Origin: Heptranchias perlo
Taxonomy: Eukaryota
Assembly (NCBI RefSeq): GCF_035084215.1
Contig: NC_090336.1
Location: forward strand, 29,016,001-29,080,000
Direction of reading: 5' to 3'
DNA: 64,000 nt
Under the pieces are notes generated by a model that was not told where the DNA came from, searched no databases, and saw only the letters and a program-made list of their open reading frames with translations. This document shows, piece after piece, positions 1 to 64,000 of the stretch. The translations under genes were made by a program, and so were the position numbers. Numbering within the stretch: the stretch's first letter is position 1; every line of letters begins with the position of its first letter.

Positions 1-266
1 GAAAACATGCAAAGGCAAAATGTTCATAAATACTATAATCAAACTTTAAAAAAGATTTTTTTTTTAAAATGGGGTCAAAAAGTTTTTCAATAACTGCTCA
101 AGTTCAATATTTAAAGTTCCAAAAATGGTATAACATATCTACAAATTTGCACTGAACACATGCAATAAATGCTACTTTCTTCAATTAAAATGTTCAGTGC
201 TGTATTATATATATTTTATCAGAAATGATGAACAAAGTCTGCATTTCAAAACATATTTAAACTCAC

Positions 267-578
267 CTTTGAGGGGCAGTTGAATACATCTTTTGAATAC
301 ATCACTTTTGGAATTCTCTTCATACTGAAAGATTAATTCTCTTTCAAAGTCTTCAGCAGTCACTAAAAACATCAGACAACTGTCTATACTGTAAGTGTTT
401 TCAGGGGTAAGCACAGGACCTGAATTTGTCACTCCATCTTTAACGCGATCAGATCCTTTGTACCACTCAACAGTAACATTTTTATGGAGAAGATCGTACA
501 CTGAATGGGACACAGATAAGGGCTCGCCATACACAGGGTTCTTTGGCTCCATTTTGAATTCTGAAAATTTAGGCGAGC
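267..578 (-). CDS. Gene B exon 9: post-TM C1-like domain 5 (both canonical Cys lost); the gene continues left of the window
   Basis: GSPKFS...[20 protein letters not shown]...GVTNSGP. 312 nt, donor AAAG|GTGAG, no stop codon. Confidence 0.87.
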
Positions 579-3500
579 CTATAACATAGAAAATAATATA
601 TTTAATGGATACAAAAAGGCAAGATTAAGCCACATCCTATCTGCCAAGAATTTTTTTAATTCATTCTCTGGATATGGGCGTCGCTGACATGGCCTGCATG
701 TATTGCATATCTCTAGTCACCCTTGAGATGGTGGTGAACCGCTACTGTCCACAGCATGAAGGTACTCCCAACAAAGCTGTTAGGTAGGGAATTCCAGGAT
801 TTTGGCCCAGCTACAATGAAGGAATGGCAATACATGTCCAAGTGACTTGGAGGTGATAGTATTCCCACGCACCTGCTGCCTATGTCCTTCTAGGTGGCGG
901 AGGTCACGTGCTGCCGAACTTGCTGCAGTGCTTCCTGTACATAGTACACAATGCAGCCACAGTACGCCGGTGGTGGAGGGTGTGACTGTTTATGCTGGAT
1001 AGGGTGCCGCCAGCAGACTGCTTTGTCCTGGTTAGTGTTGAGATTCTTGAGTGTACTTGCAACTGTACCCATCCAGGTGAGTGGAGAGTATTCAATCACA
1101 CTCCTGACTTGTAGGTGGTGGAGAGGCTTTGGGGAGTCAGGTGAGCCGCTCACCATAGAATACCCAGCTTCTGACCAGCTCCAGTAGCCATGACACTTGA
1201 GAGTTTCTGGTCAATGGTGACCCCCAGGATATTGATGGTGGGGGATTTAGCGATGGTGATGTCATTGAATGTCAAGATGAGGTGGTTAGATTTCCCCTTC
1301 ATATCCAAAACGTAAATATATCAATGTTTAGTAAGCAGACTTTTCATTGTTGTAGTACTCATTTTCCTCAGCCTGCATAGGCCAAGAGGAAATAGAAAGT
1401 GGCATTTCCACTGTGGTGTAGAGCATTTTGTAAATTTAAAAAATGGCACCCATACAAAAAGTCTTGCCCTGCTGATGTTTGAAATGGTCAGCTCCTAAAA
1501 GTTTCTACTGCACCTCAAATTTAAAGAAAATCTGTATAAATTACAATTTTGTTTAAATTGGCAGATTATTGTATGATTAGACTATTTCTCAACAACACTA
1601 ATTAGGCAGTAAAGATCATAGTGGTAAATTGGGCTATTCTTATTCAGAACAAAGAAAAGTGAAAGTAATATAATTGCACAGTTAAGAAGTTTTAGCATTT
1701 CAAATGTACAGGGCAAGTACAGGGCATTTCACAGGGCAAGTACAGGTCATGCAATTAATTCTGGTTAGTCTCTTGATCTTTGAACAGTTGCCAACAGAAC
1801 TCATTTCATCTTAAGCATACCGTAGCTTGACAAACAGAAAATTTTAAACTCACCTTTAAGAAATAGCTGAAAACATTGCTTAAAAGGTTTGGTTGAAGAT
1901 TTTGAATGACAAACTTCAATTCTGTATTCAGCTTGATGATCATCAGTACTTGGAGTCAAGGTTACTTGGGTGACTTTGTTGTACAGACCATTTTCACAGG
2001 ATGAATCTTCCATAATGTTTCCATGTTTTCCAATCTGGTTCATTTTCACCTCATTTCTGAACCATTCAACTTGAATATCCTCTGGATAAAAGTTACTTAT
2101 AGAACAGGTTAAAGTCAATTCCTTCCCTAGTTCAGGGATGGGAGGATTGCAGATAATTTCAGATACCTTAGGGAAAGATACTGAAATAAAGAGAAACATT
2201 AAGAAAAGCTGAAATACATCTTTCCAAATTTTGTTTCAGATATTGGTACCAAAAGTTCTGTGTAACAAATTATTTTGAATGTATTCAATGTTTGTAAGTT
2301 AATTAGAAAGCACCAAATAAGTGGACTGTTAACATTCATCCCTACATAAGTATACTCACAGAAATGCAAACAAGTCTTAGTATTTTAAACCAATGTTATT
2401 CTCTAAGCTAGAGCTTGTCATTTAAAAAAAATACTCCACAGAAAATAGTTACTTCAGTTTTTCATCACAACTAACTTTTAAGCACCAGAATAACTCAGTA
2501 TGTAAAGGCACAGTGTGGTAAACCATACAGATCAGGAATCCAAGATTCAATTCCATGTATATGCTCAACTACCGCAGGATTGTCACCAGGATTTTGATTA
2601 CATCACCTGGCATTGCACTTGCAAGCTTTTCAAAAATGGGTTAATGTGTGTTTTACCTAATTTTGCTCCCTAATTTCAAACTATGGGAACATACACAATG
2701 CAATAATTTTACTGCTGATGCATTTAGATCTGTCATTCTGTGGCAAAAAAAATTGCATTAATGTAATATAAAATTTACAAACCAAGAACTCCATGCCTGA
2801 TCAGGCATTATTTCCTGAACATCACTGTTCACATTTTTGGGAAATAAGACTTTAATGTCCCATGTGATTTCACTGATACCAGCTCCACTCTGAATATGCC
2901 TAGCAACAATGTAACCCAATTTGTTCCAAACAATTTTGTGTCCCCCCCACCATTATTTTAAGTGTAGCTCTTCAATCTTTAAATTTTCTAAACACTCATG
3001 TGGTCTGGGGAATATAATATCCCATCAATGCTCCACTAACATTAAAATTTAACTGCATATTGATGACCATGGTCAGAATATAACTTGGATCTAGACAAGG
3101 ATCCCCTCTGAACAACTACTTTTAGTGAGAAGTTCGCTCACTGACCTATTTAGGGTACTATTAGGTTTGCCTAACTGTCTGAGGAACTGTAGCATTAGAA
3201 CACATTTAAACTCCAGTAATACTGTTTTGCACACCAGAACCAGCTGACTGCTAATCTTAGCCATCCTGGTGAAAGGTGGCAAAGGATAACAAAATTTTGA
3301 GTGAATACATTTTTATGAAATTAGAACACAATTTAGTTTAGTTATAAACAAAAAGATCTACATTTTTCATATTGCAGAAATGTTTTTAAACTGAGAATAA
3401 ACATACCTAAGTTTTCAGGAATGTATTCTGCAATCCTTGGATACATAAGACTCTCATGTGCAACCTGGCATTTATATTTACTCTGTAGGTCAGATAGTGT

Positions 3501-6500
3501 TGGAATAATTGTACATGAACTGGTAAGTTCATACAACTCATTCTCAGAAATGTGAATTATTTCATCTCTTTCCATAATAGTGTCATTATTTTTGAGCCAT
3601 TGGACAGTAATATTTTTAGGATAAAATGAATGCACTTTGCAGGACAGAGTCAACTCTTCTCCAAGTACCGGGTTCACTGGTTCACATGAGATAGCATTAA
3701 GTGAAGGAAAAGCTGTAAAATATAAAACAGTAGAACATTACTACATACTTACATATATATAGTATATTAGTGATAAACTTTTTCATAACAGTATCTTTTT
3801 TGGTGGTGGATGAAAGAATAATAATGACCTGGACACCCCTGTTCTTTAAAGTAGTTCAATGGGATCTTAAACATCCACCTGAACAAGAAAGGGCCTCAGT
3901 TTAACATCTCATCCAAAGGATGACACCTCCAGCAGTGCAGTACTTATTCTGTACTATACTGAAAGGTCAGCTGGAATGTGAGTTGAATCCACAACATTCA
4001 ACTCCAACTGAGTCAAGGAAAGGAACAGGAAATGGTAAATGTGTGTAAAATATGAAAGGGTGTTCATTAGCAGGGGTAAAAAAAACAATGAGTGTGATGA
4101 CTGATTACATCCTAAAAGTATCTAGCCAATTAGTCAATTTACAACCTGGGGTACAGCTGGGCAGCACTGAATTATAAGTCAGAAAAGCGAGAAAAGAAAA
4201 GGAGGGAAAAAAGGAAAGAAGCCAATTATTGTAATGTAGGAAATGTGGCAGCAAGGCCTCACACACAGCAAGGCGATAATAACCAGATAATGTTTGTAGT
4301 GATGGTGGTAAAATAAATTATAACAATAAGAAAAAGAAGAAAATGCATATTGGAAATAAAAGCAGAAAATGCTAGCAATAACAGGTCTACCAGCATCTGT
4401 AAATATAATTTAGCCAATCTAAAGGGCTGGGGTCAGGTGGCACTGTGACTTAGCACATTATTCTTTCACCTCTGGTACCTGGTCTGAATTCATTCCAAAA
4501 AGATGGGATGAACATTTCCACTTTTTAAATGACGGCTAAGAATCCTACATGATGGAAGCTGGAGCCATCTCAACACAATTTTTAATGGTCTGGAGTCTAT
4601 GGGATAAAACTGCCTGCAAATTGGTAATTTCACTGAGGCCACAGAGATGACTAACTTAGGAAATGATCAAATTTGCAACAGTTGATCACATTTTCACAAC
4701 TAAACACCTGGAAGTGCTTAATGCTGACAACAGATGCTCAGCATGGAAGGTTGCTCTATTCCCAAGCACTGAAATTCTTCATATCAATGCGAACAGAGGA
4801 AAAAAAAACACCAACAAATTTTAAAAGGGACTGAGAAATGTCAAGAACTTTGCATTCAGGTTACCTTTTACTTCCAGTTTGATCTGTTGCTCTGCTGGAT
4901 TTCTCAAACCAATGTGCTGAACTTCACAGAAATATTCACTGTTATCATCTTCTCGGATCGTTGCATTAAAGAGCAACATGCTGCAGACGCTGTGAGAGTG
5001 GTCAGGAGAACTAAACTCACTCATACTGTGGGAATATTTTTCTGGATAGGAATTCTCTTCAGCTACATTGTTGTGTTTCAACACAGGATGTTTAATTCCA
5101 TTCATTATTTTATACCAGGTGACCGTTAAAGGACGTGGCTTGAAAACATTTATCGGACAAGTCAGCATCACTGTATTGTTATGATGCACAACTGGGGGTC
5201 TAATTATGTTAGCCAATTTAGGAGCAACTAAAGGGGGAAAAAAAAAAACACAAAACATTCAGTTTTAATTACACACAACTTCTGAAGATAAATGTTATTG
5301 ATTTATCTTTTATCATACATTACTCACAAAATGAAAGGTCATTATCTATACATGTACTAAACAAACAATGTTGTGTCTCCATTAATCTTAAGCCATTTCA
5401 GTTCTCTTTGACAACCATGCAAGTGGTCTGTTCCCTATCCTACTTCCTCCACCCCAACCCATGTTGCAGCTTTAGTTTCTCTTTCATCTGTAGCAATACC
5501 CAGACATGCCAGTAGTGCAGCTCCAAATTCAGGACAGGTATAACAAAGATAATCTCACCCAAGACAGAGTTAGGAACATAGCAACAGAAGTAGGGCATTC
5601 AGCCCCTCGAGCCTGTTCCACCATTCAATTAGATCATGGCTTAACTTCATCTACCGTCCTCGGTTCAGTAACCCTTAATACCCTTGCCTAACAAAAATCT
5701 ATCAATCTCAGTTTTGAAATTTTCAATTGACCTAGCCTCAATTGCTTTTTGGGGGGGTGGGGGGAGGGGGGTGGGAAAGAGTTCCAGAGAGAGTTACATC
5801 CCAGCCCCTATCCCTCCAAACTCAGGCTCTCTCTTTCATAAATAGGGACAAATATCCATTTTTACAGCTATTAGTGGGTCAGAGCCCCACCTCCGGCTCC
5901 AGGTCAGTGAGAGGAATAGGAGATTGTGAGAGTGAAGTAGTGGAGGGAGAGAGGGGAGACACAGATGCAAGGGGACACTTATAATAGCTCATTTGCATTA
6001 TTTGTATAAGGAGGCACCGTGAGCAGATGATCAGATCAGAAAAATAACCTAATTTTCCTCTTTACAAATACCCCAACAATCCATTATTGAATTGTTTTTT
6101 TCCTAACCCATCAATGAAAAACGTTCTTTTTATTTACGGCAAAAGTCAAAGCTGAGAGATTTCAGAATGGAAGTTTTGCCCAATTCAAGAACTGAAGCCA
6201 CAGAACCAGGCCTGGTAGGCTACGATGAAGCAAAATAGCCTTTATCCGATCCGAAATGACACCAATGTCCTTGTGGAGAAGGCGAATAGGTCAGTGGGGA
6301 GAACATAATATGTTTGGGGGGGGGGGGGAACTAGGCTTGATATTAGGGAGGGACAGCAGGATTAATGAAACTGTAGGAGTAGAAGCAGAAGGCTTAGTTG
6401 ATATAGCAAGAAAATATTACAAGAAAAAGGGAAAGAGAGGGGCTTTGGGATAATGCAAGGTAAAAGCACCATTGTACAAGAGACAAAAGATACCAAAAAC

Positions 6501-9500
6501 TAATTGAGAAAACTAGGAAAAAGAATAAAGCTCCATTATCTAAAAAAATTGGAATCAGGATTGATATGTAGGTAAATGGACATTGCATTCAAAACAAATT
6601 GAAGTGCTAGATGCACTAGTAGCTATAAAGGACATGATATAGTAGCTATAATTGAGACATAACTTAGGTTTGGACAAAATTGATAACTTAATAGTCCTGG
6701 TTTAATATTTTCAGGAGAGATGGAGAGGGGAAAAGGGGGCAGTATTAATAAAGTATTCTATCCCAGTGCTAAAATGTAAGAATGTTCTAAAGGGTTAGGC
6801 TAAGACAGAATTTATATGGATGAAGTTAAGGAAAGAATGGGAAATGGTACAATCTTGCTGTAGTTGTAGGCCACCAAATAGTGGAGAGAAGATACAGGAG
6901 GAAATATGTAGAGAGGTGAAAGAACAACTGGACAATATTATTGGGATGATTTTAAGTTAGGAAACAAGACCACAGATCAGCTGTGAAGATTGTTCAAATG
7001 TGAGATGAATGGAGTACAAAATGTATTTGTATCAGGCAAAAAAGGATGCATCAAAGAATAGAGATTGTAAAAAGGAGGCATGTGATAAAACTAAGGCTAA
7101 GAAAATCATGAGAAATATAGAAAGTATAGTGAGGTGAAAAGGATAGAAGGGCCAAAAGAGAATATGAAAAATGGTTACAATATAGACATCCTTACTATTT
7201 CTTTTTAATATGGATATTGGAAGTAAAATAATTCAAGAGTAGGACCTCTCTGGGATGAAGAAAGAAATCTAATTATGAAAGACGATATTAAATAGATCAT
7301 TTGTCAATTTATTTTTTAAATGATGGAGGAAGTAAGAATTCAGTTATATTCGAGAAGCACGTGAAACAATTGTTGGGGATTAATTGTAGAAAAGAAATTT
7401 GTGCTGAAAAGGTTAGCAAAACTCAAGACCTGCATCCTGAACTCTGATCACAATTTTTCAATCTTTCTTAAACATGCAAATTGTGCCAAGGTACCTGACA
7501 GCAGCTGTTCGAGAAGGATAAAGCAGGTAACTATAGACTAATCAGTAGTGGACAAACTTTTAGAATCCATAATTTGTGATTAAATTAACCAGCATTTAGA
7601 GATGCAGAGGATAATCAAGGACAACCAGCGGGATTTGTTAAAGGCAAGTCTTGTTTGACAATTTAATAGTGTTTTTTTTTAAAAATGGTGACGGATTGTA
7701 TAAAGGGAATTCATTAGATGTACTGTATATGGATTTTTCAGAAAGAGTTTGATAAGGTTTCTAACAAGACGCTGGTTACAGAACTTCAGGTATATAGAAG
7801 AGGAAATGTAGCAGAAGGCTGGGTGACTAACAGCAATCAAGGGTCAGGGTTAATGGGTGTTGCTCAGATTGGAGAAGGGTTGTAAGTGATATATCCCAGG
7901 GGTCAGTGCTGCTTCCATTTTTGTTCTCACGATTATGAGTGTGTGAATGTGAGCGGAACTGTAAGCAGGAGCCACTTTTTTGTTGATCCATGAGCAACAC
8001 CATAGAATATCAAAGTTATTCTAAACATGACCAACCCTTGAATTAATACCATGTTTTGTAAATCAGCCAAGAAAACTGCCATGAGGTATCACTGAGCTAT
8101 GAGAATGGGTCTCTTGACACAATAAGCTTCTGTTTATTCTTGAAAGAGTAAATGAACATATCTGAAGAAAAAAATCCATCTATGCCACAAATAGGTGAAT
8201 TAAACATCATGCTTCCCCCCACCCATGAAAATAACACAATAGAAAAATTACTCAAACATCATACATATTATTAAAAAACCTGTACATTTACTGCCCTTCT
8301 GTGCTAGTATTTCATGCTTTCTAACTGCCAGCTAGATGGAGCTTGGGGGCAGATACTTTGTAAAGAATCCCTTCTTCCATGATATTACAAACAGGAAATA
8401 CTCTATCCTCACTTGTGTCATTACAAGAAAGACAATTCATCATGTTACTGATGGAAGAAATTCTACAGAAATACGATTCTGCAAGCCAAAAAACACTAGT
8501 GAAATTTGAAGGAACCTTGCTTTATACCATTTATGCAGTGACTTTGCATAAAAGACACTCTTTTAAGCTACCTTCAGTTCTCTGCTGGATTGCTGTAATT
8601 TCTTCCCACTCCCTCTGCATTCTTTCACATCCTACAGTTCTGGTTCCAGATATGTTCTAGCCTATTGGTCCTTTGTTGAACAGTTCAGTACCACTGTGCC
8701 CTCTCCATTTTTCCCTTCAACATTTCTTCATCACACAGCTTTTATCCTAAATTAGTAACCATATCATTTAAAAGCACTCACTCAGAATTGTAGATAGGGG
8801 ATTTTACTACAATGGATTTAATTTTAACAAGTCATCCATGAGAGGGAGGCAAAATATGTCAAGAGGCCCATTCTCAAATAGCTCAATGATACTTTAAGGC
8901 AACTTTCAGCCACAGAAGCATCAATTTGCGAATGTCTTTTGGATGGAGCAGGTGGTATATTATACTGTTCAAAGTGGATATCCATGAATGCCATGAGAAA
9001 ACCTGAGGGCCACAATACCATAAAGTACTCATTTGAAAACTTATGATTGTTAGTTCTAGTGGACATGACTTGGGGTTGCAACATTTAATGAGTGCAATCA
9101 AGAAGTGGCAGTGAAGATTATTGATGTGATCAATCTGAACACACAGCGTCCACACATTCTACCTAACAGAACGGCGACTTCTGATAGACTTATAAAAAGC
9201 TTACTTCCATCAACTTGTAAAGAGATGCTTCTGAAGGTGTCCTCACTGCAGGCTGGATGCATCACTTCACATGTGATTATTGCTTGATTATCCTCATTGA
9301 TGTCAGGATAAACCGCAAGAATGCTAGAAACGCTGAATGTTCCATCATCATTTTTCTGGAAACTGCCCAACTTGACTTTCCATTGACACTCAGCATGAAT
9401 CCTTTTTGCAGTCTCATCTTTTTTCCTGTCAGTGACGAAAGGTATATGGATCATGTAGTCTGTATGCCATTCACCAATCAATTTCTTTTCAGAGTCCTTC

Positions 9501-12500
9501 ACCCTCTTCAAATACCAGGTGATAGTAATGACATCAGGTCGGAATCCAGACACTTGACACGTAAACTCTGCAAGTTCTTGGTGTACAATTCGGGCAGGTA
9601 TTTGAATGTCTGATACTTTTGGTGCAACTGGGAATAAAAGAAAATTTAAAGAAATTTCAAGTTGGATTGTTCCAAATTATCTTTGACGCTTCCTGAAAAT
9701 TCCAATCATTTGGTATATCTAGTCTTCACTGATTGTGAAATACATATTAAAAAAACCTGTACATTTACACAAAGAATGCTCCCAAAACGCTCGTCATCGG
9801 AACAACTCAGCAGGTACAAAGACCCTACTTGAGGATCTTCATGTTAGCAGAATGATTTACATTTTGGAAATAAGCATTAAATAATTGAATATAAGCTTAT
9901 CATTTCCCTCTTTGAAAAGGTGGAGTATTTTGAATTAACAATTACACCCTTTGGAGTTTCTTTCCCTTGTAAACGTTCACCCAGTCCACTAAGTTCCAGA
10001 ATATACTAAGTAATTGTCATCAGCAACACTGGTACCAGATCAAAGATTCAAATACAGTAAGACAGTACAAGGGTTAGAGTAACAGTAACACACTGTAGCT
10101 GCAAACAGCAAATTAATAAGGAGTTTATGAAGGTACAAAGATTCTAAGCAGAAAGTTTATGAAAATTATCCATCAAAATACAAAACACAAATAAAATACA
10201 CTTCACGATTAGACATTTCATACTTAGTTTGCATCTCAATTAAGCACTCGTTAGCAGACTAATCATTTATGTTTAAAAACACTACAGATTGGTGCTGTTA
10301 CAACTTGATGCAAAAAAAATCAAGCAATTGTAGCAGATTTGGTGCAGTATTAGTTAACCAGAATATACAAGAATTTGCTGGAACAGCAGAAACTATGCTG
10401 CAGTAAGAGTTATTATTGCCCCCCTCCCCACCCCCATAACCTAAATTTCCTTTGTCATTTCACTCCAAGTTTATCCCCTAATCTGTCCGAAGTAGCACAC
10501 GTAGAATTGTAGGTTTACCTTTAAAGTAGAACCGCATGTAGAAGAAAATCCCCACTGCTATTAATGCAACAGAAATAATAATGCTTGCAAAGATGCTTCC
10601 AACTATTGATCCTGTGGACAGACGAATTTCTGCTTCTGTAAAAAAAAGTTACATATTTCTCATACTGGATTTTAAAAAAATGGTTCCACAACTCACCAGT
10701 GTAAAACCGTATAATAAGAGTAAAGTATACCAGAGAAATACTTAGCACAGCTCTGGACCAGCCAAATCAGGGAAAGTGCTCATAAATAACAGGCATTTGT
10801 TTTCACACATCTGAGTGTCCCATATTGTCTGCAACCCAGTTGTGTTATTTGGAAAACTGGCTATTGCACCTATAATGACTGAAAATCCAGTGTCTACTGG
10901 GACTTACATGTCATTGAAAATTTGTGTCAAAATGAAAAATTTGTCTATAGCAGCATTGTGTGTGTCTTTGGCAAGCAGCAGAGGGTAATCGCTTGCAACT
11001 ACAATATGGATGCAATTGCCAAACAAGTAGAAAGCACTGTTAGCCATGTGCTCAGGGTTTTTTTTAAATTTCGTTCCTGGGATGTGGGCGTCGCTGGCAA
11101 GGCCAGCATTTATTGCAAATCCCTAATTGCCCTCGAGAAGGTGGTGGCGAGCCGCCATCTTGAACCGCTGCAGTCCGTGTGGTGAAGTTCTCCCACAGTG
11201 CTGTTAGGTAGGGAGTTCCAGGATTTTGACCCAGCGACGATGAAGGAACAGCGATATATTTCCGAGTCGGGATGGTGTGAGACTTGGAGGGGAACGTGCA
11301 GGTGATGTTGTTCCCGTGTGCCTGCTGCCTTTGTCCTTCTAGGTGGTAGAGGTCGTGGGTTTGGGAGGTGCTGTCAAAGCCTTGGCGAGTTGCTGCAGTG
11401 CATCCTGTGGATGGTACACACCACAGCCACAGTGCGCCGGTGAAGGGAGTGAATGTTTAGGGTGGTGGATGGGATGCCAATCAAGCGGGATGTTTTGTCC
11501 TGGATGGTGTCGAGCTTCTTGGGTGTTGTTGGAGCTGCATTCATCCAGGCAAGTGGAGAGTATTCCATCACACTCCTGACTAGTGCCTTGCAGATGGCAC
11601 GAATGTTACTTGCCAGTTATCAGCCCAAGCCTGGATGTTGTCCAGGTCTTGATGCACGCGGGCACGGACTACTTCATTATCTGAGGGGTTGCAAATGGAA
11701 CTGAATACTGTGCGATCATCAGCGAACATCCCCATTTCTGACCTTATGATGGAGGGAAGGTCATTGATGAAGCAGCTGAAGGTGGTTGGGCCTAGGACAC
11801 TGCCCTGAGGAACTCCTGCAGCAACGTCCTGGGGCTGAGATGATTGACCTCCAACAACCATTACCATCTTCCTTTGCGCTAGGTATGACTCCAGCCACTG
11901 GAGAGTTTTCCCCCTGATTCCCATTGACTTCAATTTTACTAGGGCTCCTTGGTGCCACACTCGGTCAAATGCTGCCTTGATGTCAAGGGCAGTCACTCTC
12001 ACCTCACCTCTGGAATTCAGCTCGTTTGGACCAAGGCTGTAATGAGGTCTGGAGCAGAGTGGTCCTGGCGGAACCCAAACTGAGCATCGGTGAGCAGGTT
12101 ATTGGTGAGTAAGTGCCGCTTGATAGCACTGTCGACGACACCTTCCATCACTTTGCTGATGATTGAGAGTAAACTGATGGGGCAGTAATTGGCCGGATTG
12201 GATTTGCCCTGCTTTATGTGGACAGGACATACCTGGACAATTTTCCACACTGTTGGGTAGAGGCCAGTGTTGTAGCTGTACTGGAACAGTTTGGCTGGAG
12301 GTGCGGCTAGTTCTGGAGCACAAGTCTTCAGCACTACAGCCGAGATGTTGTCGGGGCCCCTTAACCTTTGCTATATCCAGTGCACTCAGCCGTTTCTTGA
12401 CATCACGTGGAGTGAATCGAATTGGCTGAAGACTGGCTTTTCCGATGGTGGGGATATCGGGAGGAGGCCGAGATGGATCATCCACTCGGCACTTCTGGCT

Positions 12501-15500
12501 GAAGATGGTTGCAAACACTTCAGCCTTGTCTTTTGCACTCACATGCTGGACTCCGCCATCATTGAGGATGGGGATGTTTACAGACCCTCCTCCTCCCGTT
12601 AGTTGTTTAATTGTCCACCACCATTCACGACTGGATGTGGCAGGACTGCAGAGCTTGTGAAAGTCCAAAAGTGAATAGAAAGTCAAAATCACTGGACAGA
12701 AATACATGGTTTTGCTATATTTCAAAGAGCAAAATTAAAGTCATTTGTGACTGCACATTTTCTTCCATTACTTTTTCCCATCATCTTACATCTATTTTTC
12801 CACTTTAGTACTTTTCTTCCACTGTAACAGATGGTTTCATTTCATTATTTTCTTTCTTTCCAATGTTTTTCTTCTTTTCTCAACAATCTCTGCAAAAGTT
12901 TCCTATGAACTTCTTCCAGTTATCTAATGGAAAAAGGAAATAAGGCATATCGGCCAGAAAGTTCGATGTTCCATTCCTACTTTGTGCTGAGTGGGCTGAT
13001 CCCAGCCAAGCAGTAGTTAGAGGCAGCGCCTGTGCCAGGTAGGCGAAAAATCAGCCACGATTCCCAATCCTAATTGCTATCCTGGCTAGAAAGTGCACAC
13101 GTGGATGTTCAGTGTGGAGAGGATTGCGTTTGGCTGCCTTGTTTTCTAGAGTCAGTTGGCTGAGTTGCTGGGGGCTACTGGCATCTGTGAAACAGTATAT
13201 CAGGAAGGAAGAAAGGAGCAACGGGCTGATAATTTGCAAAAAATGTTTCCTTTTTGAACTATTCATACTATTTTTACTTTCCCTCAGGACTTTCCCCCCA
13301 ATTCCCCCCCTCTTTTTCCGAGGCAATGACTGGGAGCTATAGGACATAGACTGTCAGGTTGTTTCTCTCCCCAGATTTCATCTTGCTGTCTGCCATAAGC
13401 ACATGCAGCATTGAATGACCTGAGCACATATTTTTTTCCCAATTTGAACAGTGCTGCCAAATAACCAGAAGCAGAAGTACGCAACAAATCAGATGTTCTG
13501 TGTGATGACCCTTATTGTGGAAGCTCTTGCGATTAGTTCCACAAACACATGTTGCTCACTCTCTCACATGAAGACAGCTGAATGTCAAGATCAAGTTTTA
13601 TATTTGTTCAAAACTGTTTAAACTAAAAAAATCAGCACCTCATAAGGATTCTCAAAATTCTACAACTGGAACCTCTGTCACAAATCACTAACTATGATAA
13701 TTTGCAAAAAATGTTTCCTTTTTGAACTATTCATACTATTTTTACTTTCCCTCAGGACTTTCCCCCCAATTCCCCCCCTCTTTTTCCGAGGCAATGACTG
13801 GGAGCTATAGGACATAGACTGTCAGGTTGTTTCTCTCCCCAGATTTCATCTTGCTGTCTGCCATAAGCACATGCAGCATTGAATGACCTGAGCACATATT
13901 TTTTTCCCAATTTGAACAGTGCTGCCAAATAACCAGAAGCAGAAGTACGCAACAAATCAGATGTTCTGTGTGATGACCCTTATTGTGGAAGCTCTTGCGA
14001 TTAGTTCCACAAACACATGTTGCTCACTCTCTCACATGAAGACAGCTGAATGTCAAGATCAAGTTTTATATTTGTTCAAAACTGTTTAAACTAAAAAAAT
14101 CAGCACCTCATAAGGATTCTCAAAATTCTACAACTGGAACCTCTGTCACAAATCACTAACTATTTACAGTAAGATAATTGCTTCATTGAAGTGTTGACAG
14201 AAAAGTAAAACTAGCAAGATTGTCATTGGTGGCTATACTTATTCCCATTTCCCTCACTACTTTTCTTACTACCATGGAACCCTCCTCAACCTAGAATCTT
14301 TTGGACAACAGAACACTAAATGGCCAATGCTAACTCCCTGTAGACTCCCCATGCCATACAGCCTGTACTGTTCCCACAAACTGAAGACTGCTCTCAGGCT
14401 TCCAAATCTCTCTGATGTCCCTTTCTCTCAATGGCAGCCCCTATTATTCATTCACCATCTCCTCACAGCATATGACATCTATTCAAAATGATTGAGATCA
14501 GGAATTCACCGTGTGCAGAACCACAAACTTGGAGTACGTATCCTTCCATTCTGTGATTTGGAAATTTATAGCACCAAAATCCCATCCTTCATGAAAATTA
14601 AACTATTTATTACAGTTGGAACGCACAGCAATTAAATACAACACTGGGTAACAGGTGAAGAAAAGGGCTGTACACACAAAGCCAGCTGCAGCTCAAGTTG
14701 GTACTTTTTTGACTGCACCAGTTTTCTTAAATGTTGGTGGCTCATGTTAGAGCAAAAAGTATGAAATTCAAAACCTGTAATATTCACCCCATGGCCATTT
14801 GGAATACTAGCCAACAGAAGGCCCTGTTTGTGCAGAGTGAGAAAGGCAATATTCCCTGTTCCCCATTGAGAGATGTAACATTTTGCTTCCACAAGATATT
14901 TTGCCTTCCAGCTCATCTCTGAATTAATAAAACTCAACCAGTCTTCAAGGGAACAATAACCAGATTTAGTACTTGAACCCACATTCTTCTGCCCAAGGAG
15001 TTGACATTTTGTAAATATTTTCTACCCTTCTAGGTTTCCCCATATGATGAACTGTCCCCAAGCTGAGAAAGTTAGCAGGCAACTGATCAAATGGCTCTAC
15101 TAATGTCACTTTACAACCAGTTGCCAGGAAAATGCAGCCCAAGACAACCCAGAATGCATTTTCCTCACAAAACAGCCTACCACTGACTCGATACCTGCCA
15201 CCAAGTCTTAAGTCAAGATCGGAACCTACTGCATGAGGAACAATGGTCATCGGCTAATTTCCCACTAAAAAGTTTGTTAATGCAATGAAGTGGAAAATAT
15301 TAGTCGAAAAACTACAATTAACCTTTCTCAAGAGTCACAAAAATTCATCAAGACACATGGGGAAGTCAAAACTGGATGTTTGGTAAGGAAAAGGTATCCA
15401 AGTTATTGGATGGAACACAAGTCTGGTACTTCAAAATGTTTTGAATGGATTTGAAAAACCTCCAACAAAATGCTCAAAACCATAGCAAAATAATAATTAT

Positions 15501-18500
15501 TCACAATATACATGTACTCTAATTTACTCGCACCTGTCAGAAGGAGTTAATAGAGTTTTGTATCGACACCAATTTAAAATGTTTTATAAAAATACATCAG
15601 ATTAATAAACACAAAGAAAATTCAAAAGGCCTTGCTTGTCTGTATATAACGAATCCATATAAAAGCTTCATATTTAATTGTTTTCCCTATAAAAATTAAA
15701 ACTACAATACACCAGTTAGCACTGGAGTGCTTTTCAATACAAACTTAGTCAGAAAGTTTTATACTTTGCATTTTAATAAAAAGCTAAGACCACCACAACT
15801 TACCTTTCAAAGTCACTAAAGCATTCACAGAGTATGGCTCTGAAAAAGTCTTGTGTGTCACTTGGCATGTGAAAGTGCTGTCAATGTCTTCTACACCAGG
15901 CTCCAATCTAACTTCAGTGGTTACATTACATGTTCCATCAGGGTTTTTGACTGGCGGGGCAATGCATACATCAGTTAATCGTTTTGTTTCTCCTTGTGAT
16001 GGGGTTGATTGAAACCATTCAGCATTGCTCTCGCAAGGATAATATCTACTTAACTGACAACCCAAGGCCATCTCTCCACCAATGCCAACTTCCACAATTT
16101 TTTCTGAAACCACAGTCACTGTGGGGCGTGCTGCCAAAACAAAAGGTACATTAACCTCACTAATAACAGTGGCTATTAATCAAAAGTAATTCATTGGATA
16201 TGGCATTCTGAGGAAACGAAAGGGTTATAAGTGAGTTCTTTCTTTCTTGATACAGTACAACATTTAAATTCAAGAGAACTTTGACTGCTGATGTGCAGGT
16301 TTTTAATCTATTTATTTATTCATGAAAAAATGAAAAGGCTTTAACAGATAATTGCTGATCATATTTAACAGTAGTTAAGTGTTAATATACCACATTTATC
16401 CAGGGGCAACAATGTGCTTATTTGAGGCATGTGTCACCTCTTCAATCAAGCACAGGTTTGTGTTTTATTTGCCTTTGTAAATACTGCCATACACAGTTGA
16501 CACTTCCAATTTGGTTAACTTTTACATCTAGTTCTTGATTCAACTAATTAGTGATATACCTTACACTTTTTAAAAAAAACATACTTGATGATTTAATACC
16601 ACCATGTATCACCTCATATTTGTCACTGTTAAATACATAAAAGAACCTGACTGGGGATAGATCTGGCTACACTGTGAAGTTTACATTGATCTTATTTTAT
16701 TCTTTCATCTCTAGTTCATTGCATATGCTGTATGCAAGGACTTTGATTGGCGGGGCGATGCATGTCTCAGTTAGCCGTTTGCAGTCTAAGAAACTCCTGC
16801 ATTTGTACAAACAGGTTATGCAAAAATTTGATTAATCAAGTGACTTGTTTTATTGTAGAAATGTTTCTTTTTTTTTCTCTCTATCACTCCATTTTTATAA
16901 TTTGTAGCAGATAGAGAAATCTATAAACCTGGATGGCTTCCTAGAAGTGTTAAGAGAAAGTCCTAACTGAAGGTGAGCTCTGCAAAGCTGTCTGAAAATT
17001 GAAAGACATTTCTTGGTTATTGTATCAGCTATAGTGTGCCAGAAGGATTAGATGATCACAGTGTGTAAATGAAGGTAAAGAAAAATTGCTGTTAGAATCA
17101 TCTTCTATTTGTGTTAGGATGAAAGCGGTTAGAATGCTTTTCAAAGTTTAATTTTAATGATACAGCACTTAATGGTCAGCTTCAGCTGAATACTTTATGT
17201 CCCACTAACTCAACCGCCTTACTGAATCAACTACTTTCAACAAGTCCTTTCAGTGATCAACTTAATGAGATTTTACTGTGAGTCATAGATGAATAAAATG
17301 TTTCAAGATCTGAATGAGGATTGTTAGTTTGTGTGACAACTTCTACTCACATGTACTATTGGATCATTAATAAAATCAGGCCAGAAAGCATTGGACAATA
17401 GGTGCAAACCATTTTATATTTAAGGGCATTTCCTTTGCAAGATTTTACATAGAAGTACATAGAATGTACAGAACAGAAATAGTCCATTCAGCCCAACAGG
17501 TCCAGGCCGGTGTTTATGCTCCACACAAGCCTCCTCCCTACTTCATCTAACCCTATCAGCATATCCTTCTGTTCCTTTCTCCCTCATGTGTTTATCTAGC
17601 GTCCCCTTAAATGCATTTATGCTAGTCGCCTCAACTACTCCTTGTGGTAGCAAGTTCCACATTCTAACCACTCTCTGGGTGAAGAAGTTTCTCCTGAATT
17701 CCCTATTGGATTTATTAGTGACTATCTTATATTTATGGCCCCTAGTTCTGGTCTCCCCCACAAGTGGAAACATCTTCTCTACATCTGCCCTATCAAAGCC
17801 TTTCATAATCTTAAAGACCAGAACTGTTCACAGTACTCCAAGTGTGGTCTAACCAAGGTCCTATACAAGTTTAACATAACTTCTCTGCTTTTCAATTCTA
17901 TCCCTCTAGAAATGAACCCCAGTCCTTGGTTTGCTTTTTTTTTTAATTGGCCTTATTAACCTGCGTCGCTACTTGTAGTGATTTATATATCTGTGCCCCC
18001 AGATCCCTCTGCTCCAATACCTCATTTAGACTCTTATTATTCCAAGCAGTATGTGGCCCTCTTATTCTTCTTACCAAAATGTAATACCTCACACTTCTCC
18101 AAATTGAATTTTATTAGCCAATTACATGCCCATTCTGCATGTTTATTAATGACTTAAAGTATTTTGTTGCAGTCCTCCTCAGTATTAATTATACCCCCCA
18201 ATTTGGTGTCATCTGCAAATTTTGAAATTGTACTTCTGATTCCCGAGTCCATTGGAAATGGTGAACAACAGTGGCCCCAGCACCGATCCTTGTGGAACAC
18301 CACTTCCCACCTTTTGCCAGTCTGAGTAACTACCTTTAACTCTACTCTCTATTTTCTAGCCAGCTCGCTATTCATTCTACTTGTCCTGACTCCACATGCT
18401 CTGACCTTAGTCATGAGTCGACTGTGCTGTACCTTATCGAACGCCTTTTCAAAATCCAAATATATTACATCTACTGCATTACCCTTGTCTACTCTTTGAT

Positions 18501-21500
18501 ACTTCTTCAAGGAATTCAATAAGGTTGGTCAAGCATGACCTTCCTTTTTGAAATCTGTGCTGACTATTCTTTATTATATTTTCGGTTTGAAGATGTTTTT
18601 CTATTACATCTTTGAGTAAGGATTCCATTATCTTTCCTACCACTGACATTAAGCTAATTGGTCTATAATTCCCTGGACTGGTTCTATCACCCTTTTTAAA
18701 TACAGGAATCACATTAGCTGTCCGCCAGTCCTCTAGCATTATTCCCTGTTCTAATGAATATTATAAAAAATTATGTAATGTGTATGTAATAGTGCCTCTG
18801 CTATCTCTCTAACTTCTTTTAGCATTGTGGAAGCAATCTATCAGAACCATTTTATTTTTTATTTTCATAGACAGACAAACCATTATGACATATGAACACT
18901 GATGGCATTGTGTAACACTGCAGTGTAATAGTTTATAGTAGTTGTTCATAAATCAGCTTACCTAAAACTTCAAGCTTTACCGCCTTAGAGGCCGTATCAT
19001 CTGGTGGAATAACAACTTCACATTGATACTGTCCAGCGTGTTTAAATGTGACACTTTTTAGCAACAGTGACATGTTTCCCTTTAGAATGGAGTCTTCTGA
19101 CAGTTCTGCTTCTTTCCACAAATTACTTATTACTCCATTACTGAAGACAAAGACTTTTGATTTTTCAGTGTCACTAGTGAAAGACCACAAAACGCCCAAG
19201 TTCTCTGCAGTCAGCATAGCCCCAGTGAGTTCAGCAATTTCACACTGTATAAGTCCATTTTCATTAACCATTACTTCCACAGGATTTTGACTCACTCTCA
19301 ACTCCAATTTTGTTTCTGCAGATTAAATAAAACATAATTAGTGTCCACCATACAAGGTTGTGCCTATATTAACCTCAACTTACATAGAATGTACAGCACA
19401 GAAATAGGTCAGTTGGTCCAACTGGTCCATGCTGGTGTTTAAGCTCCCACCCTTCACCGAACCCTTTCTGCATAACCTTCTATTCCTTTCTCCCTCATGT
19501 GTTTATCTAGCTTCCCCTTTATCTAACTTCACCATTAACTGGTTCTGATAAAAGGTCACTGATCTGAAATGTTGGAGGTGATTTTAAACCCCAAGAACGG
19601 GTGGGTTGGGGGCAGGTGGGAGATGAAAATAGTTGTTTTTTTGGGTCGCAACCGCAAAATTTTCGGACTTTGCATTCCCAGTGGGAAACCTGTACTTTTA
19701 GGCGCCAACATTAAACCCCGAAATAAAGCCAGGTTGCGGTCGTGACCCAAAAAACAACTATTTTCAACTCCCACCCACCCCCAACCCACCCGTTCTTGGG
19801 GTTTAAAATCACCCCTGTTAACTCTTTCTCTACAGATGCTGCCTGACCTGCTGAGTGTTTCCATCATTTTAGGTTTTTATTTCACCATTAACTGTCTCAT
19901 TAATTAATCTTCTCTCCCTCCCCACCAAAAACTAGCTAAGGGAACACAATATAATCTACCCAAAGTGGCGAGCTTAGCACATCATGCCCATCCATTTGTA
20001 GTTTCACTTTTTCAATCAACTGTTTTTCAGTACACTTTTTGTAGTATCTGACAGTAGCAATTAAATCGTTAAGACATCTGCTTGTTAAATATATTGTTCC
20101 ACATACAAATATAGGTTAGAGACCTCCAAAAAAAATCTATTTTTCTGTCAGTTTTCTCCCCTCCCATCTCCTAAAGGCAGAATCCTTGATGGAATGTGCT
20201 TCCAATACCTCAGCCAAATGGTCATTAATTCACACGTAAGCCAAAAGAGAAAATTTCAATAGGAGGAGGGAAACATTGCAACTGTGCAATATTTTGGGTA
20301 TCTTCTCACCAAGTTTCTCCCCTCCTTTCTTCTCTCCTAAAAGTGAGTCCTTGCTCAGCCAGTTCCAGACACCAGCTGGAAGTAAACTACTAGTCGCTAC
20401 TAGAAGTGACTACTATTTACTAGAGACCTGCGAGCCTCAACAGTGAGCGTCAGCAGGGCACTGTGGACATCACAGCTAAGCCTGATCCCGTCCTTACCCG
20501 ACATTCACACAAGTAAGATTCCAGCGACACCAATCTGCAAAGAGAATGCTTGTCAATTCCACCTTTTCTAACTCCCAGTGCTGAAGCCAAAAGTACCATC
20601 CTATTACCACACCTCCCGGGATAAGCTAATGGTGTAGACTGAGGACCAACCCTGGGATCTTCCTGGTCTGAACAGCTCACTCGATTACTGGTGAAACTCT
20701 TTGAACCAACAATCCTCCATGACTAAAGTTACATTAGGGCAGCCCAAGCCTCCCTTTGCCAATTCAAATCCATTCATTAAATACCATGATGTCTTGACTG
20801 ATGTGCAAATATTTACATTTAATGTGTAATAATTTACATTTATCAATGTTTTAATTTGTCATTTTTTGACTATTTGCATAGTTAGTCTAATCATTCTGTG
20901 GGAACTCTGGCTGTTTTCCTCCACAAACCCTGACACAACTGTAGCAGCTTAACCTTAATCCTAGCAGGGATTGGCTAATTTGGCACCGATTGAGATCAAA
21001 TATAATCAATAACTAGAACGATACCCAGACTTCAAGGGTTAAGTCACGAGGAGAGATTACACAAATTGGGGTTGTATTCTCTAGAGTTTCGAAGGTTAAG
21101 GGGTGATCTGATCGAAGTTTATAAGATATTAAGGGGAACAGATAGGGTGGATAGAGAGAAACTATTTCCGCTGGTTGGGGATTCTAGGAGTAGGGGGCAG
21201 AGTCTAAAAATTAGAGCCAGACCTTTCAGGAGCGAGATTAGAAAACATTTCTACACACAGAGGGTGGTAGAAGTTTGGAACTCTCTTCCGCAAACGGCAA
21301 TTGATACTAGCTCAATTGCTAAATTTAAATCTGAGATAGATAGCTTTTTGGCAACCAAACGTATTAAGGGATATGGGCCAAAGGTAGGTATATGGAGCTA
21401 GATCACAGATCAGCCATGATCTTATCAAATGCCAGAGCAGGCACGAGGGGCTGAATAGCCTACTCCTGTTCCTATGTTGCTAATATGAGACCTTGCTGCT

Positions 21501-24500
21501 ATGTATTGGTCCATAGTATTAAAACATAGGAGAAGCCTTAAAAGGAGAGAGAAATAAGGGCAAAAGCTAAAGCAACGAAGGAGCAAGAAGGATGAAAGTT
21601 TGAGTCCCACTCTGCTCAGGTCTGAATCCAACCACCAGGAGGAGGAGAAATCTATGGGGAGTTACACTATGAGCAGGTCTCAGGCACCCAGTTACAAAAG
21701 GCTCCAAGAAGAGGAGTCCATGCGCTCACACTCAGCTTCAAATGTTAGTGCACTAAAACAAATAGAGATCTTAATGGGGGATTTTATCTGAATACATCAT
21801 CAATAGAGTAGAGACCGGGTGGGGGGGGGGGGGGGGAGGAGAATAAAGAGAGGGAGAATAAAGAGAGGGAGAATAAAGAGAGGGAGAATAAAGAGAGGGA
21901 GAATAAAGAGAGGGAGAATAAAGAGAGGGAGAGAGAATGGATAGCAAAAGAAAGAGAGCAGGGATGGAGAGGAGGCACAGAGAGAGGGGCAGTCGCCCGC
22001 AACTCCATGTTTGAACCCTCCAATCAGGTTCCCACCCCTGCCACTTCACTGAGACAGCCCTTATCAACGTCACAGTTGATATCCTATGTGACTGTGACCT
22101 TGGTAAACTCTCCCTCCTCATCCTTCTCGACCTGTCTGCGGCCTTTGATATGGTTGACCACATCATCCTCCTCCGACGTCCAGCAGGGTGGGACTGCTCA
22201 AGCCTGGTTCCATTCTTATCTATCCAGTCGTAGCCAGATAATCACCTGCAATGGCTTCTCTTCCCACTCCCGCACCGTTAGCTCTGGAGTCCCCCAAGAA
22301 TCTATCCTTGGCCCCCACCTATTTAACATCTACATGTTGCCCCTTGGCGACAATGGCCAGAGAGGTGGAGTCGGTGACTAGGCCTCTTCCCCCTCCTTCA
22401 AGACGCTCCTTAAAACCTACCTCCTTGACCAACCTGTCCTAATATGGCTCGGTGTCAAAATTTTGTCTGGTAACACTCGTGAAGTGCGTTTGGACATTTT
22501 ACCACATTAAAAGCGCTATATAAATGCAATTTGTTCAAAATCATGAGCCGTTTTGATAGAGTGAATAAGGAGAAACTGTTTCCAGTGGCAGAAGAGTTGG
22601 TAACCAGAGGACACAGATTTAAGGTAATTGGCAAAAGAACCAGAGGCGACATGAGGAAAAAAATTTACACGAGTTCCAAAAACATGTCAGGTTCCACATG
22701 TAAGCTGCGACACCCAGCTCCAACTCACTACCATCTCTCTGACCCCTCCACTGCCTTTGATTTGTCAGGCTGCTTGTCTTGACATCCAGTACTGGATGAG
22801 CAGAAATTTCCTCCAACTTAATAACGAGAAGACCGAAGCCATTGTCGTCGGTCCCCGCCAAAAACTCCATTCCCTAGTCACCGACTCCACCCCTCTCTCT
22901 GGCCATTGTCTGAGGCTGATCCAGACCGTTCGCAAACTTGGCATCCCAGATGACCCTGACATGAGCTTCCGACCACATAGCCACTCCATCACCAAGACCC
23001 TCTACTTCCACCTCCATAACATCACTTATCTCCGCCCCTTCCTCAGCTCATCTGCTGCTCAACCCCTTATCTTTGCCTGTTACCTCTAGACTTGATTATT
23101 CCAATGATCTCCTGGCCAGCCTCCCACCCTCCATCAACTTGAGCTCCTCAAAAACTCTGCTGCATGTATCTTAACTCTCACCAAATCCTGTTCACCCATT
23201 ACCCCAGTGCTCGCTGACCTACATTGGATCCCAGTCCAGCAACATCTGAATTTTAAAATTCTCATCATTGTTTTCAAATCCCACCATGGCCTCGCCTCAT
23301 CCTATTTCTGTAACCTGGATGTCAAGACAAGCATCCCTTCAACCTTCCGAGATCTTCGCACTCCACCAATTCTGGCCATTTTCACATCCCCGATTTTAAT
23401 CGCTCCACCAATGACGGCTGTGCCTTCAGCTGCCTCGGCCCTAAGCTCTGGTATTCCCTCCCTAAACCTTTCCGCCTCTCCACCCTCCTTTCAGACGCTC
23501 CTTAAAACCTACCTCCTTGACCAAGCTTTTGGTCACCTGTCCTAATATGGCTCGGTGTCAAAAAAATTTCTGGTAACACTCGCGAAGTGCCTTTGGACAT
23601 TTTACCACATTAAAAGCGCTATATAAATGCAAATTGTTCAAAATCATGAGTGGTTTTGATAGAGTAAATAAGGAGAAACTGTTTCCAGTGGCAGAAGAGT
23701 CGGTAACCAGAGGACACAGATTTAAGGCAAAAAGAAGCAGAGGCGACATGAGGAAAAAAATTTACACCAGTTGTTATGATCTGGAATTCACTACCTGGAA
23801 GGGTGATGGAAGCACATTCAATAACAACTTTCACAAGTGTGGAGATGCCGGTGATGGACTGGGGTTGACAATTGTAAACAATTTTACAACACCAAGTTAT
23901 AGTCCAGCAATTTTATTTTAAATAAAATTGGAGGACGGCCTCAACCGGGATCTTGGGTTCATGTCACGCTACACGTTACCCCACCAGCGAACAAATGTTA
24001 TCTGTTTTTAATATAATGGGTCATTTGCTGGCTCTCTCTGCCTTCCGGATGTTTCTGCCTCTCTCTGTGTTTTTTTTTCTCTGTTTTTTTTCCCTGTTTG
24101 TTTTTTTGTTGAATGTGTATTCGGAGGTTCTGCAGGTAACACCTCTCTGTCTGAACACGGTGATTGCCTTGGCAACGGGCAGTTGCAGGGGCAGTCTGTA
24201 AACACCATGTATTATTGTTCAATATGTATAAATGCGTAGGCTTCAAGGAGATCTTGAAACATTTGCCTGAGGAAGGAGAAAATCTCCGAAAGCTTGTGAA
24301 TTTAAAATAAAATTGCTGGACTATAACTTGGTGTTGTAAAATTGTTTACAACTTTCACAAGGGAATTGAATAAATAATTGAAGCGGAAAATTTTACAGGG
24401 CTCGGGGGAAAGGGACTAATTGGATAGCTCTTTGGAAGAGCCGGCACCGACACGACGGGCCGAACGGCCTCTTCCTGTGCTTGTGCGATTCTAGAGGGGG

Positions 24501-25090
24501 AGAGACGGGGCGTGAGCGGGCTCCTCACTTACTACCTCAGCCCGCCTCCGCACGGCTGCTTCAATTTAATCTTCAACCTCCACAATCGACAAACAGCCAA
24601 AGTACAACTGGGCCCAAAGGGCGGGTCCCGGTCCCAGCCCGGGCTCCAGCACCAGGCTGGTCGAAAGGCCGTTCCGCTCCCCGCCCCGCCCCGCCCCGGT
24701 CCCAGCCCGGGCTCCAGCACCAGGCTCAGGCTGGTCGAAAGGCCGTTCCGCTCCCCGCCCCGCCCCCAGCCCGGGCTCCAGCCCCAGGCTCAGGCTGGTC
24801 GAAAGGCCGTTCCGCTCCCCGCCCCGCCCCGGTCCCAGCCCGGGCTCCAGCCCCAGGCTCAGGCTGGTCGAAAGGCCGTTCCGCTCCCCGCCCCGCCCCG
24901 GTCCCAGCCCGGGCTCCAGCCCCAGGCTCAGGCTGGTCGAAAGGCCGTTCCGCTCCCCGCCCCGCCCCGCCCCGCCCGCCCCGGCCCGGCCCGGCCATCA
25001 ATTTCGCACTTTACCTGAAAGCGGCGGCACCACCACGAGCAGCAGCACCACCCGCACCAGGAGCGGCAGCGAGTTCCTCAGCTGTCCCAT
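267..25090 (-). CDS. NCR3LG1-like: Gene B (3'-incomplete): B7-H6/NCR3LG1-like type I membrane protein, SP-V-C1-TM-(C1)x5+. Exons 25015-25090, 18962-19315, 15804-16130, 10519-10635, 9205-9627, 4865-5227, 3407-3712, 1854-2180, 267-578 (about 868 codons in the window)
   Basis: Nine exons with GT/AG boundaries, all phase-1 introns, and every internal exon a multiple of 3, giving one open frame. The V and C1 motifs resemble human B7-H6 as recalled (GxxW, VFxF, GxxSLxL, AGxYxCEVV.PP; PxxKNxDGTxNVT). Orthology is not tested. Confidence 0.85.
652..1298 (-). mobile_element. Older 3' fragment of the same LINE family
   Basis: [14 protein letters not shown] and LHHRRTVAA motifs with a matching tail. Confidence 0.8.
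1854..2180 (-). CDS. Gene B exon 8: post-TM C1-type domain 4 (F-strand Cys replaced)
   Basis: VSFPKV...[17 protein letters not shown]...EYRIEVCH. 327 nt. Confidence 0.9.
3407..3712 (-). CDS. Gene B exon 7: post-TM C1-type domain 3
   Basis: AFPSL...[19 protein letters not shown]...[10 protein letters not shown]. 306 nt. Confidence 0.9.
3828..4015 (-). mobile_element. Deu-domain SINE remnant (SacSINE1/AmnSINE1-like)
   Basis: The reverse complement resembles the recalled Deu core (GTACTG..CTGCACTG..GGAGGTG..TTTGGATGAGATGTTAAAC.GAGGCCC..CAGGTGGATG..AAGATCCCA). Confidence 0.6.
4865..5227 (-). CDS. Gene B exon 6: post-TM C1-type domain 2
   Basis: IAPKL...[18 protein letters not shown]...YFCEVQH. 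363 nt, GT/AG flanks. Confidence 0.9.
6600..7925 (+). mobile_element. Old, heavily decayed CR1
   Basis: Remnant nucleotide matches to CR1 motifs (ggcaagtcttgtttgac, gtatatggattttt, cccaggggtcagtgct). Confidence 0.65.
9205..9627 (-). CDS. Gene B exon 5: post-TM C1-type domain 1 (long internal loop)
   Basis: VAPKVS...[10 protein letters not shown]...ITW...[10 protein letters not shown]...ITCEVMH. Acceptor ttttattcccag, donor GGAA|GTAAG, 423 nt. Confidence 0.9.
10519..10635 (-). CDS. Gene B exon 4: transmembrane exon [39 protein letters not shown]
   Basis: Acceptor ttttttttacag, donor AAAG|GTAAAC, 117 nt, phase 1-1. About 23 uncharged hydrophobic residues followed by R/K (positive-inside rule). 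Not shown in this frame in the ORF track. Confidence 0.87.
11058..12655 (-). mobile_element. 5'-truncated copy of the same LINE family (intron 3 of gene B)
   Basis: RT ORFs 11580-12002 and 12017-12334 are nearly identical to 28590-29231, and the 3' tail is the same. Confidence 0.9.
13227..14162. repeat. Tandem duplication, 2 x 468 bp, apparently identical
   Basis: Identical ORFs at 13284-13487 and 13752-13955 (offset 468). Units are 13227-13694 and 13695-14162. Confidence 0.95.
15804..16130 (-). CDS. Gene B exon 3: extracellular Ig C1-type domain
   Basis: [10 protein letters not shown]...W...[13 protein letters not shown]...FTCQVTH. Acceptor ttttggcag, donor G|GTAAG, 327 nt. Confidence 0.92.
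17450..18840 (-). mobile_element. CR1 3' fragment with internal deletions (intron 2 of gene B)
   Basis: [16 protein letters not shown] and [11 protein letters not shown] motifs. Confidence 0.85.
18962..19315 (-). CDS. Gene B exon 2: Ig V-set domain (B7-H6-like)
   Basis: LIQC...GVLW...[10 protein letters not shown]...[12 protein letters not shown]...VKLEVL. Acceptor tctgcag, donor G|GTAAG, 354 nt. Confidence 0.92.
19574..19815. mobile_element. MITE-like element, about 242 bp, with ~75-bp terminal inverted repeats
   Basis: GAGGTGATTTTAAACCCCAAGAACGGGTGGGTTGGGG ... CCCCAACCCACCCGTTCTTGGGGTTTAAAATCACCCC, flanked by duplicated (T)GTT. Confidence 0.85.
21012..21476 (+). mobile_element. CR1 3' end
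   Basis: ORF 21066-21401 ([19 protein letters not shown]...WNSLP) followed by the 3' UTR. Confidence 0.85.
21838..21932. repeat. 15-bp minisatellite (GGAGAATAAAGAGAG) x about 6
   Basis: Direct reading of the sequence. Confidence 0.9.
22000..23630 (+). mobile_element. Rearranged L2-clade LINE fragments
   Basis: [31 protein letters not shown] and LHWIPV motifs. Confidence 0.8.
23838..24347. mobile_element. Penelope-like non-autonomous insertion with an inverted ~50-bp repeat and a 14-bp TSD
   Basis: TSD acaactttcacaag at 23824-23837 and 24348-24361. 23872-23923 is the reverse complement of about 24300-24351. Hammerhead-like core at 24262-24300. The family assignment is an inference. Confidence 0.65.
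24626..24990. repeat. GC-rich minisatellite, about 5 x 69 bp (64-74 bp), in intron 1 of gene B
   Basis: The anchor TCGAAAGGCC recurs at 24661, 24735, 24799, 24868 and 24937. Confidence 0.92.
25015..25090 (-). CDS. Gene B exon 1: signal peptide [25 protein letters not shown]
   Basis: Strong Kozak context GCCATGG inside a CpG island, a hydrophobic core, and a donor CAG|GTAAAG in phase 1 that matches the phase of the V exon. Confidence 0.85.
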
Positions 25091-25356
25091 GGCCCCGGCC
25101 CCGGCCCCGAGCTCGCTCCGTCTTTCCTCCCTCCCTCCCTCTCTCTCTCTCTCTCTGTGACCGGGGACGGACGGACGGACGATCCGCCTCCTCCCGCCCC
25201 GAGTTTCACTTTCGTCGCCGCCAGCGAGAGGGAGGGAGCCGGGATTGCGCGCGCATCCACCGGTTACCCGCCACTACCGCGGGAGGGCGCTGCCAACAAG
25301 CGATAAATTGACACTTCCTTGAGGAGAGGCATCAAAGGTGGGGGATTTCATCAACA

Positions 25357-26283
25357 TGGGGATGGGGGGGTATGGGGGATGGGGGGGTATGGGGGATGGG
25401 GGGGTATGGGGGATGGGGGGGGATGGGGGGGGATGGGGGGGGATGGGGGGGTATGGGGGGGTATGGGGGGGGATGGGGGGGTATGGGGGGGTATGGGGTA
25501 TGGGGGGGTATGGGGGATGGGGGGGTGTGGGGGATGGGGATGGGGGGGGGATGGGGATGGGGGGGGGATGGGGATGGGGGGGGGTGGGGGGTGGGATGGG
25601 GGGGGGGGGGATGGGGGGGGGTGGGGGGGTATGGGATGGGGGGGGGGGATGGGGATGGGGGGGTATGGGGGATGGGGTGGGGTATGGGGGATGGGGGATG
25701 GGGTGGGGTATGGGGGGGGGGGGTGGGGGGTGGGGGATGGGGGGGGGATGGGGGGGGGGGTATGGGGTGGGGGATGGGGGGGGTATGGGGTATGGGGTGG
25801 GGGATGGGGGGGGGGTATGGGGTATGGGGTGGGGGATGGGGGGGGGGTATGGGGTATGGGGTGGGGGATGGGGGGGTATGGGGTATGGGGTGGGGGATGG
25901 GGGGGGGTATGGGGTATGGGGTGGGGGATGGGGGGGGGGTATGGGGTATGGGGTGGGGGATGGGGGGGGGATATGGGGGGTGGGGATGGGGGGGGGGTAT
26001 GGGGGGGGATATGGGGTATGGGATGGGGGGGTATGGGGTGGGGGATGGGGGGGTATGGGGTGGGGGATGGGGGAGATGGGGTATGGGGTGGGTGATGGGG
26101 ATGGGGGGATATGGGGTATGGGGTGGGTGATGGGGATGGGGGATATGGGGTATGGGGTGGGTGATGGGGATGGGGGATATGGGGTATGGGATGGGGATGG
26201 GGGAGATGGGGGGATATGGGGTTGGGGATGGGGGAGATGGGGATGGGTGGGATGGGGAGTGGGGGGGGAGTGGGGGGGTGATG
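25357..26283 (+). repeat. G-rich low-complexity tract (Gn-AT / Gn-T / Gn-TAT)
   Basis: About 930 bp of G3-G12 runs separated by 1-3 nt. Confidence 0.95.
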
Positions 26284-26559
26284 ATAACAGCAGATTTGAA
26301 AAGGAGGGTGACAGTATCAGAGGAGAGGGAATCATAGGTATACTAAATATAAATATGTTTGATGATCTTTCTGTGCTGATTTCATACTGACTGAAAATTT
26401 ACAAATCTGTTAGTAAATTTAAGATTTTTTTTGGAAACATTTTGCTGCTTATTTTCTTCTGCTGTTAATGAAAACCAGTATGGATTTGGAAAAGACCAGT
26501 CACTTTCTGACAACTTTAAAATAGCTCTTTCAGGAAATAGAGTGTATTAATAAATGAGA

Positions 26560-29500
26560 AGTGCCAAGTTGGATCCAAAATTGGCTCAGTAGCAGGAAGC
26601 AAAGGGTAATGGTCGTTTTTGTGACTGGAAGCTTGTTTCCAGTGGGGTTCTGCAGGGCTTGGTACTAGGTCCCTTGCTTTGTGTGGTATGTATTAAATGA
26701 TTTAGACTTAAATGTAGGGGGCATGATTAAGAAATTTGCAGATGGGGCTGGTAGCACAGTGGTTATGTTACTAGACTAGTAATCCAGAGGCCTGGACTAA
26801 TAATCTGGAGTTTTGAATTGAAATCCCACCATGGCAGCTGGGGAATTTAAATTCAATTAATTAAATAAAATCTTGAATTTAAAAAAAATAGTATCAGTAA
26901 TGGTGGCTATGAAACTACCAGATTGTTGTTAAAAACCCATCTGGTTCACTAATGCCCCTTTAGGGAAGGAAACCTGCCGTCCTTACCCGGTCTGGTCTAT
27001 ATATTACTCCAGACCCACAGCAATGTGGTTGATTCTTAATTGCCCTCTGACAGGGCCGAGCAAGCCACTCAGTTGTACAATCTCACTAAAAAAAAGTCAT
27101 AATAAGAATAAAACCGGACGGACCACCCGGCATCGGACAACTGGACATGACAAAGGCAAACCAAGCCCAGTCAACCCTGCAAAGTCCTCCTCATTAACGC
27201 CTGGGATTTGTGCCAAAATTGGGAGAGCTGTACCACAGACTAGTCAAGCAACAGCCTGACATAGCCACACTCACGGGATCATATCTTTCAGCCAACATCC
27301 CAGACTCTTCCATCACCATCCCTGGGTATGTCCTGTCCCACCGGCAGAACAGACCCACCAGAGGTGGTGGTACAGTGATATACAGTCAGGAGGGAGTGGC
27401 CCTGGGAGTCCTCAACATTGACTCTGGACCCCATGAAATCTCATGGCATCAGGTCAAACATGGGCAAGGAAACCTCCTGCTGGTTACTACCTACCGTCCT
27501 CCCTCAGCTGATGAATCAGTCCTCCTCCATGTTGAGCACCACTTGGAGGAAGCACTGAGGGTAGCAAAGGCACAGAATGTACTCTGGGTGGGGGACAACA
27601 ATGTCCATTACCAAGAGTGGCTCGGTAGCACCAGTACTGACCGAGCTGGCCGAGTCCTGAAGGACATAGCTGCTAGACTGGGCCTGCGGCAGGTGGTGAG
27701 CAAACCAACACGAGGGAAAAACCTACTTGACCTCGTCCTCACCAATCTACCTGTCGCAGATGCATCTGTCCATGACAGTATTGGCAGGAGTGACCACCGC
27801 ATAGTCCTCGTGGAGATGAAGTCCTGTCTTCGCACTGAGGACACCATCGTGCTAAATGGGATAGATTCAGAACAGATCTAGCAGCTCAAAACTGGGCATT
27901 CATGAGGCGCTGTGGGCCATCAGCAGCAGCAGAATTGTATTCCAGCACAATCTGTAACCTCATGGCCCGGCATATTCCTCACTCTACCATTACCAACAAG
28001 CCAGGGGATCAACCCTGGTTCAATGAGGAGTGTAGAAGAGCATGCCAGGAGCAGCACCAGGCGTACCTAAAAATGAGTTGCCAACCTGGTGAAGCTACAA
28101 CTCATGCATGCTAAACAGCGGAAGCAACATGCTATCGACAGAGCTAAGCGATTCCACAACCAACGGATCAGATTAAAGCTCTGCAGTCCAGCCACATCCG
28201 GTCATGAATGGTGGTGGACAATTAAACAACTAACGGGAGGAGGAGGCTCTGTCAACATCCCCATCATCAATGATGGTGGAGTCCAGCACGTGAGTGCAAA
28301 AGACAAGGCTGAAGCTTTTGCAACCTCTTCAGCCAGAAGTGCCGAGTGGATGATCCATCTCAGCCTCCTCCCGATATCCCCACCATCACAGAAGCCAGTC
28401 TTCAGCCAATATCAATTCACTCCACGTGATATCAAGAAACGGCTGAGTGACTAGATACAGCAAAGGCCATGGGCCCCGACAACATCCCGGCTGTAGTGCT
28501 GAAGACTTGTGCTCCAGAACTAGTCGCGCCTCCAGCCAAACTGTTCCAGTACAGCTGCAACACTGGCATCTACCCGACAATGTGGAAAATTGCCCCAGGT
28601 ATGTCCTGTCCACAAAAAGCAGGACAAATCCAATCCGGCCAAATACCGCCCCATCAGTCTACTCTCAATCAACAGCAAAGTGATGGAAGGTGTCGTCGAC
28701 AGTGCTATCAAGCGGCATTTACTCACCAATAACCTGCTCACCGATGCTCAGTTTGGGTTCTGCCAGGACCATTCGGCTCCAAACTTCATTACAGCCTTGG
28801 TCCAAACATGGACCAAAGAGCTGAATTCCAGAGGTGAGGTGAGAGTGACCGCCCTTGACATCAAGGCAGCATTTGACCGAGTGTGGCACCAAGGAGCCCT
28901 AGTAAAATTGAAGTCAATGGGAATCAGGGGGAAAACTTTCCAGTCGCTGGAGTCATACCTAGCACAAAGGAAGATGGTAGTGGTCGTTGGAGGCCAATCA
29001 CCTCAGCCCCAGGTCATTACTGCAGGAGTTCCTCAGGGCAGTGTCCTAGGCCCAACCATCTTCAGCTGCTTCATCAATGACCTTCCCTCCATCATAAGGT
29101 CAGAAATGGGGATGTTCGCTGATGATTGCACAGTGTTCAGTTCCATTCGCAGCCCCTCAGATAATGAAGCAGTCCGAGCCCACATGGAGCAAGACCTGGA
29201 CAACATCCAGGATTCGGCTGATGAGTGGTAAGTAACATTCGCACCAGGCAAGTGCCAGGCAATGACCATCTCCAACAAGTGAGATTCTAACCACATCCCC
29301 TTGACGTTCAATGGCATTACCATCGCCGAATCCCCCACCATCAACATCCTGAGGGTCACCATTGACCGGAAACTTAACCGGACCAGACATATAAATACTG
29401 TGGCTACAAGATCAGGTCAGAGGCTGGGTATTCTGCGGCGAGTGACTCACCTCCTGACTCCCCAAAGCCTTTCCACCATCTACAAGGCACAAGTCAGGAG

Positions 29501-30915
29501 TGTGATGGAATACTGTCCACTTGCCTGGATGAGTGCAGCTCCAACAACACTCAAGAAGCTCGACACCATCCAGGACAAAGCAGACCGCTTGATTGGCACC
29601 CCATCCACCACCCTAAACATTCAAACCCTTCACCACCGGCGCACAGTGGCTGCAGTGTGTACCATCCACAGGATGCACTGCAGCAACTCACCAAGGCTTC
29701 TTCGACAGCACCTCCAAAACCCGCGACCTCTACTACCTAGAAGGACAAGGGCAGCAGGCAAATAGGAACACCACCGCCTGCACATTCCCCTCCAAGTCAC
29801 ACACCATCCCAACTTGGAAATATATCATCATTCCTTCATCGTCGCTGGGTCAAAATCCTAGAACTCCCTTCCTAATAGCACTGTGGGAGAACCGTCACCA
29901 CACAGACAGCAGCGGTTCAAGAAGGTAGCTCACCACCACCTTCTCAAGGGCAATTAGGGATGGGCAATAAATGCTGGCCTTGCCAGCGACACCCACATCC
30001 CATGAACGAATAAAAAAAATATAAAAATTGGCCCTGTGGTTGACAGTGAGGAGGAAAGCTGTGGACTACAGGAAGATATCAATGGACTGGTCAGGTGGGC
30101 AGAAAAGTGGCAAATGGAATTCAATTCAGAGAAGTGTGAGGTAATGCATTTGGGGAGGGCAAACAAAGCAAGGGAATACACAATAAATGGGAGGATACTG
30201 AGTGGTGTAGAGGAAGTGAGGGACCTTGGAATGCATGTTCACAGATCCCTGAAGGTAGCAGGACAGGTAGATTAGATGTTAAGAAAACATATGGGATGCT
30301 TTCTTTTATTAGCCAAGGCATAGAATATAAGAGCAGGGAGGTTATGCTAGAACTGTAGAAAACACTAGTTAGGCCACAACTTGAGTACTGTGTACAGTTC
30401 TGGTCACCACATTACAGGAAGGATGTAATTGCACTAGAGAGGGTAGAGGAGATTTACAAGGATGTTGCCAGGACTGGAGAATTTTAACTGAGGAAAGATT
30501 GGATAGGCTGGGGTTGTTTTCTTTGTAACAGAGGAGGCTGAGGGGTGCTTTAATTGAGGTGTACAAATGACGGGACCTATGTCTCTTAGCAGAGAGGCCA
30601 ATAACCAGGGGGCATAGATTTAAAGTGATTGGTAGAAGAGTTAGAGGGGAGCTGAGAAAACATTTTTTCACCCAGAGGGTGGTAGGGATCTGGAACTCAC
30701 TGCCAGGAAGGGTGGTAGAGGCAGAAACCCTCATCACATTTAAAAAAATACCTGGATTATGCACCTTAAGTGCCGTAACCTACAGGGCTACGGACCAAGT
30801 GCTGGAAAATGGGATTAGGCTGGGTGGCTCTTTTTCGGCCAGCGAGGACACAATGGGCTGAATGGCCTCCTTCTGTGCTGTAATTTTCTATGATTCTATT
30901 TCTATGATTCTATGA
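26560..30915 (+). mobile_element. CR1 3' fragment (26560-26744 plus 30020-30915) split by the nested LINE
   Basis: WAEKWQMEFN and HFFTQRVV motifs; (ATTCTATG)n terminus. Confidence 0.82.
26745..30019 (+). mobile_element. Near full-length single-ORF LINE (APE endonuclease + RT) with a tRNA-like 5' head, frameshifted; inserted into a CR1 fragment
   Basis: APE motifs (YRPP, GDxN, LDLVLTN, SDH) and RT motifs ([35 protein letters not shown]), with an AATAAA/A-rich tail. The host CR1 is split at aaatttgcagatg|..aaaaattggc. Confidence 0.88.
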
Positions 30916-31284
30916 AATGCAATGGATATTGTGTATATGGATTCTCAAAAGGCATTTAATAAGATGAAACATAGGAAGCTGACAGTATTAAACCACACTA
31001 TATTAAAGGGAATATGGAAGCAGGGATAGGAACTTGGTTAAAGGACAGAAAACAAAGAGCAACGATTGATGGATGTTCTTGGACTGGAGGAACGCAAACA
31101 GTAGTAGCCCCTATGGGTCAGTTCTTAATGCATTTAAATTATCTGGATTTAGGTAAGGGGGCTTGATAACAGTTTGCAGACAACACAAAATAGGATGTGT
31201 GGTCAACTGTAAAGAGGACTGTTAGCAACTATGAGACAGACACATTAGTAAATTGGGAAGATAGATGTCAGATGAAACTTATAA

Positions 31285-32285
31285 TAACTTGCATTTATAT
31301 TACACCTTTAATGTAGGAAAACGTCCCAAGGCACTTCACAGAAATGTAGTCAGAGAAAAATGGATGCCGAAGCCAAAAAAGGAGATAATTGGAGGGGTGA
31401 CTAAAAGCTTGGTCAAATCAATGGGTTTGAAGGAGGAGAGGGAGGTGAAGAGGTTTAGGGAGGAAATTCAGATCTTAGGATCCAAACTGCTAAAGACACA
31501 GCCACTAGTTGTGGGGCAAAGGAACTGGGGGGAACCATAAGAGGCCAGAATTGCAGGAATGCGGAGTCCTTGGAGGGTTGTAGGGCTCGAGCAGCATATA
31601 GAAATAGGGAGGGACGATTTGACGATGAGAATTTTAAATTGGAGGCGTTAGGGGACCAGGAGCCAATGTAGATCAGAGTGGACACGAGTAATCGGTGAGC
31701 AGGACTTTGTGCAGGATAGGATATGGGCAGCAGAGATTTGGATGACCTGAAATCTATTGAGGGTGCAGGATGTAAGGCCATCCAGGAGAGCATTGGAATA
31801 GTCGAGTCTGGAGGTGACACCGGACAGATAAGAGGGATTCAGCAACAGATGGACTGAGGCAGAGATGGAAGCGGGCAATGATACAGAGGTGGAAATAGGC
31901 TTTCTTTTGTGATGGAGAGAATATGGGGTCAGAAGCTCAACTGGGGGTAAAATAGTGCACCGAGGTTGAGAACAGTCTGGTTCAATGTGGGACAATTGCT
32001 GGAGAGGGGGGTGGAATCAGTGGCAAGGGTACTGAGTTTGTGGTGGGGGCCAAAGACGATGGCTTTGGTCTTCCCAATGTTTAACTGGAGGAAATGGCGA
32101 CTCCTCCAGGACTAGATGTCGGACAAGCAGTCTGTCAACACAGAGGCAGTGGACGGGTCAAGAGAGGTGGAGAGGTAGAGCTGCATGTTATCAGTGTACA
32201 TGTGGAATCGGACTTCGGATAATGTCGCCAAAGGGTAGCATGCAGATGAGGAAGAGGAAATAGATCCCCTTGGGGCACTCCAGAG
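31285..32285 (-). mobile_element. L2-clade LINE 3' fragment
   Basis: [11 protein letters not shown] and DLHWL motifs; 3' end similar to the 48950-49100 copy. Confidence 0.8.
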
Positions 32286-32512
32286 GTAATTTAATGAGAA
32301 ATGTGAAGAAATATATACTAAATGGTAAAACCTCAACAGGAAGAGAGTTGCGGACTATCTTAGGTGTTCAGATACAAAATCTTTCGAAATGGGATGCCAA
32401 ATCAATAAAGCTGTAATAATAAAAGCTGAAAGGTTTTACAAATAGGATCTAACGTTATAAAGCAGTATCCTAAATCCATACAAGAAATTGGTTAAACCAT
32501 AGATAGAATATT

Positions 32513-33230
32513 GGCCCGGAATTTGCCCCAAAAATAACAGAGTGCTGAACAGCACTCATTGTTAAGGGCACATGGAAGAGCAACTTCCAGCAAGCACACA
32601 GGTACAGTCAAACGCAGAAATCCGGAAGTTGCTCTTCGAGATGCCCTGCTCCTCCGAAAGCTGCGCAGGAAGGACAGCATACCGGCTGGAATGAATGGAT
32701 CAGTGCAAAGTTGCTCTCCTACCCAGCTGGAAATGAACTAATCGATACAGAAAAAGGTACTTCCAGTTTTTTTTTAGGTCTAAGCTAACTTTTTGCAGTG
32801 TGGTAAGTATTGATGACTGCCAAACCACCTCTCTGGCACTGAAAATTAACTTTCAAAAATTTGGAGTCTCATTCCTTCTGATTTTAATTTTAAATTTTTT
32901 TTTACTTTTTCTTTGTCTTATCCCTGTCTTTTAATTCAATATTTCACTTTCTCTAATTGATTTTACATTGAATTTACTGTTGTAGCTTTCACTTCCTGGT
33001 TCTGTGTCTGCGTGGTTTGTCAAGGATGCTTCAATCAGATTGGTTAAGGGGACAGAGAAATCCTTTCCCTGCTCACAGCTCACAGATGCCCAGGAAAGGA
33101 CGCTGCACTTTTTGCAGCTCACCATTAGAGGAAGTTCCCACACTAAAGCCCACGGATCGTTTGTGGGTAAGTTTAAATCTAATTGAGTGGCGGGCGCTGT
33201 TCGCTTGCCGCTCAGAGCAAATTCCAGGCC
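32513..33230. mobile_element. Non-autonomous TIR element inserted into a CR1 remnant
   Basis: Ends GGCCCGGAATTTGC / GCAAATTCCAGGCC. The CR1 EY|CVQFW motif resumes after it. Confidence 0.6.
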
Positions 33231-34914
33231 AGTGTGTCCAGTTTTGGCTGCCTTACTTTAGGAAAAACATCAAGGCCATAGAGAGGGTGCAGAAGAAATA
33301 TACAACATAGATAATTAGAGTAGCATGTTTACCCAAGGTTCGGTTTGTCCCAGTACAGTCCAAAATTGCTCATTAAAATGAATGAAGCAACTGGCTCTTC
33401 CTATCAATGACATCACTAAGGTGACTTTGGAGGCACTTATATTCACTTGTAAAGAAGGCATGTCAATAAGGAAGAAAACAAAGTATTTTTCAGTGGTATG
33501 TATTTTATTTATGTATCCCCTTATTTGCAAAATACCCGTTTTATATTTTAGCACAATGCCATACAATCACTTTCAATTAAAAATCTATTTACATGACATA
33601 AATGCTATATTTTTCAAATTTACCATCATCCATATATAGTAGAAAAAAAAAGATCTCATAACAATTCAGCAGTTTATAAACATGATATGGGAAACATTGC
33701 AACATTAACTAGTGCAGTATTTTGGGTAGGCTATGATAAAATATTAACATAATTAAAAGTGGAAATAATAGTATGCAAGATAGATTGATCTCAGCATCTG
33801 TTTCCACCATTTTCTGTTTTTATATCAGATTTTTAGCATTTACAGTTTTTTTTCTTCTATCTCTTCCTGATAGGGTAGGCAGACAGGGAGTTTTATTATT
33901 TACAATCTATTTTAGGTCACTATTCAAGAAGGGGGAGAGGAAACTCAAAACAAGAACTGAAGGGGAGAATTTTCTGGTGTACTCACCAGAAAAAGATGGA
34001 TTCTATTGCAATAATTTTCCAGTCTCAGAAGAGTTATATTAAATTTTCTGCTAGTGGTACTCAAATATAACATGATTACGGTTAAAGAAATGGAAGAGGG
34101 GGAACATTTAAAACAAAACAAAATGACTGCCTTTTATGGCCTTAATTTTCAGACTGGAGAGTCCGGAGCATCTTGTAGTTACCACCAACTACTCCATTAA
34201 CCAACATTAAGTCTTAATACCCATGGGTGCTGTAGGAAATATTTTGGATTTACATCTGAAGTTAATTTTAGTTAAATTGACTTTTAGCTGCAAGTCACCC
34301 AAATATTAAAAAAGGACTCAAATAAGCTACATTAAAAAAGAAAAAAATTATAACCAACAATTATTTAAAGAGCATTACACTGATCAGACTTAAGCCTTAA
34401 TTAACTTTGGAGACATCAAGGACATGATCTTATACACTACGAACTAGGACTTGATTGGATATGCTATGTCTTGGGTTTGCTAGACAGCAGATCAATTCTT
34501 GTGCAACTAAACTCCTCATTTTTTCATCTTCTGCTCCAATGGACCCGGTTTCTTCCCAGTCTGAGGTTGCGAGAGAAAAGACCAGGTATCTTTCTGAAAA
34601 TGCAGCACAGAAAATACATAACTGAATTATATTTCTAAAGTCAGTCCTGAAATATAACAAAATGTATTAATAAATTGGTATACAAATGGAGAACTGAAAA
34701 TGCATTACAAATCTAAAACTGTTTCCTGGATATTCAGTGTTTTGCAATCAAATTCAGCTATCGGGGCTGTACTAAAATCCAACGAAACACCATATTCCTC
34801 TCCTTCGTCCTTCTCAAATTTTTAACAAGCTTCCTTGTTTTAATGATAAAATTCTACCTAAAATTTTGCCTGATCAATGGAAAGAAAGTTTAGTCTCCTC
34901 TTATTGGTGAGCAA

Positions 34915-35205
34915 GAACTTGTATTTATGTAGTGCCTTATCATATCCACAGGACATCCCAAAGTAATTCACATCCACTGGGAGAACTCCCTATTCTTCAA
35001 ATAGTGCCACAGGATCTTTTTATGTCCATTTAGACAGGCAGATGGTTTAATGTCCTATCCAAGCAATGGCATCTATGATAATACAAACCCCTTCAGTACT
35101 ACACTGAACTGTCAGCCAAAGTTATTCATCAAGTCCTGAATGGGGCTTGGAACCACAACTTTGACTCATAGGTGAAAATGCTGCCAGCTGAGCCAAAGTG
35201 ACACC
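34915..35205 (-). mobile_element. Deu-domain SINE remnant
   Basis: Homologous to 3828-4015, with an L2-like tail. Confidence 0.55.
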
Positions 35206-36243
35206 TGGTTGGTTTGATCATTACCCATTTATGCATTACAACTTAAGTGTTTGGATGCAACATTTCTTTAGGTTTACTATTGCACTCATGCTGATGTGAA
35301 ATTCAAGGTGTCAAAACAAAAAGTAGCAGCGTAACTTGGGTTACAAGTAGTGTAAAATCTCCTCCAAGAAGCTATCTCAGCTTGCTCTAAAATGGAATTG
35401 GCTGATACAATTCCAGTCCACTTTAAAAAAAAAACACATTTTTAAAATGCATAGGGTTTAAAATTTTGTACACAACCTTTTTAATGTTAGAACAAAGCTG
35501 AAGCTCCAGTTCACAAACTCTTAACATTGAAATTAGCCGCAGGGGTCTGGAGCTCTGTGGATGCAATGTGGACCAATACTGATGTATCGCAGGGCTAGTC
35601 TGGCTGAAGTCAGTCTGCAGTATAAGAGTCGTCCACGGAGAGCGCAAATGCAGCCTATCGAGCTCACTAATCACAAGAAAAAATTCTAAAATGTGCCAAA
35701 CTCAAGAAAGTAACAGTTGGCTTTATGAAATGGTTTCTATTCGAACCTCTTTACAGTAAGTAATGTAAGATTTCTGAAATGCAGCAGTAACTAGCAGCGC
35801 AATTTGAACATTTCCTCTACAGCTTCCAGCAGAAAATGACACATTGGATGAAAGTCAGATAAAACGCTGGGTGCCAGTAATACCATCCATCAAGACATTT
35901 TCTACAACTCTCAAAATATACCATGAAATTTGATTTAACAAATGTTACCTTATCTAAAATCTAACTTTTTATATGCATTATTTTATCATCAATCACCCTA
36001 ACCAACCAGTTTTGGCCGTTTCTAGGCAGACTACTCATATGCCGACGTAAACATCAACGTTACAATAATAAGGCTACTCATGAATCACAAATTTACATCA
36101 AATAAAAAAGGTTCCCCCAAGGTCACTTTGTCATTCTTCTTCCTTTGAACATTGCAGTATGAAAATGTAGATGAGCTATAGTCTGTGAATCTTGGAAGGT
36201 TAATTTTAAATTTCTATTTGGTCTGACTTAACATCAATAAGTA

Positions 36244-37136
36244 TATGACAACAAAAATTCGACAACTGGAATGGACAGTGTGTTTTAATATTGTCTTTCC
36301 ATCCCTAGGACCTGGAGCCCTGTGAACCTATCTTAGACCTTCTCATATTCTCTTTTTGCTCCTCTATATCCTTCCCACTAGTTGGTGGTCTATAGAATAC
36401 ACCCAGTAATGTAATGGCACCTCTATTGTTTCTTAACTCCAACCAAGAAGATTCTGTCCTTGACCCATCCAGGGCATCCTCTCTCTCCAGCACTCCTTAA
36501 TCAATACTGCCACTCCCCCCGCCACCCCTTTCTTTCCTTCCCTATCTTTCCTGATCCCACCTAATACTGTACTATTTCTTACTCCAGTGCTATCTGTCTC
36601 TCTCATTCCTTTGTACACCTTGGTTCTCCTTTCCAATGCTACATCCTGGTGCCCACCCCCCTGCCAAATTAGTTTAAACCCTCCCCCACAGCACTAGTGA
36701 ACCTCCCAGTGAGGACATAACCTTAAAATCAGAGCCAGGCCATTTGGGATAGAAGTTAGGAAACACATCTTCATGCAAAGGGTGGTAGAAGTGTGGAACA
36801 CTCTCCCACAAAAAGCAGTAGATGCTAACTCAATTAATAATTTTAAATCTGAGATCGATAGATTTTTGCTAGCCAAGTGTATTAAGGGATATGGAGCCAA
36901 GGCGGGTAAATAGAATTAGGATACAGATCAGCCATGATCTCATTGAATGGTGGAACAGGCTTGAGGGACTGAATGGCCTACTCCTGTTCCTATGACTGCA
37001 CTATTATTTATACCCTGCAGAGAACAGAGTTGTTCACCACCTATAATCTGGGTTGGATTTGGCTCCAGGTCCTAGGGATGGAAAGACAATATTAAAACAC
37101 ACTGTCCATTCTAGTTGTCGGATTTTTGTTGTCATA
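36244..37136. repeat. 76-bp inverted repeat pair (36244-36319 / 37061-37136) enclosing CR1 pieces
   Basis: Direct reverse-complement match with 2 mismatches. Confidence 0.85.
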
Positions 37137-37139
37137 CAC

Positions 37140-40100
37140 ACGAAGCGCAGTAAATAAGGTTGGGGTGAGTTGCAGGCACAAATAGCCACATGGGAATATG
37201 ATTTCATGGTGATAATGGAGACCTGGCTCAAAAAAGGGCAGGATTGGGTACTAAATATTCCTGGATACAAGGTGTTCAGGAAAGATAGGGAAGGAAAGAA
37301 AGGGGTGGGGGGAGGGGGGGGGTGGGGCGAGTGGCAGTATTGATTAAGGAGTGCTGGAGAGAGAGGATGCCCTGGAGGGGTCAAGGACAGAATCATCTTG
37401 GTTGGAGTTCAGAAACAATAGAGGTGCCATTACATTACTAGGTGTATTCTATAGACCACCAACTAGTGGGAAGGATATAGAGGAGCAAATCTGCAGGGAA
37501 ATTGCAGAGAGATGCAAGAGCCATAGAGTAGTGATAATGGGGGACTTCAACTATCCTAATATTGACTGGGATAGTAATAGTGTAAAGGGCAGAGAGGGGG
37601 AAGAATTTCCGAAGTGTGTTCAGGAGAACTTTCTTGATCAGGACGTTTCCAGCCCAATGAGGAAGGAGGTATTGCCGGATCTGGTTCTGGGGAATGAGGT
37701 GGGTCAAGTGGAGTGTCAGTAGGGGAACATTTAGGGAACAGTGATCATAGTATCATAAAGTTTAGATTAGCTATGGAAAAGGACAAGGAGCACACTAGAG
37801 TAAAAATACTTAATTGGAGGAGGGCCAATTTTGGTGGGTTGAGAGCAGATCTAGCCCAGGTAAATTGGAATCAGAGATTGGCAGGCAAAACAGCAATCAA
37901 ACAATGAGCGACCTTTAAAGAGGAGATGGGTCGGGTACAGTCTAGGTACATCCCTACGAGGGGGAAAGTAGAGCAACCAAAGCCAGAGCTCCCTGGATGA
38001 CGAAAGTGATAGAGAGTAAGATGAAGCAGAAAAAGGGGGTGTATGACATGTCAAGTTGATAATACAAGTGAGAACCAGGCTGAATACAGAAAGTTCAGAG
38101 GGGAAGTAAAAAAGGAAATAAGAGGGGCAAAGAGGGAGTACGAGAATAGACTGGCAACTAACGTAAAAGGGAATCCAAAAATCATCAATAGGCATATAAA
38201 TAGTAATGGGGTAGTAAGGAGGGGTGGGGCCGATTAGGGACCAAAAGGAGATCTACGCATGGAGACAGAGGGCATGGCTGAGGTACTAAATGAGTACTGT
38301 GCACCTGTCTTTACCAAGAAGATGCTGCCGAAGTCACAGTAAAAGAGGAGGTAGTTGAGATACTCGATGGGCTAATAATTGATAAAGAGGAGGTATTAGA
38401 AAGGCTGGCTGTACTTAAAGTAGATAAGTCACCAGGTCCGGATAGGATGCATCCTAGATTGCTGAGGGAAGTAAGGGTGGAAATTGGGGAGGTACTGGCC
38501 ATAATCTTCCAATCATCTTTAGATATGGGAGCGGTGCCAGAAGACTGGAGAATTACAAATGTTACACCCTTGTTCAAAAAGGGTGCAAGGATAAACGCAG
38601 CAACTAAAGGCCAGTCAGTTTAACCTCGGCAGAGGGGAAACATTTAGAAACGATAATCCAGGACAAAATTAACACTTGCTTGGACAAGTGTGGATTAATT
38701 AAAGAAAGCCAGCACGGATTTGTTAATGGCAAATCGTGTTTTACTAACTTGATTGAGGTTTTTGATGAGGTAACGTAGAGGATTGATGAGGGCAATGCGG
38801 TTAATGTTGTGTATATGGACTTCCAAAAGGTGTTTGATAAAGTGCCACATAATAGGCTTGTCAGCAAAGTTGAAGCCCATGGAATAAAAGGGGCAGTGGC
38901 AGCATAGATACGAAATTAGCTAAATGACAGGAAACAGCGAGTAGTGTGAACGTTTGTTTTTCAGACTGAAGGAGGGTATACAGTGGTGTTCCCCAGGGGT
39001 TGGTACTAGGACCATTGCTTTTCTTGATACATATTAATGACTTGGACTCCAGTGTACAGGGCACAATTTCAAAATTTGCAGGTGACAAAACGTGGAAGTG
39101 TAGTGAACAGCGAAAAGGATAGTGATGGACTTTAAGAGAACATAGACAGGCTGGTGGAATGGGCGAACACGCGGCAGATGAAATTTAACACAGAGAAATG
39201 CGAAGTGATACATTTTGGTAAGAAGAACGAGGAGAGGCAATATAAACAAAATGGTACAATTCTAAAGGGGGTGCAGGAACAGACAGACCTGGGGGAAAAC
39301 GTGCACAAATTATTGAAAGTGGCAGGGCAGGGTGAGAAAGCGGTTAAAAGTATCCTGGGCTTTATAAATGGAGGCATAGAGTACAAAAGCAAAGAAGTTA
39401 TGATGAACCTTTATAAAACACTGGTTGGGCCATAACTGGAGTATTATGTCCAATTCTAGGCACTGCTCTTTAGGAAGGATGTAAAGGCCTTAGAGAGGGT
39501 GCAGAAAAGATTTACTAGAATGGTTCCAGGGATGAAGGACTTCCGTTATGTGGATAGACTGGAGAAGCTGGGGTTGTTCTCCTTAGAGCAGAGAAGGTTG
39601 AGAGGAGATTTGTTAGAGGTTTCAAAATCATGAGGGGTCTAGAAAGAAACTGTTCCCATTGGTGAGGGTCAAGAACCAGAGAACACAGATTTAGGGTGAT
39701 TGGCAAAAGAACCAAAGGCGACACGAGGAAAAACTTTTTTACAAAACAAGTCGTTATGATCTGCAATACACTGCCTGAGGGGGTGGCGGAGGCAGATTCA
39801 ATCATGGCTTTCAAAAGGGAATTGGATAAGTACTTGAAGGGAAAAAATTTGCATGGCTACGGGCTACATAGGGTACGGTAGCATAATGGTTATGTTACTG
39901 GACTAGTAATCCAGAGGCCTGGACTAATGATCCGGAGACGTGAGTTCAAATCCCGCCACGGCAGCTGGGGAATTTAAATTCAATTAATTAAATAAAATCT
40001 GGAATTAAAATACTAGTGTCAGTAATGGTGGCCATGAAACTACTGGATTGTCGTTAAAAACCCATCTGGTTCACTAATGTCCTTTAGGGAAGGAAACCTG

Positions 40101-43100
40101 CTGTCCTTACCTGGTCTGGCCTATATGTGACTCCAGACCCACAGCAATGTGGTTGATTCTTAATTGCCCTCTGAAATGGCCTAGCAAGCCACTCAGTTGT
40201 AAAATCTCGCTAAAAAAAGTCACAATAAGAATAAAACCGGACGGACCACCTGGCACCGGACACGACGAAGGCAAACCAAGCCCAGTCAACCCTGCAAAGT
40301 CCTCCTCACTAACATCTGGGAACTTGTGCCAAAATTGGGAGAGCTATCCCACAGACTAGTTAAGCAACAGCCTGACAGCCATACTCACAGAATCATACCT
40401 TTCAGCCAACGTCCCAGACTCTTCCATCACCATCCCTGGGTATGTCCTGTCCCACCGGCAGGACAGACCCACCAGAGGTGGCGGTACAGTGATATACAGT
40501 CAGGAGGGAGTGGCCCTGGGAGTCCTCAACATTGACTCTGGACCACATGAAATCTCATGGCATCAGGTCAAACATGGGCAGGAAACCTCCTGCTGATTAC
40601 CACCTACCGCCCTCCCTCAGCTGATGAAGCAGTCCTCCTCCATGTTGAACACCACTTGGAGGAAGCACTGAGGGTAGCAAAGGCACAGAATGTACTCTGA
40701 GTGGGGGACTTCAATGTCCATCACCAAGAGTGACTCAGTAGCACCAGTACTGACTGAGCTGGCCGAGTCCTGAAGGACATAGCTGCTAGACTGGGCCTGC
40801 GGCAGGTGGTGAGCGAACCAACACGAGGGAAAAACTTACTTGACCTCGTCCTCACCAATCTACCTGTTACAGATGCATCTGTCCACGACAGTATTGGTAG
40901 GAGTGACCACCGCACAGTCCTCGTGGAGATGAAGTCCCGTCTTCGCACTGAGGACACCATCCAACGTGTTGTGTGGCATTACCATCGTGCTAAATGGGAT
41001 AGATTCAGAACAGATCTGGCAGCTCAAAACTGGGCATCCATGAGGCGCTGTGGACCATCAGCAGCAGCAGAATTGTATTCCAGCACAATCTGTAACCTCA
41101 TGGCCCGGCATATTCCTCACTCTACCATTACCAACGAGCCAGGGGATCAACCCTGGTTCAATGAGGAGTGTAGAAGAGCATGCCAGGAGCAGCACCAGGC
41201 GTACCTAAAAATGAGGTGCCAACCTGGTGAAGCTACAACGCAGGACGACATGCGCACTAAACAGCGGAAGCAACATGCTATAGACAGAGCTAAGTGATTC
41301 CACAACCAACGGATCAGATCAAAGCTCTGCAGTGCTGCCACATCCAGTCGTGAATGGTGGTGGACAATTAAACAACTAACAGGAGGAGGAGCCTCCTTTA
41401 ACATCCCCATCCTCAACGATGGCGGAGTCCAGCACGTGAGTGCAAAAGACAAGGCTGAAGCATTTGCAACCATCTTCAGCCAGAAGTGCATCTCGGCCAC
41501 CTCCCGATATCCCCACTATCACAGAAGCCAGTCTTCAGCCAATTCGATTCACTCCACATGATATCAAGAAACAGCTGAATGCACTGGATACACCAAAGGC
41601 TATGGGCCCCGACAGCATCCTGGCTGTAGTGCTGAAGACTTGTGTTCCAGAACTAGCTGCGCCTCTAGCCAATCTGTTCCAGTACAGCTACAACACTGGC
41701 ATCTACCTGACAATGTGGACAATTGCCCAGGTATGTCCTGTCCACAAAAAGCAGGACAAATCCAATCCGGCCAAATACTGCCCCATCAGTCTACTCTCAA
41801 TCATCAGCAAAGTGATGGAAGGTGTCGTCAACAGTGCTATCAAGCGGCACTTACTCACCAATAACCTGCTCACCGATGCTCAGTTTGGGTTCCGCCAGGA
41901 CCACTCGGCTCCAGACCTCATGACAGCCTTGGTCCAAACATGGACAAAAGAGCTGAATTCCAGAGGTGAGGTGAGAGTGACTGCCCTTGAAATCAAGGCA
42001 GCATTTGACCGAGTGTGGCACCAAGGAGCCCTAGTAAATTTGAAGTCAATGGGAATCAGGGGGAAAACTCTCCAGTGGCTGGATTCATACCTAGCACAAA
42101 GGAAGATGATAGTGTTTGTTGGTGGCCAATCATCTCAGCCCCAGGACATTTCTGCAGTAGTTCCTCAATGCAGTGTCCTAGGCCCAACCATCTTCAGCTG
42201 CTTCATCAATGACCTTCCCTCCATCATAAGGTCAGAAATGGGGATGTTCGCTGATGATTGCACAGTGTTCAGTTCCATTCACAACCCCTCAGATAATGCT
42301 GCATGCGGGCTCAGACTGCTTCAAGACCTGGACAACATCCAGGCTTGGGCTCATAAGTGGCAAGTAACATTCGCGCCAGGTAAGTGCCAGGCAATGACCA
42401 TCTCCAACAAGAGAGTGTCCAACCACCTCCCCTTGACATTCAACGGCATTACCATCGCCGAATCCCCCACCATCAACTTCCTGGGGGTCACCATTGACCA
42501 GAAACTTAACTGGACAAGCCATATAAATACTGTGGCGAGTGACTCACCTCCTGACTCCCCAAAGCCTTTCCACCATCAACAAGGCACAAGTCAGGAGTGT
42601 GATGGAATACTCTCCACTTGCCTGGATGAGTGCAGCTCCAACAACACTCAAGATGCTGGACACCATCCAGGCTAAAGCAGCCCGCTTGATTGGTACCCCA
42701 TCCACCACCCTATACATTCACTCCCTTCACCACCAGCGCTCTGTGGCTGCAATGTGTACCATCCACAGGATGCACTGCAGCAACTCGCCAAGGCTTCTAC
42801 GACAGCACCTCCCAAACCCGCGACCTCTACCACCTAGACGGACAAGAGCAGCAGGTACATGGGAACAACACCGCCTGCACGTTCCCCTCCAAGTCACACA
42901 CCATCCCGACTTGGAAATATATCGCAGTTCATTCATCGTCGCTGGGTCAAAATCCTGGAACCTCCTTCCTAACAGCACTGTGGGAGAACCTGCACCACAC
43001 GGACTGCAGCGGTTCAAGAAGGCGGCTCACCACCACCTTCTCAAGGACAATTAGGGATGGGCAATAAATTCCGGCCTCGCCAGCGACGCCCACATCCCAT

Positions 43101-43218
43101 GAATGAATTTTAAAAAAGGGCGGGGGAGTGGGACTAGCTGGATTGCTATTGCAGAGAGCCGACACGGGCTCGACGGGCTGAACGACCTCCTTCTGTGCTG
43201 TAATCATTCTATGATTTA
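37140..43218 (+). mobile_element. Degenerate CR1 ORF2 (APE + RT) at 37140-39863, with its 3' UTR resuming at about 43118 after the nested LINE
   Basis: YRPP, MGDFNYPNIDW and SDH motifs plus RT motifs with stops and frameshifts; ATTCTATGATT terminus near 43216. Confidence 0.85.
39871..43117 (+). mobile_element. Second near full-length copy of the tRNA-headed single-ORF LINE, inserted into a CR1 3' UTR
   Basis: Collinear with 26745-30019. A box TAGCATAATGG at 39879-39889, B box GAGTTCAAATCC at 39942-39953, RT ORF at 41440-42675. Confidence 0.88.
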
Positions 43219-43230
43219 TGTCCCCTTGAT

Positions 43231-45230
43231 CTAGACTGCCCTACTAGTGGAAAAAAGTTTCTCTCTATCTACCCTATCAATTACTTTCAAAATCCTAAAA
43301 ACCTCAATCAAATCATCCCTTAACCTTCTATATTCCAGGGAATACAAGCCTAGTTCATGTAATCTCTCCTCATAATTTAACCCTTGGAGCCCTTGTAACA
43401 TTATGGTGAATCTGCACTGCACTCCTTTCATGGCCAATATATCCTTTGTAAGGTGCGGTGCCCATAGCTGTACACAGTACTCCAGATGTGGTCTAACCAG
43501 GGCTTTTATAGCTATAGTAAAACTTCCTCCCCATTATATTCTAGCCCTCTAGATCTAAAGGCTAGCATTCCATTAGCCTTTTTGATTATCTTTTGTACCT
43601 GAGCACTACATTTTAGTGATCTGTGTGCATGAACCCCTAAATTTCTTTGGGCCTCCAATGTTCCTAGCTTTTCACCATTTAAAAAACTCAGATCTATCCT
43701 TTTCTGGTCCAAAATAGATGACCTCGCACTTAGCTGCATTGAAATCCAACTGCCACAGTTTTCCCCCACTCACTTAAAATATCAATGTCTCTTAGTAATT
43801 TTATGCTCCCGTCTACACGACTTACTAGGTCACCAATCTTTCAGTCATCGGCAAACTTGGATATATGACTCTTTATTGTTATCTAAGTCATTAATAAATA
43901 TAGTGAATAGTTGAGGCCCCAGCACCGATTCTTGTGGGATACCACTAGTCACTTTCTTCCAATTCGAATACATACCCCTTAGCTCTACTCTCTGTCTTCT
44001 ACCGCCTAACCAATCTCCTAACCAGGTCAATAATTTGCCTTCAATTTCATAAGCTTTAATTTTAGTTAACAGTCTTTTATGCGGAACCTTATCGAATGCC
44101 TTCTGGAAGTCCATGTAAACTACATCTATAGACATTAGTTACTTCCTGAAAAAAATTCAATTCGGTTCGTTAGACATGACCTACCCTTTACAAATCCATG
44201 TTGGCTCTCTCTAATCAGACACTCTGTCCTTAATTAAAGATTCCAATAACTTCCCCACAACAGATGTTGGGCTAACAAGTCTATAATTCCCTGGTTTCTC
44301 TCACCATTCTAAAATAATGGAGTTACATTTGCAATTTTCCAATCTAAGGGAACAATTCCTGAATTGAAAGAGCTTTGGAAGATTATGGCTAAAGCAGCTG
44401 CAATTTCCTCACCTACTTCTATCACGTCCTGGGGATTTGTCAGTCTTTGGTGCCATTATTTTTTTTAATACTGTTTTTTTTTGCTTACGTTAACTTCAGT
44501 GAGTTCCAGTCCTTGATTCATTATTAGTATCCCTGAAATGTTAGGTATATTATCCTCTTCCTCTACTGTGAAGACTGACACAAAGTAATTATTCAACAAT
44601 TCTGCCATTTCCTTATTTTCATTTGCAATATTACCTGCATCTGTTTTTAAAGGTTCCACATTACCCTGGACTACCTTTCTTCTAATATAATTGTAAAAAC
44701 CTTTTGTGCTAATCTTGATATCCCTTGCAAGTTTCTTTTCTTATTACCTTTTTGCAGCTGTTACTATCTTTTTTGTCTTCTTTTGCTGTTCTTTATATCT
44801 CTCCCAGTCCCCTGGATCTATACTATTCTTTGTACTTTTGTATGTTCTTTCCTTTAGTTTTGTTATCTCTCACCTCTTTTGTTGACCATGGCAGTTTTAC
44901 TTGGTAAGTAGAGCTCTTGCCCCTTAGGGATATATATTGGTCCTATATTAGGCTAAATTCTTTTTTGAACACCTCCCACCGTTCATCTTAGTTTTATCCG
45001 ATAACAGTTTTGACCAGTTTGCTGTCGTCTGTCTCTGTCTTACCTCATTATAGTTAGCCATACCAAAATCTAGAATCTTAGTAAATGTGTGACATTTCTC
45101 CTTTTCAAACCTAACATTGAATTCAATGATCACTGTTAGTTAATAATCTAACAGTAAGGGAGCATTTATCTAAGACTGGCTCATTACTAAATCTAACCCT
45201 CTTGTTAGTTCTAGAACATATTGCTCCAGA
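43231..45230 (-). mobile_element. Degenerate CR1 fragment
   Basis: YMDFQKAFDKVPH, PQESVLGP and [11 protein letters not shown] motifs. Confidence 0.85.
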
Positions 45231-46412
45231 AAGCATTATTCCTGGTCAGTGTTAAGTCAAAGAACATAATTATCCAGAATCTGTGACTAATGGGAAACTC
45301 CACTTACTGGCAAGAGTAACAAATATAGCAAATGTGACAGTGATGTTGGTATATAGGTAGCAGAACTTTGAGGTTAAGTTAAAAGGTACATCAGTTTTGA
45401 AGGAATTTTGTGCTGCATCTGATGCACTGATGTTGTTCTAGACGGAGAAAGAAATTTTCCTTCTTCCATGCTCATTGATGAGCAGTAGGGGGAAATTTTA
45501 AAGTTAATAGGTTCTTTCAAGACTTTTAGTCTATGCATTACTAATGGTTGTTACTGTACTATCAGATATAGATATACTTGACACATTAGACTAGTGAAAT
45601 ATTGCCACCCATCTGACATTATACAACAAACAGTTCGGAGTTTGATCAAACTTTACTAGAACTACACTTTTGAATATTTAATTTCAAAGACGACTACATA
45701 CCATTATGAAATTGGCTTTTAACAGTTTTCTAATTGAAACTCAATTCCTCGCTCCAATTTTTTCCAACCATCTCCTCTTGTCTTGAAAATGGTGACATCT
45801 GCTATTATATGGTTCCACGAGCACTTGCATTCCTTTGCTGGCTCAAGCACATGACCCTCTTCATGTGTGAGCTTAGATGATATGTCTACAGGGTTTTCCA
45901 CTGTGAATAGCATCACAGCTGGGAGTAGTCCTGTCCTCATCCAACATCCCCACTTGCACTTACGAGTAGGAGCCATTGGATAGAATCAACGAGAATCCCT
46001 CCCTAACCCAGGAGTACAGTGAGGTGAAATATACCAATCCTGGAATTAACTCATCCAAGGTCAGCTTTTTCAACACAATCTGAAAATTGAACCTAGGACC
46101 CCCAGATTTTAATTGCTCACTACAATACTAGATGGTACATTTGCCTACTGAGCTACTGAAACCAAAAGCTGTCAAATAAAAACTCCAAAGGGTAACCAGA
46201 ATCCCATTTTTAAATGGACTTATATGGACATTTAAAGCTAGGTTTCTCATTTTAATATCTACCTGCTTCATAAAATAGCACTTGTTAAATTTCCAAATGT
46301 CAAAAGCATAATGATATAGTTTGTTTTGTGTGTGGGAACAATTTAAAATAAAACTTGGACTGTCTAAAATTGTCCTTTGGACAAAACAGGTGCAATGAAA
46401 TTTATATTTACC

Positions 46413-46726
46413 TTAAAATGCCAAATTAATCTTTCGTTCCATAACTTCTTTAGTTTCTGGGTGAATAACCTCACATGTGATTACTGTGTCCTGGTCAGAT
46501 GGTTCTGGAGCAAATTCAATTTTTGTTGCTGAAGAGAAGAGACCATTTGCAGCAATTTCAGGCTTTGTATTAGCCACTGGTCCTGTGAAGGGCTGCTTTC
46601 CTTTGAACCACTTAACTTCAATTTCTTGAGGTGCATAATCAGTCAGTGAAACAGTGAAAGTAGCCACTTTGTTTTTCTCTGGACGTGTCGGGTTGCATTT
46701 GATTTCAGACACAGTGGGAGGACAGC
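46413..46726 (-). CDS. Gene A last coding exon: C1-type domain 6 ending in TAA
   Basis: GCPPTVS...FTVSLTDYAPQEIEVKWF...NGLFS...ITCEVIH...KINLAF*. Acceptor tctgtcttaag. Confidence 0.87.
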
Positions 46727-49700
46727 CTTAAGACAGAATGGAATATGCAAATATTGAGTTATCACCATTTTCTGTAGACTGATAGTTTGTGTCAACATTC
46801 TGGTAAATTTATTTAAGATAACTTCACCAAATTGAATTGATTAATTTGGAAAACTCAGTTACTATAGTCATATGGTACAGGTGGGACCACTAGAGACGAA
46901 GGTAGGACCAAAGGAGTACATGAGAAGGAGAGCCACAACTGCAGATAAATATTCAAAAGGACACCATTAAAAAAAGACTAAAAATAGATGTCATCAGACC
47001 CAGATGGTATGCAGCCCACAGTACTTAAAGAATTTGGGGAGCAGATTGTGGAAGTATTAAAAATCTTTAGAAATGGGAATTCTTCCAAGTTGACTAGAAG
47101 ATGGCAGAGGTTATACCCTTGTTCAATAAAGGGGAAAAGAATGTCAGGAAATTAGTCTTACACAGTCCATAATACAGGATAAAATTACTGAACAGTTAGA
47201 AAGGCATGGACAGTCAGCATGGGTTTACAAAAAGTAGGTTGTGTTTCGGGTGTCTAGGATAAGCCCGAAAGATAGCATCTCTGCATGGCAAACAACTGCA
47301 CCCAGAAGGGTGGTTTTAGTAGCAGTTGATCCTGACGACTCACCCAGCTCTCATTAGTGGCTCCAAGCGCCACACCCGGGGACCTTGCCTCAACTGGCAT
47401 ACTAAACCTAATGAAATTAGCCAAGGAATAATGATCGAACACTTGGTGAATTCCAGACCTCCGAAACCGAAAATTTGGTCCCATCGTCGCTGCTGATCTG
47501 ACGGATGGGAATTTAGTAGTAGTAGTAGTAGGTTGTGTTTGACTAAATTTAACTGCATTTTTTGAGGCATTCACATTTTCCTTTCAAGTTACGTTGGCTC
47601 CCTGCCTTAACTCTAGTGGGCAGAAGAAAACTGGATTTGAAGCCATTCCAGCAAACTCCCGCATTGTCACTTCCGGGATTTCCTGCTGAAAGAGTTATCA
47701 GGTGTCCAATCCTTTCACCCTAATATGGTCAAAGGAATTTTAGAGAGGCAAAAGAAAGAAATGGGACATATTTTTCATCATTTACACCACAGCAACATTG
47801 GAGGTAGGAATGCTTTATCTTATTGGTGCAGTATTACTATCATGTATGATGGCGGTGGGTTTAAAATTTAAAGGACCCAAGGGAGTGTAATGATTATAAG
47901 GGGAATTGATTACACTCATGCTCCAATTTTACAAAATTGAAAAAAAGGCTACTCCTCTTAATTCAAAGTTGCTTAATTTTCCTGTAGTCTTATTAATTTT
48001 ACTCCTATCCAGGTCTGTTTACCCATCTGAGCCCATTTACAATAAGTAGAAAGACACTGGAAATAAACACGCAAGCACAAATTGCCTTCTTCGAAAATGA
48101 CATTTTTGTTGATAACTGTGATAAATTCAGTTGTTACCTAAACCATTCAATACTATAGACTCCAGAGTAATTATGATTTTGCACCTGTTTGACATACCTG
48201 GAAGTGTTAAATATAGCTGTTTTTTAACAGGATTGGATAAAGTACTGTGTATTACTTCAATGGCAAATTCCTTATTGTGATCCAAAGCTGTTGGTGTTAA
48301 CTCCAGACAGGAACACAACCGATAATATCCACCGTGTTCCTTTTCAGGGCCTGTATTTGTGACTCCACTATGGACAGGCTTTTCATCCATTAGCCAGTTG
48401 GCTGAGATTTCATTTGGAGAAAAATTAATTACAAGACACTTAAGAATAAGACGCTGACCATATAATGGAATTTCTGGCTCAAGAATGATGTCAGAAACTA
48501 TTGGAACTCCTGTTTGAAAAGAAAGTACAAGAATTGTTGATAATAATGCCAACGAGCAATATGTGCAGTATACCAATAGTTAACCCTGACCCCCCCCCCA
48601 GGACATGAAGTATTGTAATTTGATGAAATTCTGTGGAACAATACATTCAACACAAAAACAAAGTAAACTAACAAACTGAAAGATGGCGTTAATACCATTT
48701 AAATTATCCATGTTAGCAAACCGGTCTGACATGATAAATGGTTGTTATGTACTTCACCCATGATAACATAAGAAGTTAAATGTTTTTGATAATAACAAAC
48801 AAGTATCAACTTTATTATCTTGGTAATCTTAAATTCAACTTTCAACATCTGTAATTTTAAAGTTCCGTTGGCCTCTCAACATTCTACCACTTCTCAACTT
48901 TCATTCCTTTAGAGTCATCTCCAAGTTATTTCCACTTCTTTATTCCAACTACAACTCGCGTTTATATAGCGCCTTTAACGTAGTAAAGCGTCCCAAGGCC
49001 CTTCACAGGAGTGTTATCAAACAAAATTTGACACTGAGCCACATAAGGAGGTATTAGAACAGGTGACCAAAAGCTTGGTCAAATAGGTAGGTGTTAATGG
49101 GCGTCTTAAAGGAGGGGCAAGGTAGAGAGGCAGAGGGGTTTAGGGAATGAATTCCAGAGCATAGGGCCCACGCAGCTGAGAGTATGGCCGCCAATGATGG
49201 AGTGATTAAAATCAGGGATGAGCAAGAGGCAAGAATTGGAGGAGCGCAGAGATCTTGGAGGGTTGTAGGAGGTTACAGAGATAAGATGGGGCAAGGCCAT
49301 GTAGGGATTCGAAAACAAGGATGAGAATTTTTAAAATCGAGGCGTTCCCGGACCAGGAGCCAATGTAGGTCAGCGAGCACAGGGGTGATGGGAAAACGGG
49401 ACTTGGTGCGAATTAGGATATGGGCAGCAGAGTTTTGGATGAGCTCAAGATTATGGAGGGTGGAAGATGGGAGGCCAGCCAGGAGAGCATTGGAATAGTC
49501 CAGTCTGAAGGTAACAAAGGCATGGATGAGGGTTTCAGCAGATGAGCTGAGGCAGGGGCAGAGATGGGTGATGTTATGGAGACGGAAGTAGGCGGTTTTG
49601 GTGATGGAGCAGTTATGTGGTCGGAAGCTCATCTCAGGGTCAAATAGGATGTCAAGGTTGCAAACGGTCTGGTTTAGCCTCAGACAGTGGCCAGGGAGAG

Positions 49701-52700
49701 GGATGGAGTCGGTGGCTAGAGAGCAGAGATCCCGGCGGAGACCAAAGACAATGGCTTCGGTCTTCCCAACATTTAGTTGGAGGAGTTTTTGCTCATCCAG
49801 ATGTCGGATAAGCAATGTGACAAATGAGAGACAGTTGTGAGGTAGAGATGGGTGTCATCGGTGCACATGTGGAATCTGCTGTGTTTTCAGATGATGTCAC
49901 CGAGGGCATCATATAGATGATAAAAAGGAGGGGGCCGAGGATAGATCCCTGGGGGACTCCAGGGTAACAGAGCAGGAGGGGGAAGAGAAGCAGGTAATTC
50001 TATGGCTACGACTGGATAGATAAGAATGGAACCAGGCGAGCACTGTCCCACCCAACTGGATGACAGAGGAGAGATGTTGGAGGAGGATGGTGTGGTCAAC
50101 CGTGTCAAAGGCTGCACACAGGTCGAGAAGGATGAGGAGGGATAGTTTACCATCAGCACAGTCATATAGAATATCATTTGTGAATTTGATAAGAGCTGTT
50201 TCAGTACTGTCGCAGGGGTGGAAATCTGATTGGAGGGATTTAAACATGGAGTTGTGGGACTGATGGGCACAGATTTGGGACGCGACAACATGTTCAAGGA
50301 CTTGAGAGGAAAGGGAGGTTGGAGATGGGGCAGTAGTATGCAAGGACAGAGGGCTCAAAGGTGTTTTTTTTGAGATGTGTGATGACGGCAGATTTGAAGG
50401 GGAGGGGGACAGTACCTGAGGAGAGGGAACCATTAACAATATCAGCTAACATGGGGGCCAGGAAGGGAAGTTGGGTGGTCAGCTGTTTAGTGGGAATACG
50501 ATCAAGGGAGCAGGAGGTGGGTCTCATGGTCAAGATAAGCTTGGAGAGGGCATGAGGGGAGGTAGGAGAGAAACTAGAGAAAGGTGCAAGTTCAGGGCTA
50601 GGGCCGGAGGGAACTGTAGGGGAAGTTTGGCTTGATGGGCTAGGGGAAGGGAGGGAAGCAGCAGAGGCAACTAAATGGATGGTCTCTATCTTAGTGACAA
50701 AGAAGTCCATGAGCTTCTTGCACTTTTCGTTGGAGTTGAGGGTGGAGGGGCAGGGGAGAGGGGTTTGTTAGTTAATTGCAAACGTTCTGAAATTGAACTC
50801 TTCAAATATTACAAACAATTAATGCTTTCAGACAATAAAAAAACATTTATTTCACATTTATTTTCTATTGCTATCCATGACTGATTTAACAATATAAACA
50901 TTTTGATGCACAAAAAGCAAAAGGTCCTGAGGATGAATTAAATTGTGCATTTGCTGCAATTTCAGAATGGCATACCCATTACATGCTGATCTGTGATCTA
51001 GTAAGAGTAGTACTGTAAATTAGGAGTAGCGTGTGGAAGGTTTCATGCATCCATTATGCAGATATTCAAAGAGCTCAATTTAAAGGCAAAGCTCTTGCAT
51101 TCCCCATCGCTTATAATACTTCCAGCCAAGGTCATTTAGCCCCCTAATTCCTAGTCCATGGAAGTGACATTTGACAATTTCATCTACTCATCATGTACTG
51201 ATGAAGATCAGTTTCTTTCTTTGATTTGATTCCAGACCCTGTTTTGTCCTTTTTCCCCCACTTTCAGAATTAGCCAATCTCTGAATTCCTCTCCCCCCTT
51301 ACCCTTCCCCCCAAATGCCTAGAATTCTATGCAAGGTTAGTCTGCCAGGTAAAACTGTGATGCTATTTGTTCAACTTATGCCAAATTATGGGCAGTTTTG
51401 TGCTGCGGTTGAGACTCCCAATAAGACTTGTCATTCTTGGCTAACTTCAAACCTAGGTCACAGAGGTGAACAGACGATGCTAGCCAAACACTTTGCTCGG
51501 TTCTACTAGATTTTTTAGTCCAAGTAAACAATAGTTACTTAATCAGTCAATAATCTACAAATTGTGTGTTGGATCTTAGCTGACCAGGTACTACTTTGAT
51601 ACAAGATGATCTGAAGTACCTTAACAGTCCTATGTGTGCCAAAAGCAAGATCAACTCATAGATCTGAGTTCAATATTACCACGGTATAATATCCATGTGT
51701 ATTTGGGTTACTTGCTTCTAAACATTCACATTCATTCTCTTTTGCTGTCCACAATTATTTGGATTGTCTAACAACTGTTTCGATGCAAAAACAATTCAAG
51801 CTTATGGCTGAGTATAACTATCAGAATTTCAAAATAGCTCTAATCCAACAAAGACCCCATATCATGCTCATCTGTGATCTAGTTTTAAAAGAAAAAGGAC
51901 TGAAAAGCAAGAAATATTAGCACAAAGAGTTTTTCACAAGCAAGAGCGCATCAATCAGCACTTTCTGGCAAAATTAATTTTAGTACAAAATATTTGTGGT
52001 AAATTTACATTTAAATTAGTTATTTAAGAATGTGAAAATTTGACAAAATGTTCCCGTTTAAAGGAATGCACAGCTTACTAGAAGTTTAATATTAATGTAG
52101 TTCAGTATAGAAACAAATAGGCATTTAATTCGTACCTCCAAGGTGTAAGATGAAACTGGACCTTGAAGGTCTGTGTGAAGTTGGGAAATGAAGAACCTCA
52201 ACTCTGAATTCCATTTGATGATATTCTGGCCTAATGAACAATTTCCATTGACTTCCACAGTAGAAAAGTCCAGTTTTTTCATCTTTCTGGGGTTCGGAAG
52301 AAGTGATTCCTGTATCTTCAGTGCGCACATCATTTTTGAACCACATGAACATAGTTTCCTTTGGAAAGAAGCCATATGCATGACATATGATTGTTGCTTC
52401 TTTTCCTGCCTCTGGGAATTGCGGTTCACTTCTTATGTATTCTACCAATGGAGAAGATACTGGATCAACACAAAAAAAAGTTAGATGTAGTATCTTGCAA
52501 GCTACTTCAATAACTTACAGAAAATAAAATTTATGAAGAAAACTAGTAAAAATATTTGTTAGAAATATCTAGCTATAGGATGAGGTCATGCTAAACTCAA
52601 ATTTTAGTTATTCGGATCCTACTGTACAATTAATATTTAGTGAATACATTGTGTGCCATAAAAATATAAACATTGAATTCAAAAATTTAAAGAACTATAG

Positions 52701-55700
52701 AATGTGTTACGTGTTTGCAATGAAAATACATGCATAAAAATGCATTTTAAATTGATGTTCTACAAATATGTATGCCAACACAACTGTGAAGCATTGAAAA
52801 GAATGGAATGATGGATGTGATTTTATCAGTTTTTGGCATGATTGTGCTTCCATAACCTCAGTATGAGCATTATGTTGGGCAAACAAATATTCTGTTTGCA
52901 TCGTGATAAATTATACTATAATGCAGATGCACTGTGCTGGTAGGAATAGAAATAAATGTACTAAGCAGTTGATATGATTTTCACCCTTTTACTAAAAATA
53001 CATATAGTGGGCCAGAATTTGCTGGAGCAGGGCATCTCACGGCGTGCCCTGTTAGTTAAACATTTTCCTGCACCCTTCAGCTCAAAAATGTTTTGCCCTG
53101 CAAGTTGCTGGAAGTGCGAGCTGATAACGGCACAACGAGGGCAACAAGGCATCTGGGACCTCGGTAAATGACGGGACCAACAGTGTATCTCCTTAAATAG
53201 TAAGATTAAAGGATTGAGAAATAAACAGAAGCAGGCCTGAGAAGGAGGGTGAATTAGAGTGGGTGAATTCAATGTCAAATCAAGTACAGAAAGAGAAACA
53301 AAAACAGGATTGAGAGAGAAAATAGAATCGAAGGAAAAGAAAAAAAATTACATTTTAAATTTGATATTTTTAAAATCTCCAACAACAATTCAATACCTGA
53401 AGGAATGAGACTTCACACTTTTAATTGTTCACTTGTCTGGGCTGGAGAGGTTGATCGCCAATCATTAACAACAACCACCTCGTTAAAAGGATATTTACCC
53501 TATTAATTACTGGACTTAACTTTTTGTGGCGAGTTTAATGGGCAATTAATGCAGCAACTTCATGAAACTCACGGGGAGGTTAAGTGCGAGATGCCATTTT
53601 CACAAAGCTAATGGTGGAGTGACGCAAATCAGCCAGCAACTTGTGGCGATTCGCAATTCACGGGATATCTCTTCCTCGCCAAAAGTTGCTGGCCAATTTG
53701 CACATTAATAACGCACGCTGTTATTTGTTCAGTAAATTTCAGCCCTTTATATAGTTTAAAAAGATGTTCTTATGAAAAAAGAAAAATCTGATTGATGGCA
53801 CATCTCTCTCCAGTTCAAAGGCACTCTCCCCTCTCCCCACACACATGCAGTCTAAAGAGGGGCTCGTCTTACCTTCCCCCTCAGTTCCAGAGGAACTTTG
53901 GACCAGCCCCAGTGCACAAATACACTCCTCCCCCCCACTTAATTTCAGAGGTACTCCTTCACTCCCCCTACTTCACAGAAGTATTGTTCTCTTCTGCCAC
54001 CCTGTCCAAAATACCCCTTACCACTGGTCCTGGCTTTATCTGCTATTCTGAGGTTTTATGTTCACTGGTTCCAGGTCTCACCTGAAGGCGCTTTGCGAAC
54101 ACACTAACAGCCACACTCTGCAGGCAGGAATTCCTCATACGACAAAAACTACTGCATGCTAAACTGTCTGTACTCACCAAGCATTGTTCTGTGAATTATA
54201 AATGCGATTTCATTTCGAGGATTTCATATCACATCGTTCACCTGACGAAGGGGGAAGCCTCCGAAAGCTTGTGAATTTAAAATAAAATTGCTGGACTATA
54301 ACTTGGTGTTGTAAAATTGTTTACAATTGCTAAGCAGAAAGCAGAGAATCCACTCCTGCAGCTAAGCATCTTCAGACAGGAATGATACCAGCAGGGAGAG
54401 TGCATCAAGGAGCAAACTAGCAGGGAAGAAGCAGCAGGGAGGAAACCAATAGGGAAGAGTATCAGGGAGCAGACTAGTGATGAGCCCCTCATTTGCCTTT
54501 GTTGAATCCTTTTAGGAATTGAATGCAGTTGGAACAAAACTGCATTTAATATCAATGCACTCACAAGATTTAAAGCTACATTTACCAGAGTCTGATAAAT
54601 TGTGAGATGATAAAACTTTTATTTCTACAAAGGCAAACATGGACATATCTGAAAATACAAAATTAGTTTTACTTTTTAACGATAGCCTTCAAGGTGAATG
54701 AGGTCAGTGCTGAAGGGTGGAATAGTTTTTTCCAACTTTGTCTTCAGTGTCAAGTATAGTACTGCCAGCTACTGAGCAAGCTCCCTTCAGTCTACCCAAC
54801 ACAGTACCTCGAGCCTCAACCTCAAAAAGTTGAACCAGTATGAATTTTTCTACTTTACACAATAGCCATTCTGGCATTTCTGGCTAGATTTTAAGTTTTA
54901 TCATGAATAATTTCAAGTTAAGAGTAATTTTGTGTTCATGTTAACTGGGGACTGGACTGAAACTGCCCAATCTCATTTCACACCAGACCACAGCCAACAG
55001 GGAAAGGAGATCTTTATGCCATCAGTCTGGCTGGATTTGAACCTCAAACTCAGTGATTAAAAGGCAGTGCATAAACCCAGAATGTCATCCATTCTTACAA
55101 CCCAGTTTTTCAAAAGTTAACAAAACCAACTACTTATGCACAGCTGTGTTCTACAATGAACATTAGAATCTTTTAAAATAAAAAATAATATGTTAATAAA
55201 TGTAAAATATCTTACTTACCCACTGGAATGAGTGCACGGTCAGTTTTTCTGGACTCAGTGATACTTTCGTGCTGGAATTCACAAGTTAATATCTTCCCAA
55301 AATCTTCCCTAACAGGAATAAATTTCAAACGACTTGTAAAGTAAAAAAGGTCATCCTTTCCAATGACTACTTCAGCATCAACATTCGTTTCCTCCAATAT
55401 GATGTTATTCTTTTTCCAAATAACTTCAATATCTTTTGGAAAGAAGGAATATATTCTACACGACGCAAATGCATGTTCATCTGCAATTGGGGCTTCTGGT
55501 GTCAGTTTTATATCATCACATTTTGGGATAGCTGAGCAAAAAAGAAAAAAAACACAAATTGTAGAATTTTGAAAACAACAAACATTGGTGATACAAACTG
55601 CTGGGATTTTTTTATTACTGATTTTAGATTGAATCATTAAAAAGAAACAGTTAACAGCATAAACTGAAACTGACATTCAGCTCAACATGTACAACGTTAC

Positions 55701-58700
55701 AAACTACGGTCAAATGTTTGATTTTAATTATACATCTGTATTGCCACCCCTCCACAAAATCCAACGACCAAAAGTAAAAATGAAAAGCTACTCTGTTCTA
55801 TCCCTGGATAGGCCCATTACCTGCCCCTTCCTGATCACTTCTGAATGTGCCCACTCTAGAAGTGATAATCTAAGTTCACCCACAGAAACTGTATTCTGCA
55901 CTGAGATCCACAGAATCTAACAGTAAGTGTAATGTGCCAACGCTCTATTAAGCAAACAGTTTGTTTCTGGAATAGTCTGCATCATAATGAAACCACATAT
56001 GGTTAAGTTTCAATATATTTTAGAGCAGAGAACAAAAAACTTCCAGTTATCCAAGCTTTGATACATCAAGAGTTCTGTTCTTGGTACTGAGATAAAGCAT
56101 TTTCTACGCCACTGTGCCTGCCAATTTCAAACTAACAAACCCAGTGGAACGGATAGAAGTAACCCTGACTATTCTGAATCCTGGTCTCATGCAATTAGGT
56201 GCACTGACAGAGTCAGAAGAAAGCAGCAGATCCCTCTGAAAAGTTATGTAGAGGACTACTGGGCCTGCTTTATGGACAGTCTAGTTTTATATCCAGTCTT
56301 GGATGAGCCACAATTTCCTCCAGTTAAGTGTTGGGAAGACCAAAGCCATTGTCTTCAGTCCCTGCCACAAACTTCATACACTTGTCATTGACTCCCTAGC
56401 AATTGTTTCAGACTGAACCAGACTGTTCACAACTTCAGCATCCTATTTGACACTAAGATGAGCTTCTGATCCCATATATTTTCCTTCAAACAGACTGCTT
56501 CCTTCCAGTTCTGTATCATCCGACTCCTCCCCACCTCAGCCCATCTGCTGCTGAAACCCTCATCTGTGCCTGTGTTACTTCCAGACTCGACTATTGCAAT
56601 GATTTATTGGCCAGCCTCCCATTCTCCACACTTGGTAAACTTCAGCTCATCCAAAACTCTACTGCCTGTGCCCTGTCCTACAACAAGCCCATCTCACCCA
56701 TCACTAAGCTACATCGGCTCCCAGTCCCCCAAAGCTTTCAATTTAAAATTTTCATATTTAAATCCCTTCTTGGCCTTTACCCTCCCTCCATCTGTAACTT
56801 CCTCCCACCCTACAACTCCCCAACCTGAATTCTCTGTTCTTCTAACTCTGACCTCTTGTCCATTCCCTCCCGAAACCCCGCCACCTCCCTGCCACCTCCT
56901 CCTCCTTAAAACCAAGCTTTTGGTCAATCCTCCTAGTATCTGCTTCTTTGGCCCAGAGTCCATATTATTCTGATTACGCCTCTGTGAATCACCTTAAGAT
57001 GTTTTTCTACATTAAAGAGTCCGTACAAGTGCAAGCTATTCTTTTTCTGCAACAACCAGGGGAGCGGGAGACCAGGAGAGTGGGAACAGGTCAAGAGCAA
57101 GTGAGTGCAGCTGAGGGGAGCCACAAAAGTATTCTGAGATATCAAAGTGAAATTCAGCATAATTTGATGTTAGAACAGAGGCTAGGCCAAAACTTTTGAC
57201 GGAGATGTTCAATAAACTGAAATTCAATATAAAAAGGAATCCATTAAAATTAATATAACCAAAAACTCTCAGCTACAATTTTCCCTTCTTCACCTGATTA
57301 TTTTCACTGTAAGAAGATAACTCATGAGAAGGACTTCACAAATATAGCAAATGCCTTTCTCACCTCCAAGTTGAATGTTCCACTATTCCACATTGTTCTC
57401 CTAACACCTTACCCAAGATCCTATAATTCTTATCACATCCTAAGTGACAACACGTCCTGGGATTGCAACACAAGCAATGTTAACTGATTGTTCTTACTGC
57501 TTACCAACCGTCCAAATTAATTTTCTTTTAACCTCTTTACAAATGAACTATAATTATTCATTCTGTATTTGACGAGAGAACTTAAATATTGCAGCTAAAA
57601 TTGTAGAAAAACATTTTAAATAAAATGATCAGAGAAATGCTGACAGTACCTTTTATATTTAAAACAATATCTTTTGTAATTTTTGACCTTGTGGCTGGAT
57701 GCACTACTTCACAAATATACTTAGTGCCATGGTCTTCACTAATGGTTGGTATAAAAACAAGAACACTGGTGACGCTGTATGTGTTGTCTTCATATTTCAG
57801 CTCAGTTATACTGTGGGAATATTTGGGTTGCTCTGTTTCTGTCCCAGCAATGAACTCTGGTTTTCCTGGCTCAAATTTCACAATTTCTTCCTCCAGCTTG
57901 TTCTTCTGTTTTCTGTACCAAGTGATAGCCAGCGGTCTCGGTTTAAATCCATTAATTGGACAGGTCACAGCAAGCACTTCTTCATGAATAATACGAGGAG
58001 GTATTACAATGTCCGTCATCTTTGGTTCAACTTTTTTTTAAAAAACGGGAAAATACATAATATTTAATGTTTTAAAAAATTCTCAGACTACTTTAAAACA
58101 AAAGCATCTCAGAGTTTACATTATCTACTGCTGCATCAAGTATAAAGGGCAATTCAACAATCCTGGCAAAAAAAAGCTGCTACCCCTGCTGCATAAGGTC
58201 CGATCTGTGTGCTGGCAGAATGGTTAGCTGGCCTTGCCAGATGTTACAAGACAGCCAGGAATCTAATTTAAAAACGTGGCCTGCACTACTTCAGGCTTAT
58301 ACAGGAAATGTAACTACAAGAGACCCTGCAAAATATCAAGTCTTTTAGGCTCAAATTTAAAAGGAAATAGCCACTTCAAAGAAATGGTCAAATGAGAAAA
58401 AAAAATTCTTGGAGTTGTCTAAAGGCTCAAAAATGTTTTTAAAAAAAGTTTTCAGCCTTTACAAATGTTGTGTGGTGGGGTGGGGGGGGGGGGGGGGGGG
58501 AAGGAGAAGAAATGACAAGCAAGTATGAATCTGCAGGACACAGGAACAAATGTGGGAAAAGAGGGTACACTTAATCTGGCAATGTAAGACTTCCTGACAG
58601 TACCATATACCTGGTAAACAGCCCAAGATTCTATGCCAAAAAGTGTTGCCTGTTCATCCATGCCAAGCCCTCTCTCAACCTTACATTTCTTTCACTGTAT

Positions 58701-60329
58701 CTCATGCAAATCTACACCTGTGCAAAGCATGCAGTCAAGCTGCAGTACACAACTGAAAGCCTTGCCAGACACTTCTAAGGGCGTCTTTCAATAAACCATT
58801 GCAACACAAACATGGCCACTTACTGTCACTTAGGATGGTCTTCAGTTTGGGCCCATGGCAGCCATCAGCTGTGTCATGCTATCCAGTATGAAAGGAGATG
58901 AAAGTGCTGACCAATACAATTGTTTGATATGTGTAGACAGCACATTAGGGGATGTTGCAGTGCTAGGCAGGAATGAGCTGAAGGTATAACAGTTGATGCA
59001 GTGGTGACCTTGCCTACCACTAGCACTGCCATCTATATGTTGCAAGAAATCTGCAAATGTCTTTTTGGCAGATGGCAAGTTCTACAGCTGATTCCCTGCT
59101 AACCTATATTAAGCAGTTGTTCCTGGTCATTTGCAAGATGGTGTGCCAAGGTCCACGGATATGATCTGGTCCCTATTGATCTCCCCGTCATGAGGCATTT
59201 TAGAAACAAAATTCCCTTGAGTAAATAAAAATTGGCTCTTAAAAATTGCATAATTAAAAATTTCAATGATATGGAAAAATACCAAAAAGGTCTTGTAAAC
59301 GTTGCAACCAAAAATGTAAAGCCTATGGCACTTTAAAAGCTCCTTCACGTGGAACTTCCCTTGCTTTCATTCTCATCAATACACAAAGGAAAGAGCAAAC
59401 CTGGCACAAAAGTTACAGAATTGTGTTCGATGTTTATTTAAATATTCATAATCTTGGGCTTAAATGACACGAAGACACAAAATGTGCATAAGTACTTCAG
59501 CGAACTAAATGCACAAGATTACTGAATTATAGACTAGTAACAATATAGAACCTGCTCTCCGAATTTCGTGATCCTACTGCACCTGTCGCACAACTGCTCT
59601 CAATGCATGGTTAAAATTAAATACTAGGAGGACAGTGGAATAAGAGGAGGCAGCTCAGAATTTCCAAAATGAGTTGGCTAAAATATGTAAGTGGCCAGAG
59701 CAATTTGCGGCTTAATGTGTCAGTGACAAGTTTTCCAGTTTGTGGACTGGTCGATCATTTTACCCATAATTTCCTGGAAACTATTCTATAACAAGGTAGT
59801 TTCATCCATGTCAAAATAAATATACAGATACATCTCTTTAGAAAAACAGAAATGTTTCAGTTAAGTTCAATTGGTATCAATTGTAATTTACACTTACTTC
59901 CTTCAATTTTCAGTACGAGGCTCCTGACAATATGCTTTCTAAGATTGCTATGACGGACTTCAACCTGGAGGATAGCTTCATCATCTTTATAAATATCAGG
60001 CCATAGCATAACTTTGCACTTCACACTGGAGCTACCATCATTGTTGTGTTCGACAACTGGCAGCTCAAATTTGAAGGATCCATCTTGCTCATCAAATTGA
60101 AGTCCATTTTTTGAAATAAGTGTCTGCTGGACATCTGAAGGTTCCTGGAAGTTCCTAGGTGCAGGAGTCCACTGGTAAATCTCATTTCGTTTCTTTTCCC
60201 CTTTTCTTTGTAGTAACCAGCGAACAGAAATGTTCTCAGGCCTATACCCCGAAATCTGACAATTCAGAAGAGCTTCTTGCAAATGTACAATCCGTACAGG
60301 TTTGTTGATAGCAGAAACTTTTGGAGGAA
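46413..60329 (-). CDS. Gene A (5'-incomplete): paralogous poly-C1 IgSF gene. Exons 59898-60329, 57650-58030, 55220-55531, 52136-52459, 48198-48509, 46413-46726 (stop)
   Basis: Six phase-1 Ig exons in one frame ending KINLAF*. The first five match gene B exons 5-9 in order. The upstream exons (presumed SP-V-C1-TM) are not visible in the window. Confidence 0.85.
47247..47526 (+). mobile_element. 280-bp retroposon with a (TAG)n tail and a 14-bp TSD, inside a CR1 remnant
   Basis: TSD agtaggttgtgttt at 47233-47246 and 47527-47540. Confidence 0.75.
48198..48509 (-). CDS. Gene A C1-type exon 5 (paralogue of 267-578)
   Basis: GVPIVS...EP.IPLYG...KCLVINFSP...W...GVTNTGP...FAIEVIH. 312 nt, the same length as its paralogue. 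Confidence 0.88.
48950..50765 (-). mobile_element. L2-clade LINE fragment
   Basis: STETAL, LLDLCAAFDTVDH, LQLNVGKTE, RLDYSNALL and LHWL motifs. Confidence 0.87.
52136..52459 (-). CDS. Gene A C1-type exon 4 (paralogue of 1854-2180)
   Basis: VSSP...PEAGKE...ICHAYGFFP...WFKND...EFRVEVLH. 324 nt. Confidence 0.88.
53009..53745. mobile_element. Related TIR element in the opposite orientation
   Basis: Ends GGGCCAGAATTTGCTG / CAGTAAATTTCAGCCC. Internal gaaggaatgagac is the reverse complement of gtctcattccttc in the 32513-33230 copy. Confidence 0.55.
54237..54275 (+). ncRNA. Minimal type I hammerhead ribozyme motif in a Penelope-like fragment (about 54080-54328)
   Basis: TTCAC-CTGACGA-A-GGGGG-AAG-CCTCC-GAAA-GC-T-T-GTGAA. 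Stem I is TTCAC/GTGAA, the CUGANGA and GAAA core is present, stem II forms, and stem III is a palindromic AAGCTT. Confidence 0.6.
55220..55531 (-). CDS. Gene A C1-type exon 3 (paralogue of 3407-3712)
   Basis: AIPK...SCRIYSFFPKDIEVIW...LTCEFQHES. 312 nt. Confidence 0.88.
56290..57036 (+). mobile_element. Decayed L2 3' fragment
   Basis: KLQLIQN and FKIFIFKSL motifs; similar to the other L2 copies in the window. Confidence 0.75.
57650..58030 (-). CDS. Gene A C1-type exon 2 (paralogue of 4865-5227)
   Basis: IEPKM...TCPINGFKPRPLAITWY...KYSHS...YICEVVH. 381 nt. Confidence 0.88.
59898..60329 (-). CDS. Gene A C1-type exon 1 (paralogue of 9205-9627)
   Basis: VPPKVS...RIVH...NCQISGYRP...W...NNDGSSSV...LQVEVRH. 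Same GGAA|GTAAG donor as its paralogue, 432 nt. Confidence 0.88.
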
Positions 60330-61126
60330 CTAAAACATTTTTTTATATTAAAAACACTTTGATCTTTATCCATTCTTTGCAATAAGGTCTTCCTGTCACT
60401 TCAAGAATATCAGCATGCACCCAGTCTACGACCACACATAACCATTACTGGAATAAAAATATCTACTTGACAATACAACAGCAGGTTTAATATATCACTA
60501 AAGACAACATTAAATAAGCTGTTGCTTATTGAAATAAATAAGAAATTTAATAAGCTATTTCTTATTGAAATAAGTAATCATTAGTATCTCAAGTTAAAAT
60601 ATAAGCATGGGAGGTAGACAGACACAAATAGACAGAGACACAGAGAGAAGCTAAGGCAGAGAGAGAAAAACACCACAGTACAAGGAGAGAAATCAGTAAA
60701 GAAACATAACAGCAGAGATCAGCAATGCATGATGGAAGCCAGCACTCCAGAAACATGGTGATAAAGATCATCCAAGAAAAAGCTAGACACAGAGAAACAA
60801 AGCAGACACACAGAGATCTGGGGAGAAAGATAAGTGGACATAGAGATCAGGCAGGCAAACACCACAGTAATAGTGTGACACAAACCGCCAAAGGGGGGGG
60901 GGAGATGACAAAATAGAGACACATTGGCGGAGAGAAAAACAGACATACTGCAGCGGATAGAGACAGATCAGCACAACAGAGTCAAAGATCAAGAGATCAG
61001 AGCATTCACCGTCATGGGAGATCTAATATACATTAGTACCTTAATAAAAATCTTACATCTGCACCACTTAACTTCCTGTTATCATGCTTTTGTCACACTT
61101 TTTAGAAATTGCTATGTCCACATTTA

Positions 61127-62945
61127 TAGAATCATAGAAGTTACAACATGGAAACAGGCCCTTCGGCCCAACATGTCCATGTCGCCCAGTTTATACCACT
61201 AAGCTAGTCCCAATTGCCTGCACTTGGCTCATATCCCTCTATACCCATCTTACCCATGTAACTGTCCAAATGCTTTTTAAAAGACAAAATTGTACCCGCC
61301 TCTACTACTGCCTCTGGCAGCTCGTTCCAGACACTCACCACCCTTTGAGTGAAAAAATTGCCCCTCTGGACCCTTTTGTATCTCTCCCCTCTCACCTTAA
61401 ATCTATGTCCCCTCGTTATAGACTCCCCTACCTTTGGGAAAAGATTTTGACTATCTACCTTATCTATGCCCCTCATTATTTTATAGACTTCTATAAGATC
61501 ACCCCTTAACCTCCTACTCTCCAGGGAAAAAAGTCCCAGTCTATCTAACCTCTCTCTATAAGTCAAACCATCAAGTCCCAGTAGCATCCTAGTAAATCTT
61601 TTCTGCACTCTTTCTAGTTGAATAATATCCTTTCTATAATAGGGTGACCAGAACTGTACACCGTATTCCAAGTGTAGCCTTACTAATGTCTTGTACAACT
61701 TCAACAAGACATCCCAACTCCTGTATTCAATGTTCTGACCAATGAAACCAAGCATGCTGAATGCTTTCTTCACCACCCTATCCACCTGTGACTCCACATT
61801 CAAGGAGCTATGAACCTGTACTCCTAGATCTCTTTGTTCTATAACTCTCCCCAACACCCTACCATTAACGGAGTAGGTCCTGGCCCGATTCGATCTACCA
61901 AAATGCATCACCTCACATTTATCTAAATTAAACTCCATCTGCCATTCATCGGCCCACTGGCCCAATTTATCAAGACTATCCCGTTGCAATCCTAGATAAC
62001 CTTCTTCACTGTCCACAATGCCACCAATCTTGGTGTCATCTGCAAACTTACTAACCATGCCTCCTAAATTCTCATCCAAATCATTAATATAAATAACAAA
62101 TAACAGCGGACCCAGCACCGATCCCTGAGGCACACCGCTGGACACAGGCATCCAGTTTGAAAAACAACCCTCTACAACCACCCTCTGTCTTCTGTCGTCA
62201 AGCCAATTTTGTATCCAATTGGCTACCTCACCTTGGATCCCGTGAGATTTAACCTTGTGTAACAACCTACCATGCGGTACCTTGTCAAAGGCTTTGCTGA
62301 AGTCCATGTAGACCACATCTACTGCACAGCCCTCATCTATCTTCTTGGTTACCCCTTCAAAAAACTCAATCAAATTCGTGAGACATGATTTTCCTCTCAC
62401 AAAACCATGCTGACTGTTCCTAATCAGTCCCTGCCTCTCCAAATGCCTGTAGATCCTGTCCCTCAGAATACCCTCTAACAACTTACCCACTACAGATGTC
62501 AGGCTCACCGGTCTGTAGTTCCCAGGCTTTTCCCTGCCGCCCTTCTTAAACAAAGGCACAACATTTGCTACCCTCCAATCTTCAGGCACCTCACCTGTAG
62601 CGGTGGATGATTCAAATATCTCTGCTAGGGGACCCGCAATTTCCTCCCTAACCTCCCATAACGTCCTGGGATACATTTCATCAGGTCCAGGAGATTTATC
62701 TACCTTGATGCGCGTTAAGACTTCTAGCACCTCCCTCTCTGTAATATGTACACTCCTCAAGACATCACTATTTATTTCCCCAAGTTCCCTAACATCCATG
62801 CCTTTCTCAACCGTAAATACCGATGTGAAATATTCATTCAGGATCTCACCCATCTCTTGTGGTTCCACACATAGATGACCTTGTTGATCCTTAAGAGGCC
62901 CTACTCTCTCCCTAGTTACTCTTTTGCCCTTTATGTATTTGTATG
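61127..62945 (-). mobile_element. Young 5'-truncated CR1 LINE with an uninterrupted 554-aa RT/C-terminal ORF (61204-62868)
   Basis: [48 protein letters not shown]; ATTCTAT-type 3' end. Confidence 0.93.
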
Positions 62946-64000
62946 GGTTTTGCCTGTTAACTAGTCACTCTGTGCAATGTGGCAACCAGGTTCCCACAAA
63001 TCATTCAAAATGCTTTGTGAATTTATTTTTCATCTAACATTATTTCCTTCAGTAACTAATATTTCTAATGTCAAAATAAAAGTTTAAACAAAATATATTT
63101 TTTTAATTAGATATTTCACATTAACGTGATTAAATTCTCGTGTCTTTTAATGCCTTCATTAGTTTTTACTTGAAGACCTCAGCATCTCCCAAAGCCTAAG
63201 CTTGGAGTTGAAGCGCCTTGGGATGTTTTATGATGTCAAAGACACTACATAACTGCAAGTTGTTGTTGTTCATACGTTTGCTCAGAAGAATGCGATTTCT
63301 GCAGTCTGACCATGTGCAGTACACCTAATTTCCCAGGATGTATCAGTAAGTCAGCTGTACCAATGGAATATTTTCCATCAGCTTCTAGCACTTTTTGCCC
63401 AGTAGCCTTTTTAAAAAATGATTGTGAAAAACAATGGGATAAATTTCAACACTAAGTAAAACATTATATTGATTTTTTGTTTTAGAGACTGAGAGTGAAA
63501 AGGTGATCAGCTACAAGTGTGTTAGTAGTGCAACGTTTTGTGTTTACAAACTTCAGATAACATATTAAGCTGAGAGCGAGCATAGGGGTGACAGCGCACA
63601 ATGGGGTGAGAGCACGAGTGCTCTAGGGGGGTTGAGAGGGGGAACAGAGAGAAGGGGGCAGTTTTCTAGCTGCTTTCCTTGCTCTTGATTTCTATATTCC
63701 CTGCTCCTCAGTTCAGAGTTGTTGCTATTTCATTTTGACAAACACTGAAGCAAGAGGATAGAGGTGCATGCTATCATAGCAATATTTTGATTTCTCTCTT
63801 TATGGATATTGTAGCTTTAAACTGAGCTGTTGAAGGTAATATTCAGTCAAATACAGAATTTAAAATACTGTTTTTTTAATGTGGAGTTTGGTAACTTAAA
63901 GGGGAAGAAAAGTCTGGGTTATTACTCTGTTCACAGTACTCTCCAATGACTATTGCAAATTATGTTTATAAAAATAAGCCTTTTTTTTAAACCTGGTTTC

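Follow-up and report, generated by a model that had tools for sequence, protein, structure and literature searches.

Results and Discussion

Two genes, A and B, of Heptranchias perlo at the locus of B7-H6, a ligand for natural killer cells, probably encode V-C1-TM proteins continued by six C1-set domains in the cytosol, some of which replaced their canonical cysteines in ancient times and which together would have a scaffold role. The architecture is of more interest than the cysteine loss, since such loss is to be expected of domains in the cytosol. The window analysed in this study comprises 64,000 nucleotides (NC_090336.1, positions 29,016,001-29,080,000 of the forward strand). Feature coordinates are relative to the window, and all exons located in it are on the minus strand.

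Exon organization of the two genes

Gene B starts with a signal-peptide-like leader exon (25015..25090) that resembles the leaders of its orthologues in sequence. It is followed by a V-set exon (18962..19315) and an extracellular C1 exon (15804..16130), both assigned from residues and contig splicing, and by a TM exon of 117 nt and phase 1-1 (10519..10635), the translation of which ends in YMRFYFK and whose joints to C1 and to the first post-TM domain were found in 4/4 runs. Three post-TM C1 domains, d1 (9205..9627), d2 (4865..5227) and d3 (3407..3712), are supported by Pfam, contigs and residues, and d4 (1854..2180) and d5 (267..578) by residues; d6 lies just beyond the window edge, after d5, with both Cys present. 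The whole series V-C1-TM-d1-d2-d3-d4-d5 is on a single contig in 3/4 runs, and the contig of the fourth run stops within d5. All four runs come from one sample, and their RNA status is a guess of the tool, none being recorded as RNA, yet the contigs are spliced. A single hydrophobic segment lies between C1 and d1 and is followed by basic residues. Another TM candidate, at 15228-14983, proved false, as the contigs splice past that segment.

Gene A has its V, C1 and TM exons upstream of the window (29.080-29.088 Mb, G000:C12). Inside the window are its d1 (59898..60329), assigned from residues, and d2 (57650..58030), d3 (55220..55531), d4 (52136..52459), d5 (48198..48509) and d6 (46413..46726), assigned from contigs and residues. 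The exon joints from d1 to d6 are also found in contigs. A stop codon immediately 3' of d6 shows that there is no tail beyond this domain.

Identity and genomic context

Among PDB sequences the best phmmer match of the gene A protein (P0012) is B7-H6 (E 7e-28); the next B7-type match is CD276 (3e-16). After B7-H6, the matches next in rank are IgE, UrIg2 and SIRP. The ectodomain fold agrees with that of B7-H6 (TMt 0.89-0.92; TM-score 0.92 across the B7-H6 chain). A leader and a single TM segment give a type I layout at the sequence level, with which the splicing agrees. A Kir6.2 (KCNJ11) ORF was found 30 kb downstream in convergent orientation, and NUCB exons, not told apart between NUCB1 and NUCB2, upstream of the cluster; the human gene order is NUCB2 - NCR3LG1 - KCNJ11 according to a table in PMC3608171. 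From this position and the B7-H6-like ectodomain it follows that the two genes are B7-H6/NCR3LG1 co-orthologues. They bear a different tail and are not human-type B7-H6: the post-TM part consists of C1-set domains as far as the stop, and no Gag-homologous tail with ITIM/SH2/SH3 motifs was found there.

The shark locus contains at least six V-C1 units, and some paralogous exons of the cluster look fragmentary. The V-C1-TM-C1-array layout is also present in chimaera, bichir, coelacanth, lungfish, amphibians and alligator, and a 1085-aa family member from Bombina is named NCR3LG1 by NCBI. With the array present in lineages from sharks to alligator, it is the human Gag-like tail that would be derived. 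A search of titles, starts of abstracts and passages, which did not cover the main papers on B7H6 evolution, returned no description of cytoplasmic C1 domains in B7-H6. The 2012 or 2015 Flajnik/Ohta papers may describe additional Ig domains for B7H6 of frog or shark, and the architecture may thus already be published.

Cysteine states within the window

All seven motifs quoted in an earlier, sequence-only reading of the window were located in minus-strand open frames. That reading had proposed that canonical cysteines are eroding only in the post-TM domains. Its residue calls are borne out: at the B/F positions of gene B, the extracellular V and C1 are both C/C, as are d1, d2 and d3, d4 is C/I (Ile, codon at position 1920) and d5 is H/F (His at 507, Phe at 330). 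The corresponding residues of gene A are C/V in d1 (Val at 59964), C/C in d2 and d3, C/V in d4 (Val at 52202), C/I in d5 (Ile at 48261) and V/C in d6 (Val at 46652). Thus 6/11 post-TM domains are without at least one canonical Cys, replacements are mostly I/V (5/7), the core Trp is intact in 11/11 and the reading frames are open. The only two Cys of gene A d1 are on strands B and E in facing register, and strand E of gene A d5 carries two Cys that are inferred to point outward. The contrast within the window, 2/2 intact pre-TM against 5/11 post-TM, is not significant (Fisher p=0.46); it becomes clear only once homologues are added.

Cysteine retention across the family

Pre-TM and post-TM C domains were compared in 118 homologues. 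Both Cys are present in 126/142 pre-TM C domains and in 313/607 post-TM ones, and retention is higher before the TM in 101/117 proteins. The V domains have both Cys in 102/103 cases, as do 34/34 complete domains of three all-extracellular multi-C1 controls. The raw Fisher p of 9e-18 for the family overstates the contrast because the domains are related to one another, and tree-based counts were used instead: these give 52-60 losses post-TM vs 4-7 pre-TM, with a per-site rate ratio of 2.3-5.4 and a one-sided p of 0.0004-0.005. The strong post-TM bias stands family-wide, but the word "only" does not, as 16/142 pre-TM C domains are without a Cys. The pre-TM losses are mostly from one clade of first-C domains, whose named members are from frog, with S/A/G on the B strand. 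Small S/A/G account for 15/19 pre-TM replacements, and large hydrophobic residues for 391/438 post-TM ones. The core Trp is kept at 93% on both sides. The specificity of the post-TM loss for Cys is partial, because Pro30 and Phe/Tyr62 likewise disappear there at 2.6-5 times the pre-TM rate (2-5 times with Phe/Tyr28 included).

"Eroding" is a misnomer. These losses date far back and are fixed by domain position, with states that hold from sharks to amphibians, and the exons are still conserved: d3 is intact in 27/27, d2 in 25/26 and d4 in 0/27, with the lone B-strand Cys of d4 present in 26/27. The F-strand position of gene B d4 is I/V in 10/10 chondrichthyan orthologues. Similarly, the losses in A-d1 and A-d6, previously taken as copy-specific, are common to a third paralogue upstream and to chimaera, coelacanth, lungfish and newt proteins. 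Only one canonical Cys remains in 150/607 post-TM domains. Half of the post-TM domains have both Cys, d2 and d3 nearly always, which speaks against the main reading in that a real disulfide would explain it too.

Fold and selection

Pfam C1-set is the best match in 11/11 post-TM exons, with 23.5-55.6 bits against a cut-off of 21. The canonical B-F pair that marks the C1-set is absent in 6/11, which are therefore C1-like folds lacking this hallmark. The AlphaFold model of gene A from a 63-sequence alignment has a mean pLDDT of 89.9, with the Ig strand pattern at high confidence in all 8 Ig domains, in support of the proposed conservation of the fold; from the single sequence the pLDDT is only 33.

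The exons are not evolving neutrally. Identity across 10 chondrichthyans is 60-80% for gene B d4 and 52-74% for V, and the orthologue identity of d4 and d5 is similar to that of V. Paralogue dN/dS is 0.2-0.67 both pre- and post-TM and below 1 in every unsaturated pair, these values approaching saturation (reached in A-B d1 and d2) and coming from alignments with some intron-derived flank. A CH3-like dimer role was considered, and no hydrophobic ABED face of the CH3/CH1 type was seen: the hydrophobic fraction at the inferred outward ABED positions is 0.14-0.32, mostly S/T, with a provisional assignment of faces that is not taken from coordinates.

Signs of membrane topology

In 96/118 proteins the net charge is higher after the TM than before it, and in 8 it is lower. 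Non-canonical Cys number 1.91 per domain post-TM vs 0.68 pre-TM. This charge bias and the excess of Cys agree with a cytosolic location of the array. Sequons are 1.73x expected pre-TM vs 1.17x post-TM, a modest signal because the controls are likewise somewhat higher pre-TM (1.29-1.37 vs 1.20-1.25). Two ectodomain sequons are conserved in 9/10 gene-B orthologues, as is one post-TM sequon.

Alternative explanations

An inverted topology, with the post-TM domains lumenal or extracellular in the main form and the Cys losses as extracellular exceptions, would suit the Cys pair seen in many post-TM domains and the extracellular loss known from frog first-C domains. We regard it as very improbable in view of the N-terminal leader, the single TM, the positive-inside bias, the intact V domains, the two conserved ectodomain sequons and the excess of free Cys post-TM; human B7-H6 is also a type I protein, as described in passages of PMC2715080. 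Hardly more probable is a general relaxation, under which the post-TM exons drift or degenerate and Cys loss is just one part. The faster loss of Pro30, Phe/Tyr28 and Phe/Tyr62, contig differences in A d1/d2 that are non-synonymous in 5/5, and the fragmentary-looking exons of some cluster paralogues fit with it; it is opposed by open frames, spliced contigs, the identity of gene B d4 relative to V, the dN/dS values and the position-specific Cys states that are stable from sharks to amphibians. A dual topology is rather unlikely but has more to commend it. Here, in-frame skipping of the TM exon would yield a secreted V-C1-(C1)6 whose real d2/d3 disulfides are kept by selection, and the membrane form would have the same domains in the cytosol. 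The phase 1-1 and 117-nt length of the TM exon maintain the frame when it is skipped, d2 and d3 are nearly always intact, and for four species the databases list isoform pairs whose sole difference is the TM segment (caecilian P0165/P0164, horn shark P0187/P0189, Bombina P0191/P0034, Rana P0192/P0073); in such TM-less isoforms the post-TM domains would lie outside the cell. Soluble B7-H6 is known in humans according to a passage of PMC6514059. However, the isoforms in these four species are annotation models, no TM-skipping joint is among the 15 of 45 gene-B joints listed (contigs drop rare forms), and many Cys of a secreted form would be unpaired, given the post-TM domains with a single canonical one.

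The sequence-only reading also treated the domains without the pair as possibly disulfide-free, which nearby compensating Cys would contradict. Where a domain lost its F Cys, a Cys newly acquired on strand E opposite the B Cys might form a cross-strand disulfide or redox switch. This may hold in A-d1, whose two Cys are C311 (B) and C392 (E) of P0012; the idea is inapplicable to d4, d5 and d6. In 62 long d1-type domains the E-Cys and F-Cys almost exclude each other: 33 have the E-Cys only, 18 the F-Cys only, 1 both and 10 neither, with B+E in 24, and coupling analysis favours a B-E register that places these positions opposite (sum 89 best, mean Z 1.52). Of 34 domains of a second lineage with Cys at position 21, 31 also have Cys at 68, and 21-68 is the next facing pair. 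Nevertheless, the E-Cys occurs without the B-Cys in 9/33 d1-type domains, Cys at position 68 stands alone 41 times, the direct 23-66 coupling ranks 1346/3081, and each pattern amounts to about one lineage event. We therefore consider such compensation decidedly unlikely. A broader scenario is also unlikely, in which the ancestral jawed-vertebrate B7-H6 had a cytosolic C1 chain, TM skipping flipped the chain to a secreted state, disulfide-free and disulfide-keeping domains were combined, A-type d1 had a B-E redox switch, and the human Gag-like tail was a later replacement.

Proposed mechanism and comparison with known systems

We favour leader-V-C1-TM proteins whose six C1-set Ig domains likely lie in the cytosol. 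There the B-F disulfide is likely not formed, and this, we propose, is why several domains replaced a canonical Cys. Replacement by a larger hydrophobic residue occurred early in jawed-vertebrate history, with the state held since, and the Cys still present in d2 and d3, like the single B-strand one of d4, may be buried core-packing thiols, such as many titin domains have. The ectodomain is predicted to bind an NKp30-type receptor. The C1 array, as the entire cytosolic part, would most likely act as a scaffold, monomeric and rod-like, on which partners in the cytosol dock and which positions the ligand or clusters it, taking the place that the Gag-like tail has in human B7-H6; this docking role is the weakest step and is put forward tentatively.

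C1-set domains are normally regarded as modules of antibodies, TCR and MHC that are extracellular and pinned by a disulfide. Ig folds without the B-F bond are known from CD2 D1, CD58 D1 and CEACAM N, and CD4 D2 has a cross-strand bond; all these are extracellular V- or C2-set domains, unlike the likely cytosolic C1-set domains described here. A family whose natural C1 domains number in the hundreds and likely fold in the cytosol would provide a test set for the Ig fold without its disulfide, as Cys gave way to hydrophobic residues many times independently, and could also supply scaffolds for intracellular antibody fragments.

Human B7-H6, the NKp30 ligand, resembles genes A and B in its V+C ectodomain, type I layout and NUCB2-X-KCNJ11 neighbourhood. 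It differs in its tail, which is Gag-homologous with ITIM/SH2/SH3 motifs in passages of PMC2715080, whereas the shark tail is six C1-set domains. Tandem C1-set domains that follow a V domain are also found in UrIg2, Ig heavy chains, SIRP and TAPBPR, but there they precede the TM (UrIg2: a passage of PMC12227049), whereas in the shark genes they come after it. The Ig domains of the titin I-band form a cytosolic tandem array with B/F Cys in 43%/42% of domains, and these Cys can form non-canonical redox-dependent bonds, as passages of PMC5766482 describe. Those titin domains are I-set, have a B-F-G triad and belong to a soluble protein of the sarcomere, whereas the shark domains are C1-set, membrane-tethered and have their extra Cys on strand E.

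Gene structure and transcripts

The window is AT-rich vertebrate DNA with numerous reverse-transcriptase-like repeat frames, and all seven motifs of the sequence-only reading lie inside minus-strand Ig exons of two paralogues. Gene B runs from its leader exon (25090-25015, minus strand) through V, C1 and TM (10635-10519, minus strand) to d1-d5, with d6 immediately past the window edge. Gene A has d1-d6 in the window and its V, C1 and TM exons 0.3-8 kb past the window end; the complete protein is found in the database as P0012 (978 aa, 100% identity over the query exon, source label Heptranchias perlo). V-C1-TM-d1 to d5 of gene B are joined on a single contig in three of four runs, all from one sample, and the d1-d6 joints of gene A were likewise found in contigs of these runs. 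All 11 post-TM exons exceed the Pfam C1-set cut-off. Since d1 begins a few residues past the TM and d6 terminates at the stop codon, the cytosolic part would consist of Ig domains throughout.

Relative to the assembly, gene A contigs carry five non-synonymous differences in d1/d2 (window 57721, 57770, 57895, 59945 and 60293) and one synonymous difference in d6 (window 46689), and gene A may be polymorphic; no differences are listed in gene B exons. In both d1 domains (59898-60329; 9205-9627), an insertion of ~35-40 residues separates the C-strand region from strand D; it is modelled with low confidence at P0012 residues 349-368 and is a candidate binding loop adjoining the membrane. The GC-rich stretch at 24400-26400 (64% GC), with tandem repeats around the gene B leader exon, is likely the promoter CpG island, and a long purine-rich low-complexity repeat lies past it. 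Long reverse-transcriptase-like frames in introns and intergenic DNA (61204-62964, minus; 41440-42675, plus; 27198-29765, plus) are presumably LINE-type repeats.

Distribution of cysteine losses

The sequence-only reading held that the canonical B- and F-strand cysteines are eroding only in post-TM domains. Its tally is exact: six of the 11 post-TM domains lack at least one canonical Cys, five of seven replacements are Ile or Val, and the core Trp is kept. Within the window alone, the pre- versus post-TM contrast is not significant (p=0.46). A family test was performed on 118 of 162 proteins, those with a single TM and C domains on both sides; the 44 excluded had no TM at threshold (35), several TMs (3) or no post-TM C domain (6), and 20 incomplete domains were also left out. 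Both cysteines are retained in 126/142 pre-TM C domains versus 313/607 post-TM, with retention higher before the TM in 101 of 117 proteins. The pair is intact in 102/103 V domains, and Trp retention is 93% on either side. Parsimony was run on a domain tree inferred after masking the Cys columns and counted 52-60 post-TM losses versus 4-7 pre-TM. Scaled to branch length at risk, the per-site rate ratio is 2.3-5.4 (p 0.0004-0.005), varying with the cost set for gains. Pro30 and Phe/Tyr62, tested in this way too, gave 2.6-5.0, which counts against a purely Cys-specific effect. The post-TM bias is strong, but "only" goes too far: 16 pre-TM domains also lack a Cys, mostly from a single clade of first-C domains with Ser, Ala or Gly replacements, frog in all members named. 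Large hydrophobic residues account for 391/438 post-TM replacements.

An extra Cys of the extracellular C1 (15804-16130) is conserved at model position 50 in 25/28 proteins, and this domain of gene B has five Cys in total. In d5 (48198-48509; 267-578), strand E carries a Cys at model position 67 in both genes and in 12/27 homologues, and we infer that it faces outward.

Age and conservation of the losses

Among 27 proteins of the six-domain type, spanning chondrichthyans to amphibians, intact pairs were counted in 9/27 d1, 25/26 d2, 27/27 d3, 0/27 d4, 5/27 d5 and 10/24 d6 domains, and in 28/28 pre-TM C1 domains of this set. Such position-specific losses do not fit the description "eroding". 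In 26/27 d4 domains the B-strand Cys remains alone; conservation of a canonical Cys thus does not require its partner here. The gene A d1 and d6 losses, taken earlier as copy-specific, are common to the next paralogue and distant species and are thus lineage-old. The Cys-less d4 is about as conserved among orthologues as V. Rough paralogue dN/dS values from unsaturated comparisons are 0.2-0.67 for pre- and post-TM exons alike, which speaks against neutrally evolving exons. AlphaFold (63-sequence alignment, mean pLDDT 89.9) predicts that each of the eight gene A Ig domains folds, in line with the claim that the fold is kept. The feature is real, and its interpretation as a disulfide dispensable in the cytosol is partly right.

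Disulfide alternatives, topology and role

The only Cys in gene A d1 are one on strand B and one on strand E. Among 62 long d1-type domains, the presence of an E-Cys nearly excludes that of an F-Cys, and coupling analysis favours a register that sets the B and E positions face to face. The B- and E-strand Cys may therefore compensate by forming a cross-strand bond, though the E-Cys frequently persists after B-Cys loss and direct coupling between the pair is absent. The retained d2 and d3 pairs could be explained by a secreted form exposing the post-TM domains to the ER. The TM exon is skippable in frame, and isoform pairs differing by the TM segment alone are annotated in caecilian, horn shark, Bombina and Rana; among the contig joints listed for Heptranchias perlo, no TM-skipping joint was found.

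The sequence-derived evidence for a cytosolic array is indirect but consistent, comprising the leader, the single TM, net charge (higher post-TM in 96/118 proteins), non-canonical Cys (1.91 per domain post-TM versus 0.68 pre-TM) and sequons (1.73x expected pre-TM and 1.17x post-TM; control motifs 1.29-1.37 versus 1.20-1.25). No CH3-like hydrophobic face is evident on the post-TM domains, which would favour a monomeric rod that may scaffold partners.

Related exons elsewhere in the cluster

On the same contig (G000:C12), a paralogue at 29,362,000-29,404,000 (loci L033-L037; database relative P0058) has five tandem d4-like domains behind V-C1-TM, with an F-strand Cys in 0/5. In the d1-like exons at 29,169,000-29,210,000 (loci L013, L014, L017), both Cys and also the C-strand Trp are missing, with a W/T/I pattern; the horn shark protein P0064 has seven near-identical copies of this type of domain past its TM. 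Two d3-like exons, 29,411,148-29,411,588 (minus) and 29,459,526-29,460,032 (plus), are 99% identical, with no family exons found nearby, and the match to one copy is interrupted by a stop; a gene fragment may have undergone inverted duplication here.

Identity and comparison with known systems

The closest solved relative of the ectodomain is B7-H6 (NCR3LG1), in sequence as well as in fold, with a TM-score of 0.92 across the B7-H6 chain. Orthologue-like matches to gene B occur in 10 species (sharks, rays and one chimaera). Named members among the best 150 profile matches come from chimaera, skate, bichir, coelacanth, lungfish, caecilian, newt, frogs and alligator, together with a turtle model without TM; the Bombina member is annotated NCR3LG1 by NCBI. 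Full-text searches of the accessible literature listed no paper that describes C1 domains on the cytoplasmic side of B7-H6. The main comparative papers reportedly may note extra Ig domains, so the array may already be described. B7-H6 is unmentioned in the accessible portion of PMC6795676.

A precedent for intracellular Ig arrays with partial retention is titin, which keeps the B/F Cys in ~40% of its domains according to the available text of PMC5766482. At the shark locus, at least six V-C1 units lie between upstream nucleobindin exons and the Kir6.2 gene KCNJ11, 30 kb downstream, the same neighbourhood order as human NUCB2, NCR3LG1, KCNJ11 in the sections of PMC3608171 at hand. Human B7-H6 differs in its tail, which is described as Gag-homologous in an excerpt of PMC2715080, where the shark genes have post-TM C1-set domains.

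What the first reader, a model, noticed from the sequence alone, without database searches (positions are those of the whole stretch)
267..25090. B7-H6-like membrane protein with a tandem array of Ig C1 domains on the cytoplasmic side
Seen: the splice-consistent model is signal peptide, V, C1, single TM exon, then at least 5 further C1-type exons (CxxxxF[YRK]P...W...xxCxVxH pattern). No second hydrophobic exon was found. The TM is followed by R/K, which indicates type I orientation, so at least about 580 residues of Ig domains would face the cytosol. Established: C1-set domains are typical of extracellular or luminal immune proteins (Ig, TCR, MHC, beta2m, tapasin, SIRP), while known cytosolic Ig arrays such as titin are mostly I-set. 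Human B7-H6, the NKp30 ligand, has a V+C ectodomain and an unrelated tail. Inference: a B7-family ligand/receptor that has redeployed C1 exons as an intracellular scaffold or signalling rod. I know of no functional description of this, although automated annotations may already list such proteins.
Basis: partly seen in the sequence, partly recalled or inferred. Interest (0 to 1): 0.93.

Follow-up and report, generated by a model that had tools for sequence, protein, structure and literature searches.

The report
B7-like protein with intracellular Ig tail
A shark gene, copied into spliced RNA and conserved from sharks to alligators, encodes a B7-type cell-surface protein whose membrane anchor is followed by six antibody-constant-type (C1) Ig domains that should lie inside the cell, a place where I know of no report of this domain type.

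Summary
On the minus strand lie nine clean phase-1 exons: leader, V, C1, a 117-nt TM exon, then five further C1-set exons. The gene runs off the window's low end, and one more C1 exon is expected there.

- **RNA:** spliced contigs from four runs of one sample join TM>C1b>C1c exactly at 10519>9627 and 9205>5227. Contig lengths fit the full leader-to-C1g message.
- **Conservation:** the same V-C1-TM-(C1)n order occurs in 84 of 150 homologue clusters. The 30 clusters I named come from sharks, rays, chimaera, bichir, coelacanth, lungfish, frogs, a caecilian and alligator. They are annotated "uncharacterized" or "NCR3LG1".
- **Domain type:** all C exons score as Pfam C1-set, far above I-set. V and C1a match B7-H3 and B7-H6 best.
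- **Topology signals, for:** K/R are enriched on the C-side of the TM. Sequons are enriched only before the TM. The canonical Cys pair is kept in 82% of pre-TM domains but 50% of post-TM domains.
- **Topology signals, against:** annotated isoforms in three other species skip exactly the TM exon, which would give a secreted all-Ig form. Two post-TM domains keep their cysteines in at least 90% of sequences.

Topology and function are untested. I found no paper describing this.

The parts
25015..25090 (-). Leader exon. ATG at 25090. Encodes signal peptide [25 protein letters not shown] plus 1 base. Donor is G|GTAAAG.
   Evidence: Found by a scan for ATG, a hydrophobic core and a phase-1 donor. 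It resembles the N-terminus of orthologue P0002. Splice context.
18962..19315 (-). V-set Ig exon, 354 nt, phase 1-1. This is the B7-like V domain and has one NMS sequon.
   Evidence: Pfam V-set 6.3e-8. Best PDB matches are CD276 at 3.9e-11 and B7-H6 at 6e-6. 69% identical to P0002. Splice sites.
15804..16130 (-). C1a: extracellular C1-set exon, 327 nt, phase 1-1. Both canonical Cys are present. One NVT sequon.
   Evidence: Pfam C1-set 5.9e-6. Best PDB match is B7-H6 at 5.7e-8. 86% identical to P0002. Splice sites.
10519..10635 (-). Transmembrane exon, 117 nt, phase 1-1, so it can be skipped in frame. Encodes [38 protein letters not shown].
   Evidence: Translation. Hydropathy 2.64 over 19 residues. 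Present in the spliced RNA contigs of four runs and joined to 9627. Splice sites.
9205..9627 (-). C1b: first post-TM C1-set exon, 423 nt. It carries a charged insert of about 40 aa. It starts about 6 residues after the TM.
   Evidence: Pfam C1-set 4.9e-8. Contig piece 9205-9627 is joined on both sides. The insert is disordered in the AF2 model of orthologue P0002, residues 347-368.
4865..5227 (-). C1c: second post-TM C1-set exon, 363 nt. It carries the family signature LTCPIxxFKPRPLxxTW and KYSHxxSE.
   Evidence: Pfam C1-set 7.4e-7. Contig piece 4865-5227 is joined to 9205. As a query it found 181 related clusters. Family consensus.
3407..3712 (-). C1d: third post-TM C1-set exon, 306 nt. Both Cys are present.
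   Evidence: Pfam C1-set 9.1e-14. Best PDB matches are SIRP-alpha d2 at 3.8e-15, IgA, beta-2-microglobulin and MHC-I alpha3. Splice sites.
1854..2180 (-). C1e: fourth post-TM C1-set exon, 327 nt. The F-strand Cys is replaced by Ile.
   Evidence: Pfam C1-set 6.9e-14. Cys columns. Splice sites.
267..578 (-). C1f: fifth post-TM C1-set exon, 312 nt. Both canonical Cys are lost (H and F). The donor at 267 leads out of the window to an expected last exon, C1g.
   Evidence: Pfam C1-set 1.5e-4 at 22.5 bits, above the 21-bit cut-off. Cys columns. Residues 879-969 of P0002 have no match in this gene within the window.

Best explanation
This is one transcribed gene of an old jawed-vertebrate family, and it encodes a type I membrane glycoprotein.

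**Outside the cell.** A cleavable signal peptide leads a B7-H3/B7-H6-like V-C1 ectodomain out of the cell. By homology, that ectodomain is a ligand for an NKp30/CD28-type receptor on another cell (inferred).

**Membrane.** A strongly hydrophobic stop-transfer helix, followed by K/R, anchors the protein.

**Inside the cell.** The rest of the chain stays in the cytosol as a beads-on-a-string rod that ends right after the last domain. It has six C1-set Ig domains: five in the window and one beyond it. I take the rod to be a cytosolic scaffold or adaptor that couples ligand engagement to the cell interior, or reports the cell interior to the ectodomain as the B30.2 tail of butyrophilins does. This step is inferred and untested.

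**Second product.** The TM exon is 117 nt and phase 1-1, so skipping it keeps the frame. That would give a secreted V-(C1)7 form as a second product of the same gene. This is seen only in annotated isoforms of other species.
For: **Shown**
- The exon structure is clean, and all exons are open and in phase.
- Spliced contigs of 2.4-3.2 kb in four runs join TM>C1b>C1c with 0 mismatches. Three of the four end 1377-1389 nt after C1c, which fits C1d-C1g plus a short 3'UTR.
- Every C exon scores as C1-set.
- V and C1a match B7-H3 and B7-H6 best.
- 84 of 150 homologue clusters have the order C1-TM-C1C1... Only 2 have a C-terminal TM.
- Members occur in Pristiophorus, Pristis, Heterodontus, Hemitrygon, Callorhinchus, Erpetoichthys, Latimeria, Protopterus, many frogs, Microcaecilia and Alligator.
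- The orthologue P0002 aligns exon by exon at 56-86% identity. The post-TM exons (56-75%) are about as conserved as V (69%).
- The AF2 model of P0002 folds all eight Ig domains at pLDDT of about 80-95, including those without a Cys pair, plus one helix at residues 271-287.

**Indirect signals of topology, over 55 family representatives**

| Signal | Before / N-side of the TM | After / C-side of the TM |
|---|---|---|
| K+R in 15-residue TM flanks | 97 | 191 |
| D+E in 15-residue TM flanks | 119 | 45 |
| N-X-S/T sequons, observed/expected | 1.64 | 1.08 |
| Canonical Cys pair kept | 54/66 domains | 159/317 domains |

- The Cys-pair difference gives Fisher p = 1.3e-6, while the core Trp is kept in 95% of post-TM domains.
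- In a 26-protein alignment the four ectodomain Cys are invariant.
- In this window C1e and C1f lack the pair, as do 4 of 6 domains of the neighbouring paralogue.
Against: - There is no protein-level or topology experiment.
- The RNA evidence is assembled contigs from one sample. Their library type is only guessed to be RNA, although the GT..AG joints show splicing. Contigs hide minor isoforms.
- TM-exon-skipped isoforms are annotated in three other species. In those forms the same domains would be secreted.
- The Cys pairs of C1c and C1d are kept in at least 90% of full-length members. That is hard to explain in a purely reducing compartment.
- Family members without a TM in their gene model also lack about half of the Cys pairs. 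Cys loss alone therefore does not prove a cytosolic life.
- In this particular gene, sequon density is the same before and after the TM (2 in 227 aa against 5 in 577 aa).
- No recognisable signalling motif or partner was found.
- SignalP and DeepTMHMM were not available. The hydropathy and charge counts are my own heuristics.
Confidence: 0.6

Rival explanations
1. The biologically important product is the secreted, TM-skipped isoform: a long soluble V-(C1)7 molecule, comparable to a non-rearranging Ig-like protein. The TM-containing isoform only tethers V-C1 to the surface. Its post-TM array is then translated baggage without a cytosolic function, and may be degraded.
For: - Isoform pairs in Microcaecilia, Bombina and Hemitrygon differ by exactly the 34-38-aa TM block.
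- The TM exon here is 117 nt and phase 1-1, so it can be skipped in frame.
- The C1c and C1d Cys pairs are kept in at least 90% of members.
- Frog models with a signal peptide and no TM exist, such as P0005 and P0010.
Against: - The only form assembled in all four runs here contains the TM exon.
- The TM exon has kept the same internal position from sharks to alligator, and 84 of 150 clusters carry it.
- If the array worked only outside the cell, near-universal Cys pairs and sequon enrichment would be expected, as in the ectodomain. Instead 50% of pairs are lost and sequons sit at chance.
Confidence: 0.22
2. The post-TM array is extracellular or luminal after all. This would need a second membrane pass, or an unconventional orientation with an uncleaved leader and the internal helix acting as a reverse signal-anchor.
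For: - I know of C1-set domains only from extracellular or luminal proteins (established knowledge).
- The gene's last exon is outside the window.
Against: - No second hydrophobic exon lies on the minus strand.
- 54 of 55 family members have a single internal TM, and most end 0-10 residues after the last Ig domain.
- The orthologue P0002 ends in a plain C1 domain.
- The positive charge lies on the C-side of the helix.
- A typical signal peptide is present.
Confidence: 0.05
3. These are two adjacent genes, a V-C1-TM B7-like gene and a separate C1-array gene, merged by the reader or by a chimeric contig.
For: - Tandem paralogues and many phase-1 Ig exons make mis-joining easy.
- A contig across two genes does not prove a single transcript (caveat printed).
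Against: - The TM>C1b joint uses canonical GT..AG sites, is in frame, and is identical in four runs.
- No leader exon precedes C1b.
- Independent gene models in more than 12 species have the same continuous order.
- The intron 9628-10518 has zero contig depth.
Confidence: 0.03

Closest known systems
B7-H6 (NCR3LG1) and B7-H3 (CD276)
   Same: Both have a signal peptide, a V-set domain, a C domain and a single TM, with one domain per phase-1 exon. They are the best solved sequence matches for V (CD276 4e-11, B7-H6 6e-6) and for C1a (B7-H6 6e-8). NCBI names some frog members NCR3LG1.
   Different: Human B7-H6 has a non-Ig tail, described as gag-like (my knowledge). B7-H3 has a short tail. Neither has Ig domains after the TM. 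Orthology and NKp30 binding were not tested.
Butyrophilins (V-C-TM-B30.2)
   Same: They are B7-related ectodomains joined through one TM to a folded cytosolic domain that gives the molecule an intracellular function. This is an analogy in design.
   Different: The cytosolic module here is an array of C1-set Ig domains, not B30.2/SPRY. No such Pfam hit was found.
SIRP-alpha, UrIg/UrIg2 and Ig heavy chains (V followed by several C1-set domains)
   Same: All have V plus a tandem C1-set array. SIRP-alpha d2 is the best solved match of C1d at 3.8e-15, and UrIg2 also matches. UrIg2 has VJ plus nine C1 domains plus a TM (PMC12227049).
   Different: In all of these the TM, if present, follows the whole array, so every C1 domain is extracellular. 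Here the TM sits after the first C1 domain. The V domain here has no J-like FGxG motif.
Titin, obscurin and myosin-binding protein C (cytosolic Ig arrays)
   Same: They are long cytosolic strings of Ig-fold domains that often lack the disulfide.
   Different: Those are I-set domains in proteins without a signal peptide or TM. Here C1-set scores 200-289 bits against 36-57 bits for I-set.

Membership tests
B7 family (B7-H3/B7-H6 branch) | N-terminal V-set plus C-type Ig ectodomain, one domain per phase-1 exon, then a TM | tested here: met
   Pfam V-set and C1-set on separate phase 1-1 exons, with the TM exon next.
B7 family (B7-H3/B7-H6 branch) | Closest sequence relatives among characterised proteins are B7 members | tested here: met
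   PDB phmmer: V matches CD276 at 3.9e-11 and NCR3LG1 at 6.4e-6. C1a matches NCR3LG1 at 5.7e-8, ahead of Ig light chains.
B7-H6 (NCR3LG1) orthologue | Groups with NCR3LG1 in a V/C phylogeny and shares synteny | not tested
B7-H6 (NCR3LG1) orthologue | Binds NKp30 | not testable with these tools
   Needs a binding assay.
Ig C1-set domain (PF07654) | Scores above the Pfam gathering threshold and better than I-set, C2-set or V-set | tested here: met
   All six C exons score 22.5-52.4 bits against a 21-bit cut-off. Whole relatives score 200-289 bits for C1-set against 36-57 for I-set.
Ig C1-set domain (PF07654) | Canonical B-F disulfide pair and core Trp | tested here: inconclusive
   Trp is kept in 95% of post-TM domains. 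The Cys pair is kept in only 50% of post-TM domains, against 82% of pre-TM domains. Here C1b-C1d keep it, and C1e and C1f do not.
Type I single-pass membrane protein | Cleavable signal peptide, one hydrophobic helix, positive charge on the C-side | tested here: met
   Leader. One segment with hydropathy of 2.2 or more inside the gene. K+R are 97 on the N-side and 191 on the C-side over 55 members. These are heuristics only; SignalP and DeepTMHMM were not available.
Type I single-pass membrane protein | C-terminus shown experimentally to be in the cytosol | not testable with these tools
   Needs protease protection, glycosylation mapping or tag accessibility.
Membrane Ig, UrIg or SIRP type (array outside, TM last) | TM follows all Ig domains | tested here: not met
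   The TM lies between C1a and C1b. Only 2 of 150 related clusters have a C-terminal TM.
Butyrophilin | B30.2/SPRY domain in the tail | tested here: not met
   No SPRY or PRY hit in P0002, P0011, P0012 or P0016.
Titin-type cytosolic Ig array | I-set domains, with no signal peptide or TM | tested here: not met
   I-set scores are far below C1-set. A signal peptide and a TM are present.

The most novel reading that the evidence does not exclude
C1-set Ig domains, which as far as I know have been described only in extracellular or luminal immune molecules of jawed vertebrates, work inside the cytosol as the conserved tail of a B7-H6/B7-H3-like surface ligand. This architecture would date to the gnathostome ancestor, be kept in cartilaginous fish, basal bony fish, amphibians and crocodilians, and be absent from human B7-H6, whose tail is not made of Ig domains. 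The array would act as an intracellular sensor or scaffold linked to NK/T-cell recognition. The same gene could also release it as a secreted Ig-like rod by skipping one exon.
Probability: 0.5. Interest if true: 0.9.

Novelty: new variant of a known kind. Interest (0 to 1): 0.8.

Why it matters
The C1-set domain is a hallmark of the adaptive immune system (Ig, TCR, MHC, beta-2-microglobulin, tapasin, SIRP). To my knowledge it has only been described in oxidising extracellular or luminal compartments.

A large family that places six or more C1 domains behind a membrane anchor, conserved across the deepest split among living jawed vertebrates, would widen what this fold is known to do. It would also give a new kind of B7-family tail to compare with the B30.2 tail of butyrophilins. 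And it would bear on what the tail of B7-H6-like ligands looked like before mammals.

The question is directly testable. Full-length sequences already sit unnoticed in the Xenopus, coelacanth, elephant-shark and alligator annotations, and simple topology and redox assays would settle it.

Tried and rejected
- **Second TM.** A hydropathy scan of all minus-strand frames found only repeat-derived or stop-flanked stretches besides the TM exon. Rejected.
- **More C1 exons.** A profile of the 12 C1 exons searched against all 938 open frames of the window found no further C1 exon.
- **Separate leader for C1b.** The only hydrophobic stretch in the TM-C1b intron, at 10227, has no usable donor, and that intron has zero contig depth. 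Rejected.
- **Homodimer of C1c-C1d of P0002.** Complex prediction gave 'no answer' with a score of 0.00. This is neither for nor against binding.
- **Rfam scan of the window.** No match.
- **Literature.** Six full-text searches found no description of C1 or Ig domains in a B7 or B7H6 cytoplasmic tail. The two papers most likely to mention it are not held, so prior description cannot be excluded. They are Flajnik et al. 2012 in Immunogenetics and Ohta & Flajnik 2015 in Immunol Rev.
- **TM-less family members as a secreted control.** They also lack about half of the Cys pairs, so they cannot serve as a control.
- **Joined protein.** Exons were searched one by one by reference, and database orthologues such as P0002 stood in for the full length.
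Full report
**What is in the sequence**

The minus strand of 267-25090 holds nine open exons. All have polypyrimidine/AG acceptors and GTAAG- or GTGAG-type donors.

| Exon | Coordinates | Length / note |
|---|---|---|
| leader | 25015-25090 | [25 protein letters not shown] |
| V | 18962-19315 | |
| C1a | 15804-16130 | |
| TM | 10519-10635 | 117 nt; [38 protein letters not shown] |
| C1b | 9205-9627 | |
| C1c | 4865-5227 | |
| C1d | 3407-3712 | |
| C1e | 1854-2180 | |
| C1f | 267-578 | |

Every Ig exon and the TM exon is phase 1-1 with a length divisible by three. The V exon hits Pfam V-set, and each C exon hits C1-set PF07654 above the gathering score. The last donor, at 267, points out of the window, so the gene is cut by the window's low end. 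The window has no N.

**Transcription**

The one search for sequencing runs returned four runs of a single sample whose library type is only guessed. I laid them on 4801-10800, the largest stretch allowed that contains the critical junction.

- Each run gave one contig of 2395-3165 nt. It covers 10519-10637, 9205-9627 and 4865-5227 with no mismatch and skips the two introns at GT..AG boundaries. The material is therefore spliced RNA, and the TM exon is joined in frame to the downstream C1 exons.
- The introns have no depth apart from repeats.
- The TM exon begins 818-883 nt from the 5' end of the contigs. Leader+V+C1a need 757 nt, which leaves a 5'UTR of 60-125 nt.
- In three runs, 1377-1389 nt follow C1c. 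C1d+C1e+C1f need 945 nt, which leaves about 430 nt for one more C1 exon, a stop and a short 3'UTR.
- The junction 15804>10635 itself lay outside the laid stretch and rests on this arithmetic only.
- Contigs cannot show minor isoforms.

**Is there a second membrane pass?**

A hydropathy scan of the minus strand found no other credible TM exon. A profile of the C1 exons found no additional C1 exon in the window.

The window also holds the 3' part of an upstream paralogue with six C1 exons, within about 46413-60329 on the minus strand. Its last exon ends in TAA directly in front of a vestigial GT donor.

The sawshark protein P0002 (969 aa) aligns exon by exon to the gene at 56-86% identity. It continues for one more C1 domain (residues 879-969) and then stops. 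The sawfish protein P0011 does the same for the paralogue. So the array ends in a plain Ig domain without a further hydrophobic segment.

**The family**

A HMMER search of 1.84 billion cluster representatives with the C1c exon gave 181 hits.

- Of the best 150, 84 show the order C1-TM-C1-C1..., with 1 to 14 post-TM domains and V in front. Only two have a conventional C-terminal TM.
- Named members come from Pristiophorus, Pristis, Heterodontus, Hemitrygon, Callorhinchus, Erpetoichthys, Latimeria, Protopterus, many frogs including Xenopus laevis, Microcaecilia and Alligator sinensis.
- They are called 'uncharacterized protein', 'Ig-like domain-containing protein', 'hemicentin-1-like' or 'natural cytotoxicity triggering receptor 3 ligand 1'.
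- In whole proteins C1-set scores 200-289 bits and I-set 36-57 bits.
- The post-TM domain C1d matches SIRP-alpha d2, IgA, beta-2-microglobulin and MHC-I alpha3 best.
- V matches CD276 and B7-H6 best, and C1a matches B7-H6 best.
- An AlphaFold2 model of P0002 built with a 26-member alignment has mean pLDDT 83. It shows eight confident Ig domains, including those lacking the Cys pair. It also shows one helix at residues 271-287 and a disordered insert in C1b.

**Which side of the membrane?**

This was not measured. The sequence signals that bear on it are the following.

1. A typical signal peptide and a single, very hydrophobic helix are present.
2. Over 55 representatives, the 15 residues before the helix carry 97 K/R and 119 D/E. 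The 15 residues after it carry 191 K/R and 45 D/E.
3. N-X-S/T sequons are 1.64-fold over shuffled expectation before the TM and 1.08-fold after it.
4. The canonical B-F cysteine pair is present in 54/66 pre-TM C1 domains and in 159/317 post-TM domains (Fisher p = 1.3e-6). It is usually replaced by L or V, while the core Trp stays at 95%.
5. In the 26-protein alignment the four ectodomain cysteines are invariant.
6. In this window C1e and C1f have lost the pair, and so have four of the six paralogue domains.

All of this fits a type I protein whose array lives in a reducing, non-glycosylating compartment.

**Points that cut the other way**

- NCBI isoform pairs in Microcaecilia, Bombina and Hemitrygon differ by exactly the TM block of 34-38 residues. 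The exon here can likewise be skipped in frame. A secreted V-(C1)n isoform therefore probably exists in the family.
- The Cys pairs of C1c and C1d are kept in at least 90% of full-length members.
- TM-less gene models also lack half of their pairs.
- In this one gene, sequon density does not differ across the TM.

The array may therefore live in two compartments. Which product carries the function is open.

**Mechanism I commit to (confidence 0.6)**

The protein is a B7-H3/H6-like surface ligand whose tail is a cytosolic rod of six C1-set domains, acting as a scaffold or adaptor. A secreted isoform arises by TM-exon skipping.

- The gene model, the TM>C1 splice, the domain types and the conservation are shown.
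- The topology is inferred from sequence statistics.
- The receptor and the tail's function are inferred by analogy with B7-H6/NKp30 and butyrophilin/B30.2.
- A homodimer test of C1c-C1d gave no verdict.

**Novelty**

The proteins are in public annotations but unnamed. Six full-text searches found nothing on Ig or C1 domains in a B7 cytoplasmic tail. The nearest described architecture, UrIg2, has its TM after all nine C1 domains. Two key papers on B7H6 evolution are not held, so an earlier mention cannot be excluded.

Unchecked first-reader notes on this genome report a further paralogue about 31 kb beyond the window's end and the same post-TM loss of cysteines. I used them only as leads.

**Limits**

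Exons were handled one by one by reference.
- The species is coded. The nearest orthologue found is from a sawshark.

Noticed in passing
window 46413-60329, minus strand: This is the 3' part of a second, upstream paralogue. Six C1-set exons lie at about 59898-60329, 57650-58030, 55220-55531, 52136-52459, 48198-48509 and 46413-46726. They are collinear with residues 292-977 of Pristis pectinata P0011 at 51-66% identity. Its V, C1a and TM exons must lie beyond the window's high end. The last exon ends in TAA immediately before a vestigial GTAAAT donor. Four of the six domains lack one canonical Cys.
   Followed up: partly
window 10480-10518, minus strand: Reading through the TM exon donor gives only 13 more codons ([13 protein letters not shown]) and a stop, so intron retention would make a short-tailed V-C1-TM protein. 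The contigs show no depth in this intron, so there is no sign that it is used.
   Followed up: partly
window 5592-5733: A short interspersed repeat in the C1b-C1c intron collects very high summed contig depth in the RNA runs (up to about 86,000, against 70-300 for the gene's exons) and many loose ends. It has no Rfam match. It is probably an abundant SINE-like element transcribed from many loci.
   Followed up: partly
window 24481-26390: A GC-rich (64%) low-complexity repeat block lies directly upstream of and over the leader exon. It gives long spurious ORFs on both strands, rich in Pro/His or Gly/Trp. It may be a CpG-island-like promoter region or a microsatellite expansion.
   Followed up: no
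window 11580-12725 (-), 27210-29765 (+), 40806-43067 (+), 61204-62868 (-): These are retrotransposon (reverse-transcriptase) fragments in introns and between the two paralogues. The copy at 61204-62868 keeps an uninterrupted 554-aa ORF.
   Followed up: no
window 4865-5227 (C1c) and family alignment A1: C1c carries the most conserved motifs of the whole protein family, LTCPIxGFKPRPLxITW and KYxHxxSE. It keeps its Cys pair in 46 of 55 representatives, unlike its neighbours. It is a candidate interaction site.
   Followed up: partly
same genome, about 31 kb beyond the window's high end (earlier notes s1-882556, s1-882582): Unchecked first-reader notes describe another B7-H6-like gene with seven post-TM C1 domains and post-TM loss of the disulfide. 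This suggests a tandem cluster of at least three paralogues.
   Followed up: no
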